Below, piece after piece: positions 1 to 64,000 of a stretch of DNA of 64,000 nucleotides; position 1 is the first letter of the stretch; every line of letters begins with the position of its first letter. Origin of the DNA: a virus; the IMG/VR virus record IMGVR_UViG_3300027747_000004, positions 32,001-96,000 of that record; one strand, given 5' to 3'. Made by a program: the position numbers and the translations under genes. The notes beneath the pieces were generated by a model. The model saw only the letters and a program-made list of their open reading frames with translations, had not been told where the DNA came from and did no database searches.

Positions 1-51
1 CTGGTCAACCCCAAGCTGCGCGACCTGCTGACCCCACCCGAGGCCTTCTGA
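1..51 (+). CDS. 3' end of an upstream gene (partial)
   Basis: Frame 1 reads LVNPKLRDLLTPPEAF-stop with GC3-rich codons; truncated by window edge. Confidence 0.4.
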   Translation: MVNPKLRDLLTPPEAF

Positions 52-69
52 TAGACTCCGCGTCCGAAC

Positions 70-125
70 CCGGCTAGGGGTGGGGTAGCTCCCCACGCCG
101 AAAGCGCCTTATCCACGCCCGCCGT
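70..125 (+). promoter_or_regulatory. Putative structured RNA leader upstream of primase gene
   Basis: GTGGGG-TAGCT-CCCCAC hairpin, CCGAAA, GCG..CGC stem and closing CGGC..GCCG pairing. Confidence 0.35.
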
Positions 126-158
126 CGTTCCTTTCTCTGGATAGCAACTGGATAAGCA

Positions 159-2189
159 ATGTCACAACCAAATCCCGACCTGCCGCCGATCGGCAAGGTC
201 TTTAACGGCGGCAACATCCCCGCCGAGCTCAGGGCACTGCGCCGGTGGGCCGTGTGGAAGGCCGTGTGGAACGAGGGCCGCCAGAAGTACGACAAGATCC
301 CCTACAGCCCCCAGCACTTCGGCCTGAGCACCAAGAAGGTCTCCGAGTGGGGTGACTTCGACACCGCCTCCAAGGTCCTCACCCTCAACCCCACGCGCTA
401 CTCCGGCCTTGGCCTGGTGCTCACCGGCATGACCGACGTGGTGGGCATCGACCTCGACAACTGCCGCAAGGACGGCCAGATCGCCCCGTGGGCGCGCGAG
501 ATCGTCGACGCCATGGGCAGCTACACCGAGGTCAGCCCCAGCGGCACGGGCCTGCGGATCCTGGCCCTTGGCGAGTTCCACACCGACTGGAACAACCACG
601 ACGTGGGCATCGAGGTGTACAGCGGCCACACGCCACGGTTCCTCACCATCACCGGCGACACCAAGCTGGCCCGGCCCATGGCCGCCGCCCGCCCCGAGGT
701 GCTGCAGGGCCTGTTCGACGGCATGCGCAAGTCCACCATCAGCTCGGCCAACGTTATCCCGCTCGAGATGCCCGAGTTGGTCAACGAGCTGGCGCTGCCC
801 GACGTGGCCGACATGCCCATCCCAGAGGCCACGCGCGACCTGCTGCTGCACGGGCCGGGCCCCGACGTCAGCGACCGCTCAGGCGCCCTGCACGCAGCCG
901 GTGTGCAGCTCTACAGCGCGGGCTACGACGACGCCACGGTCCTGAGCATACTGGCGGCCAGCCAGCCGGTGATGGACATCGCCTTGGCCCACCGCCGGCA
1001 GGACCCCGACCGGGCGCTGGCTTACCTGTGGCTGGAGCACTGCACCAAGGCCAAGCCCAAGGCCACAACACCCACCGACATCCTGAGCGAGTTCGACGAC
1101 GTCTCAGCCGATCTGGAGGTGATCGCAAGCGCAAAAAAGGCGGCGGCCGCGGCCGTCATTCACGAGAACCGATTCAACATCGAGACGACCGCGGAGTTCG
1201 TTGTCAGGCGCAAGGCGACGTGGCTGATCAAGGGCGTGCTGCCCCGGGCCAATTTTGGCGTGTTCTACGGTGCCTCAGGCAGCGGCAAGAGCTTCTTCGT
1301 GTTTGACCTGGCCGCGGCCATCGCCCGGGGCGTCGACTGGCGGGGTAAGCGCACCACCAAGGCCCGCGTGCTGTGGATCGCGGCCGAGGGCCAGGAAGAC
1401 ATGCGCAAGCGCGTGCACGGCTACTGCATGGCGCAGGGCATCGAGCCCGGCGACTTGGAGATGTCGTTCATCAGCGACGCGCCCGACCTGCGCAACCTGG
1501 TCGACGTCAAGGCCCTGATCAAGCAGATCAAGAAAAAGGGCGAGTTCGACCTGATCGTCATCGACACGCTCGCGCAGGTCATGCCCGGGGGCAACGAGAA
1601 CAGCGGCGAGGACATGGGCATGGTCATGGGCCACTGCAAGGAGATCACGCGCGCAACGGGCGCTATGGTCGCCCCCGTCCACCACAGCGGCAAGGACGAG
1701 AGCCGGGGCGCCCGTGGCTGGTCGGGGCTCAGGGCGGCCTGCGACTTCGAGTTTGAGGTGATCCGCGTGGACGAAGATAGAGTCGCGACGGTGACCAAGA
1801 TGAAGGGCGGCGAGGACGGCGCGGAGTACGGCTTTCGCCTGCAGACCGTGGTGGTCGGCCAGGACGAGGACGGCGACGCTGAGACGACCTGCGTGGTGTC
1901 GTACACGGACAGCAGCCGGGCGACCGTGGTGGCCGCTGCCGGGCCCAAGGGCGACAACCAGAAGGTCATCATGGACAACGCGGTTTCCATGATCGACCTC
2001 GCGGGCGAGGGGGTTACGTTCAATGAGATTGTTTCGGTGGTCTGGCCGCTGTACCCACGGGGCGACGAGACCAAGCGCGACCAGCGCAAAAACAACGTCG
2101 GACGGGACCTGCGGGGGCTCATTTCGAGCGGTTTTTTGGTCCAAAACGACGCCGGCGTGGTCAGTCTGCCCCAGAAAAAGACCTTGTAA
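159..2189 (+). CDS. AEP primase-polymerase fused to RepA/AAA_25-type helicase (primase A)
   Basis: N-terminal GIDLDNC, YTEVSPSGTGLRI and IEVY motifs; C-terminal Walker A GASGSGKS, Walker B IVIDT, HHSGKD..RGARGWS. Confidence 0.9.
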   Translation: MSQPNPDLPPIGKVFNGGNIPAELRALRRWAVWKAVWNEGRQKYDKIPYSPQHFGLSTKKVSEWGDFDTASKVLTLNPTRYSGLGLVLTGMTDVVGIDLDNCRKDGQIAPWAREIVDAMGSYTEVSPSGTGLRILALGEFHTDWNNHDVGIEVYSGHTPRFLTITGDTKLARPMAAARPEVLQGLFDGMRKSTISSANVIPLEMPELVNELALPDVADMPIPEATRDLLLHGPGPDVSDRSGALHAAGVQLYSAGYDDATVLSILAASQPVMDIALAHRRQDPDRALAYLWLEHCTKAKPKATTPTDILSEFDDVSADLEVIASAKKAAAAAVIHENRFNIETTAEFVVRRKATWLIKGVLPRANFGVFYGASGSGKSFFVFDLAAAIARGVDWRGKRTTKARVLWIAAEGQEDMRKRVHGYCMAQGIEPGDLEMSFISDAPDLRNLVDVKALIKQIKKKGEFDLIVIDTLAQVMPGGNENSGEDMGMVMGHCKEITRATGAMVAPVHHSGKDESRGARGWSGLRAACDFEFEVIRVDEDRVATVTKMKGGEDGAEYGFRLQTVVVGQDEDGDAETTCVVSYTDSSRATVVAAAGPKGDNQKVIMDNAVSMIDLAGEGVTFNEIVSVVWPLYPRGDETKRDQRKNNVGRDLRGLISSGFLVQNDAGVVSLPQKKTL

Positions 2190-2217
2190 TTCTTTGCGTG
2201 TTTGTAAATAAATGCGT

Positions 2218-2323
2218 GCTTCAAATGCTTCAAAGTGCTTCAGAAGGCTTCAGAAGCAGTGCAAGTTGCTTCATTCGCTTCATCCCCCTTTAGGGGGTGA
2301 AGCGTGAAGCAGAAGTTTGAAGC
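2218..2323. repeat. Iteron-like array, putative replication origin A
   Basis: Six GCTTCA direct copies, central CCCCCT-TT-AGGGGG palindrome, three inverted TGAAGC copies, then an AT-rich tract; directly after primase A. Confidence 0.65.
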
Positions 2324-2384
2324 ACATGTGTGCAAAAAACAACAAACAAAAAATAAATAAAATTTTTTTTGCCTGAGGTGAAAA

Positions 2385-2407
2385 ATACAATAAAACCGTT
2401 GTATACT
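2385..2407 (+). promoter_or_regulatory. Early promoter -10 (TATACT) overlapped by inverted-repeat operator
   Basis: ATACAAT-N6-GTTGTAT; near-identical element at 5167-5189. Confidence 0.55.
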
Positions 2408-2465
2408 TCATCCATCGCAGCAAACACTGCGATGCTTCTTAAACACAAACAAACGGAGTTTCAAA

Positions 2466-2750
2466 ATGGCAAAAGCAAAACTGGTGGTGGAGTTGAACGA
2501 AAGCTCAGTGGACCGACTGGGCATGTTGTTGGCGCAGATCGCTGACCTGACCGCAGAGGCTGACGCGATCAAGGACGCGATCAAGAAGTCTGGTGAGAGC
2601 CGCGAGGGCGTGTTCTTCTCGGCATCGTTCGTTGACAGCGACCGCAAGATCTTCGACAAGGACTTCTTCATCGAGCAGCACGGCGCTGAGATGTACGACG
2701 ACTACACCAAGAACATCGTGGTGCGCTCGGTGCGCGTCACCTCCCGTTAA
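2466..2750 (+). CDS. Hypothetical early protein
   Basis: SD GGAG, coding-like codon usage. Confidence 0.8.
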   Translation: MAKAKLVVELNESSVDRLGMLLAQIADLTAEADAIKDAIKKSGESREGVFFSASFVDSDRKIFDKDFFIEQHGAEMYDDYTKNIVVRSVRVTSR

Positions 2751-2754
2751 ACCC

Positions 2755-2778
2755 CCCGCCCCTTCGGGGGCATTTTTT
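2755..2778 (+). terminator. Intrinsic terminator (copy 1)
   Basis: GCCCC-TTCG-GGGGC plus T run. Confidence 0.75.
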
Positions 2779-2791
2779 GAAAGACCTGACC

Positions 2792-3658
2792 ATGTTCCGT
2801 TACGCATCCTCTTCCAAGCAGTCCGAGTTCCGTTCGCAGCTGCCCCTGTCCAACGCCCAGATCGCCTACCACGCGCCCAGCGTGATGGCCACCGAGGCCC
2901 ACGAGTCCCGCGGTGAGCGCTACAGCTTCATCCCGACCATCCAGGTGATCGACGGCCTGCGCTCCGAGGGCTTCGAGCCCTACGAGATCCGCCAGACCAA
3001 GGTCCGCGACGCCGGCAAGCGTGAGCACACCAAGCACATGGTGCGCATGCGTCACCACAGCCAGATCACCACCAAAGACGAGGTGCCCGAGATCATCCTG
3101 CTCAACAGCCACGACGGCAGCTCGTCTTACCAGATCCTGTCGGGCGTGTTCCGCTTCGTGTGCTCCAACGGCCTGATCGCCGGCGACATGTTCGACAACG
3201 TGCGCGTCCGTCATACCGGCAACGTCGTGGACGACGTCATCGAGGGCGCTACCCGGGTCCTCGAGGACGCAAAGCAGATCGGCTACCGCATCGACGAGTA
3301 CAAGGGCATCACGCTGACCGGTGAAGAGCAGCGCGCCTTGGCCACCGCGGCCGTGCAGCTGCGCTGGGGCGACGAGGCACCGGTGCAGGCCACCCGCCTG
3401 CTGCAGGCCAACCGCTGGGAGGACCGCAAGGACGACCTGTGGACGACCTTCAACCGCGTGCAGGAGAACATGCTCAAGGGCGGCGTGCCCGGGCGCTCCG
3501 CAACCGGCCGTCGCACCACCACGCGGGCCGTGGGCGGCGTCACCGAGAACGTCAAGCTCAACAAGGCCCTGTGGACTTTGGCCGACAGCATGGCGGCCCT
3601 GAAGACGTCCCAGGCAGCCGACGCGTTCATCGCGAAGTACGAGCACGCGTACATGTAA
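2792..3658 (+). CDS. DUF932/DUF945 family protein (plasmid/phage early protein)
   Basis: APSV..HESR..RY..IPT, HTKHMVRMR, EIILLNSHDGSSSY, FRFVCSNG, DLWTTFNRVQEN. Confidence 0.88.
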   Translation: MFRYASSSKQSEFRSQLPLSNAQIAYHAPSVMATEAHESRGERYSFIPTIQVIDGLRSEGFEPYEIRQTKVRDAGKREHTKHMVRMRHHSQITTKDEVPEIILLNSHDGSSSYQILSGVFRFVCSNGLIAGDMFDNVRVRHTGNVVDDVIEGATRVLEDAKQIGYRIDEYKGITLTGEEQRALATAAVQLRWGDEAPVQATRLLQANRWEDRKDDLWTTFNRVQENMLKGGVPGRSATGRRTTTRAVGGVTENVKLNKALWTLADSMAALKTSQAADAFIAKYEHAYM

Positions 3659-3662
3659 ACAA

Positions 3663-3686
3663 CCCGCCCCTTCGGGGGCATTTTTT
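3663..3686 (+). terminator. Intrinsic terminator (copy 2)
   Basis: Identical 24 bp to 2755-2778. Confidence 0.75.
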
Positions 3687-3697
3687 AGGAGATAGCC

Positions 3698-4033
3698 ATG
3701 CAGACAGTAATTATCGGAAAGGCCCGCTACACCATACGCGACGACCGCGTTGGGTTCTTGGAGCAGGCGCTCAAGTGCACCGGCAAGCACAAGCCGGTGA
3801 AGGCCAAGGGCGGCGTGTCCCGCAACTTCCCCCGCTACGGTGCGCAGAGTAGCACCGCGGACTATGTCCGCGAGTACCACATCGCCAACGCCGGGGTCTA
3901 CACGGCCACCGACGGTAGGGGCAAGATCTACGGGCACAAGGAGTACGTGCAGTCGGTCCTGGACATGTACCAGCCCCTGAGCACGGGCATCACGGTGCCC
4001 GAGGGCGTGGACAGCATGGAGGTGGAGGCATGA
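3698..4033 (+). CDS. Hypothetical protein
   Basis: SD AGGAG; ATGA overlap with next gene. Confidence 0.8.
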   Translation: MQTVIIGKARYTIRDDRVGFLEQALKCTGKHKPVKAKGGVSRNFPRYGAQSSTADYVREYHIANAGVYTATDGRGKIYGHKEYVQSVLDMYQPLSTGITVPEGVDSMEVEA

Positions 4034-4257
4034 GCACCGCGGCCACAAAAACCCCCGCCAAACGGGCCAAAACGGCCGTTCCTGAGCCCGTGGCCGAGTA
4101 CCGCATGCCCACAGAGGTTGCGGACTGGATCAAGCGCGCAGAGGCCCGTATCACGTTCATGGCGGCCCAGATTTTGGAGTTGAAGGAGACCAACGCGAAG
4201 CTGCGCAGGGCGAACAAGGTAATGGAGGCCCGGGTCATGGGCCAGTCACAGGAGTAA
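4030..4257 (+). CDS. Hypothetical coiled-coil protein
   Basis: ATGA coupling, SD GGAGG. Confidence 0.75.
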   Translation: MSTAATKTPAKRAKTAVPEPVAEYRMPTEVADWIKRAEARITFMAAQILELKETNAKLRRANKVMEARVMGQSQE

Positions 4258-4260
4258 AGA

Positions 4261-4515
4261 ATGGAAAAAGAACTGAGCCCCCTCGCCCGGCAGCTGCTGG
4301 GCACCAACAACCACGTAAAGTTTTACACCCAGCAGGAGTTCGACCAGGCGCTGGCCTTGGCCAAGGCCGAGATCATGGCGGTGGCCGTGCAGACCACCAA
4401 GCACGCCATCGCGATCGAGAACGAGGCCTGCGCAGAGCTGGCCGAGCAGTGCGTCGACATCGAGCAGCTGGCCGACAAGATCCGCAACCGATGGAAGCGG
4501 CCGACGGCACATTGA
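4261..4515 (+). CDS. Hypothetical protein
   Basis: SD GGAG; ENEACA..A..IRNR pattern common in small phage proteins. Confidence 0.75.
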   Translation: MEKELSPLARQLLGTNNHVKFYTQQEFDQALALAKAEIMAVAVQTTKHAIAIENEACAELAEQCVDIEQLADKIRNRWKRPTAH

Positions 4516-4516
4516 A

Positions 4517-4538
4517 CTTTACAAAACTTTACAATTGA
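4517..4538 (+). repeat. 22-bp direct repeat upstream of early promoters
   Basis: CTTTACAAAACTTTACAATTGA, exact copy at 5136-5157. Confidence 0.8.
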
Positions 4539-4605
4539 GCATGCCTCAAACTGTAACTTCGTGTTACAGTAGAGGCTCTTCAACACACACACACTGGAGT
4601 TCACC

Positions 4606-4854
4606 ATGACCAAGACCCTTCTCGAAATTGCTGTCAGCCGCCTGCACAAGGCAGGATACCGCGCATCGCCGTCCAACATGTACGGTGGCTACATCACCGT
4701 GCTGGTGCCCGCGGACGGCGGACACAACCGCGTGACGATCCACCACACTGAGCTGTATTCCTTCCTGAATGCCCGCACGCCATGGAAGCACAACGCGCCC
4801 CTGAACCCTGAGTTCCGTGGCGCAGACCGCGCACGGATTGGCGAAGACTACTGA
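4606..4854 (+). CDS. Hypothetical protein
   Basis: AC-rich leader plus SD GGAG. Confidence 0.7.
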   Translation: MTKTLLEIAVSRLHKAGYRASPSNMYGGYITVLVPADGGHNRVTIHHTELYSFLNARTPWKHNAPLNPEFRGADRARIGEDY

Positions 4855-4877
4855 TCAACCGAGCAGGAGAAACCATC

Positions 4878-5111
4878 ATGCAAACCACCACTTTTACAGC
4901 ACTTATTGCAAATAACGCATGGATTCTGCGTTTGGTTAATGGCCCTCATATGGGTCTTGAAGAGGTCAAACAGCATTGGCCTGAAGCTAAGTGGATCTTG
5001 CCCTTTCGCCGCAATGAGTGCGGTGATATTTGCGTTCAGTATGCAATTGAGGGCGAGGAGGCCATGAAGTATGGCTTCAAGCAAAATCAGAAATTTCAGT
5101 TTCAGGCATAA
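4878..5111 (+). CDS. Hypothetical protein (AT-richer than neighbours)
   Basis: SD AGGAG; followed by hairpin 5117-5135. Confidence 0.65.
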   Translation: MQTTTFTALIANNAWILRLVNGPHMGLEEVKQHWPEAKWILPFRRNECGDICVQYAIEGEEAMKYGFKQNQKFQFQA

Positions 5112-5116
5112 ATCAA

Positions 5117-5140
5117 ACGGGGCTTCGGCCCCCGTCTTTA
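5117..5140 (+). terminator. Probable terminator
   Basis: ACGGGGC-TTCG-GCCCCCGT followed by CTTT. Confidence 0.55.
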
Positions 5141-5166
5141 CAAAACTTTACAATTGACCCCAACAA

Positions 5167-5189
5167 ATACAACAAAAGGGTTGTATACT
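5167..5189 (+). promoter_or_regulatory. Early promoter/operator (copy 2)
   Basis: ATACAAC-N6-GTTGTAT perfect inverted repeat overlapping TATACT. Confidence 0.55.
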
Positions 5190-5220
5190 TCGTCCATACC
5201 AACACACACTGGAGTAAAAA

Positions 5221-5388
5221 ATGCACAACCCAATCACCGATTCCAAAGTCATCGGACGCGCACCGGACGGCTCGCCTTTGCGCACCTGGGCTGAAGGCTC
5301 ACGCACCTTCGTCGAGACCTACGGCTACTTCACCGCAACATCTGGCACCCGCTACGGCGTGGTGCTCGTTGTTGAGACCACCGCCTAA
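5221..5388 (+). CDS. Hypothetical 55-aa protein (not in ORF track)
   Basis: SD GGAG; MHNPITDSKVIG..VETTA. Confidence 0.6.
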   Translation: MHNPITDSKVIGRAPDGSPLRTWAEGSRTFVETYGYFTATSGTRYGVVLVVETTA

Positions 5389-5410
5389 CACACCCACACA
5401 GGAGATCACC

Positions 5411-5608
5411 ATGGACCACACCACAATCACCACAGAGATCGGCACCCGCGTCAGCGTGGACGCGTACGAGAACTGGGACACCAAAGGCGCCCCGGACAAC
5501 GTCTGGCTCAGCATCGCTGTGCCCATGGCCAGCGCGAGCGTGGTGCTGACACCCGCCCAGGCCAAGGAGTTGGCCGCAACCCTGATCGCCTTCGCGGAGG
5601 CCGCATGA
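5411..5608 (+). CDS. Hypothetical protein
   Basis: SD AGGAG before ATG 5411. Confidence 0.7.
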   Translation: MDHTTITTEIGTRVSVDAYENWDTKGAPDNVWLSIAVPMASASVVLTPAQAKELAATLIAFAEAA

Positions 5609-5745
5609 GCCGCGAGGAGTACCTGGCCCGGCGCGAGTGGCTGATGGACACCTACGGCTTCACGGGCCAGGAGGCCTTTGAGGCCGCGTACTACGACAAC
5701 GACCCCGAGATGTGGGTCGGCAGCGAGTGGGAGGTGACGGCATGA
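5605..5745 (+). CDS. Hypothetical acidic 46-aa protein (not in ORF track)
   Basis: ATGA overlaps at both ends; MSREEYLARREW.. Confidence 0.6.
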   Translation: MSREEYLARREWLMDTYGFTGQEAFEAAYYDNDPEMWVGSEWEVTA

Positions 5746-5948
5746 ACATCGACCGAATTCCAACCTGCGCGGTCTGCCGTAGGCCCGTGGACAGTTTCAC
5801 CGTGGAGTACGACCCGACTCGGGATGTGCGAGTGTTCCGGGCGGACTGCCATGGGGAGACGCAGCAGGTGGCGCTCACGTCAGTGTTCATGCTGAACGCG
5901 GACCACGTAGAGATGGGCCTGGCGTTCGAGAGGTTGGCTTTGCGATAA
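5742..5948 (+). CDS. Small Cys-containing (Zn-ribbon-like) protein
   Basis: CAVC...CHG; SD GGAGG. Confidence 0.6.
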   Translation: MNIDRIPTCAVCRRPVDSFTVEYDPTRDVRVFRADCHGETQQVALTSVFMLNADHVEMGLAFERLALR

Positions 5949-5953
5949 ACTCC

Positions 5954-5977
5954 GCCCCAACGCGCTGAGAGATGCGC
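5954..5977 (+). promoter_or_regulatory. Conserved late-gene leader hairpin
   Basis: GCCCCAA-C-GCGC-TGAGAGAT-GCGC just before terS SD; recurs at 17022-17047. Confidence 0.5.
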
Positions 5978-5990
5978 TAAGGAGCAGAGT

Positions 5991-6488
5991 ATGGCAACAG
6001 GAAAAAAATTGGGTCGTCCGCCGGGCGGCTCCATCTACCCCAACAAAGAGCTGATAAAGGACGAGATCGTCGCGTGGCTGTCTGAGGGCAAGACGCTGCG
6101 CGATTACTGCCGTCAGGAGGAGCGCCCGTCGTTCAAAACGATATACGATTGGGAGGCGCAAGACGCAGATTTCGCCACACGCATCGCGCGAGCTCGGGAC
6201 ATCGGCTCGGACTCCATCGCCGACGAGTGCCTTGCAATTATTGACGCGGAGCCCCTTGCGGTGTTCGACGAGGCCGGCAACAAGCGCTACGACTCCGGCA
6301 GCATCGCGTGGAACAAGAACCGCGCCGAGCAGCGCATCAAGCTGCTGGCAAAGTGGAACCCGCGCAAGTACGGTGACCGCACCGTGGTGGCCGGCGACGA
6401 TCAGGCGCCTTTGGTAACCGAGGTCAAGTTCGACATATTCGGCGAGCTGCTGAAGAACATCGCGCTCACGCGCCAGGCCAATGACTGA
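5991..6488 (+). CDS. terS: Terminase small subunit A (Sf6-like)
   Basis: GRP, G.TL..YC...PS..TIYDW HTH, LLAKWNPRKYGD; upstream of terL. Confidence 0.85.
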   Translation: MATGKKLGRPPGGSIYPNKELIKDEIVAWLSEGKTLRDYCRQEERPSFKTIYDWEAQDADFATRIARARDIGSDSIADECLAIIDAEPLAVFDEAGNKRYDSGSIAWNKNRAEQRIKLLAKWNPRKYGDRTVVAGDDQAPLVTEVKFDIFGELLKNIALTRQAND

Positions 6489-6684
6489 CAGGGTACCCAT
6501 GCCGGAAATAGTCTGGGGCGAGTTCTGGACCCCGCCGGTGGACGACGACTTACCTATACCCGAGGGCGTAGAGTTTGACCCAGAAACCGGGCGCTACCGG
6601 CGCGCTTTGGACAAAACGGCGCGCAATGCTTGGCTGCAGCGCGAGATGTCAGACATTCGAGCGTGGCTGAAGGTGGCGCAGTGA
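6481..6684 (+). CDS. Hypothetical protein between terS and terL
   Basis: Overlaps both neighbours. Confidence 0.6.
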   Translation: MTDRVPMPEIVWGEFWTPPVDDDLPIPEGVEFDPETGRYRRALDKTARNAWLQREMSDIRAWLKVAQ

Positions 6685-8099
6685 GCCAGGTCGCCGAGCT
6701 GCTGCAGGACCCCGCGGTCCGCGAGAAGTACGCCAAGCTGCCCGACACGATGCGCACCGCCTTCGACTGGCGGGCGCGGTGGCTCATGAAGGCGCACAAG
6801 TTCCAGCTTGAGCCCATGGACCAGCCTTGGTCGATCTGGCTGATGCTCGGCGGCCGCGGCTCGGGCAAGACGCGCACGTCGGCCGAGACCATCGGCTGGT
6901 GGGCGTGGGAGCAGCCCGGCACGCGGTGGCTGCTGGCGGCCCCCACCGGCTCGGACATCCGGGCGACCTGCATTGAGGGCGAGTCAGGCCTATTGGCCGT
7001 CATCCCGCCGACGCTGGTGGAGAAGTACAACAGCTCGCTGCACGAGATCACGCTGGTCAACGGCTCGCTGATCAAGGGCATCCCGGCGTCTGAGCCCGAG
7101 CGCTTTCGCGGCGGCCAGTGGCACGGCGCATGGTGCGACGAGCTCGCGGCGTGGGACTACCTGCAGGAGGCGTGGGACATGATCCAGTTCGCGGTCCGAC
7201 TGGGGCAGCACACGCGCATCATCTGCTCCACCACGCCCAAGCCCAAGCCCGTGGTCATGGACCTGATCGACCGCAACGGCGACGACGTCGTGGTGACCAC
7301 CGCGTCGACCTACGTCAACATCAAGAACCTGGCCCCGTCGTTCCAAAAGCAGATCCTGCAGTACGAGGGCACCAAGCTCGGCCGCCAGGAGATCCACGCC
7401 GAGATCATTGACCCGGAGGAGTCGGGCATCGTCAAGCGCGACTGGTTCCGCCTGTGGCCCAACGGCCGGCCCTTCCCCAAGTTCGAGTACGTGGTGCAGA
7501 GCGTGGACTGCGCGGCCTCGGAGAAGACGCACAACGACCCGACGGCGCACATCACCTTCGGCGTGTTCAAGCCCGAGGACGGCGGCATGTGCGCGATGGT
7601 GATCGACTGCTGGCAGGACCACCTGCAGTACCCCGACCTGCGCCCGCGCATCCTGGACGAGTACGAGACGGTGTACGGCGAGGGCCGCGAGAAGAAGCGC
7701 GTGGACCTGCTGCTGATCGAGGACAAGAGCGCCGGCATCAGCCTGCTGCAGGACCTGCGCCGGGCCGGCGTGCCCGTGCAGGCCTACAACCCGGGCCGGG
7801 CCGACAAGATCCAGCGCCTGTCCATCGTGGCCAACATCATCAAGGCCGGGCGCGTCTGGATCCCCGAGTCGGGCAACCGCAAGGGCTTCGTGCGCGACTG
7901 GGCCGAGGGCATGGTCAGCCAGGTCTGCAGCTTCCCCGAGGGCACGGCGCACGACGACTTTGTTGACGCCATGAGCCAGGCTCTGCGATACTTGCGCGAC
8001 GCGGGGTGGCTGACCATTGACTTCCCGCGGGAGTGGGTGGACGAGGAGGACTACGCCGACGCCAACCCGCGCAAGAGGGAAAACCCATACGCGGTATAA
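6681..8099 (+). CDS. terL: Terminase large subunit A
   Basis: GGRGSGKT Walker A, WCDE Walker B, STTP, nuclease VDCA / IEDKSAG / HDDFVDA; GTG start coupled to upstream stop. Confidence 0.95.
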   Translation: MSQVAELLQDPAVREKYAKLPDTMRTAFDWRARWLMKAHKFQLEPMDQPWSIWLMLGGRGSGKTRTSAETIGWWAWEQPGTRWLLAAPTGSDIRATCIEGESGLLAVIPPTLVEKYNSSLHEITLVNGSLIKGIPASEPERFRGGQWHGAWCDELAAWDYLQEAWDMIQFAVRLGQHTRIICSTTPKPKPVVMDLIDRNGDDVVVTTASTYVNIKNLAPSFQKQILQYEGTKLGRQEIHAEIIDPEESGIVKRDWFRLWPNGRPFPKFEYVVQSVDCAASEKTHNDPTAHITFGVFKPEDGGMCAMVIDCWQDHLQYPDLRPRILDEYETVYGEGREKKRVDLLLIEDKSAGISLLQDLRRAGVPVQAYNPGRADKIQRLSIVANIIKAGRVWIPESGNRKGFVRDWAEGMVSQVCSFPEGTAHDDFVDAMSQALRYLRDAGWLTIDFPREWVDEEDYADANPRKRENPYAV

Positions 8100-8128
8100 A
8101 ATGCCCGCAAACCACGCAGGACCCAGCC

Positions 8129-11035
8129 ATGGCCAAGAGACCCTACCGCGACCCGAAGACCACCAAGATCGAGGACTGGATCTGGCACCCCATGGAAAAC
8201 ATCCGCCAGCAACTCAGCACCCGACGCGAGCTGCCCGAGCACGTGATGCCCTACGCCGAGCACATGCAGCAGATGGCCAGCAAGGCGCAGGCCGGGCAGA
8301 TCAGCCCCCGCGACCTGATCAAAGCCTACACCATCACGCAGGCCAGCATCGGCCGCGGGGGCCTGAGCCACGCCACGGCCACCAAGAACGGCATGAAGCT
8401 GCAAGACACCGGCGAAGAGTTCCGCCCCGAGGGCGTGTTTGCCGAGTGGCTGGGCTCGCCTGAGGGCCAAAAATACTTGGACGACGCCGAGCGGGGCAAG
8501 GTCAACGCCCGGTCAATCCGGGACGTCGTCGCCAAGTTCTCCCCCTTCGGCAAGCAGAACGTGCAGGGCGAGGCCATGGAGTACGCGGCCCAGCACCTGC
8601 CCCAGCAGACCGCGGCGGCCAACGCCGCGCTGACCGGGTCGCTTGAAGACTACCGCAAGTTTGCCCGGGCAATCCACGGCATCAACAGCGCCAAGAGCGG
8701 GTTCATCGGCTCGCTGCTGGGCCGTGGTGACCAGCCCACGCTGGACGCCCGCCAGATCGCCCTGCACTCGCTGTACCACCCGACCAAGGTGGCCCAAAGC
8801 GTGATGGACCGCGGCAACGGCCTGGGCGGCGAGGAGGCGGTGGACCGCCTGACAGCCCGGCACAACGACCTGGGCTACACCATCCCGCCCGAGCTGGCGC
8901 CCTTCGCCCAGCACCTGATCCACCACGACATCTGGGACCAGCGCGGCGAGAACGGCCCGACCAAAACGACGCACGAGGACCTGATCCGGGCCATGCGCGG
9001 CTACGCCAAGGGTGGAGACGTGGAGCCCACCCCCGAGCAGATGCGCGAGATGCTGGCCCAGCACGGCTACATAGAGCACACACCCAAAAAACCTCATGCC
9101 GCCGTTGGCCAGCGCTATGACGTAGACCAGGCATACGGCCTTGCCCCAAAAAACGACGTGGACTTAGAGAAGCACAAGGGCGCTAGTTTGATGGTCATGC
9201 CGTGGGACAGCACCAGCCGCAACGTGCAGGTGCGCAGCATATCCGGCCACGAGCTGCCCGAGCACATTACCACGCACGGCGGCCAGGACTACGCCCGTGA
9301 CCTTGAGCACATCCTGCAGGGCATCGCAGGCGCATCAAACGAGGGGATAGCCAAACGTATTGCTGCCCGCGAAATGCAGGCCCGGATAGAAAATCTCGGC
9401 CAAGGTGGCACCGGTGAGATATTGCACATGCCCATTACCATGGGCGAGCGTGGCGAAGACTTTTCCATGACACCCACCGAGATCCTGCACCAGTTGGTAA
9501 TGCGCGGCATGCTGCCGCCAGAGGAATTGGAGCGCATGAACAACGAAATCCGCGCGCACAAAATAATTTTGAACAAAAAATCCGTCCAACCCTTTGGGGG
9601 TTTTGTTGGCCTAGAGCACCCCGAGTTTGACCAGCAAATAGTCACAGGCAAAGGCGTCGACACGACAGCAGGAAACCTGCGCAAGGCCATCGTAAACCGC
9701 GTTGGCTACCTGAAGCACAACCAAAAGGCGCTGGACTTCAACATTGAAGACCTGGTCAACGCGGTCACCGACCCCACGTTGCGCGGCGTGCCCAAGGGTT
9801 ACATCGGCAACACGGTCATTGGCAGCGACCCCGACCACATGACGCTGACACCGTCCAGCAATAAGGCGTACGACACCAACTTCTCCGGCCAGTACCTGGG
9901 CACGCTTGGCCACAGTTTTCCGGCCGAGGTGTTATTTGAAAAAGTTCTGCAGCAACTCCAGTCAAAGCACACTGGGAAAAAAGGGAATCTTCGTAACATG
10001 GCGTTGGGGGACCTTGAAAAGAGCAAAGCAAACGTATCCCAGATCTTGGACAACGAGACGCTGGACCGCTACGGCAAGTACCTGATGGCGCGCGACAAGA
10101 AGATCCGCACCGGCCATTACGCCGAGGGCGGTGAGGTCAAGAACGACGAGCCCAGCCACGACGAGATGCTGGCGCACATCATGCTCAAGGGCGTCAGCAG
10201 CCTGAAGGACGTCGGGGCCAACGAGGCGCCCAACATGCCGGTCAAGACCTACGTGCCAGCGGGTCCGGGCAAGGGCTTTCCCATCGGTGGCGTAGACTTC
10301 CAGCCCCAGCAGCCCGGCCAGCAGATGCTGCCTGGCCAGCCGCAACAACCTAGCCAACCGCAACAGCCCGGCCAGCCGCAACAGCCCGGCCAGCAAGCAG
10401 CGCCAGCACCACAGGGCCCACAGCAACCCCAGCCGCCCAGCAACATCCTGCAGATGACGCGCCAAGGCCAGACCATGAACGCGATCGCACCGCCCCAGCC
10501 GCAAGCCAAGATGGCAGGCGGCGGATCAACCCCGCCGTCGGTGGAGGAGATGCGCCGGGCCATTGCCAGCGCGGCCACGTCGGCGGGCATGAAGGCGCCC
10601 GTGACTAACACGCGCAATATGATGACCCTGCAGGACACCCACCAGTCGCTGCAGGACAGGATTCGCGGGGGCGCTGCCGACATGCAGAACATGATCGAGT
10701 CCATGCCGTTTAAGTACGACGTGGGGCACGACGTGTTTACCGCCCACAGCGCCAAAAACAACCTGCCACCGTTCAAAGTGATCCGCAGGGCATTGGTGGG
10801 GAATTCCCCCATGCGTGAGGACCACCCAACGCTCGGACCAAACATGGGCAAGTTCATCAAGGACCCGGCAACCGGCAAGACCAAACGCACACCATACGAG
10901 CCGGGCTATGACGTTCGCAGGGAGCACAAAGGCGAGGTGCACAAGATGCGCATCCCCGAGTCCGCAATTGTTGACAAGCTAGCAGGCGGCGGCACGGTCA
11001 AGGACTACATCACCATCACGGAGCGCCCACTATGA
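8129..11035 (+). CDS. Modular polyvalent-type protein 1 (HhH glycosylase-like module plus unknown modules separated by xxxGG motifs)
   Basis: Motifs YAKGG, YAEGG, MAGGG, LAGGG; ATG 8129 after AGGA. Confidence 0.75.
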   Translation: MAKRPYRDPKTTKIEDWIWHPMENIRQQLSTRRELPEHVMPYAEHMQQMASKAQAGQISPRDLIKAYTITQASIGRGGLSHATATKNGMKLQDTGEEFRPEGVFAEWLGSPEGQKYLDDAERGKVNARSIRDVVAKFSPFGKQNVQGEAMEYAAQHLPQQTAAANAALTGSLEDYRKFARAIHGINSAKSGFIGSLLGRGDQPTLDARQIALHSLYHPTKVAQSVMDRGNGLGGEEAVDRLTARHNDLGYTIPPELAPFAQHLIHHDIWDQRGENGPTKTTHEDLIRAMRGYAKGGDVEPTPEQMREMLAQHGYIEHTPKKPHAAVGQRYDVDQAYGLAPKNDVDLEKHKGASLMVMPWDSTSRNVQVRSISGHELPEHITTHGGQDYARDLEHILQGIAGASNEGIAKRIAAREMQARIENLGQGGTGEILHMPITMGERGEDFSMTPTEILHQLVMRGMLPPEELERMNNEIRAHKIILNKKSVQPFGGFVGLEHPEFDQQIVTGKGVDTTAGNLRKAIVNRVGYLKHNQKALDFNIEDLVNAVTDPTLRGVPKGYIGNTVIGSDPDHMTLTPSSNKAYDTNFSGQYLGTLGHSFPAEVLFEKVLQQLQSKHTGKKGNLRNMALGDLEKSKANVSQILDNETLDRYGKYLMARDKKIRTGHYAEGGEVKNDEPSHDEMLAHIMLKGVSSLKDVGANEAPNMPVKTYVPAGPGKGFPIGGVDFQPQQPGQQMLPGQPQQPSQPQQPGQPQQPGQQAAPAPQGPQQPQPPSNILQMTRQGQTMNAIAPPQPQAKMAGGGSTPPSVEEMRRAIASAATSAGMKAPVTNTRNMMTLQDTHQSLQDRIRGGAADMQNMIESMPFKYDVGHDVFTAHSAKNNLPPFKVIRRALVGNSPMREDHPTLGPNMGKFIKDPATGKTKRTPYEPGYDVRREHKGEVHKMRIPESAIVDKLAGGGTVKDYITITERPL

Positions 11036-14000
11036 GCGGAATGTACTCACCCATTAACCGCGCTGCGGAGTCCATCACCCGCCCCAAGGGCACCGGTGCT
11101 GAGTACATGGCCGAGCTGCAGAAGAAGCCCGGCTACAAGCCCGCTGAGGCGCAGGACCGCGACCTGCAGGCGCTCATGGCGCTGCCCCAGATGGCGCGTG
11201 CGGCCTTCATGGAAAAGCTCAAAGCGCAAAAGAACAAGTACCCGCTCAAGCAGCGAGAGCTGACCGGCAGACAGACGCACCACGAGGACTACACCCTACC
11301 CGGTGGTGAAAACTACCGCGAGATCCTGCTGCACACACCAATGCCCGAGGGCGGAGGCTTCCTCGGCGTGCCGCACCACTTTGGCGGCACACCCAATATC
11401 CTTGCCAGCATTCGCGTCAAGGATCGCACCACGCCAGAAGGCAAGAAGATGCTGCACCTTGAGGAGATCCAATCCGACTGGCACCAGCACGGGCGCGAAG
11501 AGGGGTATCGACCCGCAACGTCCGAAGATGATGTTCGCAAAGCATATAACGCTCAACCACACAACGCAGTGCCGTTTGATGAGTTGCTTCCCGCCGACAA
11601 AGCGTACGAAATCCAACAATACGAAAAATCCCAAAAAGGCGTCCCTTACGGCCCCCACGCCAAGGACTGGCACGAATTGGCGCTCAAGGCCATGATCCAG
11701 CACGCCGCCGAGAACGGCTACGACCAGATTGCCATCACGCCCGGCGCGGAGCAGGCCAAGCGGTATGACTTGAGCAAGCACGTTGGACGTATCACGCACA
11801 TGACGCATCACGATGATCCTGATAGCGGCATTTTGTTTGCTTTTGATCCATCTGGTCACCAGATAATAGAAAAACACAACGTGCCCCATTCCCAACTTCC
11901 TGAGTACATTGGCAAAGAAGGGGCGCAAAAATTATTAGGGCAAAAGCCAGATGAACATGGCTACCGTGAATTAAAAGGCCAAAACCTTGAAGTTGGTGGC
12001 GAGGGCATGAAAGGCTTCTACGACCGAATGGTGCCCAGCTTTCTGAACAAGTTCGGCAAGAAGCATGGCGTGCAGGTGCAACCGGGTGCAATTGACACAG
12101 GGGAAAATCCACATGAGGTGGTGATGGATTACTCCGACCCCAAAAATATGTACGCGGTTCGCCCCGAGGGCTCTTCAAACGTGGTGTCACGGCATTTTTC
12201 AATGCACGATGCCTACAAGGCCGCAGCAAAACTTGGGCAGTCCCCACTACACACATTCGACATCACCCCAGCCATGCGCGAGGACGTGCTCAAGAACGGC
12301 ATACCGCGCTACGATAAAGGTGGCGAGGTCAAGCCAACGCACGAACTATTTCACGGAACCAACAAAGAATTCAAAAGTTTTGATAAAGACAAAAGCCATA
12401 TTGTCAATGGTGTATGGCTGACACAGGACAAAAACTACGCAAATTGGATGGCTCGTGAAAGAGCAAAGCAAGAAAAAGGAACTGCCCCAAGGGTATTACG
12501 GGTTAGCGCGTACCACAATAACCCCATGTATTTTGATATTTTGGCAGAAGGCAAAAAAGTTGCGGAACAAATTGGCGAACCAGCACCAAAAAACGCTTAC
12601 GAGGCACAGGAGTTGCTATCGGGGGGAATGGGTTGGGATAATGTCGTTGACAATTTAGTGCATGAAGCTAAAACAAAAAAGCACGATTCCTTAATAATCC
12701 ATAATTTTAATGATAATTGGCACAGCGACCCGAATCAAACCACAACAGCCCATGTAGTGTTTGATCCTAATAAGTTAAAAATAATTGACCAGCAAAAATA
12801 CGCCGAGGGCGGCGTCGTCCACAAATCCGGCGGCGGGTCGATGTACCCAACCATCCAGGAGATGATCCGGCACCTGCAGCAGGCCGGGCGCACGCCCATT
12901 GTGCCCGCACCCAACCGCTGGTTTGCGGATCCGGTAAAGCACCCCTTCCAGCAAAAGATGATCGAGCGCGTGCTGGCGCAGACTGGCCAGGGGCGCGAGG
13001 GTTTCCCGTCGGGCTCTTACATCAACCCGCAGACGGGCGAGCCCATGGACTTTGACATCATGCACGACCTGGGCGTGGCAATCGACCCCGCCACCGGGCG
13101 GCCAATGATGTCGGGCGTCAAGTCGGACCTGACATCCATCGACCCCAAGTACGGATCCATCACCCGGAGCAATTTGGTGCGCAAGGGCCTGTTCAAGCAC
13201 GAGGGCGGCGACGACTTGCTCAAGAACATTGCATTCCTCGCGACGATCGAGAAAGGCGGCAAGGGCCACCACTACGGCCTGTCGACGCACTACGCATCAC
13301 CCGCAGAGCTGGTGAACACAATGACCGGCCAAAACCCAACGCTGCGGCCGCACAGCCGCGGTGACATCTTTGGCGTGGGCGACGAGGTTGGGCGCATTTC
13401 TATCCAGGGCAAACACCACCCGGTCTATGAGAAGTTGCTGGTGGCGCCCACAGGCTCGGACGTGCAGGGCGTGAAGTTGCACAAGGCTAAGGGCGGCAAA
13501 GTTTCCGGTGAAACCAAAGCAGAGTTCATCAGCAAAAGCAAAGTGCCTGACGTGCTGTACCGTGGTGGTATCGGGCACCCAGATATGTCGGAAGACTTTT
13601 TGAAAGGCAAAGCACGGCCAGGTTACTCTACCTTTGCCTCTACGTCTCCGCACGTCGCTGGAAGCTACGCGCATCCTGATTGGGATCAATCGTGGGGTAC
13701 CCAAGACCTGGTCGGCGCAATTGCGCCTATGCACATCAAGGTGCATACGGTGCATGAGTTTCCGGTGACCACCAATAAGCATGGGTCTCGCCAATTTAGC
13801 AAATTTGAGTTTGATCGACGCGCTCAACAACTGGAGCCCGGCCATGCGTTGGTGGCGCGGCAAGTGTTTGACATGGGCCCGCGAGCTAGTGTCAAAACTG
13901 ATCCTGACAAGCTGTACAGTTACCCTAGCGACATATACGCTTGGAACAACGGCACCGAAGTGAAGTCCGCTTTTGAGAAAGCCAAAGGCGGCTCCATCAA

Positions 14001-14070
14001 AGCTAAAGTTACAATGCCGCCCAGTATGGACACGATGCAGTACGAGCTGATCAACAGGAAAGCAAAATAA
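11032..14070 (+). CDS. Modular polyvalent-type protein 2 (EEIQSDW domain plus two ADP-ribosyltransferase-like modules)
   Basis: PGGENYRE / EEIQSDWHQ / GYDQIA / GMKGFYD; FHGT..GVWLT..NP..VVFDP; LYRG..FASTSP..SYA. Confidence 0.75.
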   Translation: MSGMYSPINRAAESITRPKGTGAEYMAELQKKPGYKPAEAQDRDLQALMALPQMARAAFMEKLKAQKNKYPLKQRELTGRQTHHEDYTLPGGENYREILLHTPMPEGGGFLGVPHHFGGTPNILASIRVKDRTTPEGKKMLHLEEIQSDWHQHGREEGYRPATSEDDVRKAYNAQPHNAVPFDELLPADKAYEIQQYEKSQKGVPYGPHAKDWHELALKAMIQHAAENGYDQIAITPGAEQAKRYDLSKHVGRITHMTHHDDPDSGILFAFDPSGHQIIEKHNVPHSQLPEYIGKEGAQKLLGQKPDEHGYRELKGQNLEVGGEGMKGFYDRMVPSFLNKFGKKHGVQVQPGAIDTGENPHEVVMDYSDPKNMYAVRPEGSSNVVSRHFSMHDAYKAAAKLGQSPLHTFDITPAMREDVLKNGIPRYDKGGEVKPTHELFHGTNKEFKSFDKDKSHIVNGVWLTQDKNYANWMARERAKQEKGTAPRVLRVSAYHNNPMYFDILAEGKKVAEQIGEPAPKNAYEAQELLSGGMGWDNVVDNLVHEAKTKKHDSLIIHNFNDNWHSDPNQTTTAHVVFDPNKLKIIDQQKYAEGGVVHKSGGGSMYPTIQEMIRHLQQAGRTPIVPAPNRWFADPVKHPFQQKMIERVLAQTGQGREGFPSGSYINPQTGEPMDFDIMHDLGVAIDPATGRPMMSGVKSDLTSIDPKYGSITRSNLVRKGLFKHEGGDDLLKNIAFLATIEKGGKGHHYGLSTHYASPAELVNTMTGQNPTLRPHSRGDIFGVGDEVGRISIQGKHHPVYEKLLVAPTGSDVQGVKLHKAKGGKVSGETKAEFISKSKVPDVLYRGGIGHPDMSEDFLKGKARPGYSTFASTSPHVAGSYAHPDWDQSWGTQDLVGAIAPMHIKVHTVHEFPVTTNKHGSRQFSKFEFDRRAQQLEPGHALVARQVFDMGPRASVKTDPDKLYSYPSDIYAWNNGTEVKSAFEKAKGGSIKAKVTMPPSMDTMQYELINRKAK

Positions 14071-16706
14071 TGGCCGACACCTACGACAACGGGGACGACG
14101 ACATGGACCCTGAGCTGAACGAAGACGGGTCCGCGGACGTTGAGCTGCCAGAGGACGTGTCTGACGTCACCGAGATGCCCGACGGCTCGGCGGTGGTGCA
14201 CCTGCCGGAGACAACCGGCCCAGAAGAGACGCCCGACTTCTACGCCAACATGGCCGAGGAGATGGACAGCTACGAGCTCAACACGCTCGGCATGCGCTAC
14301 GTCAGCCTGCTGGAGAAGGACAAGAACGCCCGCGAGGAGCGCGACAAGCAGTACGAGGAAGGCCTACGGCGCACTGGCCTAGGCAAGGACGCCCCCGGCG
14401 GTGCCAACTTCCTTGGCGCAAGCCGCGCCGTGCACCCGGTCATGGCCGAGGGCTGCGTTGACTTTGCCAGCCGCGCGATCAAGGAGCTGTTCCCACCAGA
14501 TGGCCCGGTGCGCACTAAGATCATTGGCAAGGTCGACGAGCTTAAGCAAGAGCGCGCCGAGCGCAAGCGCGACTTCTTGAACTGGCAGATTACCGAGCAA
14601 ATCGAAGAGTTCCGCGACGAGCAGGAACAGATGCTCACCCAGCTGCCGCTTGGCGGCTCGCAGTACCTCAAGCTGTGGTACGACGAGCAAAAGAAGCGCC
14701 CGGTCATCGAGTTCCTGCCCATCGACCGCATGATCCTGCCGTTTGCGGCCAGCAACTTCTACACCGCCCAACGCGCGGCCGAGGTGCACGAGATCACCGA
14801 GTGGGAATACGACCGGCGCATCGCCAGCGGCATGTACAAGGACGGCTCGCACGTCACCTCCGGCAACGAGCCCGAGCAGACGCGCGCGCAGAAGGCCAAC
14901 GACAAGATTGAGGGCCGCAAGTTCCAGGACAACGACGACGGCCTGCGCAAGGTGTTCCACATCTATACCTGGCTGGAGCTGGAGGACGACCGGCAATCCA
15001 AGGGCGAGATGGCCCCCTACATCATGATGGTGGACGAGCAGTCCAGCGAGGTGATCGGCCTGTACCGCAACTGGGAAGAGGGCGACGACACGATGACCAA
15101 GCTCGACTGGATCGTCGAGTTCAAGTTCATCCCGTGGCGCGGCGTGTTTGCCATCGGCCTGCCCCACCTGATCGGCGGCCTGAGCGCGGCCCTGACCGGC
15201 TCCCTGCGCGCGCTGCTAGACAGCGCCCACATCAACAACGCGGCGACCATGCTCAAGCTCAAGGGTGCCAAGATCAGCGGCCAGACGCAGCAGATCGAGG
15301 TCACTCAGGTGGCCGAGATCGAGGGCGCGCCCGGCGTAGATGACATCCGCAAGATCGCGATGCCCATGCCCTTCAACCCACCCAGCGAGACGCTATTCAA
15401 GCTGTTGGGCTGGCTGGACAGCGCGGCCAAGGGCGTGGTCACCACGTCCGAGGAGAAGATCGCCGATGTCAATGCTAACGCTCCGGTAGGTACTACCCAA
15501 GCGTTGATTGAGCAGGGCGCTGCCGTCTACTCCGCAATCCACGCGCGCCTGCACCAGTCGCAGGCTCGCCTGATCAAGGTGCTGTGCCGCCTGAACCGCT
15601 GGCACTTCAAGGAAATGCGCAAGGGCGACATGGTCGCGGACCTTGAGATCGAGCGCGAGGACTTCGAGCGCAACACCGACGTCATCCCGGTCAGCGACCC
15701 GCACATCTTTAGCGAAACCCAGCGCATGGCGCAGATGCAGGCCGTGTTGGCCCGCGCGGACGCCAAGCCAGACCTGTACGACGCCAAAGCCGTGGAGGAG
15801 CGTTTCCTCAAGCAGATCAAGATTCCCAACGTCAGCGAGCTGCTCAAGGACGTGCCCGAGCCCGAGCAGCGCACTTTGGCCGACGAGAACGCGGCGATGT
15901 CCATGGGCCACCCGGCGTATGCCTACATGCAGCAGGACCACATCGCGCACATCCAAGGCCACCTAATGTTTGGCCTAGACCCGAGCTTTGGCGGCAACCC
16001 GCTAATCGCGCCAAACTACCAGCCCAACGCGATTGAACACATCAAGCAGCACATTACGCTGTGGTACCTCAACCGCATGAACGGCTACGTCATTAACCTG
16101 CGCGGCGGCAAGCCGGTGGACGACTATGAAAATCCGCACCTGACCGCCACCATCGACAAACTGTACGCCACCGTCGGCGAGCACGTCGCGTTGGACGGCC
16201 AGATGGTGTTCCAGCAGATCCTGCCGCAACTTCAACAGATGCAGCAGGCAATGCAACAGAACAAGCCACAACCCCAACTGCCGCCCGATGCCCAGGTGGT
16301 CAAGGACACCGCGATGGCCGAGACCCAGCGCAAAGCGGCCAAGGACCAGCAGGAGATGCAGCTCGCCCAAGCCAAGCTGCAGGACAGCCAACAGCGCACC
16401 CAGGCCGAGATGCAGGCCAACGCGCAGAAGGCCCAGCAGGACACGCAGGTCAACATGCAGAAGGCCCAGCAGGACGCCCAGCTCAAGATGCAGGACCTCC
16501 AGGCAACGTCTCAGGCCAAGCTGCAGGACACGCAGGTCGATATCCAAGCACGCGAGCAAGAGTCCATGCGCAATGCGCAACTACAATTGGAACTAGAGCG
16601 CATGCACGACCAGACGCAGATTGACATTACAAACGCAAAGTTAACCCACGAAACCATACAGAGTATGGTCCAACCCCAAGGAGCTCCAGATGGCAACCTC
16701 GAATAA
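14070..16706 (+). CDS. Portal protein (P22-like, long Q-rich C-terminal coiled coil)
   Basis: HPVMAEGCVDF..AIKELFPPDGPV, LPLGGS, APVGTTQAL, SAIHARLH, DVIPVSDP; size and position. Confidence 0.88.
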   Translation: MADTYDNGDDDMDPELNEDGSADVELPEDVSDVTEMPDGSAVVHLPETTGPEETPDFYANMAEEMDSYELNTLGMRYVSLLEKDKNAREERDKQYEEGLRRTGLGKDAPGGANFLGASRAVHPVMAEGCVDFASRAIKELFPPDGPVRTKIIGKVDELKQERAERKRDFLNWQITEQIEEFRDEQEQMLTQLPLGGSQYLKLWYDEQKKRPVIEFLPIDRMILPFAASNFYTAQRAAEVHEITEWEYDRRIASGMYKDGSHVTSGNEPEQTRAQKANDKIEGRKFQDNDDGLRKVFHIYTWLELEDDRQSKGEMAPYIMMVDEQSSEVIGLYRNWEEGDDTMTKLDWIVEFKFIPWRGVFAIGLPHLIGGLSAALTGSLRALLDSAHINNAATMLKLKGAKISGQTQQIEVTQVAEIEGAPGVDDIRKIAMPMPFNPPSETLFKLLGWLDSAAKGVVTTSEEKIADVNANAPVGTTQALIEQGAAVYSAIHARLHQSQARLIKVLCRLNRWHFKEMRKGDMVADLEIEREDFERNTDVIPVSDPHIFSETQRMAQMQAVLARADAKPDLYDAKAVEERFLKQIKIPNVSELLKDVPEPEQRTLADENAAMSMGHPAYAYMQQDHIAHIQGHLMFGLDPSFGGNPLIAPNYQPNAIEHIKQHITLWYLNRMNGYVINLRGGKPVDDYENPHLTATIDKLYATVGEHVALDGQMVFQQILPQLQQMQQAMQQNKPQPQLPPDAQVVKDTAMAETQRKAAKDQQEMQLAQAKLQDSQQRTQAEMQANAQKAQQDTQVNMQKAQQDAQLKMQDLQATSQAKLQDTQVDIQAREQESMRNAQLQLELERMHDQTQIDITNAKLTHETIQSMVQPQGAPDGNLE

Positions 16707-16845
16707 CTCTCAGACCGGCGAGCTGGTCAAGCAACACCACCGCCTGGCCATGGGTGAGAAGCTCAACGGCCAGAGCCTGCAGCCCAAGGGCGGCACCAGC
16801 AAGCCCGCTGGCGGCTTGAGCGCGCTGGCCAAGAAGAATAAGTGA
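16690..16845 (+). CDS. Small basic hypothetical protein (not in track)
   Basis: SD AAGGAG; MATSNNSQ..KKNK. Confidence 0.55.
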   Translation: MATSNNSQTGELVKQHHRLAMGEKLNGQSLQPKGGTSKPAGGLSALAKKNK

Positions 16846-17012
16846 TCTCTGAACTTATTCACCAGATCCAGGTCAGGCAGGCGGAGCTTCGCCTGGCGCT
16901 GGTTCAAAACCCCGTGGGCGACCACGCTACATACACACGCATCGTTGGTGAGTACCAGGGCCTGCAATGGGTAATGGACGCACTAAACCAAAAACTCGCT
17001 GAGAACGAATAA
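16842..17012 (+). CDS. Small helical head-region protein (not in track)
   Basis: GTGA coupling; Y..IVGEYQGL pattern. Confidence 0.6.
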   Translation: MISELIHQIQVRQAELRLALVQNPVGDHATYTRIVGEYQGLQWVMDALNQKLAENE

Positions 17013-17021
17013 GGCAGCAAT

Positions 17022-17071
17022 GCCCCAAGCCGCGCTGAGATATGCGCATTTTCAAACCTGAAATATGGTTT
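17022..17071 (+). promoter_or_regulatory. Tandem hairpins with TGA(G/A)ATAT loops upstream of GroES-like gene
   Basis: GCGC-TGAGATAT-GCGC and AAACC-TGAAATAT-GGTTT. Confidence 0.5.
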
Positions 17072-17089
17072 TTGTCGATAGGAGTGAGT

Positions 17090-17548
17090 ATGAGCGAGAA
17101 AGAAAAGATACCTACCATTGGTGGTGTCCAACAAGAGTCCGACCCAACTGAGCTGGCGTGGGCATTTCCAGACGTTTTACCCGGGCAAGCCCCGCTAGGT
17201 GGCCGCGTCATTGTCCAACTTCGCCGCATCAAGAAAAATGCCGGAAAGATTATCCTGGTCGAGGAGACCAAGGAGAATGAGAAGTGGAACAACATGATCG
17301 GCAGGGTGGTCGCGATTGGTCCTTTGGCCTACCGCAACCGCGACACCATGCAGGTGTGGCCCGAAGGAAGTTGGGCTGAGATCGGTGACTACGTGCGCGT
17401 GCCTCGGTGGGGCGGGGATCGCTGGGAGCGACCCGTGCTTAACGAAGAAAACGGCGACCTGAACCCGGTCCTGTTCATGACAATCAACGACCACGAGGTG
17501 ATTGCGAAGGTCACTGACGACCCGTTGTCATTTAAAGCCTACGTTTAA
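17090..17548 (+). CDS. GroES-like co-chaperonin
   Basis: PLGGRVIV, GKIILVE, GRVVAIGP, GDYV, INDHEVIAKV; SD AGGAG before ATG 17090. Confidence 0.85.
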   Translation: MSEKEKIPTIGGVQQESDPTELAWAFPDVLPGQAPLGGRVIVQLRRIKKNAGKIILVEETKENEKWNNMIGRVVAIGPLAYRNRDTMQVWPEGSWAEIGDYVRVPRWGGDRWERPVLNEENGDLNPVLFMTINDHEVIAKVTDDPLSFKAYV

Positions 17549-17557
17549 GGAAATACC

Positions 17558-18526
17558 ATGGTTACAAATACCGAAAAAGATGATGTTTTGCACGTGCAGG
17601 AAGGCCAAGACGGCACCGCCACGGTAGAACTGCCTGAGGGCATCCTGCCCCAAGACGACAACAACGACGATAAAACGCCCAATAACGCCCAATCCGACGA
17701 CGGAAGCGATGACGACCACCCGGACGACAGCGACGCGGTGCGCGCAGCACGCCGCGCACGCCGCCGGTCCAAGAAAGACCTCATCCGCAAGACCAACGAA
17801 GAGAAGGATATTCGCCTGCAGGCCATCCAACGCGAGAACGAGGAGCTGCGAAACCGGCTTTCGCGCGTGGAACAGAAGACTCAGGCTTACGACGTGGGCC
17901 GAATTGAGAAGGCAATTGAGGACCAGCAGGTGCGCATGGAGTATGCGCGCATGAAATTGGCCGAGGCAACCGGTTCTGGTGACGGCGACGGCGCTGTAAA
18001 GGCGCAGGAACTGCTTTACGAGGCCCGAGACAGCCTTCGGCAGCTCGATGCCCTGCGCAGGCAGGCAAATCAGCCCGCGCAACCCGCGGCTCCGGCCGTA
18101 GATTACACCGTGCAACGCCACGCGACCACCTGGATTGAGCGAAACTCATGGTACAAACCCGATTTATCGGATACTGACAGCAAAATCGCAAAAGTAATCG
18201 ACGAAGACCTCGTAAAAGAGGGCTGGAACCCCGGAACTGACGATTATTGGGACGAATTAGACTCCCGCTTGCAAAAAAGATTGCCGCATCGCTATAATGA
18301 TTCGTCAGATAAACGTGATACCGACCGACGAACACCAAGGAACACCGTGGGAAGCTCAGGACGTGAAGCATCAGCCGCATACGGGGGCACAAACCGCACC
18401 TTTACCCTCACCGCTGAACAAGTGCGTGCGATGAAGGACGCGGGTATGTGGGATAACCCCGAAAAACGCGCAAAGATGATCAAACGATACGCAGCAGAAT
18501 CCCGTAACAATTCCCGGAGTAACTAA
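17558..18526 (+). CDS. Putative capsid scaffolding protein
   Basis: Acidic N-terminus, long coiled coil, W..RN.W, LTAEQ..A; between portal and capsid genes. Confidence 0.7.
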   Translation: MVTNTEKDDVLHVQEGQDGTATVELPEGILPQDDNNDDKTPNNAQSDDGSDDDHPDDSDAVRAARRARRRSKKDLIRKTNEEKDIRLQAIQRENEELRNRLSRVEQKTQAYDVGRIEKAIEDQQVRMEYARMKLAEATGSGDGDGAVKAQELLYEARDSLRQLDALRRQANQPAQPAAPAVDYTVQRHATTWIERNSWYKPDLSDTDSKIAKVIDEDLVKEGWNPGTDDYWDELDSRLQKRLPHRYNDSSDKRDTDRRTPRNTVGSSGREASAAYGGTNRTFTLTAEQVRAMKDAGMWDNPEKRAKMIKRYAAESRNNSRSN

Positions 18527-18528
18527 TC

Positions 18529-19077
18529 ATGACCGAATCACGTCTCAAAAAATCTCTCAATGCTGGTGGACGCCAAGATCGCGCAAGCGAGGACGCAACC
18601 CGCGCAGCACCCGAAGATAAGTTCATTTCAACGCAGGAACGTCGCAAGATGTGGAGCGAAGAGTGGACGCAATCAGCACTGCCCAAACTGCCCACATTTG
18701 ACGGGTGGCATCTTTGCTGGCTTTCAACATCCAACAGCTACGACTCCATTGATAAGCGGATTCGCCTAGGGTACGTTCCAGTTAAATCTGAAGAGTTACC
18801 GGGTTATGAAGACTATCGTGTAAAGGCCGGCGAGCATGTTGGTTACATTTCCTGTAACGAGATGTTGCTGTTCAAGTTACCCATGGACGTTTACCAAGAG
18901 ATCATGATGCACATGCACCACGATCAACCCATCGAAGAGGCGGAGAAAATTCGCGTCCAGGTGGAACAACTCCAAGGTGCACGCGACAGCAATGGTAAAT
19001 CGTTGGTAGGCGTTGAAGGCGAAGGATTGGGCAATTTTGATAGGCAACCAAACAAACTACCGGTATTTGCCGGTTAA
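18529..19077 (+). CDS. Conserved head-region hypothetical protein
   Basis: Tight operon spacing; LGYVPV, NEMLLFK. Confidence 0.75.
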   Translation: MTESRLKKSLNAGGRQDRASEDATRAAPEDKFISTQERRKMWSEEWTQSALPKLPTFDGWHLCWLSTSNSYDSIDKRIRLGYVPVKSEELPGYEDYRVKAGEHVGYISCNEMLLFKLPMDVYQEIMMHMHHDQPIEEAEKIRVQVEQLQGARDSNGKSLVGVEGEGLGNFDRQPNKLPVFAG

Positions 19078-19090
19078 CTAAGGAGTTAAT

Positions 19091-19690
19091 ATGAGTGCTA
19101 CCTCTGCTCCGTTTGGCCTTCGCCCCGCGTTTCACCCTTCGGGTCTGGATCGCGCACAAGCGCTGGCTGGCGGTATTACATCGGGTTATGCAACCCAAAT
19201 CTTGAAGGGCCAACCCGTTGCCTACTCGGCTTCGGCAGGTGTCATCGTTCCCCTCACTACCGCCCCTGCTGCTGGCTCTGCCGTAGCCTGGTCCGGTGCC
19301 TTTGCTGGCGTTGAGTGGACCGATACCACCGGTCGTCGTCGCGTGTCCAACTACTGGCCCGCAAGCACCGCGTACCAAACTGGTTCGTGCGTCGCTTATT
19401 TCTACAACGACAACAACATCGTTTACGAAATCCAAGCAGACGGTTCGATGGCTCAAACCACAATTGGTAACGAGTACAACTTCACCAATACCACCTCTGG
19501 TTCTTCCACAACCGGTCTGTCGCAATGCACTTTGGGTGCTTCGACTGCTGCTGGTAACGGTACCCAAGGCCAAATGCGCGTGGTTGATCTTAGTCAAGCG
19601 GTGGATAACGCGTGGGGCGACGCCTACACCGTTGTTCGTGTCGTTAACGCGCAGTCGCAGTTCTTCGGCGCTTTCACTGCTATCGCATAA
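19091..19690 (+). CDS. Putative capsid decoration/minor head protein
   Basis: APFGLRP N-terminus, beta-rich, strong SD TAAGGAG, immediately before capsid gene. Confidence 0.65.
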   Translation: MSATSAPFGLRPAFHPSGLDRAQALAGGITSGYATQILKGQPVAYSASAGVIVPLTTAPAAGSAVAWSGAFAGVEWTDTTGRRRVSNYWPASTAYQTGSCVAYFYNDNNIVYEIQADGSMAQTTIGNEYNFTNTTSGSSTTGLSQCTLGASTAAGNGTQGQMRVVDLSQAVDNAWGDAYTVVRVVNAQSQFFGAFTAIA

Positions 19691-19702
19691 GGAGAATAAA
19701 TA

Positions 19703-20617
19703 ATGGCTGCACCAATGAGAAGTACGGACTTTCGTTCAATCGTCGAACCGATTTTGAACGAATGCTTCGACGGCGTTTACGACCAACGCGCTGATGAATG
19801 GTCTCGTGTCTTCCGCGAGGAAGACGGTATCCCCCGCAACTACCACGAAGAACCCGTCCTTTACGGTTTCGGCGCGGCACCCCAACTGCCTGACGGCACC
19901 CCGGTGACGTACCAACAAGGTGGCGTGTTGTTCCTGAAGCGCTATGTCTACAAGGTCTACGGTCTGGCTTTTGCCTTGACCAAGGTCCTGGTGGAAGACG
20001 GCGACCACATCCGCTTGGGCCAAGTGTACGCACGTCATTTGGCACAGTCGCTAGTGGAGACCAAGGAACTGCTGTCCGCTAACGTCTTGAACGTGGCATT
20101 CAACAGCTCCTACCCCGGTGGCGACGGCGTGCCTTTGATCAGCACCGCCCACCCCATCGTGAACGGTACCTTCAGCAACCAGTTGGCCACCGCCGCTGTT
20201 CTGTCCCAGACATCTCTTGAGCAGATGCTGATCCAGATCCGCCAGGCAGTGGACAACAACGGCAAACGTATCCGCTTGGTGCCACGTCAGTTGGTCGTTG
20301 CCCCCGGCAACGTGTTCCAAGCTGAGGTGCTGCTGAAGTCGGTCCTGCGCACCGGCAACGCCAACAACGACATCAACCCGGTGAAATCCATCGGCTTGTT
20401 GGATGAGGGCGCTGCCGTTCTGTCTCGCTTGACCAGCGCCAACGCATGGTGGGTCCAGACCGATGCACCCGAGGGCTTCAAGCTCTTGATGCGTCGTCGT
20501 CTGGAAAAGACCATGGAAGGCGACTTCGAGACCGACTCGATGCGCTACAAGGCTACCGAGCGTTATGATGTGGGCTTCACTGACCCCCGTTGCGCTTACG
20601 GCACACCTGGTATCTAA
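19703..20617 (+). CDS. Major capsid protein (HK97 fold, Mu gpT-like family)
   Basis: EE..LYGFGAAP, YGLAFALT, GDGVPL.STAHP, F.T..MRYKATERY..GFTDPR; followed by terminator. Confidence 0.88.
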   Translation: MAAPMRSTDFRSIVEPILNECFDGVYDQRADEWSRVFREEDGIPRNYHEEPVLYGFGAAPQLPDGTPVTYQQGGVLFLKRYVYKVYGLAFALTKVLVEDGDHIRLGQVYARHLAQSLVETKELLSANVLNVAFNSSYPGGDGVPLISTAHPIVNGTFSNQLATAAVLSQTSLEQMLIQIRQAVDNNGKRIRLVPRQLVVAPGNVFQAEVLLKSVLRTGNANNDINPVKSIGLLDEGAAVLSRLTSANAWWVQTDAPEGFKLLMRRRLEKTMEGDFETDSMRYKATERYDVGFTDPRCAYGTPGI

Positions 20618-20633
20618 TACCAGCAAAGGCCTT

Positions 20634-20665
20634 GGCGGGGGGCCTTAATCCCCCGCCCCATTTTT
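20634..20665 (+). terminator. Terminator after capsid gene
   Basis: GGCGGGGG..CCCCCGCC plus T run. Confidence 0.65.
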
Positions 20666-20696
20666 AACATCGGTCAAACTTTTCAAGGAGCAGACC

Positions 20697-21947
20697 ATGC
20701 CTCAATTCGCAGATGACATCTTTCTGGGCGGTAACAACGGCCAGACCTACATGGGCACCGGCAACTACCCTGCCACGTCCGTATTTACCGGCCGTATTGC
20801 TACGACCACCCTTACCGTATATTCGACCCAGTCCGGTGACCCTTTGGTAGTTGGCCAGTACATTACCGGCTCTAGCGTAACCGCCAACTCCTACATCACC
20901 GCTGACCTCGGACAGGATAGCTCTGGTCGCAATACTTATACCCTGTCTCAGTCATCTACCGTGTCGTCCAACACAACTATGACGGCCGCTGGCAACGCCT
21001 TGCTGGGCGATCCTTCGCCGATGTCTTTGGGCGTTGGTCCTTTGGGCCGCATCTACGTGTTTGACACCGTGCCCCAGACCCTGCAGGCCGCAAACATCGC
21101 TGCATCGCAAACTCAAACTGCTGCAGGCGCGTTGACCCTGACTGCCGGTACCTCGGCTCGATCTGTGACCCGCAGCGATGGCACCACGGTGATTCAGTTG
21201 GACGTTCCTCGTGCAACCAGCGTCACGACCGGTACAGCAACCGGAACGGCTTTGGCTGGCGTGGCCACGACTGGCACCGGCGGCCAGATCTCGTTCACGT
21301 CTAATACCAGCGTGTACACCGGCCAGTACGTGACCGTGTCTGGCACCGCAGGCGGTACCGGTTCGATTACTGGCTACAGCAACCCTACGACCTACATCCT
21401 GTCTGCCGTAACCGCTACTACCGCGACCCTGTTGACCACCGCAAGCGGTGCTGTTGCATCTACCGCGGGTACGATTACTGGCCTGACCTTTACCCTGGGC
21501 GCGGCTCCCCGCGCTATGACGGTTGCGGGCTACGACTACTACGGCCAGGCCATGAGCGAGGTTATCACCAGCAGCTCTTCGGTCAGCACCGCAGTCAGCG
21601 GCAAGAAAGCGTTCTACCAGATCTCTTCTATCACCAGCGCAGGTGCAACCGGAACTGCGGTAACCGCAGGAACCACCGACGTGATTGGTTTGCCAGTCCG
21701 CGTGACGGACGCAGGCTACGTGATCAAGGTGGGCTGGAACAACGCCCTGCTGCAGAATGCTGGTACCTTCACGGCCGCCGACATGACATTGCCAGCTACC
21801 ACTACCACAGGTGACGTGCGCGGCACATTCTTGCCTACCACAGCCTCTGATGGCACCAAGCGTTTGGTCATGTCCATCGCTGTGCCCGGTATCGCAGTCG
21901 GACCCAATGCAACCCGCACTGGTGCCCTTGGTGTAACCCAAGCCTAA
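20697..21947 (+). CDS. T/S/G-rich virion structural protein
   Basis: Composition, position, G.DYYGQ.MSE, DV.GLP, GDVRGT. Confidence 0.7.
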   Translation: MPQFADDIFLGGNNGQTYMGTGNYPATSVFTGRIATTTLTVYSTQSGDPLVVGQYITGSSVTANSYITADLGQDSSGRNTYTLSQSSTVSSNTTMTAAGNALLGDPSPMSLGVGPLGRIYVFDTVPQTLQAANIAASQTQTAAGALTLTAGTSARSVTRSDGTTVIQLDVPRATSVTTGTATGTALAGVATTGTGGQISFTSNTSVYTGQYVTVSGTAGGTGSITGYSNPTTYILSAVTATTATLLTTASGAVASTAGTITGLTFTLGAAPRAMTVAGYDYYGQAMSEVITSSSSVSTAVSGKKAFYQISSITSAGATGTAVTAGTTDVIGLPVRVTDAGYVIKVGWNNALLQNAGTFTAADMTLPATTTTGDVRGTFLPTTASDGTKRLVMSIAVPGIAVGPNATRTGALGVTQA

Positions 21948-21960
21948 GGAGTGAAATACC

Positions 21961-23517
21961 ATGGCAACAAAGAAATCTAGCGGCGGTTTCGCCCAGATGC
22001 CTAAGATGATGACCAATGAGCCCTCGGCCATTCTGAAGCTGAAAAAAGGTGGCCACGTAGCTTCGGCTCACAAGGACGAGCATGGCCACACCAACATGAA
22101 GGGTGATGCCTTCAAGGCCAAGTACGCCATGGACAAGGCAGAAGATGGCGCGGCTCCCAAAAAGCCGTCCATGGCCGAACGTCGCAAAGCGATGTCCGGT
22201 GCCCTGCTTAACTCCAAGAAGGGTGGCAAAGTTGCAAAGCATGAAGATGCCGCGCAGGACCGCGCCATGATCAAGAAGGCCCTGGCAGGCAAGAAGTTTG
22301 CTGCTGGCGGCACCATTAAGGGTAATGCTGGCAAGTTTGCTAAGACCAAAGTCGTTGACGGTGACAAAAAAGACACCGCCAAGGGCACCGGTGTTGTGAA
22401 GATGGGCAAGCCCGCTGGTTACAAAACCGGCGGAACCATTGAAGGCAACGCTGGCAAGTTTGTCAAGACCAAAGTGGTTGGTGGCGACAAGACCGACAAA
22501 GCACACGGTACCAAGGGTATCAAAGAGGGCCAGCCTGCTGGTTTCAAAAAGGGCGGCAAGATTGGTTGGGAAAATCGCCCAGCCGATGATGGCGACCATT
22601 TTGACCCGGCTCATGGTACTGGTGGCGTGCGCGAAGGCAACGCTGGCGGCTACAAAAAAGGCGGTGCTGCAAAAAAGCATTTTGCCACGGGGGGCAGCGT
22701 TAATGATGCTGGCCGCGCCGTGGCAATGCCCCGCAAACCTGTGTCTCGTCCCGTAGCAAACAGCTTGCAATCTGGCACCTTCAAAAAAGGTGGCAAGGTC
22801 AAGAAGTATGCTGATGGCGGTAATGTTAGTGGTGGCATGGGCGGCACGGGTGGTACTACGCCGATGGATTACGCAATATCATCAAACCAATCTGCGTCAG
22901 TGCCGGGCGCACCTATAGGTGCAACTTTTGATGGCCCGGCACCGATGAATCCTTTTGGAGGCATGAATCCCAACATCGGCAAACCCGGCGCAACAATCAT
23001 GCCAACCATGGGAACAACTTCGCCAGTTCCCGCTGACCTGCAACAACAAGGACAGCAAGCGGCAATGCAGAAAGCGGCAATGCAGCAAGCGGCAATGCAG
23101 CAACCACCTATGAGTCAGCAGCAGCTAATGCAGCGTGCCCCAATGGGTGGCTTTGGTGGTATGCGCCCCCCAATGGGCGGAATGCGTCCTCCGATGGGTA
23201 ACATGCGTCCAATGCCGGTTGCCTACAATCCGAACGGCGCTACCAAGCTGTACAAAAAAGGCGGTAAGGTCAAGAAATTCGACATCGGTGGAAGCACTGG
23301 CAACGACATTCAAGATCTGTCCAATGGCGCGTATGCTGGAACCTACAAGAACCAGCGTGATGAAAACGAACGCGACCGAGAAGCCATCTTGGGGGCACCA
23401 GGAAGGGCGTATGATGCTGTCAAACGTCTGCTTGGAGGAAAGCCTGGCGCGGGAGCCGGTCGTGGGATGGTGAACCCGCCTATGGCCAAAAAACGCGGTG
23501 GCGGCGCTAAGTGCTAA
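21961..23517 (+). CDS. Lys/Gly-rich basic protein with ~12 xxxGG motifs (candidate core/internal polyprotein)
   Basis: LKKGG, SKKGG, FAAGG, YKTGG, FKKGG x2, YKKGG x2, FATGG, YADGG, FDIGG, KKRGG. Confidence 0.75.
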   Translation: MATKKSSGGFAQMPKMMTNEPSAILKLKKGGHVASAHKDEHGHTNMKGDAFKAKYAMDKAEDGAAPKKPSMAERRKAMSGALLNSKKGGKVAKHEDAAQDRAMIKKALAGKKFAAGGTIKGNAGKFAKTKVVDGDKKDTAKGTGVVKMGKPAGYKTGGTIEGNAGKFVKTKVVGGDKTDKAHGTKGIKEGQPAGFKKGGKIGWENRPADDGDHFDPAHGTGGVREGNAGGYKKGGAAKKHFATGGSVNDAGRAVAMPRKPVSRPVANSLQSGTFKKGGKVKKYADGGNVSGGMGGTGGTTPMDYAISSNQSASVPGAPIGATFDGPAPMNPFGGMNPNIGKPGATIMPTMGTTSPVPADLQQQGQQAAMQKAAMQQAAMQQPPMSQQQLMQRAPMGGFGGMRPPMGGMRPPMGNMRPMPVAYNPNGATKLYKKGGKVKKFDIGGSTGNDIQDLSNGAYAGTYKNQRDENERDREAILGAPGRAYDAVKRLLGGKPGAGAGRGMVNPPMAKKRGGGAKC

Positions 23518-23518
23518 C

Positions 23519-23544
23519 AGCAGGGGCTTCGGCCCCTGCTTTTT
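23519..23544 (+). terminator. Intrinsic terminator
   Basis: AGCAGGGGC-TTCG-GCCCCTGCT-TTTT. Confidence 0.85.
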
Positions 23545-23561
23545 AATTATTAGGTGAAAAA

Positions 23562-26189
23562 ATGTCCCAACTCGTCGTCTACACAGGCCCCAGCAGCCAA
23601 ACCGATAATCAACTGCGCACACAGACTTCACAGCGTTCGGCTGCATATGACCCTGTGGACAAGTTGCGCACATCCAATCCTCAAGCATTGATTGACACCG
23701 ACTTTGAGTATGGCACCCAGCCAACCAAATGGGAATCAATCGGTCTTCAAAACAATCGTCAAAGCTGCTACTACATTGCGCAGTCCCCACTGACAATCAC
23801 GGGCATCACGGGCGCAAACACCTTGAATGGCGGATTCACGTTAGCAGGCACTTTCAGCTTGACCGCAGGCGACATCATCTACATTCAAAACTCCCTGAAC
23901 ACGGATTGCAATGGTTGGATGTATGTCACCACCACCTCAACAACCAGCGTCAATGTTCAAACAGCAGTAGGTACCACAATCCCTGCAACCAACTTCTACA
24001 ACAGTGCAGGAACTTACGTCTACAAAGGCTACTTTTACTCGTCATGTGGGTTTAACCTGACAGGCACCAGCGCGGTAACTAATGTTGGTACAACGATCAC
24101 GGTAACCACGACAAGCGCGCATGGTTTGAATGCAAACAGCTTGATCTACGTGGTTGGCTTGGGCGGTGGTACACCAGCCCCAAATGGCGCGTATATTGTT
24201 GCTACTGTACCTACAGCAAATACGTTCACCTACATAGTCGCATCAGCGCCTACAGTTGCCATCACCAACACAGCAGGCGCAACCAACATATACGCACGAC
24301 CTGCTGGTTATGTTGAAACTCGATCTTTTGACGGTGGCGTTGCATTCTCTGCTGGCTCTGCTGTTCCAAACCAACAGTTGATCCGCCAAACTCGTCGCTA
24401 CTTCCGTTACCAATCGGGAAAGGGCATCCAGTTTTCTACAGGTTCCTCGTTGAAGCCTTACTTGTTCAACCCATCGTTGAGTGCAAGCGGAACATCTATC
24501 GGCGCAACCATTACGGTCACCACGCAGTTTCCTCATAACCTAACTGCAAACACAGTTGTGACGGTTGCAGGCGTGGATCAAACGGGTTACAACGGCACAT
24601 ACACAATTCTTTCTACGGGCTTGACTGCAACTGCATTTACTTACACTGCAACAACCGCCCCTTCCTCTACAACAGCAACTGGATTGAACATCAAGGTCAG
24701 CCCGTTTAGTTGGTATGGATCAGGCAATCGCATTGGCTTCTTTGATCAACAAAACGGAATGTTTTTTGAGTTTGACGGCCAAGTACTGTATGCAGTGTTA
24801 CGTAGTTCTACAACCCAAATTAATGGCAGGTCAACTGTAACTACGGGTTCTGGAACCATTACAGGAACAGGAACGCAGTTTAGCACGCAACTGAAACCCG
24901 GCGACTATATTGTTATACGCGGTCAGTCGTACAAGGTGATCACAATCACCAGCGACACCTCCATGCAAGTCTCCCCAGAGTACCGAGGTGGCACGATCAG
25001 CCAGGGCGGTGTAATTATTTCTAAGACAATTGATACACGTACGCCACAGTCGCAGTGGTTTGACGTATGTGATGGCACAAGCAGTATCAATAACCCTTCG
25101 GGCTATCTGCTTGATTTGACGCGCATGCAAATGTGGTATATCGATTACTCATGGTATGGCGCTGGCTATGTTCGTTTTGGATTTCGCGGTAAAGACGGTG
25201 CGGTGACCTATGTGCATCAGATCCAAAACAACAACATCAAGTACGAAGCCTACATGCGTTCTGGCAACATGGCAGCGCACTACGAGTCCAACAACCAGTC
25301 GCTGGTGACCTACATTACTGCGTCTGCAGGAACAAGCGATACCACATTGAACGTGGCAAGTACCACAGCATTTGCGCCTACTGGTACTTTAAAAGTGCAA
25401 GCAAGCGGTACGTCTGGTGTAATTGAGTACATGACCTACACAGGCAAGACGGACACCACGTTTACCGGGTTGACTCGTGCAACCACTGGTGGCGCTGCTA
25501 CCGCGCAGTCATTTACTTACTCTGCTACCGCCCCGGTTGCAGTTGAATACGCATCACCTGACACTGCTGCGGCTCTGTCTCACTGGGGTTCTTCGGTCAT
25601 CATGGATGGGCAGTTCAATGATGACAAGTCGCTGATCTTTAACTACGGAACCACGGCGCAGCTTGCTGTTCCTGCGGGGGCAACCGTCCCTATTATTGCG
25701 ATTCGTATTGCACCATCTGTGGACAACGGACAGGTTGGCCTGCTTGGTGTTAAAGAAATTGTCAACCGTATGCAACTGCAATTGGTTGAGTTGGGTATTG
25801 TTTCTGCTGGTACGTTTCTAATTAACTTGGTTTTGAATGGATACTGCACTAGCTTTAGCGGGTCATGGAGTTCACCTACAGTCTCCAATGGGTACACCTC
25901 TTCATTAGCGCAAGTAGCGGTTAACACAACTACTACAGCGTCAATTAGCGGCGGTGAATCAGTTGCTGCAGCGTTCACCAATTCAAGCGGGCAAACTACA
26001 CTAGATTTAAGTGGAGTTCGGGATTTGGGTAACTCTATCCTTGGGGGCGGTACTACCTCTTCGGTTCCAACCGGACAATCGGGGCAGTACCCAGATGGGC
26101 CTGATATTTTGTATGTAGCTGCTACTAATACGGCAGGATCAGCTACAAATATTTTGGCTCGTTTGAGCTGGAAAGAAGCGCAGGCCTAA
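23562..26189 (+). CDS. Large beta-rich virion structural/adhesion protein
   Basis: LIDTDFEYG, RQTRRYFRYQSGKG, IDYSWYGAG; repeated TITVTT..H.L beta domains. Confidence 0.7.
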   Translation: MSQLVVYTGPSSQTDNQLRTQTSQRSAAYDPVDKLRTSNPQALIDTDFEYGTQPTKWESIGLQNNRQSCYYIAQSPLTITGITGANTLNGGFTLAGTFSLTAGDIIYIQNSLNTDCNGWMYVTTTSTTSVNVQTAVGTTIPATNFYNSAGTYVYKGYFYSSCGFNLTGTSAVTNVGTTITVTTTSAHGLNANSLIYVVGLGGGTPAPNGAYIVATVPTANTFTYIVASAPTVAITNTAGATNIYARPAGYVETRSFDGGVAFSAGSAVPNQQLIRQTRRYFRYQSGKGIQFSTGSSLKPYLFNPSLSASGTSIGATITVTTQFPHNLTANTVVTVAGVDQTGYNGTYTILSTGLTATAFTYTATTAPSSTTATGLNIKVSPFSWYGSGNRIGFFDQQNGMFFEFDGQVLYAVLRSSTTQINGRSTVTTGSGTITGTGTQFSTQLKPGDYIVIRGQSYKVITITSDTSMQVSPEYRGGTISQGGVIISKTIDTRTPQSQWFDVCDGTSSINNPSGYLLDLTRMQMWYIDYSWYGAGYVRFGFRGKDGAVTYVHQIQNNNIKYEAYMRSGNMAAHYESNNQSLVTYITASAGTSDTTLNVASTTAFAPTGTLKVQASGTSGVIEYMTYTGKTDTTFTGLTRATTGGAATAQSFTYSATAPVAVEYASPDTAAALSHWGSSVIMDGQFNDDKSLIFNYGTTAQLAVPAGATVPIIAIRIAPSVDNGQVGLLGVKEIVNRMQLQLVELGIVSAGTFLINLVLNGYCTSFSGSWSSPTVSNGYTSSLAQVAVNTTTTASISGGESVAAAFTNSSGQTTLDLSGVRDLGNSILGGGTTSSVPTGQSGQYPDGPDILYVAATNTAGSATNILARLSWKEAQA

Positions 26190-26190
26190 T

Positions 26191-26736
26191 ATGCCACTAG
26201 TCAAAAGCAAATCAAAAGAAGCGTTCAGCAAAAACATTTCTGCAGAAATGAAAGCTGGCAAGCCGCAAAAGCAAGCGGTAGCCATTGCCTACTCTGTTAA
26301 GAATGCTGTTGGCAAAAAGTCTGGTGGCTTGTGGGATAACATTCACGCTAAGCAAGAGCGCATTAAAAATGGATCTGGCGAGCGTATGCGCAAGCCCGGC
26401 TCAAAAGGCGCGCCAACCGCTGCCGACTTTAAAGCATCAGCTAAGCCTGCCAAAATGAAAAACGGCGGCGACCCTGTGCTGTCTGTTAGCCGCGGTGAAA
26501 AGTTGCCTACAAGCCAAGGCGCAGGTTTGACGCAAAAAGGACGTGACAAGTTTAACCGCGCAACTGGTAGCAACCTTAAGGCTCCGCAGGCAAAAGGCTC
26601 CAGACATGACTCATTTTGCGCAAGAATGAGTGGCATGCCTGGGCCTATGAAAGATGATAAAGGCCGCCCAACACGCAAAGCCGCGTCGCTAAAACGCTGG
26701 CATTGCGCTACAGGCGGCACAGTTAAAAACTACTAG
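26191..26736 (+). CDS. Basic protein made of three small phage modules joined by xxxGG
   Basis: GKPQKQAVAIAYS / LWDNIHAK..KPGSKGAPT / GLTQKGR..NLKAP..SFCARM..KRWHC. Confidence 0.75.
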   Translation: MPLVKSKSKEAFSKNISAEMKAGKPQKQAVAIAYSVKNAVGKKSGGLWDNIHAKQERIKNGSGERMRKPGSKGAPTAADFKASAKPAKMKNGGDPVLSVSRGEKLPTSQGAGLTQKGRDKFNRATGSNLKAPQAKGSRHDSFCARMSGMPGPMKDDKGRPTRKAASLKRWHCATGGTVKNY

Positions 26737-26746
26737 GTAATCCCAC

Positions 26747-27805
26747 ATGTCAACAAGCGGTACTGTTGGGCAAACTGTAATCACTGTACAAAATCTTATT
26801 GACAGTGGTGCTCGTCGTGCAGGAAAGCTTGCTGAAGAGCTTACGTCTGAGCAAATACAGGCGTCCAAGCAAAGCTTGTACTACCTACTGTCAAATCTTG
26901 TTAATCGCGGCATTCAATATTGGTGCATCCAAAAAGTAGTGCTGGGCTTAGTGCCTGACAAATACATTTATGATATGCCTGTTGGTGTCAATGACATCTT
27001 AAACTCAAATTACCGCACACTTACTGCAAACACATCAGGCGGGTACAGCTCTTCAGGTAATTCAGCCAACGTATTTGATGGGCAATACACAAATATTTGC
27101 CAACTTAGCAGCAATACAGGCGTTATTGGCATCAACAATGGCTCTGGAAGCCCGGTCTACGTGGGCTCCGTGGGTATCCTACCAGCCGTGTCGGGTTCTG
27201 TGACTCTGAGTGTGCAATACTCGCTTGATAATAGCACTTGGGTAACACTTTACAGCCCTGGCGCCACTACTTGGGTTGCGGGCACATGGGTTTACTACGA
27301 CTTGGACCCGTCTGCGTCTGCGCCATATTGGAGAATTCAGCAAACTGCCGGCGTAAACATGGGTGTGTACCAAGTTGTGTTTGGGTCTAACGCAACTGAA
27401 ATCCCACTTGCACGCTTGAATCGTGATGACTACACGAACTTGCCCAACAAAAACTTTTTGAACAACTACCCGCTGCAATATTGGTTTGATCGTACTATTC
27501 CGCAGCCGTCCATGTACTTATGGCCAACACCAAATACCTACGCACCTCAGATTGTGGCGTGGTGTTCATACTATGTGCAGGATGTAGGTAACCTCTCAGG
27601 TTCAATCCAAATACCCCAGCGATGGTATCTGGCCATCCAGAATATGCTTGCGCACCAGATGGCCATGGAGCTACCTGGCGTTGATGCAGCACGAATTCAA
27701 TATTGCGAAAATCAGGCTGAAAAGTACTGGATGCAAGCAGAGCAAGAAGAACGTGACAAGTCGCCAATTTATTTTGCGCCTAACATTAGTGTGTACACAC
27801 GATGA
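26747..27805 (+). CDS. Putative head-tail adaptor with inserted beta-sandwich domain
   Basis: L.NRG...W, R.DY..LPNK...P.QYWFDR, LWP.P, IPQRWY, EERD. Confidence 0.65.
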   Translation: MSTSGTVGQTVITVQNLIDSGARRAGKLAEELTSEQIQASKQSLYYLLSNLVNRGIQYWCIQKVVLGLVPDKYIYDMPVGVNDILNSNYRTLTANTSGGYSSSGNSANVFDGQYTNICQLSSNTGVIGINNGSGSPVYVGSVGILPAVSGSVTLSVQYSLDNSTWVTLYSPGATTWVAGTWVYYDLDPSASAPYWRIQQTAGVNMGVYQVVFGSNATEIPLARLNRDDYTNLPNKNFLNNYPLQYWFDRTIPQPSMYLWPTPNTYAPQIVAWCSYYVQDVGNLSGSIQIPQRWYLAIQNMLAHQMAMELPGVDAARIQYCENQAEKYWMQAEQEERDKSPIYFAPNISVYTR

Positions 27806-28173
27806 GCAAATGGCTTGATACTTTAGGTAATGCTGTATTGTCGATTGCTATTTGCGATCGATGCAAGATGAAGCGCGCCTACAGTGACATGTCGCAAGAT
27901 AGAAACATTCCGGGTTTACGTGTATGCAATCAAGGCTGCAATGACGAGCGTGACCCATACCGCTTACCTGCACGACAGCCTGAAAAGATTGCTATTCGCT
28001 TCCCACGTCCTGACGAAGATGTTGCAGAAGTTGATAACGCGCTGACCACTGACCCTAATGTTGTAACCAACTTAAATCAAACTATTACACACACAACGGC
28101 AGGTGAGTATGGCATTGCACCTGAGACGTCGCAAAACCCGATTGATGGCAACCTTGACAATTTGAGCCCATAA
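27802..28173 (+). CDS. Small Cys-motif (Zn-binding) protein
   Basis: AICDRC...GLRVC...C.D. Confidence 0.7.
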   Translation: MSKWLDTLGNAVLSIAICDRCKMKRAYSDMSQDRNIPGLRVCNQGCNDERDPYRLPARQPEKIAIRFPRPDEDVAEVDNALTTDPNVVTNLNQTITHTTAGEYGIAPETSQNPIDGNLDNLSP

Positions 28174-28541
28174 TGCCATACAACAATAATTTATTTGTTC
28201 CGCGTGCAAAGTATCAAACATTTACCCCAATGTTTTTGGGGCAAGCTGCCCTAACCACGTCTGCTGCTGTAATTTATCTTGCGCCTGTGCAGGCGTTGAC
28301 AGCCATTCGTGACATTGTAGTTGTTAATACTTCAGGTTCAACGGCAACACTTAACTTGTATATTGTCTCGCCTGTTGCAACAGCAGGCACAAGCAATGCA
28401 ATTTATTACGGGTATTCACTTACTGCAGGGCAAACGTTATGCTGGACAGGTGAGCAAATACTTGCAGGATTGTGGACTTTACAAGGCAGTGCATCAGCAA
28501 CAGGTCTTACTGTTACAGTCAGCGGTGGGATGTATATATAA
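28173..28541 (+). CDS. Small beta-rich structural protein
   Basis: TAATG coupling; IVVVNTS..ATLNL. Confidence 0.7.
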   Translation: MPYNNNLFVPRAKYQTFTPMFLGQAALTTSAAVIYLAPVQALTAIRDIVVVNTSGSTATLNLYIVSPVATAGTSNAIYYGYSLTAGQTLCWTGEQILAGLWTLQGSASATGLTVTVSGGMYI

Positions 28542-28575
28542 CTGTAACTTAGCAATATAAAATACCGGTACAAGT

Positions 28576-31500
28576 ATGGCAAACATTCGTATATCGCAAC
28601 TACCCGCAGCAACTACACTTGCTGGTACAGAGTCCGTGCCAATTGTGCAGAATGGGGTCACAGTTCAAACCACGGTGGGGGCAATTGCGAACGCATATTC
28701 GCAGACACAAACCTATGTAACCGTTAATCAAGAATCAAGCCTAGCCAACAGCCAAGTGCTCACAGCGGGCGATGGGATAAATGTTACCGCCAGCGTCCCT
28801 CAAGGAAACATCAAAGTATCCTTGAAAAATTCTGGTGTGTCTGCTGGCAGCTTCACCAATGCCAATGTAACGGTTGATCAATATGGTCGCGTTACTGCGG
28901 CATCAAATGGTGCTAGCAGTGGAACGGGAACGGTAACCTCTGTTGCGCTTACTGCTCCATCGTTCTTGTCGGTAACCGGAAGCCCAATTACCAGCAATGG
29001 AACATTGGGATTAAGCTATTCTGGAACTGCTTTGCCTGTGGCAAATGGTGGCACAGGAGTTACAACGTCTACAGGTTCTGGCAATACTGTTTTGTCTACC
29101 TCGCCAACATTGGTTACGCCAAATCTTGGTATTCCAGCATCAGTAACATTGACAAATGCTACGGGTTTGCCTTTGTCAACTGGTGTTACTGGAACTTTGC
29201 CAATTGCAAATGGTGGAACAGGTACAACTACGCCTTCTTTGGTAGCTGGTACAAACGTCACCATTACCGGCTCTTGGCCAAATCAAACCATTAACTCTAC
29301 TGGAGGCGGTGGTAGCGGCACCGTAACTTCTGTTGCTGCAACTGTTCCTTCTTTCTTGTCGGTTACTGGTAGCCCCATTACGACAAGTGGAACTTTGGGT
29401 ATTGGATATTCCAGTACTGCACTCCCTGTTGCAAATGGTGGTACAGGAGCAACGTCAGCATCTGCGGCACAAGCAAACTTGATGGGGTTTACAACTACTG
29501 CAACCGCAGCAGGAACTACTACATTAACAAATACAAGTAGTTATTATCAAGTATTTACTGGCACAAGTAATCAAAATATAAAACTTCCTTTAACATCAAC
29601 ATTAACACTTGGCTGGTCATTTTTTATTTTTAACGCAACTACCAATGGAAATTTAACTGTTCGTAGTTCAACTAATATTGTAATTACAGTACTTATCCCT
29701 AACATGGGTGTAATTGTTACTTGTAAAAGTACAACAATAACAACTGAGGCAGCATGGTATTATGTTTTTACTGGAACAAATGATTATGCCGGTAGCGGTG
29801 CTATGGTCTTGCAAAATGGGCCTTCTTTGATTAATGCAGATTTAGGTACGCCATCTGCAGCAGTTCTTACAAATGCTACAGGACTTCCCTTAAGTACGGG
29901 AGTAACAGGTACATTACCTGTTGCAAATGGCGGTACAGGTTCGACCTCCACACAATTTGTTAACCTAGCTTCCAATGTCACAGGCACTTTGCCAATTGCA
30001 AATGGAGGCACAGGATCAACTTCAACAACTTTTGTAAATCTTGCTTCCAATGTCACTGGAACTTTACCTGTGGCAAATGGCGGAACAGGCATCGCCACGC
30101 TGACGGCTAATTACATCCCATATGGCAATGGTACCAGTGCCTTTGCATCTTCTTCTGGGTTCACTTACAACCCCACCACCACCACGCTGACAGCGCCTGT
30201 GCTGATCGTAAATTCAACCACCAGCACAACACCCAATTTGACGTTTAACGCCAGCAATTCGGGCTTTACTTCTGGCGCAGCGGTGTCTGGCAGTTACTTG
30301 CAGACCGTCATTCAAAACAGTAGTGGCACGGCAGGCGCGTCCACCAACTACGTCTTGAGCAATGACTTGGGCACCGACTCCACCTACTATGGTGAGTTTG
30401 GCATGAACTCGTCGGTGTACTCAGGTGCAAGCATCCCTGCTGACTTTTTCAGCATCAACAATGGCCTGTACTTTTCGGGCCACGATGGAGACATCACCGT
30501 AGGCTCTGGCAACGGCTTCAAGACCTACCTTGCGTGGGGCGCAACTGGTGGCTCTGCCCACGTTATCAATGCCTCTGGTGCTATTGGTTTGAACACCAAT
30601 TTGGCGGCTGGAGCAGGATCAGGCACAACCAACTTTGGCACTGCGGGTTATGTGATGACCAGCGCAGGCAATGCCGCCACCCCCACTTGGTCGCAAGTCA
30701 GTTTATCTGCTGGTGTCACTGGAACATTACCACTAGCAAATGGCGGTACAGGCAAAACAACAGCACCTGCTGCACAAGCCAACTTGTTGGGCTACACGGC
30801 TACTTCTACCACCGCCCTCGCAACCACTGCCGCGACTGGCTCTGCTGGTACAGCCACCTTGACTTTTGCAGTGCAAGCTTCAGCGCCCTATGCTCTTGGC
30901 TCATATATTTCCGTTCAAGGTGTAACGCCTACGGGGTATAACGGCTATTACCAAGTAACTGGATGCACGACCACTACCGTTTCTTACACCAACGCAACCA
31001 CTGGCGCTCAAACTGTTGCTGGAAGTATTTCTCCAACAACAACGCTTACCAATACAAGCAGTTTTTATCAATATTGCACCTCAACATTGCAGGGTTCATA
31101 TGTATTGCCTGATACATCAACTTTACAAGCTGGTTGGGCATTTAGAATTTCTGCGGTAGGGGTTTCTACATACGTATATAGTTTAAGCGGAGCCTTAGTA
31201 GCAGGCATTACATCAAGTACATCATATTATTTTGTATGTATTGATACCACTGTAAATACTGCTGCTGCTTGGAGGAGTGAGATTACATCGACTGCTGGAT
31301 TTACTGGCTCCGGAAGCATGGTGCTTTCTAGTGGCCCGACTATTACTGGTACTCTTAACTTTACTGGTTCTACAACCAATTCAGCAAATATTGGTACAGC
31401 AATAACAACTGGTTTAATTACAGTTGGCGGCACTGCCGGTTTAGGTTTAATTAACATTGGTCGAGCAACAACCTCCCAGCCAATTCAAATTGGTTCAGGT

Positions 31501-32160
31501 GTCACCGCCTCCTCAACAACTGCATCAGGCACGGCCAGTTCAATCACAACTACTGTATTGACCGTTGGCGGTACTGTAACTGGCACGTTCTCGATTGGTA
31601 TGGCATTGTCGGGCACAGGCGTGTTGCCGGGTACATACATCATCAGCTTGGGTACGGGTGCAGGCGGTGCAGGTACATACAACATAAACCAAACCCAGAC
31701 CGTAACATCGACCACCATTACAGGCACAACCCAGAAGTCCATTGATATTGGAACGGGCGGAGCATCGGGCTCCATCACGGCCATCACGCTTGGCTCTGCT
31801 ACATCTGGCGCTACGTCAACGACTACGATCAATGGAGCATTGAACTACGCTGTTAATGCAGTGACCGTAACATCCAATGCTGGAACTGTCCCCGTTGGAT
31901 ACAAGGTAAATAACTTCACAAATAGTTCAGCCGCAACAATGGCTATTACTATGGCGGTTACAGGTGCTGTTGATGGGCAAATGACTATTGTTCGTATCTA
32001 TGATTTTAGTGCAGCAACGCAAACAATCGGATGGACAAATACTGAGAATAGCACCATCAACGTTCCAACTACATCAAATGGCTCCACAACCCTCCCTCTA
32101 ACAGTGGGATTCATGTACAACAGCCAGACATCTAGATGGCGTTGCATAGCATCTGCTTAA
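28576..32160 (+). CDS. Long tail fibre protein
   Basis: IRISQLP N-terminus, VTVDQYGRVT, seven LP(V/I/L)ANGGTG repeats. Confidence 0.8.
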   Translation: MANIRISQLPAATTLAGTESVPIVQNGVTVQTTVGAIANAYSQTQTYVTVNQESSLANSQVLTAGDGINVTASVPQGNIKVSLKNSGVSAGSFTNANVTVDQYGRVTAASNGASSGTGTVTSVALTAPSFLSVTGSPITSNGTLGLSYSGTALPVANGGTGVTTSTGSGNTVLSTSPTLVTPNLGIPASVTLTNATGLPLSTGVTGTLPIANGGTGTTTPSLVAGTNVTITGSWPNQTINSTGGGGSGTVTSVAATVPSFLSVTGSPITTSGTLGIGYSSTALPVANGGTGATSASAAQANLMGFTTTATAAGTTTLTNTSSYYQVFTGTSNQNIKLPLTSTLTLGWSFFIFNATTNGNLTVRSSTNIVITVLIPNMGVIVTCKSTTITTEAAWYYVFTGTNDYAGSGAMVLQNGPSLINADLGTPSAAVLTNATGLPLSTGVTGTLPVANGGTGSTSTQFVNLASNVTGTLPIANGGTGSTSTTFVNLASNVTGTLPVANGGTGIATLTANYIPYGNGTSAFASSSGFTYNPTTTTLTAPVLIVNSTTSTTPNLTFNASNSGFTSGAAVSGSYLQTVIQNSSGTAGASTNYVLSNDLGTDSTYYGEFGMNSSVYSGASIPADFFSINNGLYFSGHDGDITVGSGNGFKTYLAWGATGGSAHVINASGAIGLNTNLAAGAGSGTTNFGTAGYVMTSAGNAATPTWSQVSLSAGVTGTLPLANGGTGKTTAPAAQANLLGYTATSTTALATTAATGSAGTATLTFAVQASAPYALGSYISVQGVTPTGYNGYYQVTGCTTTTVSYTNATTGAQTVAGSISPTTTLTNTSSFYQYCTSTLQGSYVLPDTSTLQAGWAFRISAVGVSTYVYSLSGALVAGITSSTSYYFVCIDTTVNTAAAWRSEITSTAGFTGSGSMVLSSGPTITGTLNFTGSTTNSANIGTAITTGLITVGGTAGLGLINIGRATTSQPIQIGSGVTASSTTASGTASSITTTVLTVGGTVTGTFSIGMALSGTGVLPGTYIISLGTGAGGAGTYNINQTQTVTSTTITGTTQKSIDIGTGGASGSITAITLGSATSGATSTTTINGALNYAVNAVTVTSNAGTVPVGYKVNNFTNSSAATMAITMAVTGAVDGQMTIVRIYDFSAATQTIGWTNTENSTINVPTTSNGSTTLPLTVGFMYNSQTSRWRCIASA

Positions 32161-32161
32161 T

Positions 32162-33034
32162 ATGGCACAAGTAATTCTTACAGGCTCAGGAACTTGGACG
32201 CTTCCAGCAAATTGGAACGATGCTGTCAATACCATTGAAATATATGGTGCTGGAGGCGATGGTGCGGCAGGAACTGCTTCTGCATCTGGTGGTGGTGGTG
32301 CTGGTGGATATTATTTTCTATGCTCCAATGTACCTTTTGCTACACTTATTTCTCAAGGCTATGTTACAAACTTAAATTACGATACTAAATCTTCTTCTGC
32401 TGGAAGTAATATTGCATACTTGGGTGTTGGTACTATTGATGGTTCAACTTATGGCAGCATACTTTTAGCTGCGGGTGGACAAAATGCTAGTGGAATTACA
32501 GGTGGTGCTTTTGGAGTTCTTACTACAACCATAAATAATACAGATTATTTAACAAGTTCTTTTGCCCGTGGCGCAGGAGGAAATGGAAGAACAAACACTA
32601 CAGCAGCCGGTGGTGGCGGTGGTGGTGCTGGTGGGCCTAATGGAAATGGTGGAGCTGGAGGAGCAAATAGCGCAACCAATCCAACAATAGGTCGAGGCGG
32701 CGGTGGAGGAAATGGTGGAACGGCTGGCTCTGGAACAACATCAACTGCTGGTACTGCGGGTACAGGTGCTGGCGCTGGAGGTGCTGGTGGTGCAGCATCT
32801 ACATCGGGAACCGCTGGAGGCGCAGGAGCATCAATTTATTCGGGTGGTGGAGGCGGTGGCGCTGGTGATGGAATAACTGCTACATCCGGTGGAGCTGGCG
32901 GACTTTATGGTGGCGGCGGTGGTGGAGGAGCATCATCTATACTTTCAACTGGTGGTCTTGGTGCTGCCGGTATCATTATCATCACTTACACTCCTTTGGT
33001 TCAGTCAAAAGGCAACTTCTTTTTAATGTTTTAG
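32162..33034 (+). CDS. Glycine-rich tail-associated protein
   Basis: SGTWTLP..IEIYGAGG..G-rich..GIIIITY. Confidence 0.7.
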   Translation: MAQVILTGSGTWTLPANWNDAVNTIEIYGAGGDGAAGTASASGGGGAGGYYFLCSNVPFATLISQGYVTNLNYDTKSSSAGSNIAYLGVGTIDGSTYGSILLAAGGQNASGITGGAFGVLTTTINNTDYLTSSFARGAGGNGRTNTTAAGGGGGGAGGPNGNGGAGGANSATNPTIGRGGGGGNGGTAGSGTTSTAGTAGTGAGAGGAGGAASTSGTAGGAGASIYSGGGGGGAGDGITATSGGAGGLYGGGGGGGASSILSTGGLGAAGIIIITYTPLVQSKGNFFLMF

Positions 33035-33043
33035 GAGCCAATC

Positions 33044-34321
33044 ATGGCGCAAAGCGGATACACACCCATACTGATTTACGCAAGTGGCACAGCCTCAAAT
33101 GTGCCAAGTGCGTCCAATCTGACCAACAGCACCTTAGGCTCTGAACTGGCTTTGAACTATGCCGATGGCAAGCTGTACTACAAAGACAACAGCGGCGTTG
33201 TCCAAGTTATGGCTTCCAAAGCTACGGCTGCGGGTACTTTTACATCCATTTCCGACTCAGGCAACCTCGCTTTCACAGGTACCGGCAACCGCATCACTGG
33301 TGACTTTACCAATGCAACTGTTGCAAATCGTGTGATGTTTCAGACCAGTACGTCAAACAGCGCAACTGTAATTGGAGTTATCCCAAGCGGAACTGGGACA
33401 GCGTCTTATCTTGCATTGTGGGGTAATGCATCTGCAACCAATACCAACGTCACGCAACTAGGTTCAGATGGTTCTATTGCGTCGGGTCAAGTCGGTTCTG
33501 GCACATACCTACCGATGACCTTCTACACAGGAGGCGCAGAACGGATGCGGCTGGACACCAGTGGTCGATTAGGAATTGGTACATCTACGCCAAGCACAAA
33601 CGCCATACTCACAACCAATGGAAGTATTTCAGTAGCTATACCAACACGCAATGCGGTATCCTCAAATCAGATTGGTGTTTGGACATCCGATGACCCATCG
33701 GACAATGCTCGTTCTTCAATTACATTTGCCACAACTGCTGGAGCATCTTCTTCAAATAGTTACATTGCTTTCAGTACAAACAATTACGGCGTATCTGGTG
33801 GCGAACGGATGCGTATTGACTCCGACGGGCTTGTAGGTATTGGAATGTTAGGTGCATCCACCGTACGCTTATCAGTAGCTGCTAGTTCAGCTTTTATTAT
33901 GGTGGGGCGGGATTCAACTGGCGTAACCGATCAATTTCGTATTGCCGCAAACGGAAATGTTACAAATACAAATAACAGTTATGCGGCTATTTCTGACATA
34001 AAAATCAAAGAAAATGTTGTTGATGCAACACCAAAACTTTCCAGTTTAATGAAGGTAAGGATTGTTAATTACAATCTTAAATCTAATTTGGGTTATGAGC
34101 AAAATAAACAAATTGGTGTTATTGCACAAGAACTTGAGCAAATTTTCCCCAGTTTGGTTGAAGAAACTGCTGATCTTGACGTAGACGGTACTGACTTAAA
34201 AACATCAACAAAGTCGGTGAAATACAGCGTATTTGTGCCAATTCTTATTAAAGCAATTCAAGAACAACAAGCCCTTATCCAAGACCTCACAACTCGCTTG
34301 GCAGCGCTTGAAGCCAAATAA
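33044..34321 (+). CDS. Tail fibre/spike with C-terminal S74 intramolecular chaperone
   Basis: ELALNYADGKLYYK, ERMR(L/I)D repeats, SDIKIKEN..GVIAQE..LIKAIQEQQ. Confidence 0.85.
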   Translation: MAQSGYTPILIYASGTASNVPSASNLTNSTLGSELALNYADGKLYYKDNSGVVQVMASKATAAGTFTSISDSGNLAFTGTGNRITGDFTNATVANRVMFQTSTSNSATVIGVIPSGTGTASYLALWGNASATNTNVTQLGSDGSIASGQVGSGTYLPMTFYTGGAERMRLDTSGRLGIGTSTPSTNAILTTNGSISVAIPTRNAVSSNQIGVWTSDDPSDNARSSITFATTAGASSSNSYIAFSTNNYGVSGGERMRIDSDGLVGIGMLGASTVRLSVAASSAFIMVGRDSTGVTDQFRIAANGNVTNTNNSYAAISDIKIKENVVDATPKLSSLMKVRIVNYNLKSNLGYEQNKQIGVIAQELEQIFPSLVEETADLDVDGTDLKTSTKSVKYSVFVPILIKAIQEQQALIQDLTTRLAALEAK

Positions 34322-34336
34322 CCCAAAGGAAATACC

Positions 34337-34633
34337 ATGACCACCTTTAACTGGACTATCTCTCAAATGGATCGACTGACCGCTGACGGCTTTGTTGTCA
34401 CCGTGCATTACAACGTCACCGCTACCGACGACACTTACAGCGCCAGCACCTACGGCACTGTTGGCTACACTCAAGAGCAGGGCGAGTCTTACATCCCCTA
34501 CGCTGACCTGACGGAAGCCACTGTCGTTGGCTGGGTGCAAACCTCGCTGGGTAAAGACACCGTAGAAGCTAACTTACAAAGCCAGATTGACGCACAAAAA
34601 GCTCCTGTGAAAGCCTCTGGTTTGCCTTGGTAA
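34337..34633 (+). CDS. Small tail-fibre-associated protein
   Basis: WTI..MDR..V.TVHY..IPY.DLTE..V.GWV..GLPW. Confidence 0.7.
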   Translation: MTTFNWTISQMDRLTADGFVVTVHYNVTATDDTYSASTYGTVGYTQEQGESYIPYADLTEATVVGWVQTSLGKDTVEANLQSQIDAQKAPVKASGLPW

Positions 34634-34640
34634 TGTTCAA

Positions 34641-35120
34641 ATGATTGACCCGATCACCGCCTTTGCTACAGCCCAAGCGGCCATCAAGGGAGTCCAAGCC
34701 GCAATCAAGATGGGCAAGGACATCGGAGCTATTTCCGGTGATCTGATGAAGTTTTTTGAGGCTAAAGATGTTGTTGCCAAAGCCGCATCTGAACCCAAGA
34801 AGGGGTTTGGTAAGTCGGATACGGCGCAGGCGTTTGAGACGGTGCTGCATGCCAAGCAGTTGCAGGACGCAGAGAACGAACTCAAGCAACACTTAATCTG
34901 GTCTGGACAAGCTGACGTATGGCAGGCTATCCTGATGGAACGTAACAAGATCGTGCAGAAACGTAAAGCAGAGGAAGTAGCTATGGAAAAAGCAAAAGCC
35001 AAGCGCAAGCAGGAAATTAGTGAAGCCATTGAAATGGTGCTGGCAATAGCTGCCGGGGCATTGCTTATCACCCTGCTGGCTTGGGGAACGATGGAATACA
35101 TTGACTTCATGAGGAAATAA
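34641..35120 (+). CDS. Membrane-anchored hypothetical protein (lysis region)
   Basis: MIDPITA N-terminus, C-terminal hydrophobic segment. Confidence 0.7.
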   Translation: MIDPITAFATAQAAIKGVQAAIKMGKDIGAISGDLMKFFEAKDVVAKAASEPKKGFGKSDTAQAFETVLHAKQLQDAENELKQHLIWSGQADVWQAILMERNKIVQKRKAEEVAMEKAKAKRKQEISEAIEMVLAIAAGALLITLLAWGTMEYIDFMRK

Positions 35121-35121
35121 A

Positions 35122-35619
35122 ATGGATGAACTACTTGGAATTCTTAAAGGCATTGCTCCTGCTGTTGCAACTGCTGTCGGTGGGCCTCTTGGTGGTCTTG
35201 CTGTTACCGCTATTGCCAATAAGTTTGGTGTGGCTGATGACGTTCAAGCCGTGGCAAAAGCCATTGCAGGAGACCCAGAAGCGGCGTCCAAACTGGCTGA
35301 ACTAGACCTCAAGCAGTTTGAGTTGGAGAACGCTGACCGAGACTCGGCTCGTCATATGCAAGAGACTGCTCTGAACCAAGACGACAAGTTTGCTAAGCAC
35401 TTTATTTACTGGTTTGCATGGTTCTGGAGCGTAGGCTCGATGATATATTTCTTTGCCATCACATTTGGCCAAGTGCCTGCCAGCGGTAAAGACTTTGGCA
35501 ACATTATTCTTGGCTTTTTGCTCGGCACTGCAGTGGCTACCATTATTTCTTTCTTTTACGGCTCCAGCAAATCCAGTAAAGACAAAACTGACACCATGAC
35601 CAAGGAAATTTTGAAATGA
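35122..35619 (+). CDS. Putative holin
   Basis: APAVATAVGGPLGG, DRDSAR, two TM segments, FFYGSS; precedes endolysin. Confidence 0.65.
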   Translation: MDELLGILKGIAPAVATAVGGPLGGLAVTAIANKFGVADDVQAVAKAIAGDPEAASKLAELDLKQFELENADRDSARHMQETALNQDDKFAKHFIYWFAWFWSVGSMIYFFAITFGQVPASGKDFGNIILGFLLGTAVATIISFFYGSSKSSKDKTDTMTKEILK

Positions 35620-36047
35620 CACAGTTGACCGAACACTTCACGCTCAAAGAGCTGACCCATACCGACCACCGCCAGTTTGACAACACGCCTAATGATGCAG
35701 AACGCGCAAATCTTCAACGACTGGCTGAGTTTTTGGAGCTGGTCAAGGCGGCGCTTGGAGGTAAACCCATCATGGTCAACTCCGCCTTCCGATCTAAGCA
35801 GGTCAACGACGCCGTTGGTTCCAAGGACACCTCTCAGCACCGCGTGGGGTGCGCTGCTGACCTGAAGATTCCCGGCATGACCCCTGATGAGGTGGTTCGT
35901 GCCATCATCTCTGCCAAGTTGCCGTTTGACCAAATCATCAGGGAATTCGACGCCTGGACGCACATCAGCGTACCCAACACCACCAGCTTGGCACCCCGCA
36001 AGCAGGCTCTTATCATTGATAAAACCGGCACAAGACTTTTCACATGA
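35616..36047 (+). CDS. Endolysin, peptidase M15A family
   Basis: LTEHFTLKEL, NSAFRS..VN..VG, SQH..G.AAD, FDQII.E..WTHIS. Confidence 0.88.
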   Translation: MTQLTEHFTLKELTHTDHRQFDNTPNDAERANLQRLAEFLELVKAALGGKPIMVNSAFRSKQVNDAVGSKDTSQHRVGCAADLKIPGMTPDEVVRAIISAKLPFDQIIREFDAWTHISVPNTTSLAPRKQALIIDKTGTRLFT

Positions 36048-36054
36048 GTATAAA

Positions 36055-36276
36055 ATGGATACACAAGCATTATTTAACATTGCTGTAGGTCTTATAGCAT
36101 TTTTTGGTGGATGGACCATCAACAGTATTACACGATCTTTGGAGCGTTTAGATACTGATTTTCGTAGTATGCAACGTGAGTATGTCACTAAAAATGACTA
36201 CCACCGTGATATTGACGAAATAAAATCTATTTGCAAGCAAATCTTTGACAAACTTGATGCCAAGGCCGACAAATGA
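36055..36276 (+). CDS. Small membrane protein with coiled coil
   Basis: N-terminal TM segment, YVTK.DY, IFDKLD.KADK. Confidence 0.65.
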   Translation: MDTQALFNIAVGLIAFFGGWTINSITRSLERLDTDFRSMQREYVTKNDYHRDIDEIKSICKQIFDKLDAKADK

Positions 36277-36914
36277 CTACACCTGCAGCAGTTTTAACAT
36301 ACGACTCACTTACAAGTTTGGTGCAACAATACTTGGAGCGTAAAGATGCTGCAGTTATAGCGTTTATACCTACTGCCATTATGCTGGCAGAGTTTGAAAT
36401 TGCAGAAAACATTAAAACATTGGGGCAGATGCTGGTTGCAAATAGCACCATGACTGCGGGTAGCCCAATTATTCAAAAGCCTGCGCGTTGGCGCAAAACT
36501 GTGTCAATGACTTTGACTACGGCTGCAGGCGGCACGCAGCCAATTTTGCTTAGAAAACTTGAGTACTTAAAACAATATTGGCCTAGTGTGTCTACTACTG
36601 ACACGCCATTGTTTTACGCAGACTACGACTTTGATAACTGGTATGTGGCACCAACGCCAAGCAGCAATTTTGCATTTCAAACTTTGTGCTATACGAGGTT
36701 ACAGCCGTTGGCCTCTGATAACCAGACAAATTGGCTTACACAAAATGCGCCTAACGTATTGCTGTTTGGCACTCTTAAACAAACAGCGCCGTTCTTAAAA
36801 GATGACGCACGACTTGCTGTGTGGTCGCAGTTGTTCGATACTGGACTTGCAGCATTGAAGCAAGAAGACCAATTACGTATTGGTGATCGTCAAACTGTTG
36901 CACAGGATTCTTAA
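36273..36914 (+). CDS. Head-tail connector / tail tubular protein A-like
   Basis: TY..L....YL, FI..AE, APTP, NWL...AP..LL.G.L...PFLKDD.R. Confidence 0.7.
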   Translation: MTTPAAVLTYDSLTSLVQQYLERKDAAVIAFIPTAIMLAEFEIAENIKTLGQMLVANSTMTAGSPIIQKPARWRKTVSMTLTTAAGGTQPILLRKLEYLKQYWPSVSTTDTPLFYADYDFDNWYVAPTPSSNFAFQTLCYTRLQPLASDNQTNWLTQNAPNVLLFGTLKQTAPFLKDDARLAVWSQLFDTGLAALKQEDQLRIGDRQTVAQDS

Positions 36915-36916
36915 TC

Positions 36917-38131
36917 ATGACAACGTACACTTCGCCGTTTTCCGGCCAGCAAATTTATCCAACAGCAGTAAGCTATGAAGCATTGTCAATTAGCTCAAAT
37001 ACTGTACTTCAATGGCCTGTAAATGGTAACACCAACACTCCTGTAAGTAGCATCATTGATGTGACAGCTACAACAACAGGTCTGTTGCTGGAAATGCCGC
37101 CGGCATATCAAGTCTCTACGGGTCAATCAGTGCTGGTTCGAAATGTTGGCTCTAACACGTTTACTGTCACCGATAATTCTGGCAACACAATCATTGCAAT
37201 TACTTCAGGCGTATCGCAGTACATTTTTGTAACTGACAATACTACAGTAAATGGCAGTTGGTCTTCAATCCCGTTTGGCGCAGGAACATCATCTGCAAAT
37301 GCTGCTTCATTGGCCGGGTACGGTCTTTTAGCATCTAGTTTAACGCTAAATCAAATCTACCCTGTTCTAACTTATAGTGCAAGCACTACTCTTACTTCTG
37401 CCAATAGTGCAGACTTAAGTGTATGGACAGGTGGCGCAGGCGCACTAACGCTTCCTTTGGCTGCATCCGTAAGCTCAGGTTGGTTTATTACTATCAAAAA
37501 CAACGGAACTGGAATTCTTACGATTACGCCGTCTAGTTCTGATACGATTGACGGAAATTCTAGTCAACAACTACAGCTTACTGAGTCAATCAGCTTAGTG
37601 TCAGGGGGCGGCACAAGCTGGAGTAGCTTTGGGCTTGGCAGGTCTAATAGTTTTGCGTACACGCTATTGTCTTTGCCTGTTACAGGTGGCACAACTACGC
37701 TAACATCAGCGCAAGCCGCAAACACAATTCAAACATATACGGGCACACTAACAAGCCCACAAATTGTCATTGTGCCGCCTACTGTTCAGCTTTATACAGT
37801 CACTAACAATACTTCAGGCGCAACATTTACGTTTAAGACAACTTCAGGCACAGGTGTTCAAATACCGTCTTCTTCTTCGATGGTATTATCATGCACAGGT
37901 ACTGAAGTATATAACGCTGCATCAGGCGCATCAAATACTTTTACTTCAGCTATTTCTGTTATTAGTGGTTCTGCATCAACGCCTTCCGTTTATTTTGGTG
38001 CTGAAAGTAATACAGGCTTTTATCGTCCTACTACAGGCCAATGGGCAATATCTATTCTTGGGTCGCAAGCTGGGGTGTTTAGCGCAAATGGCTTAACAGT
38101 GCCTAATGGAATTGGCGGAGGCGCTTTTTAA
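36917..38131 (+). CDS. Virion structural (tail) protein
   Basis: S/T-rich beta repeats, LTLP..GW...IKN, DTIDG. Confidence 0.65.
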   Translation: MTTYTSPFSGQQIYPTAVSYEALSISSNTVLQWPVNGNTNTPVSSIIDVTATTTGLLLEMPPAYQVSTGQSVLVRNVGSNTFTVTDNSGNTIIAITSGVSQYIFVTDNTTVNGSWSSIPFGAGTSSANAASLAGYGLLASSLTLNQIYPVLTYSASTTLTSANSADLSVWTGGAGALTLPLAASVSSGWFITIKNNGTGILTITPSSSDTIDGNSSQQLQLTESISLVSGGGTSWSSFGLGRSNSFAYTLLSLPVTGGTTTLTSAQAANTIQTYTGTLTSPQIVIVPPTVQLYTVTNNTSGATFTFKTTSGTGVQIPSSSSMVLSCTGTEVYNAASGASNTFTSAISVISGSASTPSVYFGAESNTGFYRPTTGQWAISILGSQAGVFSANGLTVPNGIGGGAF

Positions 38132-39900
38132 TGACAGCTGACGTTATTTCGCTAACAATACCTCCTGGTATTCAGCGGGATGGTACTGTTTTTGACTCGC
38201 CTATGTACGTAGATGGAGTATGGGTTCGATTTCAGCGTAAGCGCCCTCGTAAAATAGGTGGCTACAATGCAATGTTCTTGAATGCCGCTGAAATTAGTCG
38301 CGGCATGGTAATGCAGTCAACGCAAGGCTTGAACTACGTGTATTCAGGCTCTGCTAGTTACATTCAGCAGTGGTCTACATCTAATACGGATGGCGTAGGC
38401 TCGGGCCCAACTAATGTATTGACGTCATCAACGGCTGACTTTACTGCAAGTGCAAACAACTTATGGCAGTTTGATGTAGGTAATAATCTTGGTTCAGGCA
38501 TTCAAGTAGTTGCTCACCCAGGTCAAAACCTTGCAGCAATTGATAGCACAGTAAATACGCCTGTTTTGTCAGGCGCATTTCCAGGTGGCGCACTAACAAA
38601 AGTTGGCGTATTTACTGCGACAGGCACAATTAGTGGCACAGGCAGTGTTACATTTACTATCTCATCTGCTAACTACTTAATTGATGTAGGCCAAACAGTT
38701 ACAGGTGGCGGTATTGCAACAACTGCAACAGTTACGTCATCTGTTGTCAATGGCTCAGTCACTGTAGTTACATTATCAGCAGGCGGCACTGCAGGCACGC
38801 AAACACTTACATTTGACAATAACATTTCAGTGTCGGGCGGCGCTGTGATGCTGTACCCATATCTTTTTGTGTATGGCAACAATGGCTACGTGCAAAACTC
38901 TTCAGCAGGTGACTTCACTAATTGGGTTGCGCCCGATGCCAACATTGTCAATATTTCGGCTACAAAAGTAGTGAAGGGTATGGCGCTTCGCGGCGGTACT
39001 GCGTCACCATCCGGTTTATTTTGGTCGCTTGACCAGTTAACGCGTATTAGCTACGCGCCTACGCCCATCGGTAGCTCCACACAATATTGGCGTGCAGACA
39101 TTATCTCAACGCAAACGTCAATCTTGTCATCGCAATGCGCCATTGAGTATGATGGCTTGATCTTCTGGATTGCTGTTGATCGCTTTATGGTTTACAACGG
39201 CGTTGCACAAGAGTTACCTAATGGTACCAACCTCAACTTTTTCTTCGACAATCTAAACTACGCACAGCGCCAAAAAGTTTGGGCAGCCAAGGTTCCACGT
39301 TGGGGAGAGATCTGGTGGTTTTACCCCCATGGCACAGCCACTGAGTGCAACAACGCCATCATCTATAATGTTCGCGAACAGGTCTGGTATGATGCAGGGT
39401 TTGCTACAGGCGCGCAACGCTCAGCAGGTGTGTTTTCAGAAGTGTTTAGATACCCAGTATGGGCTGACAATGCCGCAAATAGCAATAGCAAATATACGTT
39501 ATGGCAGCACGAGTTTGGAAAGAATCGTCAATACCTAACTGCCGTTACTGCCATTCAAAGTTATTATGAAACAAATTGCATTGGGTGGGTAACTGGCGGA
39601 CCTGGGCAAAACGCTGTGCAAGGGGCCAATCGTTGGATGCGTTTAGAACGCATAGAGCCTGATTTTGTGCAAGTTGGCGATATGAGTGTGACTGTTATTG
39701 GCGCAGGTTATGCAGACGAGCCAGATTCTTACTCTGATCCGTATATTTTTAGCCCGTCAACATATAAAATAGACATGCGTGAGCAAAAACGTGAGATGCG
39801 TTTGCGCTTCGAATCTAACACTTTTAATGGCGACTATGAAACAGGCAAAGTGCTGCTTAGCGTCAGTGTGGGTGATGAACGTAGTACAGGCAACCCATGA
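38131..39900 (+). CDS. Tail nozzle / P22 gp10-like stabilisation protein
   Basis: PGIQRDGT, WVRF....PRKIGG, GEIWWFYP, IYN.....WY, R.EPDF. Confidence 0.7.
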   Translation: MTADVISLTIPPGIQRDGTVFDSPMYVDGVWVRFQRKRPRKIGGYNAMFLNAAEISRGMVMQSTQGLNYVYSGSASYIQQWSTSNTDGVGSGPTNVLTSSTADFTASANNLWQFDVGNNLGSGIQVVAHPGQNLAAIDSTVNTPVLSGAFPGGALTKVGVFTATGTISGTGSVTFTISSANYLIDVGQTVTGGGIATTATVTSSVVNGSVTVVTLSAGGTAGTQTLTFDNNISVSGGAVMLYPYLFVYGNNGYVQNSSAGDFTNWVAPDANIVNISATKVVKGMALRGGTASPSGLFWSLDQLTRISYAPTPIGSSTQYWRADIISTQTSILSSQCAIEYDGLIFWIAVDRFMVYNGVAQELPNGTNLNFFFDNLNYAQRQKVWAAKVPRWGEIWWFYPHGTATECNNAIIYNVREQVWYDAGFATGAQRSAGVFSEVFRYPVWADNAANSNSKYTLWQHEFGKNRQYLTAVTAIQSYYETNCIGWVTGGPGQNAVQGANRWMRLERIEPDFVQVGDMSVTVIGAGYADEPDSYSDPYIFSPSTYKIDMREQKREMRLRFESNTFNGDYETGKVLLSVSVGDERSTGNP

Positions 39901-40130
39901 TAGTTTACGATCCGCGAGGCATGTCATGGGACCAATGGTGCGCGCTTATGATTGAGCTTTTTGCTGCGCAGCAGTTAAGCAAGTACCCAGAAGAGCAATG
40001 GCAAGACTGGGCGCAGTCATTGCAAGGCATTGGCTATTTCAACAATTCAGCAGTGCCTGATGCACGTGGCTACTCAGACTGGCAAAGCTGGGCAAGTGCA
40101 TTGACTGGCATTATGTCAATAAGGGGCTAG
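39897..40130 (+). CDS. Small Trp-rich hypothetical protein
   Basis: ATGA coupling; W..WA repeats. Confidence 0.7.
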   Translation: MIVYDPRGMSWDQWCALMIELFAAQQLSKYPEEQWQDWAQSLQGIGYFNNSAVPDARGYSDWQSWASALTGIMSIRG

Positions 40131-40132
40131 AT

Positions 40133-41644
40133 ATGCCAAGAGATAGTAGTGATGATATAACTGCAAGCACACCTGGTGCAGTGCTTGATCCCGGCAATTC
40201 GAGGCGCGACCCTTATTGGCGTATGCCTACTGAAGCTGAGAAAGCAAAAGCATCTTATGATGCCGCATACGCAGCACTTAGTCCTGCGCTCAAAGCTAAA
40301 GTAGAAAGCGGTCAACTTAGACTTGACATCATTGAGTCCAATGTAGGCGGAAGCCATAATTCTGAAATGGCACCCTCTGGCATTCGCGGTTTTACTGCGC
40401 CTGCGGGTGGAGATATGTTGAATGTGTACGACATCAATGGTAATTTAACTAAACAAGTTAATGCTCACGGTGATGATGGCGGTTTCTTTGATCGAGTGTT
40501 TAGCGGCGTTGGAGATTTCTTTGCTGACCCAGCAAAGGCAACCACTCAGTTTTTTAAAAATCCAGGAGTAACAGAGGCCACCTTGGCGGCTGCTGCTTTA
40601 TACGGAATGCCTGCGCTTCAAGAGCTTGCTGCCGGAACTGGGGCGGCGGCTGGTACTGCAGCTTCTGTTGCACCAGAAGTTCTTGCTGCAGATTTAGCGG
40701 CGTATCCAACAGCTGGAATTGTTGGCGATGTTTCTGCTGCGGCTTCAGGCATCCCATCTTTACCCGCGAATGATGTATATGTTCCACCTGAAGCAGTAAG
40801 CACGCCTCCTAACTTACCCGCGAATGATGTATATGTTCCACCTGAAGCAGTAAGCACGCCTCCTAACTTACCCGCGAATGATGTATATGTTCCACCTGAA
40901 GCAGTAAGCACGCCCCCTAACTTACCCGCGAATGATGTATATGTTCCACCTGAAGCAGTAAGCACGCCTCCAGGAATACCTGCATATGATGTATATGTTC
41001 CACCTGAAGCAGTAAGTGGGCCAAGCTTAACTGCTTCGGCAATAGTAAAAAGCTTAATTGCTGGTAAAAACGCAATAGACAGCGCAAAGTCATTGTTTGG
41101 CACATCGCCACAAGGCTTAACGCAGCAAGGGCTTAACATGCTAAACCCTTCAGGTGGCGGTAGTGTGTCTTCACAAAACTTGCAAAGCACCGGTCTTACA
41201 AGCACTGCGCCTTCAGGCAATGAAGGCATTTTAAAGCAGCTTGTGCAAATGTATCCGCAAATGGCTAACGTATCGCCACAAACTATGGCGGCAATTTCGC
41301 CGCATATGCAGCAGATTGAGCAAACACCAATGCCTGAAGAGCAGCCTCGCTACTTTGCTGAAGGCGGGCTTTCAAGCCACAAACCTGAATTTATTACAGG
41401 CGCAACTGGGCACTACGTTAAAGGTCGTGGCGATGGGCAGTCTGATGACATTCCTGCAATGCTTGCAGATGGCGAGTATGTGTTTGATGCAGACACTGTT
41501 GCAGCACTTGGTAATGGCTCTTCTGATGCAGGTGCAAAACGTTTGGATGAAATGCGAGAAGCTATTCGTAAGCATAAACGCTCTGCGCCTATACATAAAA
41601 TTCCACCAAAGGCCAAATCGCCTTTAGAATACATTAAAGGATAG
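40133..41644 (+). CDS. Putative ejection/internal virion protein with C-terminal FAEGG..GDGQSDDIPAMLADGEYV domain
   Basis: Position after nozzle; low complexity; C-terminal domain resembles that near the C-termini of tape-measure proteins. Confidence 0.65.
   Translation: MPRDSSDDITASTPGAVLDPGNSRRDPYWRMPTEAEKAKASYDAAYAALSPALKAKVESGQLRLDIIESNVGGSHNSEMAPSGIRGFTAPAGGDMLNVYDINGNLTKQVNAHGDDGGFFDRVFSGVGDFFADPAKATTQFFKNPGVTEATLAAAALYGMPALQELAAGTGAAAGTAASVAPEVLAADLAAYPTAGIVGDVSAAASGIPSLPANDVYVPPEAVSTPPNLPANDVYVPPEAVSTPPNLPANDVYVPPEAVSTPPNLPANDVYVPPEAVSTPPGIPAYDVYVPPEAVSGPSLTASAIVKSLIAGKNAIDSAKSLFGTSPQGLTQQGLNMLNPSGGGSVSSQNLQSTGLTSTAPSGNEGILKQLVQMYPQMANVSPQTMAAISPHMQQIEQTPMPEEQPRYFAEGGLSSHKPEFITGATGHYVKGRGDGQSDDIPAMLADGEYVFDADTVAALGNGSSDAGAKRLDEMREAIRKHKRSAPIHKIPPKAKSPLEYIKG
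40760..41017 (+). repeat. 54-bp in-frame tandem repeat (LPANDVYVPPEAVSTPPN), 4 copies plus 1 degenerate
   Basis: Units start at 40760, 40814, 40868, 40922, 40976. Confidence 0.95.
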
Positions 41645-41647
41645 ATC

Positions 41648-42538
41648 ATGACCGATATTACGCAAGGCACGCCGTTGCCAGATATTCACTCCACAACGAC
41701 GCAGACAACAACTGCGCCGGATTGGTTTTCAACTTACATGCAGGATATTGCAAAGAATGGCGCAGCTGCTGCAACAAATGCAACGTTTGCGCCTGCAACT
41801 GCTAATCAAACAGCTGCATGGAAAGCTGCAGGCGCCAATGTAGGCAACTATCAGACCAACTTAGATGCGTCAAAAAATCTTGTAACACAAGGCGCACTGT
41901 CTGCTGTAGACCCTAATAATGCTAATGGCGTGCAATCATTTATGTCTCCTTATATAAATGACGTAGTAGACAACATTGGCGCGCAAGGTCAAAACAACAT
42001 TGCACGTGGATTGGCGCCGCAAGTCACTTCAGGTATTGTAGGCTCAGGCATGTTTGGCTCTAAACAAGGCGCAAATGCGTTGGCGTCAAATATTGCAAAT
42101 GCTGAAAATAACATTACTCAACAGCAAACACAAGCATTGCAAAGTGGCTATAGTCAAGCACTGGCAGCTGCGCAAAATCAGCAAGGCTTTGACTTTACAG
42201 GCGCAGGGTTAATGTCTGGCCTTGCAGGTCAAACACAAGCATTAGGGCAAGGCGATGTCAACACATTGGCAACAATGGGTGCGCAAGAGCAAACCAACAA
42301 TCAAAATTCAAATCTCTTTGACTTGCAAAAGCAACAGTACGCGGCCAATCTTTTAAAGGGCTATACAGTGCCTACTGGTGTAACAAGCAACTATGTTGGC
42401 CCAGGTGGTGCAGGACAATACTCTTCATCGTCTCTAGCAACAGCAGGTGGCACCGCTGCAATTATTGCAGGGATTGCAAGCTCACCGGGTGGGCAGCAAA
42501 TGATTGATTGGTTGCAAAGAAATGGGTACCTCCCATAG
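41648..42538 (+). CDS. Putative DNA ejection (pilot) protein
   Basis: A/Q/G/N-rich, FMSPYINDVV, G.FGS, hydrophobic C-terminus. Confidence 0.65.
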   Translation: MTDITQGTPLPDIHSTTTQTTTAPDWFSTYMQDIAKNGAAAATNATFAPATANQTAAWKAAGANVGNYQTNLDASKNLVTQGALSAVDPNNANGVQSFMSPYINDVVDNIGAQGQNNIARGLAPQVTSGIVGSGMFGSKQGANALASNIANAENNITQQQTQALQSGYSQALAAAQNQQGFDFTGAGLMSGLAGQTQALGQGDVNTLATMGAQEQTNNQNSNLFDLQKQQYAANLLKGYTVPTGVTSNYVGPGGAGQYSSSSLATAGGTAAIIAGIASSPGGQQMIDWLQRNGYLP

Positions 42539-42551
42539 TTAAAGGCTGAAT

Positions 42552-44636
42552 ATGGCACTACCCGTAATCCCCACATTGCCTACTGACGCAGCAACAAATC
42601 CTGATGCTGCTGCGCAGTATACATCTGCGCTAGATAGACTGTCAAAGTCGCTAAATCAACGCAATGATACTAATTGGTTTAGCATCGCAGGCGCTTTACT
42701 AGACCCAGGCAAAACTGGCTCATTTGGTGAAGCTGCAGGCCGCGCAGCAACTGTTGTTGGTCAACAGCGACAAGCTGAGCTTGAACGACAGCCTGCGATT
42801 GTGCAAATGCAAATGCAAATCGAAGGGCAAAAGTATGAGTTGCAAAGCCGCGCTGACGCAATGAGAATGCTAGGCGAAGCAATTGGTGCACCACCTTCGC
42901 AAGTTGCGCAAGTCTTAAAGAACGGATCTGAAGGTACCGCAGCAGCTACTGCAACAGCGTCAACGCCGGGGCTGGCTGAAACGGCTAATAAGTTGCAGCA
43001 GATTGACCCCAAAGTCTATTTGAAAATCGCCGCTAAAAACCCAACAATAGGGGCCTTGGTCAAAGACTACGCAGGCATGACTGACGCGCAGATTAAAACG
43101 CAAATTGAGCAAGACAAACTTAGTGAACAGCAAAACCAAAACAAGATTGGCAATCAGATTGAAGGCGTTAAGCTACAAAACGCATATCTTGAATTGCAAA
43201 TCAAAGTGCTGCAGGCTGGCAATGACCAAGAAGCTAAGCGTCGTGCAAATGCTGAGTTCATTGACAAAGTTGGCCCCACTGCTGCAAAGGCTTATGGCAT
43301 TGAAATACAGCAACCCGCAGCAATGCCTTCACCACAAGCGCCTGCAATTCCAGGTGTAACAGCACCTGCTGGAGGCACTGGAGCAGCAAGGCCATTGGTT
43401 ACCCCACCTACTCCGCCCGCAGGCCCTCAAGGGACACTGGTGACACCTCCGGCAGGTAGCCAACCACCACCTGCTCCTGCAATGCCGCAAGGTGGTCCTG
43501 CAATGCCGCAAGGTGGTCCTGCAATGCCGCAAGGTGGCCCTGCAATGCCGCAAGGTGGCCCTGCAATGCCTGCACCGCCTATGGGGCCTGCGGCAATGTC
43601 TCGACCTGCTGCGCTTGGTCCGGCGCCCGTTGCTACGCCTACAGGAAGTCCTGCAGCATTGATTGGCAACTTAACTGCAACCCGTGATAAGCTTTCAACA
43701 TTGCTAGATGCAGCAGTCAAGTCTGGCAATCAGCAAGTACAAGCTGCTATCAGCCCGCAACTTGCTGATGTTGAGAACTTACTTCGCCAAGTTGGTGGAC
43801 AAATACCGCAGCAAGCGCAGCAAGCGCCACGAGTATCTGCGTTGCAAGTGCCTATGCAGCCTGTTACGCAACCTGCAGCGTCTGTACCGCAAAATATGAG
43901 TGATGTTAGATCTGACTCACCTGCAGTGCAGCGTGCTATTGAGCAAAAGCGTGCTGAGGCGCAAATTGGCATGGAGACAAGAAACGCTGAAACGCAATTA
44001 AAGCCTTTTAATGATAAAGTTGCTGCGCTTAATCGCTTCAACCCAACTACCAATTCGCAAGCCATCAACAATATGACCACTTTGCGCCAAATTACAACTG
44101 ACCCTGATGGGCAAGCTGTGTTTGGGCAATTGCAAGCACGCGATGTTGACACAGTCATTAAGCGTGCAGCAAAAGCTGCTGGGCAAATGGTTAATACTGG
44201 CGTTGGCATTGGGCACTTTGGTCATGCCAATGTTAATGTTGAAGACTTGGTGTCCAATCTAAACTTGGATGATCGGCAAAAGAAACTAGCATCTCGTGCA
44301 TTGAACGCTATAGCTGAAGAAACTGTTGCCAATCTTTCATTAAATCGTGAAGCAATTGGTGGGCGTCTTAGCAACTATGAAGACAAGCAACTTAGCGCTG
44401 CAATTGCAAACATAGGCAATTTGCCTGAAGCTATGTATTATTGGGCAGGCAAACGTCTTTTGCAACATCAAAACGACAGTAAAATTGCTGGGATGTATAG
44501 CGCATGGGATGAAGCAAACCCAGGTCTTGCAGTTAAAAATCCTCGTGCGTTCTTTAAGACAGATGCATACATTAAGCAAAACAGCGACTACTTAGATGCA
44601 CTAAAAGGTCTTGACCAAGTGCTCTTGAAAAAGTAA
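42552..44636 (+). CDS. Putative DNA ejection protein
   Basis: GALLDPGKTGSFGE, helical A/Q-rich regions, Pro-rich linker. Confidence 0.6.
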   Translation: MALPVIPTLPTDAATNPDAAAQYTSALDRLSKSLNQRNDTNWFSIAGALLDPGKTGSFGEAAGRAATVVGQQRQAELERQPAIVQMQMQIEGQKYELQSRADAMRMLGEAIGAPPSQVAQVLKNGSEGTAAATATASTPGLAETANKLQQIDPKVYLKIAAKNPTIGALVKDYAGMTDAQIKTQIEQDKLSEQQNQNKIGNQIEGVKLQNAYLELQIKVLQAGNDQEAKRRANAEFIDKVGPTAAKAYGIEIQQPAAMPSPQAPAIPGVTAPAGGTGAARPLVTPPTPPAGPQGTLVTPPAGSQPPPAPAMPQGGPAMPQGGPAMPQGGPAMPQGGPAMPAPPMGPAAMSRPAALGPAPVATPTGSPAALIGNLTATRDKLSTLLDAAVKSGNQQVQAAISPQLADVENLLRQVGGQIPQQAQQAPRVSALQVPMQPVTQPAASVPQNMSDVRSDSPAVQRAIEQKRAEAQIGMETRNAETQLKPFNDKVAALNRFNPTTNSQAINNMTTLRQITTDPDGQAVFGQLQARDVDTVIKRAAKAAGQMVNTGVGIGHFGHANVNVEDLVSNLNLDDRQKKLASRALNAIAEETVANLSLNREAIGGRLSNYEDKQLSAAIANIGNLPEAMYYWAGKRLLQHQNDSKIAGMYSAWDEANPGLAVKNPRAFFKTDAYIKQNSDYLDALKGLDQVLLKK
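43476..43571 (+). repeat. 21-bp in-frame tandem repeat (PAMPQGG x4 plus partial)
   Basis: CCTGCAATGCCGCAAGGTGG(T/C) units. Confidence 0.95.
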
Positions 44637-44645
44637 AGGGTATCT

Positions 44646-45848
44646 ATGGCAACCACGCCTGTTAAATCTAGTGTAGACTCATTAAGTGGGTTTGACCCAA
44701 GTTTGACTGTGCCATTTGGCGCAACTGCACCAGCATCTTCACCTGCTGCAGCCACATATGAAGACTTTGCTGCTTCTAACCCTGGTGCCACTGAAGAGCA
44801 ATACACTGATGCAATGCGAAGGCGTGCAGCAGCGCCTGTTGCAGCAGAAGCTGACATTGACCCCTTGGCGCCATACGTGCGACGTGGGCCAGCACCTGCA
44901 GCTCAAAAAGCTAATGAGGGACTTGGCATAAGTGAGATTGGCGCAACTCTTGGTGGCGCAGCCATTGGCTCACGTGTGCCTAACTACGTTAACCCAGATC
45001 TGACTGCTGCCAAAGTTGACTTAACTCGTAATGCAGCGTATGAGCAGTCATTGGTTAAGCCTTTGCAGGCTACACTTGATCAAGCGCACATGGCGCATCA
45101 AGCTGCACAAACTACACTTTCTGACGCTGCTATGACGCGTGATGCTGCGCATGCTGCTGCGCAAGCTGTTGGGCTTAATCCTGCTGACATTCCAATTGAA
45201 GATCTTGCCGGTGATAAATGGAACAAAAAAGTAGTAGGTTCAATGGGCCCAGGCGGCGATAGCGTTACAGAAGCTGCACGTAACTACAATGTTGAAAAAG
45301 GCTTGCCTGCAGATTACAAAGCCACTCGCAGCGGATTGGCAGTGCCTCGAAGCTATGAAGAGCCTGCGCATATTGCAAATGCGCGTCAGGCAGTTGTTGA
45401 CGCTGGGCTGGCTCATAAAACTGCGCAAGCAGAAGCAGCAGCAGCGCAACTTGCTTTAGAGCAGGCAAAAGCTGCAAGAAACGCGCCGTCCATAGCACGA
45501 GCAACTGCAGCAACGCAAGGGGCACAAGCAACGCTTGATGAGTTATCCAAGGCAAAAACTTTCTTGGCTAAGATTCCGGGCTTTAACACAATCATGGGCG
45601 GTTTGTCAGCAGGTGAGCTAGTGCATGCCTACAATGAGTTTCAGGCAGGCAATACTCTTGAAGGTGTAATGGCGGGTCTTAGTGGCGCAGGCGGCTTGGT
45701 TGGGCTAATACCACATCCGGCAGCTAAGGCCGCAGGCGCTATTATGTCTTTGCCGCCTCTTGCGTACCAAGGCTACCAAGCTTACAAAGAGCATAAGACA
45801 AAGAACCCCGACCTAGGCAATTTTGCACCCGGCCGCGGTGACTATTAA
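44646..45848 (+). CDS. Putative ejection protein
   Basis: Ala-rich, Gly-rich hydrophobic C-terminus; last late gene. Confidence 0.6.
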   Translation: MATTPVKSSVDSLSGFDPSLTVPFGATAPASSPAAATYEDFAASNPGATEEQYTDAMRRRAAAPVAAEADIDPLAPYVRRGPAPAAQKANEGLGISEIGATLGGAAIGSRVPNYVNPDLTAAKVDLTRNAAYEQSLVKPLQATLDQAHMAHQAAQTTLSDAAMTRDAAHAAAQAVGLNPADIPIEDLAGDKWNKKVVGSMGPGGDSVTEAARNYNVEKGLPADYKATRSGLAVPRSYEEPAHIANARQAVVDAGLAHKTAQAEAAAAQLALEQAKAARNAPSIARATAATQGAQATLDELSKAKTFLAKIPGFNTIMGGLSAGELVHAYNEFQAGNTLEGVMAGLSGAGGLVGLIPHPAAKAAGAIMSLPPLAYQGYQAYKEHKTKNPDLGNFAPGRGDY

Positions 45849-46537
45849 AGCTCTTTGCCTTTAGTGTAAAACCACATACGCACTGAGCTCATTCCACCAT
45901 CAATCAATACGTGGTTAGGAAATGCTTGGTACTTGTGGTACAGTGGATGGTTGATGAAGTTTTTCATCAGCAGGTACGCATCAGCATCCGGTGGTGACAT
46001 ACCCATGGCACGGTCAGTGTCAATGCACTTAACGTCAAAGTCATCCGCAAACTCTCGTTGCATTGCATGGGCTTGGTCATTTAGCAAGCCAATGATGACT
46101 ACACGCTTTTTCTTAATGCCTGTTGCAGCATACTCACCACAGTGTTTGCGCACCCCAAAGTCATGCTCAAGCTCTTTAACTGCTATTGCAATTTCTTGCT
46201 TTAGTGCACCGGCAATTTTCTTTGCTATGGCCTGAACGAGGTCATCAAGAGTGGGGTCCCAGGATGTACTGGTGGGCACTGGCGCCACTTCATTAGCAAC
46301 TGTGGGTGGTTCTATTGCTTTTTGCTTTGGCACATCCAGCGCTATGCGAACCTTCAATTCTTTGATGAGCTCATATGCAGCTGGATATGCATTGAACGGG
46401 CGCTGCCGCGACTCAGGCAGCTTTTTTTGCGCTGCTTTGATTGCGTCAAAATACCCGTAACTGTGGTCTGTAACGTAGCGATGCGCAACAGTAAGCACCG
46501 TGTCAATTTCAGCTTTTGTCCAGAAAATTTTAGCCAT
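45845..46537 (-). CDS. Hypothetical protein, C-terminal DUF2325-like alpha/beta domain
   Basis: RVVIIG..DAYLLMKNFINH..GGMSSV; own TATAAT at 46592-46597. Confidence 0.6.
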   Translation of the reverse strand: MAKIFWTKAEIDTVLTVAHRYVTDHSYGYFDAIKAAQKKLPESRQRPFNAYPAAYELIKELKVRIALDVPKQKAIEPPTVANEVAPVPTSTSWDPTLDDLVQAIAKKIAGALKQEIAIAVKELEHDFGVRKHCGEYAATGIKKKRVVIIGLLNDQAHAMQREFADDFDVKCIDTDRAMGMSPPDADAYLLMKNFINHPLYHKYQAFPNHVLIDGGMSSVRMWFYTKGKEL

Positions 46538-46603
46538 GATGTATCCTTTTCAATAGTCAAAGTACCGTAGACAACGTTGCCTACGGTACTGATTATACAG
46601 CAA

Positions 46604-46789
46604 TCAGGGTGCAAAGTCTGCTTCAGCTGCAACTTTTTGCCAATTTTCCACATTTACCAACTCAATCTTCAATGCCATCAAGGCTTCAATGATCTCTGGC
46701 AATGTGTAATGCTGCCGCAGCATGGCCTCAATGTACTTGCGTAGCACACGTTCTGCGGGATGCCGTAAGGCTAAATGTTGAGTAGCCAT
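46604..46789 (-). CDS. Hypothetical protein
   Basis: Overlaps 3' end of TS homologue. Confidence 0.5.
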   Translation of the reverse strand: MATQHLALRHPAERVLRKYIEAMLRQHYTLPEIIEALMALKIELVNVENWQKVAAEADFAP

Positions 46790-47556
46790 TTTGAGAACTC
46801 GTACTTGGGGTTGATGACAGAGTTGCTAAGCTCCAAAGCTTCGTCTTTTGTGATGCGAGGTGGAGGGTCTGAGATGGATAGATATGTGGAGCTACCCACA
46901 ATTTCTTTGAACATTTCCATACGACGCACATAAACGTGGAAAGAACCTACGGTAACCGTAAGATTGCCCATGTTTACGCCAAGAATGGCAGCAATGATCT
47001 CTTGCAAAAATGAGAACGTGGGCAGGTCATTGGCCATGCCCCATAGGATGTCTTGGCTGCGCATAATTGCACGAGCATTCAATTGACCATTGCGAATGCG
47101 AAACTCAATGGCAAGTGTGCAAGGCACATCTTTTGCGTCAATGTCCATGTGGTCAACGTCAGTGCCATACATTGGAATGACAGCACGGCGGCTGGTAGGG
47201 TCAGCCGTCAGCAACTTTACAATGTTGCGTACGCCATGGCGGCCAAACCAGTATGAGCCATAGTTGCTATTGAGCTTGCCGTTGGCAATGATTTTGCCCC
47301 ACTGCGCTGCGTGATCTGCAATGGTCAGGTCATATGGATTGGCCTTGATGTACCAAGCCATTTCACGCTTAAGATACGGGATGTTGAGCGCACGGCCTTT
47401 AAATGCATTGAACCTGACGTACGGCCCAACTGTGTACGAGAAGTTTTCAATCTCCAGTGTTGTTTCGCCACGAGGCGTGGCCCATTCGCCGTATTCACGC
47501 AGTACGTGGTACAGATTGATGAGGTCTGCTTCTTTATTGATAATCGCTAAGTCCAT
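46771..47556 (-). CDS. Thymidylate synthase homologue, dCMP-modifying type (hydroxymethylase-like)
   Basis: NSNYG, SRRAV, DVPCT (catalytic Cys), MRSQDILWGMAND, SFHVY; Asp at the position of E. coli ThyA Asn177. Confidence 0.85.
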   Translation of the reverse strand: MDLAIINKEADLINLYHVLREYGEWATPRGETTLEIENFSYTVGPYVRFNAFKGRALNIPYLKREMAWYIKANPYDLTIADHAAQWGKIIANGKLNSNYGSYWFGRHGVRNIVKLLTADPTSRRAVIPMYGTDVDHMDIDAKDVPCTLAIEFRIRNGQLNARAIMRSQDILWGMANDLPTFSFLQEIIAAILGVNMGNLTVTVGSFHVYVRRMEMFKEIVGSSTYLSISDPPPRITKDEALELSNSVINPKYEFSKWLLNI

Positions 47557-48481
47557 TGTTGCCTTCTGTGATGTGGTATGGTTGATCTGGATAGTTTTGG
47601 AGATGATACAACGGTGGTGGAAGCTTGATGGCTTTCACGTTGTTGTTTAGTGCCCATGCGTAGGCATTGTTACCTAGCGCAAAGATCTTTCGCGGCGTAA
47701 GTTGCTGAATGAAACTTGCATCAGATGGCGCACCAGCAGCGTTTTGCGTATTTGCCCAGTACAAACAGCTTTCAGGTACGCCCTCATCTTCAAGAACTGT
47801 TGCCAACATTCTGCTGGGGCCATCGTTGTCAAGAAAGTTGATAAAAGGTACTACCACAGCTGATGACTTAACATTCATCTGAGGGCCTTTGTCGCACAGC
47901 ATAAGGTAGTTGTCTTGCTTAAACGAACCGCCACCTGTGCTTTTGTTTGTGATGCTTGCGTATTTGATTTTGGCAAACAAGTCTTCAACATCATCATTGA
48001 CATAGTCGTAGTGTACAACTGTTAGATGCGTTTGCAATGCCAGTGCGTCATACGCAGCGTACACTTGACGCAATTGCGTAGTGTTGTCAAGATACTCCTC
48101 ACCAAGCCGCGCAGAAAATGCCTGCTCACAAACCTCATAGGCAGGTTGGCACAATACCACTACTGCACCACGTGCAAGTGCAATACGCTCAAGCATGCGG
48201 CGACGCGGCATGTCAACACGTGAGTTGCCACCGCGGTACGCATCAGCGTAGATGGGCTCAGACAACCATGACCTATCCATGATGAGAGTGTCATCAAAAG
48301 TCAAGGCAGGCGACATCGCACGAAAGTACAACTTGCACAGTTGCTCAGACGTTAAGCCTGAGTAAGGGCCATGCTTAACCATGTGCACCATGCTTGCGGT
48401 ACTTTTGCTGATGATGACGCGCAGCTTTTCAGCAAGTGTTGACTTGCCTGCGCCGTCTGGGCCTTCTAAAATGATGATCAT
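47534..48481 (-). CDS. dNMP (thymidylate-kinase-like) kinase fused to UDG-superfamily-like domain
   Basis: IILEGPDGAGKST, DRSWLSE.IY; C-terminal ..PF..S..L..YWAN..IFALGNNA..LPPP. Confidence 0.75.
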   Translation of the reverse strand: MIIILEGPDGAGKSTLAEKLRVIISKSTASMVHMVKHGPYSGLTSEQLCKLYFRAMSPALTFDDTLIMDRSWLSEPIYADAYRGGNSRVDMPRRRMLERIALARGAVVVLCQPAYEVCEQAFSARLGEEYLDNTTQLRQVYAAYDALALQTHLTVVHYDYVNDDVEDLFAKIKYASITNKSTGGGSFKQDNYLMLCDKGPQMNVKSSAVVVPFINFLDNDGPSRMLATVLEDEGVPESCLYWANTQNAAGAPSDASFIQQLTPRKIFALGNNAYAWALNNNVKAIKLPPPLYHLQNYPDQPYHITEGNNGLSDYQ

Positions 48482-49365
48482 AAAAAAGATTGTAGAGTTT
48501 TAATAGTTGTAAGTCGCGGTGTTACCAGCACTTCTTGTTTTTGACCCTTTATGACCCTACGTAGATCATTGGTGTCCATGGACTCAAGCTCATGCAGTTT
48601 AAAGCCATATGATGGCCCAACAGCTGCAAGCTCAATAGGGTCGCCGCCAAGTACGCAACCTGCATACGCTGCATGTAAATAGCGTACACGCCACCAACCA
48701 CATCCAGCGTGCTCATATGTGGGGCACAACACGCCTTTGTAAAAGCCATATTCCCAAACAATATCACTTTCAAGTTTGCGTGGCTGGCCCAAATGCTTGC
48801 CACCAACAGAGTACACAGGCCAACTAAGACGTTGCGCACTTGCCCACAGGTGTGCGCCGGTTGACAATGACGCGTTGTACCACATTTGCTTACGTTGGCC
48901 CCATGACAGCTGATGCGTAGGTGGGCATACGTATAAGGGTGATGGGTCCCATGGCAAAATACATTCGACAGGTAAACCCATTTTGTCTTTGTTGCCCCAA
49001 GGGAACAATGGTGCAATCCATACGCGTGACTGAAGCTTTTCAACATCAATTACATTTGCCCATGTGGGCAGAATCTCTTGGAAAGACCAATCGTCGAGGC
49101 AGATGTATGCATTGGGTTTTTGTTCCAACGCATACACTGCCCCGGCGTGGTCAATCGCGTTGTGGTCCAATGGGTAAACATACACAAACACGGCGTCAAA
49201 CCCAGAAAGATCTTCGCCAACAGTCACCGCACGGTGCGCCACATTGTGGCCCATCAAACGATACGCCATTGTCATGATCTCTGGAATAGAGACGAACTTC
49301 GTAGAGCTTGCCCTATCAGGATGATTGATGTGCGTCTCTGTGACGCCAGTGATGAGTATGTTCAT
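48478..49365 (-). CDS. Putative DNA glycosyltransferase (base hypermodification)
   Basis: MNILITG..GHNV..R.V..GEDL..FD, LDDW, P.Y.HAG.GWWR.R; operonic with TS homologue and kinase. Confidence 0.6.
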   Translation of the reverse strand: MNILITGVTETHINHPDRASSTKFVSIPEIMTMAYRLMGHNVAHRAVTVGEDLSGFDAVFVYVYPLDHNAIDHAGAVYALEQKPNAYICLDDWSFQEILPTWANVIDVEKLQSRVWIAPLFPWGNKDKMGLPVECILPWDPSPLYVCPPTHQLSWGQRKQMWYNASLSTGAHLWASAQRLSWPVYSVGGKHLGQPRKLESDIVWEYGFYKGVLCPTYEHAGCGWWRVRYLHAAYAGCVLGGDPIELAAVGPSYGFKLHELESMDTNDLRRVIKGQKQEVLVTPRLTTIKTLQSFL

Positions 49366-49646
49366 TATGCAGCTTCGGCTTCTTCTTCAGCTTCGTCTTC
49401 GTACACAGCATCTTCAAGAGTGATGTCGCCACGTCCAGCATCATAGTGCACGTCACTGGAACGACCACCTGCAGCAAGGTAGTCTGCAATGGTCATGCCA
49501 TCTTCGTACAATGCAAAACGCGCATGTGCAAGGGAGCCTTCACGCTTTGGATTGACTTCCACATTAATGCGGATGACAGTGTTTTTGTCAATGTTGGGGC
49601 CACGTTCTTTGCGGGTTTTTTCGACGACTTCTTTGGTATCGGTCAT
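49365..49646 (-). CDS. Small protein with NPKR.GS..RF..Y..GMT domain and acidic tail
   Basis: First gene of modification operon; TAATG coupling to next gene. Confidence 0.7.
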   Translation of the reverse strand: MTDTKEVVEKTRKERGPNIDKNTVIRINVEVNPKREGSLAHARFALYEDGMTIADYLAAGGRSSDVHYDAGRGDITLEDAVYEDEAEEEAEAA

Positions 49647-49707
49647 ATAGATCTTTCTAAAAAGGATGAAAACTAACAGTGAATAACGTCAATGGTCAGT
49701 ACTTGCA

Positions 49708-51081
49708 TTATACATTACGATGAATGTAATCACGTACAGCAGTCAACAATTTTTGTTGCGTTTTGTCTTTGCGCCTCACAGCAAGCATAATTGCCTCATC
49801 TACAGTGTCATTTGCAATGATGTGATGCACCATGATGTTGTTTTTCTGGCCCTGGCGCCACAATCTACGAATGAATTGCTCATAGATCTCCAATGACCAA
49901 GTCAATGAGTACCAGATGACTGCATGCCCGCTATCTTGTAAGTTGAGGCCATGACCCGCCGACATAGGGTGCGCAAGCAAGACTGGTATTTCGCCGGCAT
50001 TCCAGTTCGTAGTAATAGAATCAAGCTTAGTGCCAACGACGCCTGAACCAATAACAGGCGCATTTGGGAATGCCTTCCTGAGTCTTTCCAGGTCGTGCTG
50101 AAAATGGTACCCAATGATGCAAGGCTGTCCTGATAATTCTTCCACAAGGTCCATAACCGCTTCAGTCTTTGCGTTGTGTACATGCGTTGTTACTCTTTCA
50201 TTGCCATCAAGATATGAGCCGCCATTGGCAATTTGTTGGCCCTTCATAACTGCAACAGCTGCGTTGACTGCTGTCACCGTGCCTTGTTCAAGCTCAATGG
50301 TCAAAGCTTTTTCAAAAGCATCGTACATTTTACGTGCAGCAGGTGGAAGTTCGACTCTGACATCGTTGTAGGCCAAGCTAGGTAAGTCAAGGTGATCAAG
50401 AGCTGCCATCCGCAGCACTTTATTGTTAAGCTTTTTCTGGATTCTTGCTTCGCCATCTGGTTGTAACTTCCACTCATAGCCATTGAAGCCAGAAGGGTAA
50501 AAATACTCTTCCCTAAACCTTGACACATAGGGCCCAAACGTGGCCCCCTGGTCAATAATCAACTGCGGTCCAAATATGTCTAATAGACTATTGGGCGCAG
50601 GTGAACCAGTGAGGCCCCAGCGTCGGTCGAACCGATCTAACAAAGGCTTCAAAGTTTTAAAGCGCTGCGTTTGCGTGTTCTTCATGAATGAGATCTCGTC
50701 AACGGTAAGAATCTCAAAGGGCCATGCTTGTCCACGCAATTTGCTTGATAGCCAGCCAAGGCCTTCAAAGTTGATGACGTAAATGTCGTGGTTGGCAGCC
50801 AAGGTTTTTTCTTTTTTGGCGCCATGCAAAACGCCAACTGAGTACCCTTCAAACTGCTCCCACTTTTTCACCTCATTAGGCCATACAGTGTACGTTGGCC
50901 GCAATGGCGCAATCACAAGCATTTTCCTAGCCATGCTTGACAGACGCAGCGTACGAAACGCGCTTAGCACAATGGCAGTTTTGCCTAGCCCTGGGTCTAA
51001 CCATAGTTGGCCAGACCCATGCTCAACCAGAAACTTTACGGCTTCTTTTTGGTATTCATGAGGTTCCCAAAACACGGTCAA
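49708..51081 (-). CDS. SNF2-family (SF2) helicase
   Basis: PHEYQ, LDPGLGKT, VDEIS, GLTGSP, AGHGLNLQ, Q..RRLWRQGQ. Confidence 0.92.
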   Translation of the reverse strand: MTVFWEPHEYQKEAVKFLVEHGSGQLWLDPGLGKTAIVLSAFRTLRLSSMARKMLVIAPLRPTYTVWPNEVKKWEQFEGYSVGVLHGAKKEKTLAANHDIYVINFEGLGWLSSKLRGQAWPFEILTVDEISFMKNTQTQRFKTLKPLLDRFDRRWGLTGSPAPNSLLDIFGPQLIIDQGATFGPYVSRFREEYFYPSGFNGYEWKLQPDGEARIQKKLNNKVLRMAALDHLDLPSLAYNDVRVELPPAARKMYDAFEKALTIELEQGTVTAVNAAVAVMKGQQIANGGSYLDGNERVTTHVHNAKTEAVMDLVEELSGQPCIIGYHFQHDLERLRKAFPNAPVIGSGVVGTKLDSITTNWNAGEIPVLLAHPMSAGHGLNLQDSGHAVIWYSLTWSLEIYEQFIRRLWRQGQKNNIMVHHIIANDTVDEAIMLAVRRKDKTQQKLLTAVRDYIHRNV

Positions 51082-51343
51082 TCCCTTCTTTTGAGTCGAT
51101 CACATACACCTTGTGGCCTCGGCTTGCAAGTTGGTCATGAACTTTTTGTTGCAATGGTGATACCACACCTCCGGGACGCTTAAGTTCAACCCATAGCACT
51201 TCACCATTTTCAAGAGGTACCACACGATCAGGCCAGCCGCGTTGAAAATGCACACTTAGCTTTAACGTTAAAAGACCATGCTTTTTACATTGCTTGCTAA
51301 AGTATGCCTCAAGGTCTCGTTCCAGCAGTACACGTGTCACCAT
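51056..51343 (-). CDS. VRR-NUC domain nuclease
   Basis: LERDLE, GWPDR, WVELKRPGG..SPLQ. Confidence 0.88.
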   Translation of the reverse strand: MVTRVLLERDLEAYFSKQCKKHGLLTLKLSVHFQRGWPDRVVPLENGEVLWVELKRPGGVVSPLQQKVHDQLASRGHKVYVIDSKEGIDRVLGTS

Positions 51344-51978
51344 TTGCAAGGCCCGCCATTGTCTTTACGAAAGTGGCAGTACCTGCAATTTGCGTTAGGC
51401 TTTGGCGCAAAGATCTTGTCGTTTTCGATCTTTAACATGCGGTTTGTCATCCATGTTTTCATCAAACCAAAGTTGTCACGCGTTACAGTTGCGCATGTTA
51501 CAGGCTTTTGCAGGTCAATGAATGCTAGCTCAAGCTCAATAGTGTCAACTTCAGGGTACAGCGCAAAGACTAGCGTGGCATAAAGCCGCAGCTGCTCTTC
51601 GTAATCACGAAGTTTGCCTGTCTTCCAATCAATGATGCGAGCTTCGTTGCCTTTGATTGCCAACAAGTCGATCTGGCCCCGTAGCCATACATCGCTATCT
51701 TTAAAGCCGCATGATGACCAGTCGCGCCGCACGCCTACGTCATGCTCAGGCAAGACAACGTTATAGAAGCTTTTGATGTCTTCAATGAAGTCAAGCCAAG
51801 GCTCAAGCTCGGCAGTAACCAATGGAAACCCATCAAAAGCTTCTTCAAACTCTTTGTGGATACGTTTACCACGCTCTGCAGCAGGGCCAGTGGGCTCTTG
51901 CAAATGATCAATACGCGTAAGCTTGTACTTGTAGGGGCAGCCTTCATACGTTGAAATGCTGGAGTGTGAATAGCTCAT
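51337..51978 (-). CDS. PD-(D/E)XK exonuclease (Cas4/RecB-like)
   Basis: SHS....Y..CP, G..IH, GQID, IIDWKTG, QL..YA, C.YC.F..C. Confidence 0.88.
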   Translation of the reverse strand: MSYSHSSISTYEGCPYKYKLTRIDHLQEPTGPAAERGKRIHKEFEEAFDGFPLVTAELEPWLDFIEDIKSFYNVVLPEHDVGVRRDWSSCGFKDSDVWLRGQIDLLAIKGNEARIIDWKTGKLRDYEEQLRLYATLVFALYPEVDTIELELAFIDLQKPVTCATVTRDNFGLMKTWMTNRMLKIENDKIFAPKPNANCRYCHFRKDNGGPCKW

Positions 51979-53792
51979 TTGGTTTCCTGATAGTTGTTGC
52001 CAATCTTGTAGTCACTAATCATTGGCACGTCCATGGTTAGTGCATTGCACATTGCATTGACCAAGCACTCAGCCTCACGTTCAAGCGCGTCAATAGGGGC
52101 ACTGATGACCAATTCATCATGCACACTAAGTAGCAGCCTGCTACCTTTACGTGTCTTCTGATACAGCAGCATTGCAGCTTTGGCTTGGTCAGCAGCAGAG
52201 CCTTGAATCAACAAGTTGACGCCTTTATAGTCAAACTCACGCATACGGCCATTGATGACCTTAGGTGGCTCCATTTTGACAAGCCTGCCGCCAATAGTCT
52301 TAAGGGGCTCACCAAGCTTGTACCTTGTACGCATGGTTGCCTGCATGACCTTAAGTCCCGGCGCCACAGCTGTTGTGTAGGCATTCATCAGTGTGCGCGC
52401 CATGTCAAGGTCAACACTAAGCATATCACTGATTTTGGTTGGACCTGCGCCATACAGAATTGCAAAGCTTACGCCTTTTGAGTACGTACGACTAACAGGC
52501 CTGCCACTTGCCTCGGTCATCAAGTTGGCTGCGTACGTATGCAAATCGGCACGTGCATCTGCCTGATACTGCTTCATGAGGTTGCCACCTTCAAAGTGGG
52601 CAAAGATACGAAGCTCTTGAGCATTGAAGTCACATGCAATAAGCTTGTGGCCTTCGTCAGGCAAAATGAAGCTACGAATCAATGGCAATGGTGCAACCTT
52701 TAAATCTGCAGGAAGCGTGACTACTGGATACCTGATGGGGGCGTTTTGAAAATTTGGTGTGGAAGATAGTCGTCCAGTTCGAGTTCCACCGCGCTCACCT
52801 CTAACGCTATTCCAGTTTGTATAGATTCGACCCGTAGTACTTGAAGCTTGTAGCCACGGTTCAATAAAAGTCGATAAACAAGTGGAAAGATTTGCTCGAA
52901 ATCTGAGGACATCACGTAGCTCCAAGTTGGTAAGCATTTCGTCGAATGCCTCTTTAGTGGCTTGCAATTGCCCCTTGTCTGTTGCAGGCCATTGTTTATT
53001 TTTGTCCCAGTGCTCAGATGCATAAATACATTCGACAAGCTGTTGATCGCTGTCGACATTCAATTCAGGAGAACCTAACAATGAACGTACCCAATCATTA
53101 CAAAGCGCAATGTCTATTTCTGCTTGTGCCTTTGCTTTTTCAAGGCCTTCCACATCTACACGTATGCCTAGACTTGAGTTTTCAAGCAGCATCGGAATCA
53201 GTTCCATCTCACGGCGGTAAGGCACCAACTGCGCAGGCAAAACCTTTGCCTCCAAATAGTCGTAGAGCAAAGCGGTAAGCCGTACGTCAGCCATTGCATA
53301 GCGACCCACCAGCGCCACTGGGCCGCGACAGATGTATGCTCCCCATGTAGACTTCTTTCGCTTGGCTTCTAGCACGTTCTCAATGACCCAAGCCTTTAGC
53401 TCATCCCGTTCGTCTGGTTGCGCAAGGCCCCATGTGACAACTAGGTCTTTGAGAGACAGAGAGCGAGTATGAGGGTCATGCAAAAAAGCCAGAACAAGGG
53501 TATCGTTAATTCGATTAGCCGCAGGAGTGTCGAGCCCAAAATGTACGTTAATGACGTCCAAATCGAATGCAGCGTTGTGAAAGCATATCTGCCGAGTTGA
53601 CGTGAAAATGGCTTTGAGTATCTCATGCACTTCATCCTTGGTGGCATTGTTGTCGTGTAAATGACCAAACGCGTAGTAGTCATCGCGTACTTCACCTTCA
53701 GGGTCAAAGATAGCAAGGCCCACCGGCACTGGTGGGTACTTGGGCCTTGCTTCTATTCCCTCGGTTTCAAAGTCGAGGAAGATCGGTTTCAT
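51975..53792 (-). CDS. polA: Family A DNA polymerase with 3'-5' exonuclease
   Basis: LDFET, HNAAFD, YAMAD, TRTGRLSS.PN.QN, DFNAQELR, K..SFAILYG, IQGSAAD, VHDE. Confidence 0.95.
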   Translation of the reverse strand: MKPIFLDFETEGIEARPKYPPVPVGLAIFDPEGEVRDDYYAFGHLHDNNATKDEVHEILKAIFTSTRQICFHNAAFDLDVINVHFGLDTPAANRINDTLVLAFLHDPHTRSLSLKDLVVTWGLAQPDERDELKAWVIENVLEAKRKKSTWGAYICRGPVALVGRYAMADVRLTALLYDYLEAKVLPAQLVPYRREMELIPMLLENSSLGIRVDVEGLEKAKAQAEIDIALCNDWVRSLLGSPELNVDSDQQLVECIYASEHWDKNKQWPATDKGQLQATKEAFDEMLTNLELRDVLRFRANLSTCLSTFIEPWLQASSTTGRIYTNWNSVRGERGGTRTGRLSSTPNFQNAPIRYPVVTLPADLKVAPLPLIRSFILPDEGHKLIACDFNAQELRIFAHFEGGNLMKQYQADARADLHTYAANLMTEASGRPVSRTYSKGVSFAILYGAGPTKISDMLSVDLDMARTLMNAYTTAVAPGLKVMQATMRTRYKLGEPLKTIGGRLVKMEPPKVINGRMREFDYKGVNLLIQGSAADQAKAAMLLYQKTRKGSRLLLSVHDELVISAPIDALEREAECLVNAMCNALTMDVPMISDYKIGNNYQETK

Positions 53793-54556
53793 TAGAAGCG
53801 CGTCGATTGTGCTGCAGCTTCAGGGGCGCCATCATCACCTGCAAAGGCAACGGACTCCAGTGCTTTGGCGTTTTCATTAGTTGCACGCATAATCAATGCA
53901 TTCAACACGTCAGCGTCTTGCACCACGCTCTTCATGGTGAAGGTCACCTTGAATTGCGTCTTGGCATCAGGCACAACAGCTAAGGTGGTTACCACACCAA
54001 GCGTTGGGCGACGCAGCGTAGCAGCAATCGTTTGAATGTACGTGGTGTAGTTGCGAATGCTGGTAACCGGTGGGCGCAATGCGACAACCTCAGCAGCTTG
54101 CACAGCACTTGCGCTCGCAATGCTATCTGCAGGCAGAATCAACAAGCGGCGAGTCTCACGGCAAGCCTTGCCTTTGCCACCATTGTTAGCGGAGCCCCAC
54201 TCATTTTGCGGGCAGCCTTCGCAGGTAGTGTGTTGCTTACCTTCAGCGGCGTCTGACGGGCCCATGCCGGTTGCAGCTGACGCAATGGCAAAGCATTTCG
54301 GGCCCACAGTCTTGGTAGGGTCATAGCGGCTGTCGTAGTACAAACGCTCAATGGGGCCTGCCAAAATGACGCAGTCCAATTGGTTGTTGGCAACAGGGTT
54401 GCCGCGGTACGTCAGCACGCCACTTTTGGTGGACAGGAATGCTGTGCCAAGGGTCGATTGCTCTGCCTTGACAGTGTCCATGGCCAATGCGGCCAATTGG
54501 TCTTCGAACAAGCTCAGCTGGTTCTTTTCGGGTTTAGTGATAGCATTTTTAGACAT
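53792..54556 (-). CDS. Putative ssDNA-binding/annealing protein with Cys cluster
   Basis: YY...YDP..PKCF, TCEGCPQNEWGS..GKAC; adjacent to polA. Confidence 0.55.
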   Translation of the reverse strand: MSKNAITKPEKNQLSLFEDQLAALAMDTVKAEQSTLGTAFLSTKSGVLTYRGNPVANNQLDCVILAGPIERLYYDSRYDPTKTVGPKCFAIASAATGMGPSDAAEGKQHTTCEGCPQNEWGSANNGGKGKACRETRRLLILPADSIASASAVQAAEVVALRPPVTSIRNYTTYIQTIAATLRRPTLGVVTTLAVVPDAKTQFKVTFTMKSVVQDADVLNALIMRATNENAKALESVAFAGDDGAPEAAAQSTRF

Positions 54557-54574
54557 GATGTTCCTAACAAGTTA

Positions 54575-54943
54575 CTAGTTTTTACGATACACGGACAGTT
54601 CAAAAGACTTTGATGCCAAAGTCCCAGGTATTGTCTCACCGGCTTCCCATCGTTCACGGAAAATCGCTGAAGACAATCTTTTGTGCAGCAGCTCAAATTG
54701 CTTTGTTTCTGCTACGTATTCATAGAAGGTAGGCCAATCAACAATTGTAGGATTAGACACCTCTTTCATTGTGCATGATGCCTTGTCAGAGCCGGCCTTA
54801 GAAATGCCTTGCGCTGCCATTTGCTCCATGATGTCTGCTTCAAGAGCAGACAGCTTTTTTGTGAGCTCTTTTGCCTCTGCAGTTAGCTCTTCACGTTTGC
54901 CTTTGACAGTGACAAACTCATCGATTAAGTCTTTAATGTTCAT
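54575..54943 (-). CDS. Hypothetical replication-region protein
   Basis: Coiled coil plus DW..FY.Y..LL.KR..GE.IPG. Confidence 0.7.
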   Translation of the reverse strand: MNIKDLIDEFVTVKGKREELTAEAKELTKKLSALEADIMEQMAAQGISKAGSDKASCTMKEVSNPTIVDWPTFYEYVAETKQFELLHKRLSSAIFRERWEAGETIPGTLASKSFELSVYRKN

Positions 54944-55328
54944 GTTTGTAGCTTTGCAATATGATTGCAATGTCGCCTTGCGGCGCAATCCAGCCTATAG
55001 GCTTTACAATGTCAAAGTGGTTACCACGCAAACTGCGAATATAGTCATTAGCAGGTTCTTTGCGCATGTTGGCTGCATGCACCAAAGCAAAGATCGCGTC
55101 AAAGGGTAGTCCCATGGCATGAGCGCAGCCAAGCACAACGTATGTCAAATCAGCCAGTGCGTCAGCAGCCTCAGGCAAATCGCCATCCTCACATGCCTTC
55201 ATGTACTCACTAAGCTCTTCAAGGATGAACCTTGAAAAGTAGGAGCTTTCACTAGGGTCAAGTAGTTGCGGCTTATCGCCAATAGGCAATTGCATTGCCT
55301 TACGGAACTCAAGGACTTTGTCGTACAT
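54933..55328 (-). CDS. MazG-like (PRA-PH/DR2231-type) dNTP pyrophosphohydrolase
   Basis: V.EF, LEELSE, ADALADL.YV..G, VH.ANM.K, KP.GW. Confidence 0.85.
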   Translation of the reverse strand: MYDKVLEFRKAMQLPIGDKPQLLDPSESSYFSRFILEELSEYMKACEDGDLPEAADALADLTYVVLGCAHAMGLPFDAIFALVHAANMRKEPANDYIRSLRGNHFDIVKPIGWIAPQGDIAIILQSYKHEH

Positions 55329-55843
55329 TATGCAGCTTTCAAGGATGTGGCCCAGATGTCTGATAGCCAGTAGGGTGGAGGCGTAGTGCCTTTAAAGTAC
55401 ACCATAGGCATACGTTCGATTTTACTAGCGTAGAAGCGGCGGTATGAGTCAATGGTGTTGGGGGACTTGTATTCGTCAGGCATGGCCAACGGAGGGTCTT
55501 GCCACACAAGGGGCATAGCCAGCATGGCAGGTGGAGCTTTCATGAGCTGCTCGACAACAATGAGATGCGTTTTGTGGCGTTTGCCGTAGCGGACGTAAAA
55601 CTGCCGGCCAAGGGCCAATGCAAGCTCGACAACGTAGTCATAGTGGAGCCTGCTAGAACGTACCCAGACGTTGCTTGGGTGGTTTTTATGGGTGGGCTTA
55701 TAGGACACATGGTCGCCGTTGCCAAAGTGGTGATGCGCTGTGGCCAGCATTTGTGCTGACTCAATAAGCATTTTGCCTACATGCTTGTCGCAATGCATGC
55801 CTGCTGCAACAGCTGCGCAATGGTGGAGATAGAAGACGTTCAT
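55328..55843 (-). CDS. Pyrimidine-dimer DNA glycosylase-like (endonuclease V family)
   Basis: MN.FYL, HCDKHV.KM..ESAQML.TAH, YK.TH.NHP, P.AMPD.YK, YR..Y. Confidence 0.75.
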   Translation of the reverse strand: MNVFYLHHCAAVAAGMHCDKHVGKMLIESAQMLATAHHHFGNGDHVSYKPTHKNHPSNVWVRSSRLHYDYVVELALALGRQFYVRYGKRHKTHLIVVEQLMKAPPAMLAMPLVWQDPPLAMPDEYKSPNTIDSYRRFYASKIERMPMVYFKGTTPPPYWLSDIWATSLKAA

Positions 55844-55888
55844 AGATACCTTTCAATAGACAATGCTGAGATTATATAACAAAAGGGT

Positions 55889-55960
55889 GGGGGTACTTGC
55901 TTTGCTGGTTTAGTGGGACTAAGTTGCACTTAGGTCTATTACCAGCATCAGCTTTCCCCC
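55889..55960. other. Long imperfect hairpin downstream of DUF932 gene
   Basis: GGGGG..TGCTGGT..CTAAGT-TGC-ACTTAG..ACCAGCA..CCCCC. Confidence 0.5.
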
Positions 55961-55967
55961 CGAAACT

Positions 55968-56927
55968 TTATGCCAAGGCCAACAGGTCTTGTACTGCTTG
56001 TTGCTTGATGGATACACCACCACCAAACCATGCATTGGCCAGTCGAGCATCGCCTGTGCGTGCTGTTTCCCAGTCCATCAGTTGAGTGACTGCATTCAAT
56101 GCACCCCATGCAGTACCTTTGGCAGATTCAAGATCTGCACCGATGCCTGCGCCGTCAAACAATGCCAGAGCACGTTGTGCTGCACGGCTTGGCTTTTTGT
56201 CATCACCACCAAGTAGCTTGGTAAAGATGCTTTGCGCTTGCATGCTGCCGAGCTTGATGCCTGCCAATGCTTTGGCAGTTTGCTCGAACGTTTTGAATGC
56301 TTCGTTGAAGTTGGCCAGCTCGGTTTTGACAGCGGTGGGATTGAACACCGAGTTGTGACGCACACTAACTTCTGCCTTGCCTTTTTGCGCCAGTTGCAAT
56401 GTGTTGTTGCAAACAACGCGGACCGAAGTCAACCGAGCTTGCGTTGCCAAGGAACCATCGGCGGACGAGGCCAGAAGCAGGTACTGGTTGACTTTATCAC
56501 CAGCAAGGTTGAATTCACCATCCATCCGTGCCAGTGCCCAGTAGTGTGCGCCATTGCGCAGGACGCCAGCTGTTTCAAGGTGGGCAATAGAGCCAACCAT
56601 GTCACGGAAGAACTCAAGCACTTCCATGGGCTGCACAATTTTGTATTGGCTAGACACCAAGCCCAAAGGCATTTCGTTGTCAGTGCGGTACATGACTTTT
56701 TTGCCATTGAACTTTGTGTGCTGAGGCTTAAAGCCATTCCACACAGATGCAGGTGGCGCAAACTGAACATCTGCAGTAGCCAATTGGAAGTCAAGACCAG
56801 ATTCTTCAGCCCAGGTTTCAATGGTGGAGTCAGCAGTAAGTCGTTGACCCAAACCGTGCCAAGGGGTGTCACCTACGTAAGCCATTGCAGCTTTGCCGGT
56901 GAGAGTAGTTGCGAGCATGTGTGCCAT
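55968..56927 (-). CDS. DUF932 family (TIGR03299-like) protein
   Basis: PWHGLG, LG.VS..Y..VQ, ETAG.L..G, VRVVCNNTL, GTAWG..NAVT. Confidence 0.88.
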   Translation of the reverse strand: MAHMLATTLTGKAAMAYVGDTPWHGLGQRLTADSTIETWAEESGLDFQLATADVQFAPPASVWNGFKPQHTKFNGKKVMYRTDNEMPLGLVSSQYKIVQPMEVLEFFRDMVGSIAHLETAGVLRNGAHYWALARMDGEFNLAGDKVNQYLLLASSADGSLATQARLTSVRVVCNNTLQLAQKGKAEVSVRHNSVFNPTAVKTELANFNEAFKTFEQTAKALAGIKLGSMQAQSIFTKLLGGDDKKPSRAAQRALALFDGAGIGADLESAKGTAWGALNAVTQLMDWETARTGDARLANAWFGGGVSIKQQAVQDLLALA

Positions 56928-57053
56928 GATGATTGCCTTTCAATATACAGTAAACAAGTAAGTTAGAGGGACCAGTTTGTAGTTGCCTACAGTTGAATTG
57001 TACAGCTGTTTTTGCAACTTTTTCACGTTTTTGCAAAAAAGTTGCAAAAAAGT

Positions 57054-57383
57054 TCACTTTTTTACGTTCTTAAGGCGCCAGTCTTCCAAGATTTGCAGGA
57101 CATGCCGCCGAAAGTTCTGCCGCATGATCAACTCTCCAGGCTCGTACATGCTCATGAAGCGTTGCAGTGCGTCCTGCTCGCCTTGGTAGTCACGTTGTGC
57201 TTGCGGCAGCACGTCAGTGTCCAGCTCACGAGCCAATGGCGTGGCGCCATAGATCATGTCTGTCAATGGCGCGTCAGCGCCTTCCTTTGCTTTTTTGACA
57301 CGCCGCACTACTTCTGCAGGTGGCAGCTTTACTTCGCCAATGAAGGCTAGCGTTTCGTCAAGATCAGGCGTTTTGTCAGTCAT
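57054..57383 (-). CDS. Hypothetical protein
   Basis: ATG 57383 with GAAAG; tight spacing. Confidence 0.6.
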   Translation of the reverse strand: MTDKTPDLDETLAFIGEVKLPPAEVVRRVKKAKEGADAPLTDMIYGATPLARELDTDVLPQAQRDYQGEQDALQRFMSMYEPGELIMRQNFRRHVLQILEDWRLKNVKK

Positions 57384-57384
57384 A

Positions 57385-57642
57385 TTAGATGCTTTCGTAG
57401 TAAGGTGATGCTTCTTTTTCACGCACAAACCGCGCGTATGGGATGCTTGATGTTGTAGGTGCATCCATAAACACGCGAGCATGCAAGGTTGCGCTTGTGT
57501 GGAACATTTCAGGGTACAAACTTTTAAGGGTTTTGGTGTACTCTTCCAATTCTACATTCGGCAGTGTGGGATAGTTCATGTCCTCACGAACTTTGCTTAT
57601 GTCTTGTAGACGTTTATGTTGGTAAGCTGGAAATTGTGTCAT
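57385..57642 (-). CDS. Hypothetical protein
   Basis: ATGA coupling. Confidence 0.6.
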   Translation of the reverse strand: MTQFPAYQHKRLQDISKVREDMNYPTLPNVELEEYTKTLKSLYPEMFHTSATLHARVFMDAPTTSSIPYARFVREKEASPYYESI

Positions 57643-57809
57643 GTGTTTTCCTGTGCCTCTCGGCCTTTTCTATACGCTTCTGCCAATGCCGCTGACATTC
57701 GCATTGACGCCTTGGCGATTTGCAGCATGACTTTCCTGACCGCCCGATTAAACGCTGTGCGCTCACGCCACAACTTTAATCTGCGCTTGTTTTTTTGTCG
57801 TACTTTCAT
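57639..57809 (-). CDS. Small basic hypothetical protein
   Basis: ATGA coupling on both sides. Confidence 0.55.
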   Translation of the reverse strand: MKVRQKNKRRLKLWRERTAFNRAVRKVMLQIAKASMRMSAALAEAYRKGREAQENT

Positions 57810-58045
57810 GTGTTTTTCTCTGCTCGTTCGTTCCATGCGGCAATGGCGCGTTTGTTAGCGTCTGCAAAAGCCTGATCGCGCGTCTGCCCTTCAAGGATAG
57901 AGTGCCGCACATCAGGCGCTTGTGCACCGCAGGAGTTGCAGATAGCCACTCTCCATCGGTAGGTATCGCCTTCTACTACGGTCACCCCTCGATCACCGCA
58001 GAATGGGCATGGCTTGGCATCGGGTACAAAGTATTGTTCGTTCAT
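57806..58045 (-). CDS. Lar-family restriction alleviation-like Zn finger
   Basis: KPCPFCG..C.SCGA..AIAAWNER. Confidence 0.75.
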   Translation of the reverse strand: MNEQYFVPDAKPCPFCGDRGVTVVEGDTYRWRVAICNSCGAQAPDVRHSILEGQTRDQAFADANKRAIAAWNERAEKNT

Positions 58046-58251
58046 GTGTTCCCCCTTGCTCGGATTGCTTGATAGGCTTGGTATGCATAGAAATGCTCTT
58101 TGCACAACTTCATACAAGCCTCACGCTCATCGGCGCGGATGAGGTCAATAAGTCTTGACTCATATGCTTCTCTCCAATAAGGCTCACCTTTGAAGTTGTA
58201 GTCAGCATACGCTTCAGCTTGCTTTGCAAGTTCAATGTCTCGTTTGTTCAT
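58042..58251 (-). CDS. Hypothetical protein
   Basis: DEREAC..AIRARG pattern. Confidence 0.65.
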   Translation of the reverse strand: MNKRDIELAKQAEAYADYNFKGEPYWREAYESRLIDLIRADEREACMKLCKEHFYAYQAYQAIRARGNT

Positions 58252-58592
58252 GGTTTGTTCATCTCCTTGAGTTTGGCGTCTGCCCACAATGCTCCTGCGT
58301 AAAAAGATGCATTTGAAATAGTGCCTGTGTCCATTGCTTTTATTTCATCATCCGTCAGCCCTACCCACGGGCGCTGGGGTGGGGTAGCGTACAGGGGGAT
58401 TGTGAAAGTTGATTTGTCATAACCATGCCCAAATAACCACAAGCTGCCATCAGGGTGCATCCATGCCTCAGGCTCCTGCGCTGGCTGTGCTAGGGCTTCT
58501 TGGACTGCTTTAATAGCGTTCAGTCGTTTTTCGTAGTCAAAATCCGACAACGCATCAAGCGCCAGCTTCAATGCTTCGTCTTTATTGCTCAT
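58248..58592 (-). CDS. Hypothetical protein
   Basis: ALAQPAQEP..PLY..WVGLTDDEI..AKLKE pattern. Confidence 0.7.
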   Translation of the reverse strand: MSNKDEALKLALDALSDFDYEKRLNAIKAVQEALAQPAQEPEAWMHPDGSLWLFGHGYDKSTFTIPLYATPPQRPWVGLTDDEIKAMDTGTISNASFYAGALWADAKLKEMNKP

Positions 58593-58812
58593 GAGTAAAA
58601 CCTCTCCAGTGTACGTTAGTCGCAAGATACATTGCCCAGCTTCTATCAGTTTTACGTTTTGCGCCACTTACTGTGTATGCCACTACGCACCATTTTCCCC
58701 CATCCCACTTTGCAAACTCCATAGGATTGTCGTTGATGCGAACTTCGTATACGCCTATACGCGCAGGGAAAATGGTTACAGGGAACCAGTCGGTCATAAT
58801 TGACTGCATCAC
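58582..58812 (-). CDS. Hypothetical protein
   Basis: TDWFP..P...GVY..WDG..WRG. Confidence 0.6.
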   Translation of the reverse strand: MMQSIMTDWFPVTIFPARIGVYEVRINDNPMEFAKWDGGKWCVVAYTVSGAKRKTDRSWAMYLATNVHWRGFTHEQ

Positions 58813-59066
58813 ACTCCCTTGCTCTGCACACGCAGAAAGTCATCAGCACCACGCCGTACTGCGCCCATGCTTTCAGGGACATATTGTTGCCTATCCCACA
58901 CACTCATCTGCGGCGGTGGCACAGCATTGGGGTCTTTTGGCATTGGCACAAAGCCACCACGCACATAGCGAGCTGGGTTCTTGTCGCCTAGCTTGTTGGG
59001 CACAGCTGCAAGAGACGCGTCAGGATTCTTACGCATTAGGTTGGGGTTACCGCGATCAACTTTCAT
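58809..59066 (-). CDS. Hypothetical protein
   Basis: RRGADDF....S.G; coupled. Confidence 0.6.
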   Translation of the reverse strand: MKVDRGNPNLMRKNPDASLAAVPNKLGDKNPARYVRGGFVPMPKDPNAVPPPQMSVWDRQQYVPESMGAVRRGADDFLRVQSKGV

Positions 59067-59193
59067 TTCAAAATCCGATCAATAAAAGTTGGGGTGCAGG
59101 TCTTGGGCAGAGGCACCGATGCGTACGCGTAGCCGAGGATGAACATGGTGGTAGCTACAGCGCCTAGCAGTGCAAGGAAGTCTTTGAGCAGTT

Positions 59194-59388
59194 TCATTTG
59201 TGGTCTCCATACTGCGCAAGGTAGGCCTCAAGGCGAGCAATGCGGGCTTGGTTGTAGCCCACCATGCTTTTGGCGTAATCAACGCCTGTTTGTGCAGTTA
59301 GCAGCTCAAGATAAGCTTCTGACAGTTCCGTGGCAGCTGCCTCCAAGTCGGTCGGGCCAGCCAGCAGTTTCTTTAAATACTTAATCAT
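59194..59388 (-). CDS. Hypothetical protein
   Basis: EAA..EL.EA..Y...RI.RL. Confidence 0.6.
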   Translation of the reverse strand: MIKYLKKLLAGPTDLEAAATELSEAYLELLTAQTGVDYAKSMVGYNQARIARLEAYLAQYGDHK

Positions 59389-59558
59389 GATGCTACTACC
59401 TTCGCGTTGAGGATACAAGCCTGTCTCCAGGCCTCGTCCCAGATAGCCTTAGGGTCTTCCAATAGGTCCATGGCGTCTGCACGCTTAAGCAGCGCCACCC
59501 AGTCTTCAAATGCCTGCTCCCAATTTTGGGCATGCGGTGGATTGTGTCCAGTAATCAT
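59385..59558 (-). CDS. Hypothetical protein
   Basis: ATG 59558; coupled to downstream gene. Confidence 0.5.
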   Translation of the reverse strand: MITGHNPPHAQNWEQAFEDWVALLKRADAMDLLEDPKAIWDEAWRQACILNAKVVAS

Positions 59559-59646
59559 AGGTCCATTCCTAATACGCAGATCGTAAGAAAGTACAGACCC
59601 AGCATGCAAATGCCGGACAGTACACCAATGCAGATGTCTTCGATTG

Positions 59647-59871
59647 TCATGCTGTTGCCGCCTCTTTTGCAGCTTGTTCTTCAGCTTCAGAAATTGCAAC
59701 AAGCAATGCTGCTGCCATCTCACGAGCTTGGTCGCAAGTCATGGCATGGTTAAATGCCATTGAGCCTGACACCTGACTTACTATGACCACAGGATTGTGC
59801 GCCGACATAGTCATGCTGCTGACTGCAATGGGGTCTTTGTTCCAGTAATTTTTGATGTAAATAGTTTGCAT
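59647..59871 (-). CDS. Hypothetical protein
   Basis: SD GGAG before ATG 59871. Confidence 0.6.
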   Translation of the reverse strand: MQTIYIKNYWNKDPIAVSSMTMSAHNPVVIVSQVSGSMAFNHAMTCDQAREMAAALLVAISEAEEQAAKEAATA

Positions 59872-59872
59872 G

Positions 59873-60124
59873 TTAGTCTCCAAAGTATTCGTCGGCTGCA
59901 TCAGCCATGAGGTAGTGCTCGATCTCAGCGATCAAATCGCTGTTCATCTTACTAGTGATTTTGCGCTCAAGCCATGGCGCACGGCGGCCGCGGCGATCAA
60001 GGACATGGAATTCGCATTCGACGTAGGAGCCTTCAACGTCGCTGAAATAGTCAAATGCAACCACACCAAGTTGGCAAGGGATGCCAGCAACAAAAGTGTC
60101 GATGGTTGTAGAATAGTGAGTCAT
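59873..60124 (-). CDS. Hypothetical protein
   Basis: GIPC..GV..DRRGR.APWLERK; conserved leader. Confidence 0.65.
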   Translation of the reverse strand: MTHYSTTIDTFVAGIPCQLGVVAFDYFSDVEGSYVECEFHVLDRRGRRAPWLERKITSKMNSDLIAEIEHYLMADAADEYFGD

Positions 60125-60291
60125 GATGTATGCCTTTCAAAAAACAGGGTTGTCAACTTCGCAAAGCTCAACAAAGACTTCTTTGACATGGAAGCCAATG
60201 CCGCGGTCAAACACAATAGTGAGGGCAGCGTCCTCGTCGATGGCTTCGACATCTACATGCCAGTCGCCGTTGATGTACACAGAAAAGATGT

Positions 60292-60477
60292 TCATTCATC
60301 ATTCTCCTCAGGATACTCTTCAGTGTCGGCGCGGTCTGCATCGGTTTCAATAGCAGTGTGCTTGGCTTCCCATTCACGCTGGATCTTGCGTTGCCGCGCC
60401 TCTTCAGCCTGTTGCTCAGGGGTGATTGACTTGAATTGCCTAAGCAACTCGGCGTCAAATTCATCAAAGATGTTCAT
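60292..60477 (-). CDS. Acidic hypothetical protein (first leftward early gene)
   Basis: Conserved leader and -10 TACAAT at 60529-60534. Confidence 0.6.
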   Translation of the reverse strand: MNIFDEFDAELLRQFKSITPEQQAEEARQRKIQREWEAKHTAIETDADRADTEEYPEENDE

Positions 60478-60486
60478 GATGTATGT

Positions 60487-60660
60487 CTTTCAATGGTCAG
60501 GTTGTCACAGCAACGTTGCTGTAAGTGCATTGTACATCCGCTTTTTGCAGCTTTTACCGCAAATAAAAAAATATTTTTGCTGCCCAGTTAGGCCTACAGG
60601 ATGATGTATAGTAGACACCCCGCCATGCCTAGTGTGGCCTACCAACCTGACCATTGAAAG
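60487..60660. promoter_or_regulatory. Divergent promoter region bounded by exact 18-bp inverted repeat
   Basis: CAACCTGACCATTGAAAG at 60643-60660 (+) and 60487-60504 (-). Confidence 0.7.
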
Positions 60661-60766
60661 GCATCTATGTGACAACGATTGTCAACGCTACAACAAATAG
60701 TCAAAAAATAAGGCACCTGAAGTCTGTGGAACTTCAAAGTGCCTCAAAACTAACCAAGGATTAACA

Positions 60767-62896
60767 ATGGACTCACAAATTGTGCCGACCGGATTCGGCG
60801 CAAGTATAGTAACTCCGCAGCAATTATACACCAACTATCTACAAGATCGCGGGTTTGACGCAACAGATGTTGCGCAACTTGGGCTTGAACTACTTGATAG
60901 AGATCAAACAAAGGCTTTGCTAGGCCACACCGGTGAGTGGAGCATACGCATACCGTACCGCGACGTTGATGGCAAGGACACCGGCTTTGATCGTGTAAGG
61001 CTTTTGCAGCCGCGGGGCAAGATGAAGTACTCACAGGCCCGTGCCAGTGGCAGCCATATCTACTTCCCAGTCAAAACTAATTGGCGCCAAGTCATCACCA
61101 ATGTAGACATCCCCATCATCATCACCGAGGGTGAATTCAAAGCATGGGCCATCACCAAGGTCCTAGCTGCAGACACACTGCCTTACGCGTGTATTGGCTT
61201 GGCGGGTGTGACCAGTTGGACAGACAAGCAGGGTATGCACCTTCACAAAGATCTCATGCAGATCATGTGGCGCAAAAAGACCAGCTTTGACGCCAAAAGC
61301 CGCCAAGTCTACATCATCTTCGACTATGACGGCGCTAAACCTGATGGCGAGCCCAATGAGCAGGTTGCACTAGCAGAGACTAAACTTGCAATCACGCTGC
61401 GTGGGCTTGGCGCTGAGGTCCACCTTTGCCGTGTAGGGCGCTTTGGCTACGGTGAAGGCAAGAAATACGCAATTGACGATCACCTGCAGGCCGGCAAGAC
61501 GCTTACTGAGGTGCTCACCGCGACCAGCATCGTAATGAATGGCGTGGATACACTAGATGTGAAGCTTCATGAGTTCTCTACAAGGTATGCCATGCTCAAT
61601 GGCGATGTGATTCGGTTGAGCGATGGCCACATCCTGAACTTCAACAAGGCGCGCATTGACTCAGCGCAGCACATCTTTGTGCAGACAAACACCGTGCAAG
61701 GCAGAGCCGGACAGCCACCTAAGGTTGTCAGCCGTGAAATACCCCTCATTGAGGAGTACAAGAAGTGGCCCAAGAGGTGCGATATTAAAAAGGTGGGTAT
61801 CTACCCACAGTACCAGGGACTTAGGGTCACTCCAGATGGCTGTTACAACTATCTAAACTCGTGGTCGCACTTTCCAACCTCAGGCGATGTGACTTTATAC
61901 GAAGAATTCTGCAAATACTTCTTCAGAGATGAGATTGAGTTCATGGAGTACTGGCATGATTGGGTTGCAAACATCGTGCAATACCCGCATCGCCGTAACA
62001 ACACCACTCCGCAATTCGTATCAAACAGTGAAGGCATCGGTAAGTCAGCAGTTGCTGAATTTATAGCTGAGATGCTAGGCCTTGGTGATGGGGCACCTGC
62101 AATCATCGTTGGGCCTGATGAGTTGTTTGGCTCATTCAATGGGCTTTTACGAAACAAGATCTTCGTTGTGGTAAATGAACCATCATCCGACCGTGATGAC
62201 CATAGCGCAAAGCTAAAGAACTTCATCACAAGCAAGGAGATCACCATCAACAACAAGTATGGGGCGCAATACTCCATAGAGAATTACATTAACTTTGTCT
62301 TCACAACCAATCGCCCTTACGTTACAACGATGGGTAACAGCGCAAGGCGTGAAGCTATTTACAAACCAGAGACTTTGACCAACACGGAGACGCAACCATT
62401 GGTTGTAGCTTTGATGAAATGGGCACGTGCAGGCGGCTTTGGCGCCGTGCTGAATTGGTACTACAACCGCGACATCTCAAGCTTTGACCCATTCAAGGCA
62501 GCCCCAAGCACTAAGCGCAAGGCACAGGTTGTCAAGCTTTCGCAATCGGTGACTCAGCAATTCGCCAATGACTTGATCGACTGGACCAAGACTCACATCA
62601 ACGGGCTGGCATTCTTTACAAATCAGCAATTGCAAATACTGTTTAGAGCTTGGCAGGGTGATGAAAGGATGCCATCAGCCAAGTACGTCAAGGCTGCATT
62701 GTCAGGCATTTCACCTGGTGATGAGGCAGTCGTGTTTATGAAAAAAGATGATAGCGACGCGGCCAAAAATATTACTGTGCGAGGCTGGTTCATTGGTAAT
62801 ACTGAGGCATGGGAGATTTGTAATAAACGCTTGGTAGCAAAAACAACAGCTGACGCAGTCGCAAAAGAGGTCCAAAATATTACAGAATCCTTCTAA
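60767..62896 (+). CDS. Toprim (DUF3854-like) primase fused to SF3/D5-like helicase (primase B)
   Basis: IIITEGEFKA, IGLAGV, IIFDYD, IDD; EGIGKS, VVNE, FTTN. Confidence 0.85.
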   Translation: MDSQIVPTGFGASIVTPQQLYTNYLQDRGFDATDVAQLGLELLDRDQTKALLGHTGEWSIRIPYRDVDGKDTGFDRVRLLQPRGKMKYSQARASGSHIYFPVKTNWRQVITNVDIPIIITEGEFKAWAITKVLAADTLPYACIGLAGVTSWTDKQGMHLHKDLMQIMWRKKTSFDAKSRQVYIIFDYDGAKPDGEPNEQVALAETKLAITLRGLGAEVHLCRVGRFGYGEGKKYAIDDHLQAGKTLTEVLTATSIVMNGVDTLDVKLHEFSTRYAMLNGDVIRLSDGHILNFNKARIDSAQHIFVQTNTVQGRAGQPPKVVSREIPLIEEYKKWPKRCDIKKVGIYPQYQGLRVTPDGCYNYLNSWSHFPTSGDVTLYEEFCKYFFRDEIEFMEYWHDWVANIVQYPHRRNNTTPQFVSNSEGIGKSAVAEFIAEMLGLGDGAPAIIVGPDELFGSFNGLLRNKIFVVVNEPSSDRDDHSAKLKNFITSKEITINNKYGAQYSIENYINFVFTTNRPYVTTMGNSARREAIYKPETLTNTETQPLVVALMKWARAGGFGAVLNWYYNRDISSFDPFKAAPSTKRKAQVVKLSQSVTQQFANDLIDWTKTHINGLAFFTNQQLQILFRAWQGDERMPSAKYVKAALSGISPGDEAVVFMKKDDSDAAKNITVRGWFIGNTEAWEICNKRLVAKTTADAVAKEVQNITESF

Positions 62897-63066
62897 TTTA
62901 CACGTTATTACAAAAGCGTATTACACTGTTAAATGCTCTAAGTTGTTGATTCTAAACGCTTATTACAATATTACATATATTACATTACTTAAAACTATAG
63001 GAATATTAGATATATATACACTCCTCGTATATAGTTTTCGCGCCCGTTGTAATATTTTTTGTAATA
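62878..63066. repeat. Iteron-like array, putative replication origin B
   Basis: Six TATTACA copies, AAAACTATA..TATAGTTTT inverted pair, two inverted TGTAATA copies. Confidence 0.65.
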
Positions 63067-63112
63067 TGCCACAAATGATTATCTTGCCATTGAAAAGTGT
63101 ATAATCTTGCCT

Positions 63113-63565
63113 ATGACTACTACTAAACGCCCCGTCGGTCGCCCTACAAAGTATGACCCTGCTCTTTGCGATAAGATCGCAGACATGGGCAAAGAAGGTC
63201 TTTCACGTTGGCAAATTGCCTCACGTCTTGGCATTCACCCTAAAAACGTGGGTGACTGGGAAGCTGTGCATGAGGAGTTTCGTAGCGCCTTACAAGAAGC
63301 GAAGCAGCATGCGCTTGAATACTGGGAGACGCTAGCCCAGAATCACATGATTGAGAACCCAGGAGGACCGCGTTTGAACACCGGACTTTGGTCTCGGTCC
63401 ATGGCTGCAAGGTTCCCCAACGAGTACCGTGAGAACAACAAGGTTGAAGTCGTAGGTAAGAACGACGGCGCCATTCAAGTTGACGTCATACACGATTTTG
63501 CAAGTGATCTGGTTGCTGATCTGTTAGCTGCGCGCCAAGCTGATGTTGAAGCCGGAGATAGCTGA
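63113..63565 (+). CDS. terS: Terminase small subunit B
   Basis: GRPTKY..C, G.S..QIA..LG HTH, W...HEEF; overlaps terL B. Confidence 0.75.
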   Translation: MTTTKRPVGRPTKYDPALCDKIADMGKEGLSRWQIASRLGIHPKNVGDWEAVHEEFRSALQEAKQHALEYWETLAQNHMIENPGGPRLNTGLWSRSMAARFPNEYRENNKVEVVGKNDGAIQVDVIHDFASDLVADLLAARQADVEAGDS

Positions 63566-64000
63566 TCGTCTTGCCAAGCGCATAGCGTCTGGCCCTGACT
63601 TAAACAAAGCATCGCCTGAGTGGAAGGCGGCGTTGAAGGCCCGCATCAAGTGGCTGTCAATCGCAAACAAGCATCAAATTACTCCGGGCGGCGATTGGTG
63701 GGACATTTGGCTGTTGCTTGCAGGGCGTGGCGCAGGCAAAACACGGTGCGCAGCAGAGTGGACTTGGTGGGAAGCATGGAGCCAGCCCGGGACTCGATGG
63801 CTTGTATCAGCACCAACGGGCGGAGATGTCCGTGATGTGTGCTTTGAAGGCGACTCAGGCTTGCTGTCTGTCATCCCGCCAATACTCATTTCTGACTACA
63901 TCAAGTCGCTGAACGAGATTAAGCTTGTGAATGGCAGCCTGATCAAAGGCATCCCAGCATTTGAGCCTTCACGTTTCCGCGGCCCGCAGTTTCATGGTGG
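63543..64000 (+). CDS. terL: Terminase large subunit B (partial, runs off window; absent from ORF track)
   Basis: MLKPEIA..WLLLAGRGAGKTR..PGTRWLVSAPT..EGDSGLL..NGSLIKGIPA.EP.RFRGPQFHG. Confidence 0.92.
   Translation, partial: MLKPEIADRLAKRIASGPDLNKASPEWKAALKARIKWLSIANKHQITPGGDWWDIWLLLAGRGAGKTRCAAEWTWWEAWSQPGTRWLVSAPTGGDVRDVCFEGDSGLLSVIPPILISDYIKSLNEIKLVNGSLIKGIPAFEPSRFRGPQFHG

Follow-up and report, generated by a model that had tools for sequence, protein, structure and literature searches.

What is the short Gly-Gly peptide that recurs in long late proteins of two uncultured phages? A sequence-only reading of the window (the whole 64-kb stretch of DNA analyzed here) had noted the pattern [YFMLK]xxGG in five late proteins. 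Here, we report the distribution of this peptide in these and related proteins and weigh the roles that it may have.

Genomes and motif-bearing proteins

The circular 111-kb contig consists of two diverged ~55-kb genomes, joined at a 619-nt exact repeat, from uncultured phages whose tails are probably podovirus-like. The five late ORFs exist as read, except that they are split between the two phage genomes (Table 1). All the motifs that had been listed are present, each at its coordinates, and the five ORFs hold 32 distinct [YFMLK]xxGG sites. The consensus of the junction peptide is [K/Y/M/L/F]-A-x-G-G-x-[V/I], often doubled; Ala stands at position −2 in 51% of sites, though the original pattern left that position free, Val stands at +3 in 37%, and the −3 residue is K, Y, M, L, F, or R in 112 of 116 A.GG.[VI] sites.

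Table 1. Coordinates (in the window) of the motif-bearing genes, their junctions, and context genes
Feature	Coordinates	Strand	Remarks
Large terminase subunit	6630..8099	+	Context gene
Polyvalent protein 1 (ORF1)	8129..11035	+	968 aa from ATG at 8129
ORF1 junctions	YAKGG 9002-9016; YAEGG 10118-10132; KMAGGG 10508-10525; KLAGGG 10976-10993	+	
Polyvalent protein 2 (ORF2)	11032..14070	+	1012 aa
ORF2 junctions	YDKGG 12310-12324; YAEGG..KSGGG 12799-12837; KAKGG 13483-13497; KAKGG 13978-13992	+	
ART-PolyVal (PF18760) module of ORF2	12343..12795	+	AT-rich, GC3 0.39, motifs at both borders
Portal protein	14070..16706	+	Context gene; without motif enrichment
Cpn10-like protein	17042-17548		Adjoins portal
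Scaffold-like protein	17558..18526	+	Acidic N-terminus, coiled coil
Major capsid protein, Phage_capsid_4 / Mu gpT-like	19703..20617	+	Context gene
K/G-rich protein, 518 aa, predicted disordered	21961..23517	+	Encoded after capsid gene
181-aa protein, second phage	26191..26736	+	Three-module fusion
Module separators of 181-aa protein	KKSGG 26314-26328; MKNGG 26455-26469	+	
503-aa probable ejection protein, second phage	40133..41644	+	FAEGG (41354-41368) before tape-measure-like C-terminal segment (41378-41566)

Enrichment was assessed with 500 composition-preserving shuffles per protein, with the observed count set against the shuffle mean. The motif was commoner than composition predicts in ORF1 (8 versus 2.06), ORF2 (10 versus 2.20), the 518-aa K/G-rich protein (14 versus 4.01), and the 265-aa counterpart of the latter in the second phage (11 versus 1.81); for all four, 0 of 500 shuffles reached the observed count, which rules out a chance origin. 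Taken alone, the 181-aa protein (2 versus 0.66) and the 503-aa protein (1 versus 0.84) were not significantly enriched; their sites are kept in relatives. The remaining contig proteins were at expectation (42 versus 47.7), and thus the portal, capsid, and replication proteins are not partitioned by the motif, as had been stated. Across 80 related loci, loose sites numbered 898 (182 expected) in the K/G family and 145 (40 expected) in the DUF6321-type family. The core [YFMLK]A.GG was 14-fold enriched in the bearing families (446 versus 31.0 expected) and, pooled over other families, came to 9 versus 32.3 expected (0.28); avoidance of the core in other virion proteins was nonsignificant once each family was counted once. 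The 1431-aa preportal protein of the second phage has zero motifs, which shows that proteins of this kind can do without the junction. A literature search for the motif strings returned no phage paper.

ORF1 and ORF2 are encoded between the large terminase and portal genes. ORF1, with at least three modules, runs from a conserved N-module (up to YAKGG) through variable modules and a P/Q-rich stretch to a type-A C-terminal tail, GG-TVKDYITITERPL. Of the four modules of ORF2, the first (aa 1-422) is GNAT-like in fold; the protein ends in a type-B tail, GG-SIKAKVTMPPSMDTMQYELINRKAK. PF18760 matches ORF2 residues 438-588 (E, 3.7e-9; 37.9 bits; cutoff, 31.2), and homologues carry PF18760, GNAT, ASCH, ParB, and PF14284 domains. 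The proposal that these are effector carriers agrees with polyvalent-type proteins that bear enzyme modules beside terminase and portal. The AF2 model of the ORF2 N-module was confident to about residue 422, with pLDDT of <50 from residue 429, and the junction is predicted to be disordered. The N-module fold match was GNAT-like (best Z, 10.3; 133 aligned; rmsd, 2.9), which ruled out the module as a protease candidate; Foldseek against the PDB gave no match at E ≤ 0.001. PDB sequence searches with ORF1, ORF2, and the 503-aa protein gave no useful match.

The 518-aa K/G-rich protein (13 distinct motif sites) belongs to a family of at least 3160 members with 8 to 14 sites each, in whose alignment the GG columns are the invariant columns. 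Despite the deep family alignment, its AF2 model was disordered (mean pLDDT, 54; pTM, 0.22), ruling out the motif as part of a folded repeat. The internal duplication that had been noted is found here as two 41-aa units, both starting with the motif and identical at 27 of 41 positions; TRF detected no DNA tandem repeat beneath them. The 181-aa protein is made up of phrog_2423, phrog_16028, and DUF6321 modules and ends in ..CATGGTVKNY (26704-26733). In the 503-aa protein, FAEGG (residue 408) directly precedes a segment (residues 416-478) that matches phrog_6090 and phrog_3547 tape measures; tblastn with the protein also matched annotated tape measures, and the site is kept as FRTGG in the 660-aa counterpart of the other phage.

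Module exchange at the junction peptide

Modules are gained, lost, and swapped exactly at the junction. Among 240 homologues, BLAST homology ends cluster at +1 to +5 from the first Gly and homology starts at −4 to −2, and breakpoints fall within 5 aa of a motif in about 14 to 15% of cases versus 2.5% at random. The homologues hold 57 module families (ART, GNAT, ASCH, ParB-like, unknowns, and others) in 136 architectures, and one module has at least 8 different upstream neighbors across 11 loci. Two expectations of the sequence-only reading are thereby confirmed: the motif sits at module borders, where homology breaks cluster, and modules swap exactly at motifs, in hundreds of homologues. A GC step had also been said to coincide with the motif; GC3 of successive ORF2 segments is 0.68, 0.39 (ART module), 0.85, and 0.57, and all three change points (after aa 437, 589, and 822) fall on motifs, 0 to 6 codons away.

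Synonymous codons at the motifs vary freely within the genome, so selection acts on the peptide; the DNA that motif copies share is a GGNGGN microhomology only. The suggestion that motif DNA doubles as a recombination junction finds no support in these two observations. DNA-level conservation of the motif was not observed in this genome, since codons vary.

The same breakpoints and GC3 steps would be expected of a passive hinge, i.e., a flexible Gly-Gly linker with an anchoring residue that spreads with its cassettes, is recognized by nothing, and is kept because in-frame recombinants are viable at linkers only. The predicted disorder of the junction fits such a hinge, as does locus L003: there, an LYTGG remnant stands in frame just 5′ of the start codon of a protein whose first module elsewhere follows a junction. 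Nothing about a hinge, however, requires that 57 module families retain Ala at −2, Val at +3, and a large −3 residue, and the motifs of the K/G family are invariant at fixed places without module shuffling. Moreover, the motif copies differ in their codons, which means that conservation does not act on DNA homology. We consider a mere hinge improbable.

Proposed processing and alternative roles

Our tentative reading, held a little short of even confidence, is that the motif is both the junction and a probable processing code of virion-delivered polyvalent proteins, in which we infer cleavage. The argument is by analogy with T5 pb2, which is cut after R1127 (PMC10038345) and in which the residues directly after R1127 read AEGG. 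As the motif coincides with this tape-measure cut site, it is probably a processing site; a proteolytic cut at the motif during assembly is established for T5 only (PMC10038345). The T5 parallel is one mapped site, with R and no aromatic residue at −3. [FY]AxGG had also been noted near the C-terminus of lambda-type tape measures, and lambda gpH indeed has FATGG at 733 and YATGG at 778. Both lie in the Gly-rich region of gpH, where a ~14-kDa piece is removed, the site and catalyst being unknown (PMC12617516); a hypothetical cut at 733 gives computed products of 79.8 and 12.5 kDa. TP901-1 Tal, too, is cleaved at a Gly-rich motif, again with the mechanism unknown (PMC9692632).

The junction links the independent modules of the virion-associated proteins ORF1 and ORF2 and also parts small modules from short conserved C-terminal tails; a P[ST]xx[EQ]M helix cap usually follows it within 25 residues. 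In the proposed mechanism, it would in addition be cut by proteolysis in proteins that exit the virion together with the DNA. The large −3 residue would serve as P1, which places the cut at A-x-G-G or immediately ahead of it, like that of T5 pb2 (between R1127 and AEGG). The cutting activity would correspond to no recognizable phage protease and could be a host enzyme or an assembly-coupled step. Pfam and PHROG scans of the listed ORFs within the window gave no maturation protease; the peptidase families found were an M15 lysin domain (M15_3) and an S74 fiber chaperone only. In the same hunt for a protease, the ESM Atlas gave a weak scaffold lead for a 322-aa protein and no match for a 182-aa protein.

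A broader version, which we think doubtful, would make [K/Y/M/L/F/R]-A-x-G-G a general cutting code of the proteins that exit tailed-phage virions by way of the tail, namely tape measures, ejection proteins of podoviruses, chains of polyvalent effectors, and disordered core proteins rich in K and G. A single activity, host encoded or assembly coupled, would read the code and would also be the one that cuts T5 pb2 after R1127 and lambda gpH in its Gly-rich region; this version predicts a gpH cut between F733 and A734, yielding the 79.8- and 12.5-kDa products.

The helix cap and the conserved tails at the C-terminus point to binding roles for which no cleavage would be required. Most homologues (87%) end ≤40 aa past a last GG motif, in one of two short conserved tail types that are independent of the preceding module, and the P[ST]xx[EQ]M helix cap lies ≤25 aa after a GG motif in 290 of 344 occurrences versus 48.6 expected. 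The scaffold-like protein ends in [YF]GG and then a helix, L[ST]xE[QR]V[RK]AM, similar to the cargo helix cap, and its family shares this [YF]GG end with a comparable helix. These features, together with the disordered K/G-rich protein and its 8 to 14 conserved copies, would suit an assembly or ejection signal that acts without cleavage. Junction, helix cap, and tails would dock cargo to the scaffold, the capsid interior, or the portal, with the K/G-rich protein as a multivalent version of the signal, resembling T4 capsid-targeting sequences or encapsulin cargo-loading peptides. We rate docking as possible but unlikely, given that T5 pb2 has the same motif at its mapped cleavage site and that the −3 class (K, Y, M, L, F, and R) is more like a protease P1 preference than a single binding pocket.

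The mobile loop of Escherichia coli GroES reads K-S-A-G-G-I-V-L. By mimicking this loop, the motif might recruit GroEL to large multimodule virion proteins, and a phage Cpn10-like gene adjoins the portal gene. The GroES loop is described as Gly followed by three small hydrophobic residues, and a passage of the same source cites T5 tail-protein cleavage (Zweig and Cummings 1973) among studies of chaperonin-dependent phage assembly (PMC5649160). At the motif, however, only +3 is hydrophobic, with +2 and +4 mostly polar or charged, and the likeness to the GroES loop is short; chaperonin recruitment seems to us very improbable.

Polyvalent proteins are believed to be split into individual anti-host enzymes, and for the question of how this happens the junction peptide offers a concrete, mutable target, as it does for the cleavage of lambda gpH, the site and means of which have been open for fifty years. 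Thousands of proteins from uncultured phages share the peptide, which also lies at the one cleavage site that is mapped in a tape measure. It offers a simple way to divide giant phage proteins into functional modules and marks a natural in-frame site of effector-cassette exchange between phages.

Comparison with known systems

In polymorphic toxins, demarcation motifs (VENN in CdiA and DPxGL in Rhs) border constant and swappable parts; cassettes are exchanged there, and in Rhs the motif is also a cleavage site. Such toxins have a single border per protein and a variable part at the C-terminus only. The phage proteins are alike in that a short conserved peptide bounds swappable parts that are exchanged at it; they differ in that both ends are constant and several variable modules lie between them, each fenced by the motif.

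Adenovirus and ASFV cut virion precursors, including small basic core proteins, next to Gly-Gly; in the adenovirus consensus, M/I/L stands two residues ahead of GG. The analogy with these viruses, drawn in the sequence-only reading, fits poorly: the large residue here is three before GG, i.e., one position farther away, T5, the one mapped phage precedent, cuts before A-x-G-G and not after GG, and neither a clan-CE cysteine protease nor another maturation protease was found among the listed ORFs of the window (M15_3 and S74 only). A divergent enzyme may have escaped the scans. Double-glycine leader peptides are N-terminal, end in GG, and go with a C39 peptidase/ABC exporter; the sites described here, in contrast, lie inside the proteins or close to their C-termini, and the scans gave no C39 domain. 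Encapsulin cargo-loading peptides and T4 capsid-targeting sequences are short terminal peptides that bind the shell or scaffold and are required for loading, an idea that the conserved tails at the C-terminus would fit.

With the tape measures of T5 (pb2* plus pb2C) and lambda (gpH* plus gpHC, the cut site not being mapped in lambda), the likeness is confined to the 503-aa protein, which alone has a large residue-A-x-G-G before a conserved C-terminal segment, here FAEGG before the tape-measure-like one. ORF1, ORF2, and the K/G-rich protein, in contrast, are no tape measures, the phage looks podovirus-like, and motifs are many per protein and stand between enzyme modules.

For polyvalent proteins, Iyer, Burroughs, Anand, de Souza, and Aravind (2017) proposed processing into separate units by zincin-like metallopeptidase domains; the words "linker" and "glycine" are absent from their paper (PMC5512222). 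ORF1 and ORF2 resemble that class as long late-gene proteins encoded beside virion genes, with several unrelated effector domains in a chain, the signature ART-PolyVal domain in ORF2, and GNAT, ASCH, ParB, and PF14284 in homologues. Neither ORF1 nor ORF2 gave a peptidase match in Pfam and PHROG scans; the zincin-like domain is frequent in the class and not obligatory. In place of such a domain, and unlike the class as described (PMC5512222), these proteins have conserved tails at the C-terminus, a helix cap, and a specific peptide that recurs at the junctions.

Two phage genomes in one contig

The source contig is a single sequence of 110,994 bp, of which the window represents bases 32001-96000, and its first 100 nt are found again at 110,868 (terminal overlap, 127 nt), so the assembly is circular. 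Protein self-comparison identified two diverged, syntenic phage genomes lying head to tail within it; an exact 619-nt repeat is present in both copies of an 875-aa virion protein gene, and the relatives are contigs of 53 to 57 kb. On these grounds, the contig most likely consists of two related genomes of about 55 kb joined by the assembler at the repeat, and is probably a chimera rather than a 111-kb genome. The sequence-only reading had placed the motif [YFMLK]-x-x-G-G in five late proteins; all five carry it, divided between phage A (GC content, about 0.6; ORF1, ORF2, and the K/G-rich 518-aa protein) and phage B (GC content, about 0.48; the 181-aa and 503-aa proteins). A podovirus-like tail is suggested by the presence of an SU10-adaptor-type protein. 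None of these phages is known in culture. The large pre-portal protein of phage B (1431 aa, just past the window end) has no GG junction motifs; this phage nevertheless retains a motif-rich K/G protein of 265 aa.

Features of the two phages and related loci, with [YFMLK]xxGG counts (window coordinates unless another sequence is named)
Feature	Position	Phage	Observed	Shuffle mean	Remark
Large terminase	6630-8099	A			First in gene order listed
ORF1 (968 aa)	8129-11035	A	8	2.06	Between large terminase and portal
ORF2 (1012 aa)	11032-14070	A	10	2.20	Follows ORF1, before portal
ORF2 N-module	11032-12309	A			Without Pfam family
Portal	14070-16706	A
Cpn10/GroES-like protein	17042-17548	A			Directly after portal gene
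Scaffold-like protein (322 aa)	17558-18526	A			Two unknowns come next
Major capsid protein	19703-20617	A
G/T/S-rich protein (416 aa)	20697-21947	A			After capsid gene
K/G-rich protein (518 aa)	21961-23517	A	14	4.01
619-nt exact repeat	23896-24514 (contig 55896-56514); contig 110375-110994
181-aa protein	26191-26736	B	2	0.66
503-aa protein	40133-41644	B	1	0.84
54-bp tandem repeat	40760-41016	B			In 503-aa protein
Pre-portal protein (1431 aa)	contig 96973-101268	B
265-aa counterpart of 518-aa protein	contig 109198-109995	B	11	1.81
All remaining contig proteins			42	47.7
LYTGG remnant	L003:3327-3353				Related locus
Small proteins (61 and 144 aa)	L060:12553-12738; L060:13143-13577				Related locus

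Frequency and anatomy of the motif

Every motif position given in the sequence-only reading was found where it had been placed. Counts were compared with 500 shuffles per protein that kept each protein's composition, and the observed count was attained in 0/500 shuffles for ORF1, ORF2, the 518-aa protein, and its 265-aa counterpart. The claim that the motif exceeds compositional expectation thus stands for the three phage A proteins; neither the 181-aa nor the 503-aa protein reaches significance by itself. The 181-aa case is supported by its DUF6321-type small-protein family (145 sites versus 40 expected in 80 related loci), and its GG motifs separate three stretches that are each a PHROG family of their own elsewhere. 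The 503-aa protein, a probable ejection protein, has a single FAEGG, conserved in its phage A counterpart in the form FRTGG; this site lies immediately N-terminal to a segment common to annotated tape measures. Across the 80 related loci, the core [YFMLK]A.GG was 14-fold enriched in bearing families; in other families it stood at 0.28 of expectation when pooled, a depletion that is not significant once each family counts once.

The family of the G/T/S-rich 416-aa protein has far fewer sites than composition predicts (4 versus 48.5 in 60 members), and this protein has a segment in common with virion proteins of 589 and 674 aa. The 503-aa protein contains a tandem repeat of 54 bp (4.8 copies, 95% matches) encoding P-A-N-D-V-Y-V-P-P-E-A-V-S-T-P-P-N-L, which bears no relation to the GG motif.

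Positions outside the original pattern were strongly biased: of 338 nonredundant sites, 51% had Ala at -2 and 37% had Val at +3. Among the 116 sites picked solely as A.GG.[VI], all but 4 (112 sites) carried K, Y, M, L, F, or R at -3. The motif is often doubled at a spacing of 9 to 10 residues (e.g., Y-A-x-G-G-x-V-H-M-A-x-G-G), and a second element, the helix cap P[ST]xx[EQ]M, follows it: 290 of 344 occurrences lay no more than 25 residues downstream of a GG motif (48.6 expected). In 87% of 240 homologues, the C terminus fell within 40 residues of the last GG motif, and the tails were of two conserved types, each independent of the preceding module: GG-[ST]-[VI]-K-D-Y-I-x-I-T-E-R-P-L with variants, and GG-x-[VI]-K-x-K-V-T-x-x-P-x-M-D-x-M-Q-Y-E-L. 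Small proteins of relatives (L060, with copies in L062-L065 and L077) end in a GG motif and a His/Cys-rich tail (..S-T-H-H-E-N-S-K-H-K-G-C-W), and the K/G family likewise ends in Cys (..GG-S-A-K-C). Such tails may bind metal or react with thiols.

Exchange of modules at a disordered junction

ORF2 had 1315 homologues (E ≤ 0.001), most of which share only its first ~433 residues, with alignments ending a few residues past a conserved Y-[AD]-[EKD]-G-G; ORF1 homologues showed a matching break at YAKGG. When 240 homologues were compared all against all, homology breaks clustered around the first Gly, with ends at positions +1 to +5 and starts between -4 and -2, and about 14 to 15% of breakpoints had an aromatic motif no more than 5 residues away versus 2.5% of random positions (a descriptive figure without a P value, the pairs being nonindependent). 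Splitting at motifs gave 57 module families in 136 architectures, with up to 19 different neighbors for common families. One module (ORF2 residues 605-817) was seen in 11 viral contigs with a motif on each side and at least 8 different upstream modules. The same module starts a protein in locus L003, where an in-frame LYTGG just 5′ of the start codon, between it and a stop codon, is a remnant left when the junction underwent deletion or recombination. GC3 changed by module along ORF2 (0.68, 0.39, 0.85, and 0.57), with three of the four change points within 0 to 6 codons of a motif, bearing out both the module swapping and the GC step that had been proposed. The further proposal that the motif DNA itself is the recombination site was not supported; synonymous codons vary from copy to copy in this genome, so the peptide is conserved rather than a DNA site.

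The ORF2 N-module was modeled confidently to about residue 422 (mean pLDDT, 85.8; pTM, 0.78), and pLDDT fell below 50 from residue 429, within the motif at 427-431, which lies at the C-terminal end of the modeled construct, where end effects are possible. It adopts a GNAT-like fold (133 residues aligned at the best Z of 10.3; rmsd, 2.9), which rules the module out as a peptidase; it has large insertions and an invariant L-H-x-E-E-x-Q-S-D-W-H-Q. The K/G-rich protein was predicted to be disordered (mean pLDDT, 53.9; pTM, 0.22) despite an input of 68 aligned sequences. The motif is shown to be a conserved, disordered junction where effector modules change places.

A passive hinge would account for these recombination data. 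It does not fit the K/G family, in which at least 3160 members carry 8 to 14 sites each and GG pairs are among the few invariant columns, and we consider it quite unlikely. No module shuffling was seen in the K/G-rich protein, which keeps the motif all the same, so the motif must have a protein-level role beyond that of a handy crossover point.

Readings of the motif and known systems

The best outside clue to what reads the motif comes from tape measures. T5 pb2 and lambda gpH have in common an A-x-G-G at or near the processing region. T5 pb2 is cleaved after R1127 (PMC10038345), and the residues that follow are A-E-G-G. Lambda gpH, with FATGG at 733 and YATGG at 778, loses a piece of ~14 kDa from a Gly-rich region near its C terminus, site and catalyst being called unknown in a 2025 study (PMC12617516); a cut at F733|A734 would yield 79.8 and 12.5 kDa by calculation. 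A Gly-rich motif is also where TP901-1 Tal is cleaved, through a mechanism described as unknown (PMC9692632). By analogy with T5 pb2, the one mapped precedent, a cleavage site is tentatively the most likely reading of the motif; the junction of cargo proteins would be cut as in pb2, and the -3 residues (K, Y, M, L, F, and R) would suit the P1 position if the cut were placed as in T5. When the ORFs listed for the window were scanned against Pfam and PHROG, no protease for this role was found, the peptidase matches being an M15 cell wall peptidase domain and an S74 fiber chaperone only.

A serious rival, albeit a rather unlikely one, is that the junction, the helix cap, and the tails serve for docking and are not cleaved. 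It draws on a protein of 322 aa, encoded between the portal and capsid genes, which looks like a scaffold and whose family (with L015-L055) has a conserved end, ..A-A-[YF]-G-G-.., and then a helix, L[ST]xE[QR]V[RK]AM, resembling the cargo helix cap; the two may be a shared capsid-binding element. Mimicry of a GroES loop is a long shot that we hold to be very improbable; the mobile-loop equivalent of the Cpn10/GroES-like gene product reads K-N-A-G-K-I-I-L.

Proteins of the ORF1 and ORF2 type belong to the polyvalent-protein class (PMC5512222), for which zincin peptidase domains were put forward for processing; the words "linker" and "glycine" are absent from that text, and a full-text literature search for the motif strings returned no phage paper. 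New features are a setting of podovirus type in which the pre-portal carriers keep constant parts at either end, C-terminal tails that are conserved, and a disordered K/G family filled with the motif.

Follow-up and report, generated by a model that had tools for sequence, protein, structure and literature searches.

A predicted operon for T4-style, glycosylated 5hmC in an uncultured ~55-kb PolA phage

We describe an operon with which an uncultured ~55-kb PolA phage probably replaces cytosine by 5hmC in the manner of T4 and then adds a sugar to the modified base. The operon lies within a window of 64,000 nucleotides (positions 32,001 to 96,000 of the IMG/VR record IMGVR_UViG_3300027747_000004), and all coordinates given here are those of the window. 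What is new is, most likely, that the T4 anti-restriction strategy has been rebuilt from different and largely unstudied proteins; GT-B enzymes associated with ThyS, and trios of thymidylate synthase (TS) homologue, kinase and glycosyltransferase (GT), are already known from the literature. Because the overall strategy is that of textbook T4 and similar TS-kinase-GT clusters were published in 2026, the finding extends what is known and is hardly surprising.

Phage T4 produces glucosyl-5hmC DNA by means of the dCMP hydroxymethylase gp42, the dNMP kinase gp1, the dCTPase gp56 and alpha- and beta-glucosyltransferases, and its b-gt gene directly adjoins gene 42. The system described here follows the same logic with the same enzyme classes: a TS-fold protein (P0001) bearing the active-site signature of gp42, a dedicated kinase (within P0002), a pyrophosphohydrolase that is a candidate for the removal of dCTP, and a transferase of the GT-B fold (P0003). 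It differs from T4 in that its carrier is an unrelated phage, its kinase is TMPK/YorR-like and joined to a UDG-like domain rather than of the gp1 type, its pyrophosphohydrolase is of the MazG rather than the gp56 type, and its transferase is without sequence similarity to BGT or AGT. Furthermore, a protein with an NPKR domain (P0004) is added, and a dCMP deaminase was not found in the operon-bearing phage.

The conserved linkage of these genes, and the folds and active-site signatures of their products, lead us to infer the following reactions, including the sugar and the acceptor. In outline, 5hm-dCTP would be made ahead of replication and the DNA would be glycosylated after it. P0001 would turn dCMP into 5-hydroxymethyl-dCMP with methylene-tetrahydrofolate, the kinase domain of P0002 would convert this to the diphosphate and a host NDP kinase would yield 5hm-dCTP, with the MazG-like enzyme encoded upstream probably depleting dCTP. 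The phage PolA would incorporate 5hmC into DNA, and P0003 would move a sugar from a host nucleotide-sugar (UDP-glucose being the simplest candidate) to the hydroxymethyl groups of the polymerised DNA. A genome glycosylated in this manner would be shielded from restriction and from other DNA-targeting defences.

The source record, marked 'complete' in IMG/VR at 110,994 bp, consists of two related ~55-kb phage genomes joined together, and the operon is present in just one of them, the sister genome being without it. A sequence-only reading had described its carrier as a small PolA podovirus-like phage, which was right in substance: the genome of ~55 kb encodes a PolA of 605 aa, without a UDG domain according to Pfam, and an SU10-type adaptor fits a podovirus. 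Nothing among 50,697 phage records matched the operon in a nucleotide search, and no close cultured relative was thus found. Most of the structural genes had no hit in Pfam, PHROGs or NCBIfam, and the same is true of the 61-aa and 230-aa ORFs that follow the TS gene. The number of strongly depleted 6-mer palindromes is one in the operon-bearing genome versus eight in the operon-free sister; with two genomes compared, this is weak evidence for the proposed modification. Against it, several 4-mer palindromes (CTAG, GGCC, CATG and CGCG) are still under-represented in the operon-bearing genome, at 0.66-0.74.

The operon consists of four ORFs on the minus strand, found exactly where the sequence-only reading had placed them. 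In order of reading these encode the 93-aa P0004 (49365-49646), with a conserved NPKR domain of ~55 aa and an acidic tail; the 295-aa P0003 (48478-49365), of the GT-B fold; the 315-aa P0002 (47534-48481), in which a (d)NMP kinase (residues 1 to ~175) is fused to a degenerate family-4 UDG-like domain (~180-305); and the 261-aa P0001 (46771-47556), of the TS fold. All four identities agree with those proposed earlier, that of the transferase by fold alone, and the genes had correctly been called coupled, since neighbouring ORFs overlap by 1, 4 and 23 nt. Relatives of the transferase are encoded at no fewer than 516 IMG/VR loci. In the 80 related loci that were examined, the order SNF2-p93-GT-kinase-TS is kept in every one wherever the flank reaches, and because this order recurs throughout, the arrangement is far beyond chance. 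In all 80, too, the transferase gene stands between replication and nucleotide genes.

The sequence-only reading placed a promoter-like element ahead of the operon. This -10-like element, TGTATAAT, is indeed present on the minus strand at 49707-49714, where it shares nucleotides with the stop codon of SNF2, the upstream gene. No -35 element was found at the proper spacing, the sequence TTGACT lying 28 nt upstream, and the site was absent from the output of a promoter scan. At the matching place, 56 of 61 distinct relatives have a TAnAAT element, mostly TGATACAAT, which falls within the SNF2 coding end; for this reason a separate, internal promoter is a possibility.

The sugar-adding step finds its support in the predicted structure of P0003 and in the company that its gene keeps. 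The protein yields a confident GT-B model, a two-Rossmann-domain fold superposable on T4 BGT, the beta-glucosyltransferase, which ranks first in Foldseek as well as in VIA; the alpha-glucosyltransferase of T4 is likewise among the leading structural matches. Its gene is translationally coupled to the kinase gene through the 4-nt overlap. Full-length homologues (hhalign, 99.6-99.8%) occur in phiAS4, a T4-like Aeromonas phage, and in the actinophage DSL-LC01, two unrelated lineages whose genomes also encode TS homologues of the D143/D169/D177 type; in DSL-LC01 the transferase gene adjoins those for a UDP-galactopyranose mutase and MazG. The family has the invariant motifs DDW and GG..GQ.R / HAGxGWWRxR. 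At the level of sequence, P0003 has no match in Pfam, its family profile retrieves nothing from the PDB even at E 10, and hhalign assigns a probability of 0.8% to a relationship with T4 BGT, which places P0003 outside the BGT family (CAZy GT63; Pfam T4-Gluco-transf), and of 0.1% to one with the N-terminal half of RB69 gp47 (arabinosyltransferase 1), to which it shows no relation. The sequence-only reading had reported no nucleotide-sugar genes, which holds across all larger ORFs of the phage scanned with Pfam, and its caveat that the sugar donor may differ from those of described systems stands.

An unlikely alternative is that 5hmC DNA is made and that the GT-B enzyme acts on a non-DNA acceptor (for instance a protein, a precursor of the cell envelope or some small molecule), so that the base in virion DNA would be unadorned 5hmC or a derivative of it other than a sugar. 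The GT-B fold is very widespread, the sequence of P0003 shows no relation to that of any proven DNA glycosyltransferase, and in structural comparison it scores nearly as well against SenB, PimA and enzymes of the BshA type as against T4 BGT. Because the Z-scores to BGT (18.0) and to the selenosugar synthase SenB (17.2) are tied, the fold leaves a DNA acceptor unproven. Against a non-DNA acceptor stand the overlap with the kinase gene, the place of the transferase gene in all 80 relatives, the recurrence of the family alongside hydroxymethylase-type TS in two lineages and the first rank of BGT in both structural searches. P0003 is thus best described as a predicted 5hmC DNA glycosyltransferase. 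In a previous survey of T4-BGT-like GT-B enzymes on IMG/VR contigs, TS homologues were reported to be often associated (~28% of the GT-B contigs) as a component of pre-replicative hypermodification (bioRxiv 10.1101/2023.12.21.572611); unlike the present case, the enzymes tested there came from methyltransferase/TET (5mYOX) clusters.

The assignment of P0001 as a predicted dCMP hydroxymethylase (5hm-dCMP synthase), forming 5hm-dCMP from dCMP and methylene-THF, depends on its relatives and its active-site residues. It belongs to the thymidylate-synthase family (PF00303, E 2.6e-19, above the gathering score), and the closest solved relatives found by phmmer, the CMP hydroxymethylase MilA (2e-19) and T4 gp42 (3.6e-13), outrank all true thymidylate synthases; the identity with gp42 is 27% (E 4e-16). 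In E. coli ThyA numbering, P0001 has D143, C146, D169 and D177, the complete dCMP-hydroxymethylase signature, with C146 and D177 aligned to T4 C148 and D179, and the same four residues are invariant in 69/69 clade members. Among TS homologues, Asp in place of N177 denotes dCMP rather than dUMP as substrate, an acidic residue in place of L143 a hydroxymethyl product, and Asn in place of D169 the 5-hydroxy-dCMP type (PMC13326640), rules that are empirical and drawn from the enzymes tested in one paper. The published contrast between RB69 gp48 (N169, 5-hydroxy type) and T4 gp42 (D169) was reproduced in our own alignment. Asp at all three positions supports the cytosine specificity that had been proposed from the sequence.

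Rather improbable is the reading in which P0001 makes another C5-modified dCMP, namely the 5-methyl-dCMP of Xanthomonas phage Xp12 or the 5-hydroxy-dCMP of RB69, DLP3 and RL38JI, the latter product being glycosylated through an ether link. Strictly, Asp177 fixes the substrate as dCMP and no more, and the residues that track product type are correlations rather than mechanisms proven for this clade. Published trios do, in addition, yield glycosylated 5-hydroxycytosine: in RB69, Acinetobacter phage DLP3 and Rhizobium phage RL38JI, the genes of a TS homologue, of a TMPK-like 'nucleotide kinase' and of a GT-B enzyme that adds the first sugar are neighbours (PMC13326640), and the kinase domain of P0002 is homologous to RB69 gp45. 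Those clusters differ from ours in having a TS with D169N that makes 5-hydroxy-dCMP with flavin, their own UDP-arabinose or galactofuranose genes (none of which were found here) and kinases without a UDG-like domain. The 5-hydroxycytosine pathway was rejected because position 169 is Asp throughout the clade rather than Asn, as in all tested 5-hydroxy-dCMP synthases. A methyl product is at odds with Asp at position 143, shared with the hydroxymethylases gp42 and MilA, instead of the Leu linked to methyl products, and a methyl group would offer no acceptor to the linked transferase. Hydroxymethylation of dCMP is the prediction that we retain.

The N-terminal domain of P0002 has the P-loop NMP-kinase fold with a DRxxxS nucleotide-binding motif and is thymidylate-kinase/YorR-like. 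It aligns with YorR over 170 residues and with RB69 gp45 over 88, including the motif DRxxxSEP, and shares with the 5-HMUDK PaMx11 gp49 the 33 columns of the P-loop and nothing beyond them (hhalign). The second domain was assigned from profile, Pfam and Atlas evidence: the family profile matches the TM0511 UDG (6.6e-5) and many type-4 UDG and UdgX chains across profile positions ~153-284, PF03167 is detected in 10 of 31 relatives (best 2e-8), and an Atlas structural match reaches TM 0.69 to an all-UDG cluster. Fold searches with the whole P0002 model gave kinase matches alone because the kinase domain fills the match lists. The pTM of that model, 0.90, suggests that the two domains are packed as one unit. 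In distant relatives, UDG motifs A and B read LLVGDRPN and HPQ, versus CDKGP and PPP in P0002 and its 11 closest relatives; the histidine of motif B (catalytic form HP-S/Q/A) is thus gone from the clade, which leaves it without the catalytic combination of that residue and motif A (GE/D-x-P). No invariant or near-invariant Cys that could form a four-Cys 4Fe-4S site was seen in the C-terminal domain across the 31-sequence alignment. The UDG-like domain probably serves for something other than glycosylase activity, for example binding or docking.

What that role might be invites some speculation. It is a long shot that P0002 does more than phosphorylate nucleotides and uses its degenerate UDG pocket to recognise a pyrimidine, with or without the modification, in DNA or at the fork; the domain would then either couple the kinase to the DNA polymer, as a cytosine equivalent of the way in which 5-hmU DNA kinases lead to new hypermodified bases, or dock 5hm-dCDP synthesis onto the PolA replisome, and the sugar of the GWWR-type transferase would be part of an undescribed base. 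A specific form of this, in which the pocket flips 5hmC and the kinase phosphorylates its hydroxymethyl to create a leaving group for substitution, strikes us as very improbable. Pairs of kinase and glycosylase-like proteins do drive thymidine hypermodification (PMC8989533), the fusion of a kinase to a base-flipping fold is otherwise unexplained and the close packing of the domains would suit such a reaction. A 5-HMUDK-type DNA kinase was nevertheless rejected on the P-loop-only match, set against the longer alignments with YorR and gp45. The loss of the motif-B His also argues against it, as does the nature of the aGPT-Pplase partners, which have a helix-hairpin-helix fold rather than that of UDG (PMC8989533) and are not encoded here; a sugar transferase, moreover, needs a free hydroxyl.

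The kinase::UDG architecture is found in other, distant phages as well, the cultured AXL3 among them. Full-length relatives of P0002 (31-35% identity) in AXL3 (Stenotrophomonas), PW916 (Pseudoxanthomonas) and MW202621 (Manatee Spring) are encoded directly upstream of a D143/D169/D177 TS homologue and directly adjoined by MazG, giving the module MazG - kinase::UDG - TS homologue; the PolA of this group is 35-36% identical. Of the restriction enzymes tried on AXL3 DNA, none of the 35 whose sites include G/C could cut it, and two A/T-only cutters were the sole ones to do so (PMC7504290). In contrast to our phage, these three are without the glycosyltransferase and NPKR genes and have a dCMP deaminase, to which AXL3 and PW916 add a methyltransferase; the HPQ motif is retained in the UDG-like domains of this group. 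Akin to the fusion in P0002, UDG domains joined to phage family-A DNA polymerases, inactive in N4-like and active in SPO1- and SP-15-like phages (PMC13697223), illustrate the recruitment of a family-4-type UDG fold, in dead and active versions, into the replication machinery of modified-pyrimidine phages; here, the domain resides on a nucleotide kinase instead of the polymerase.

Ordinary thymidylate metabolism, in which a thymidylate synthase and a thymidylate kinase raise the dTTP supply beside an unrelated transferase, is barely tenable and was rejected, for although automatic annotation names the relatives 'thymidylate synthase' and 'thymidylate kinase', P0001 has Asp instead of the dUMP-specifying Asn177, scores far under the cut-offs of all NCBIfam thymidylate-synthase equivalogs (for example 61 versus 174.55 bits) and has cytosine hydroxymethylases as its closest solved enzymes.

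Two further genes call for comment. A MazG/PRA-PH-type NTP pyrophosphohydrolase of 131 aa (54933-55328, minus strand; PF01503, E 1.7e-15), overlooked in the sequence-only reading, is encoded ~5 kb upstream of the operon; its gene occurs in 37 of the 80 related loci, invariably at one relative position upstream of PolA, and its product is a candidate dCTPase for the pathway. P0004 has no match in Pfam, PHROG or NCBIfam, yet its relatives comprise 1275 representative clusters at E<=1e-3, N32-P33-K34 are invariant across 24 family members, and its gene is present in 77 of the 80 loci and missing from three. The NPKR protein and the UDG-like domain are both unexplained by the T4 model.

If the proposed pathway is correct, glycosylated 5hmC takes the place of every cytosine in the DNA of a very common clade, that of these uncultured ~55-kb phages. 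Restriction, CRISPR and glycosylase defences would then act differently on the clade, and metagenomes may contain too few of its genomes or misassembled versions of them. The clade would also be a source of new reagents, namely a DNA glycosyltransferase that is compact (295 aa) and belongs to an uncharacterised family, and a small pair made up of a 5hm-dCMP synthase and its kinase. The role of the kinase::UDG-like fusion, a widespread architecture that is so far unstudied, could show how phages link the synthesis of modified nucleotides to replication or repair.

The gene that closes the proposed cytosine-modification operon (46771-47556, minus strand) encodes a thymidylate synthase (TS) homologue: it matches PF00303 in Pfam and carries D143, C146, D169 and D177 (E. 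coli ThyA numbering), as do 69 of 69 clade members. Its best solved relatives, MilA (2e-19) and T4 gp42 (3.6e-13), are both cytosine hydroxymethylases and outrank every true thymidylate synthase. Empirical residue rules, drawn from the enzymes tested in one paper, link N177D to dCMP specificity, L143D/E to hydroxymethyl rather than methyl products and D169N to flavin-dependent 5-hydroxy-dCMP synthases (PMC13326640, 2026). Our alignment recovers the published contrast between N169 in RB69 gp48 and D169 in T4 gp42, and the window protein sides with T4; a 5-hydroxy-dCMP synthase was thus rejected because residue 169 is Asp rather than Asn. A dCMP methylase is opposed by D143, with its link to a hydroxymethyl product. 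An ordinary thymidylate synthase fares worst, given the dCMP specificity expected of D177, scores far under the cut-offs of all NCBIfam thymidylate-synthase equivalogs and the closeness of the cytosine hydroxymethylases. The solved relatives and the four-residue signature together predict that this protein is a 5-hydroxymethyl-dCMP synthase.

The four coupled minus-strand genes proposed by the sequence-only reading were recovered as ORFs with exactly the proposed ends, overlapping by 1, 4 and 23 nt, within a co-directional block running from approximately 59.7 kb to 45.8 kb. Second in order is the transferase gene (48478-49365, minus strand), whose product has a single family match across Pfam, PHROG and NCBIfam, made by its N-terminal part to PHROG 14998 (function unknown). 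Its structure model is confident (pLDDT 90) and adopts a GT-B fold, with T4 beta-glucosyltransferase (BGT) as the top Foldseek match (8.7e-6), so that the earlier description as glycosyltransferase-like is borne out at the level of predicted fold. Sequence similarity to BGT was absent, both with the family profile against the PDB and by hhalign, and membership in GT63 was rejected, as the fold is BGT-like yet lacks that similarity. The phage family to which the protein belongs is a distinct one, marked by invariant DDW and HAGxGWWRxR motifs. The T4-like Aeromonas phage phiAS4 and Actinomycetia phage DSL-LC01 encode full-length homologues (hhalign 99.6-99.8%); in DSL-LC01 the gene adjoins UDP-galactopyranose mutase and MazG, and both genomes also encode TS homologues with D143/D169/D177. 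That the pairing turns up in three unrelated lineages is the strongest indirect support for the view that the family may act on 5-hydroxymethylcytosine (5hmC) DNA. The phiAS4 homologue, ORF0026, is the middle one of three consecutive hypothetical genes of approximately 350 codons adjoining motA (ORF0025-0027, locus L004), which may be the hmC glycosyltransferases of T4-like Aeromonas phages.

The third gene (47534-48481, minus strand) encodes the kinase::UDG-like fusion that had been proposed, and both halves of that description hold, the UDG portion being degenerate. Its model is confident (pLDDT 91, pTM 0.90). Across residues 1 to approximately 175, the family profile matches YorR (6.5e-10 across 170 positions) and RB69 gp45, the 'nucleotide kinase' of a published TS-GT-kinase cluster, aligns with an hhalign probability of 96%; the fusion-family alignment shows no variation in the P-loop or in a nucleotide-binding motif, DRSWLSEP. 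These matches are evidence for a putative nucleotide kinase. A DNA kinase of the 5-hmU type was rejected, the proven enzyme PaMx11 gp49 aligning over the P-loop only. For the C-terminal portion of approximately 130 residues, evidence for a UDG-like domain comes from family-profile matches to type-4 UDGs and UdgX (6.6e-5 to 8e-4), from PF03167, reached by 10 of 31 fusion relatives (best E 2e-8) and the sole, weak match when the domain is searched alone, and from Atlas, where feature-based and structural comparison (TM 0.69 for the latter) both retrieve UDG clusters for the fusion. Where distant relatives carry the UDG motifs LLVGDRPN and HPQ, the window clade has CDKGP and PPP. The loss of the motif-B histidine, together with the lack of conserved Fe-S cysteines in the fusion-family alignment, makes glycosylase activity unlikely in this clade. 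UDG domains, some inactive, are fused to family-A polymerases in phages with modified pyrimidines (PMC13697223), which by analogy suggests a replisome-linked binding role.

The first gene (49365-49646, minus strand) encodes, as had been read, a small NPKR-domain protein: 93 residues comprising a basic N-terminus, a domain of approximately 55 residues (NPKRxGSxAHxRFxLYxDGMTV...D...G.I.L) and an acidic tail. The gene is absent from 3 of 80 related loci. The domain is widespread (1275 representative clusters). It recurs in tandem in proteins of 600-1000 residues with a terminal ADP-ribosyltransferase domain, two copies lying near the N-terminus in those of 850-1025 residues (PF03496), and is found once together with PHD fingers (P0206, P0238, P0264 and P0215 among the relatives examined). 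It behaves like a mobile module carried by phage proteins of the polyvalent or ejected kind.

The claim of a dedicated promoter stands in part. The -10-like element TGTATAAT (49714-49707, minus strand) is present, overlapping the stop codon of the SNF2 gene, and a TAnAAT element, usually TGATACAAT, lies at the matching position in 56 of 61 distinct relatives; no properly spaced -35 was found for TGTATAAT, and a consensus promoter scan did not call the site. As the element falls inside the SNF2 coding end in those relatives, a promoter dedicated to the operon is no more than plausible. Just downstream (49646-49707, minus strand), a GTTGAyCATTGAAAGGAA stretch common to most relatives (loci L006-L085), partly diverged in the window copy, may serve in regulation or ribosome binding; in many relatives an extra small ORF separates it from the NPKR gene. 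Past the TS gene, the co-directional block is prolonged by ORFs of 61 residues (46604-46789, minus strand; 19-nt overlap with the TS stop; kept in 27 of 80 related loci) and 230 residues (45845-46537, minus strand; kept in 46 of 80), neither with a family match, which may be further module members. A Lar restriction-alleviation family protein of 103 residues (57806-58117, minus strand; PF14354, E 6e-11) would supply the early/replication block with a second anti-restriction function, and other members of the block encode a DUF932 protein (55968-56927, minus strand; E 4e-52), a VRR-NUC nuclease (51056-51349, minus strand) and a DUF3854/DUF5906 primase-helicase-like protein (60767-62896, plus strand).

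Although IMG/VR flags the 110,994-bp record as 100% complete with direct terminal repeats, self-comparison resolved it into two related colinear phage genomes of approximately 55 kb joined head to tail: genome A (record 1-56387, approximately 58% GC) and the operon-bearing genome B (record 56388-110867, approximately 54.5 kb, approximately 48% GC). They are 86% identical at their starts and 94% at their ends, and the 127-bp 'terminal repeat' is an overlap of the end of B with the start of A. The record is probably chimeric, assembled from co-occurring relatives through their similar ends, and its junction near window position 24388 explains the GC step. Genome B encodes a family-A polymerase (PolA), a T4-type terminase and an SU10-type adaptor, making 'small PolA podovirus-like phage' a fair description. 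Genome A contains no homologue of the four operon genes, and its SNF2 helicase is 37% identical to that of genome B. Eight 6-mer palindromes are strongly avoided in A (for example AAGCTT, 0 observed/12 expected; CAGCTG, 5/27; ATCGAT, 1/11) versus one in B (CGATCG, 3/8); this would fit a modified genome in which restriction sites are under relaxed selection, but is suggestive only, with two genomes compared.

A MazG/PRA-PH pyrophosphohydrolase (54933-55328) is the candidate dCTPase. The reported lack of nucleotide-sugar synthesis genes holds for genome B, whose larger ORFs, scanned with Pfam, yielded no such gene and likewise no second transferase, dCMP deaminase or ThyX; the sugar donor is presumably a host nucleotide-sugar. 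The operon logic matches that of T4 (gp42, gp1, gp56 and the glucosyltransferases), in which b-gt likewise adjoins gene 42. A trio of TS homologue, TMPK-like kinase and first-sugar GT-B enzyme is described in RB69, DLP3 and RL38JI (PMC13326640, 2026), with a 5-hydroxy type synthase in place of the hydroxymethyl type predicted here, and a 2023 preprint reports frequent linkage of BGT-like GT-B enzymes to ThyS homologues in metaviromes (bioRxiv 10.1101/2023.12.21.572611). The strategy itself is thus already known from T4 and the published TS-kinase-GT clusters. Particular to this operon, judged by sequence, are the predicted hydroxymethyl-type synthase, the uncharacterised transferase family, the NPKR protein, the putative kinase fused to a UDG-like domain without the catalytic histidine, and the abundance of the clade.

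Transferase relatives are encoded at no fewer than 516 IMG/VR loci. In the best 80 of these loci, scored as far as the flanks reach, the order MazG ... PolA - PD-(D/E)XK - SNF2 - NPKR - GT - kinase::UDG - TS is invariant, which places the operon at the core of the replication module across a large uncultured clade. By PolA (approximately 35% identity), its nearest relatives in culture are Stenotrophomonas phage AXL3 and Pseudoxanthomonas phage PW916. These (loci L002, gp27-gp31, and L090) and Manatee Spring phage MW202621 (L089) share a module of MazG, kinase::UDG, TS homologue and dCMP deaminase, with the MazG gene directly adjoining that for kinase::UDG and, in AXL3 and PW916, an adjacent methyltransferase. 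AXL3 DNA resisted all 35 enzymes having G/C in their sites (PMC7504290), despite which gp28 and gp29 are annotated as an ordinary thymidylate synthase and kinase. The TS homologues of all three phages carry D143/D169/D177, from which we predict that the AXL3-type module makes a 5hmC-type base, and AXL3 is a cultured phage available for testing that prediction.
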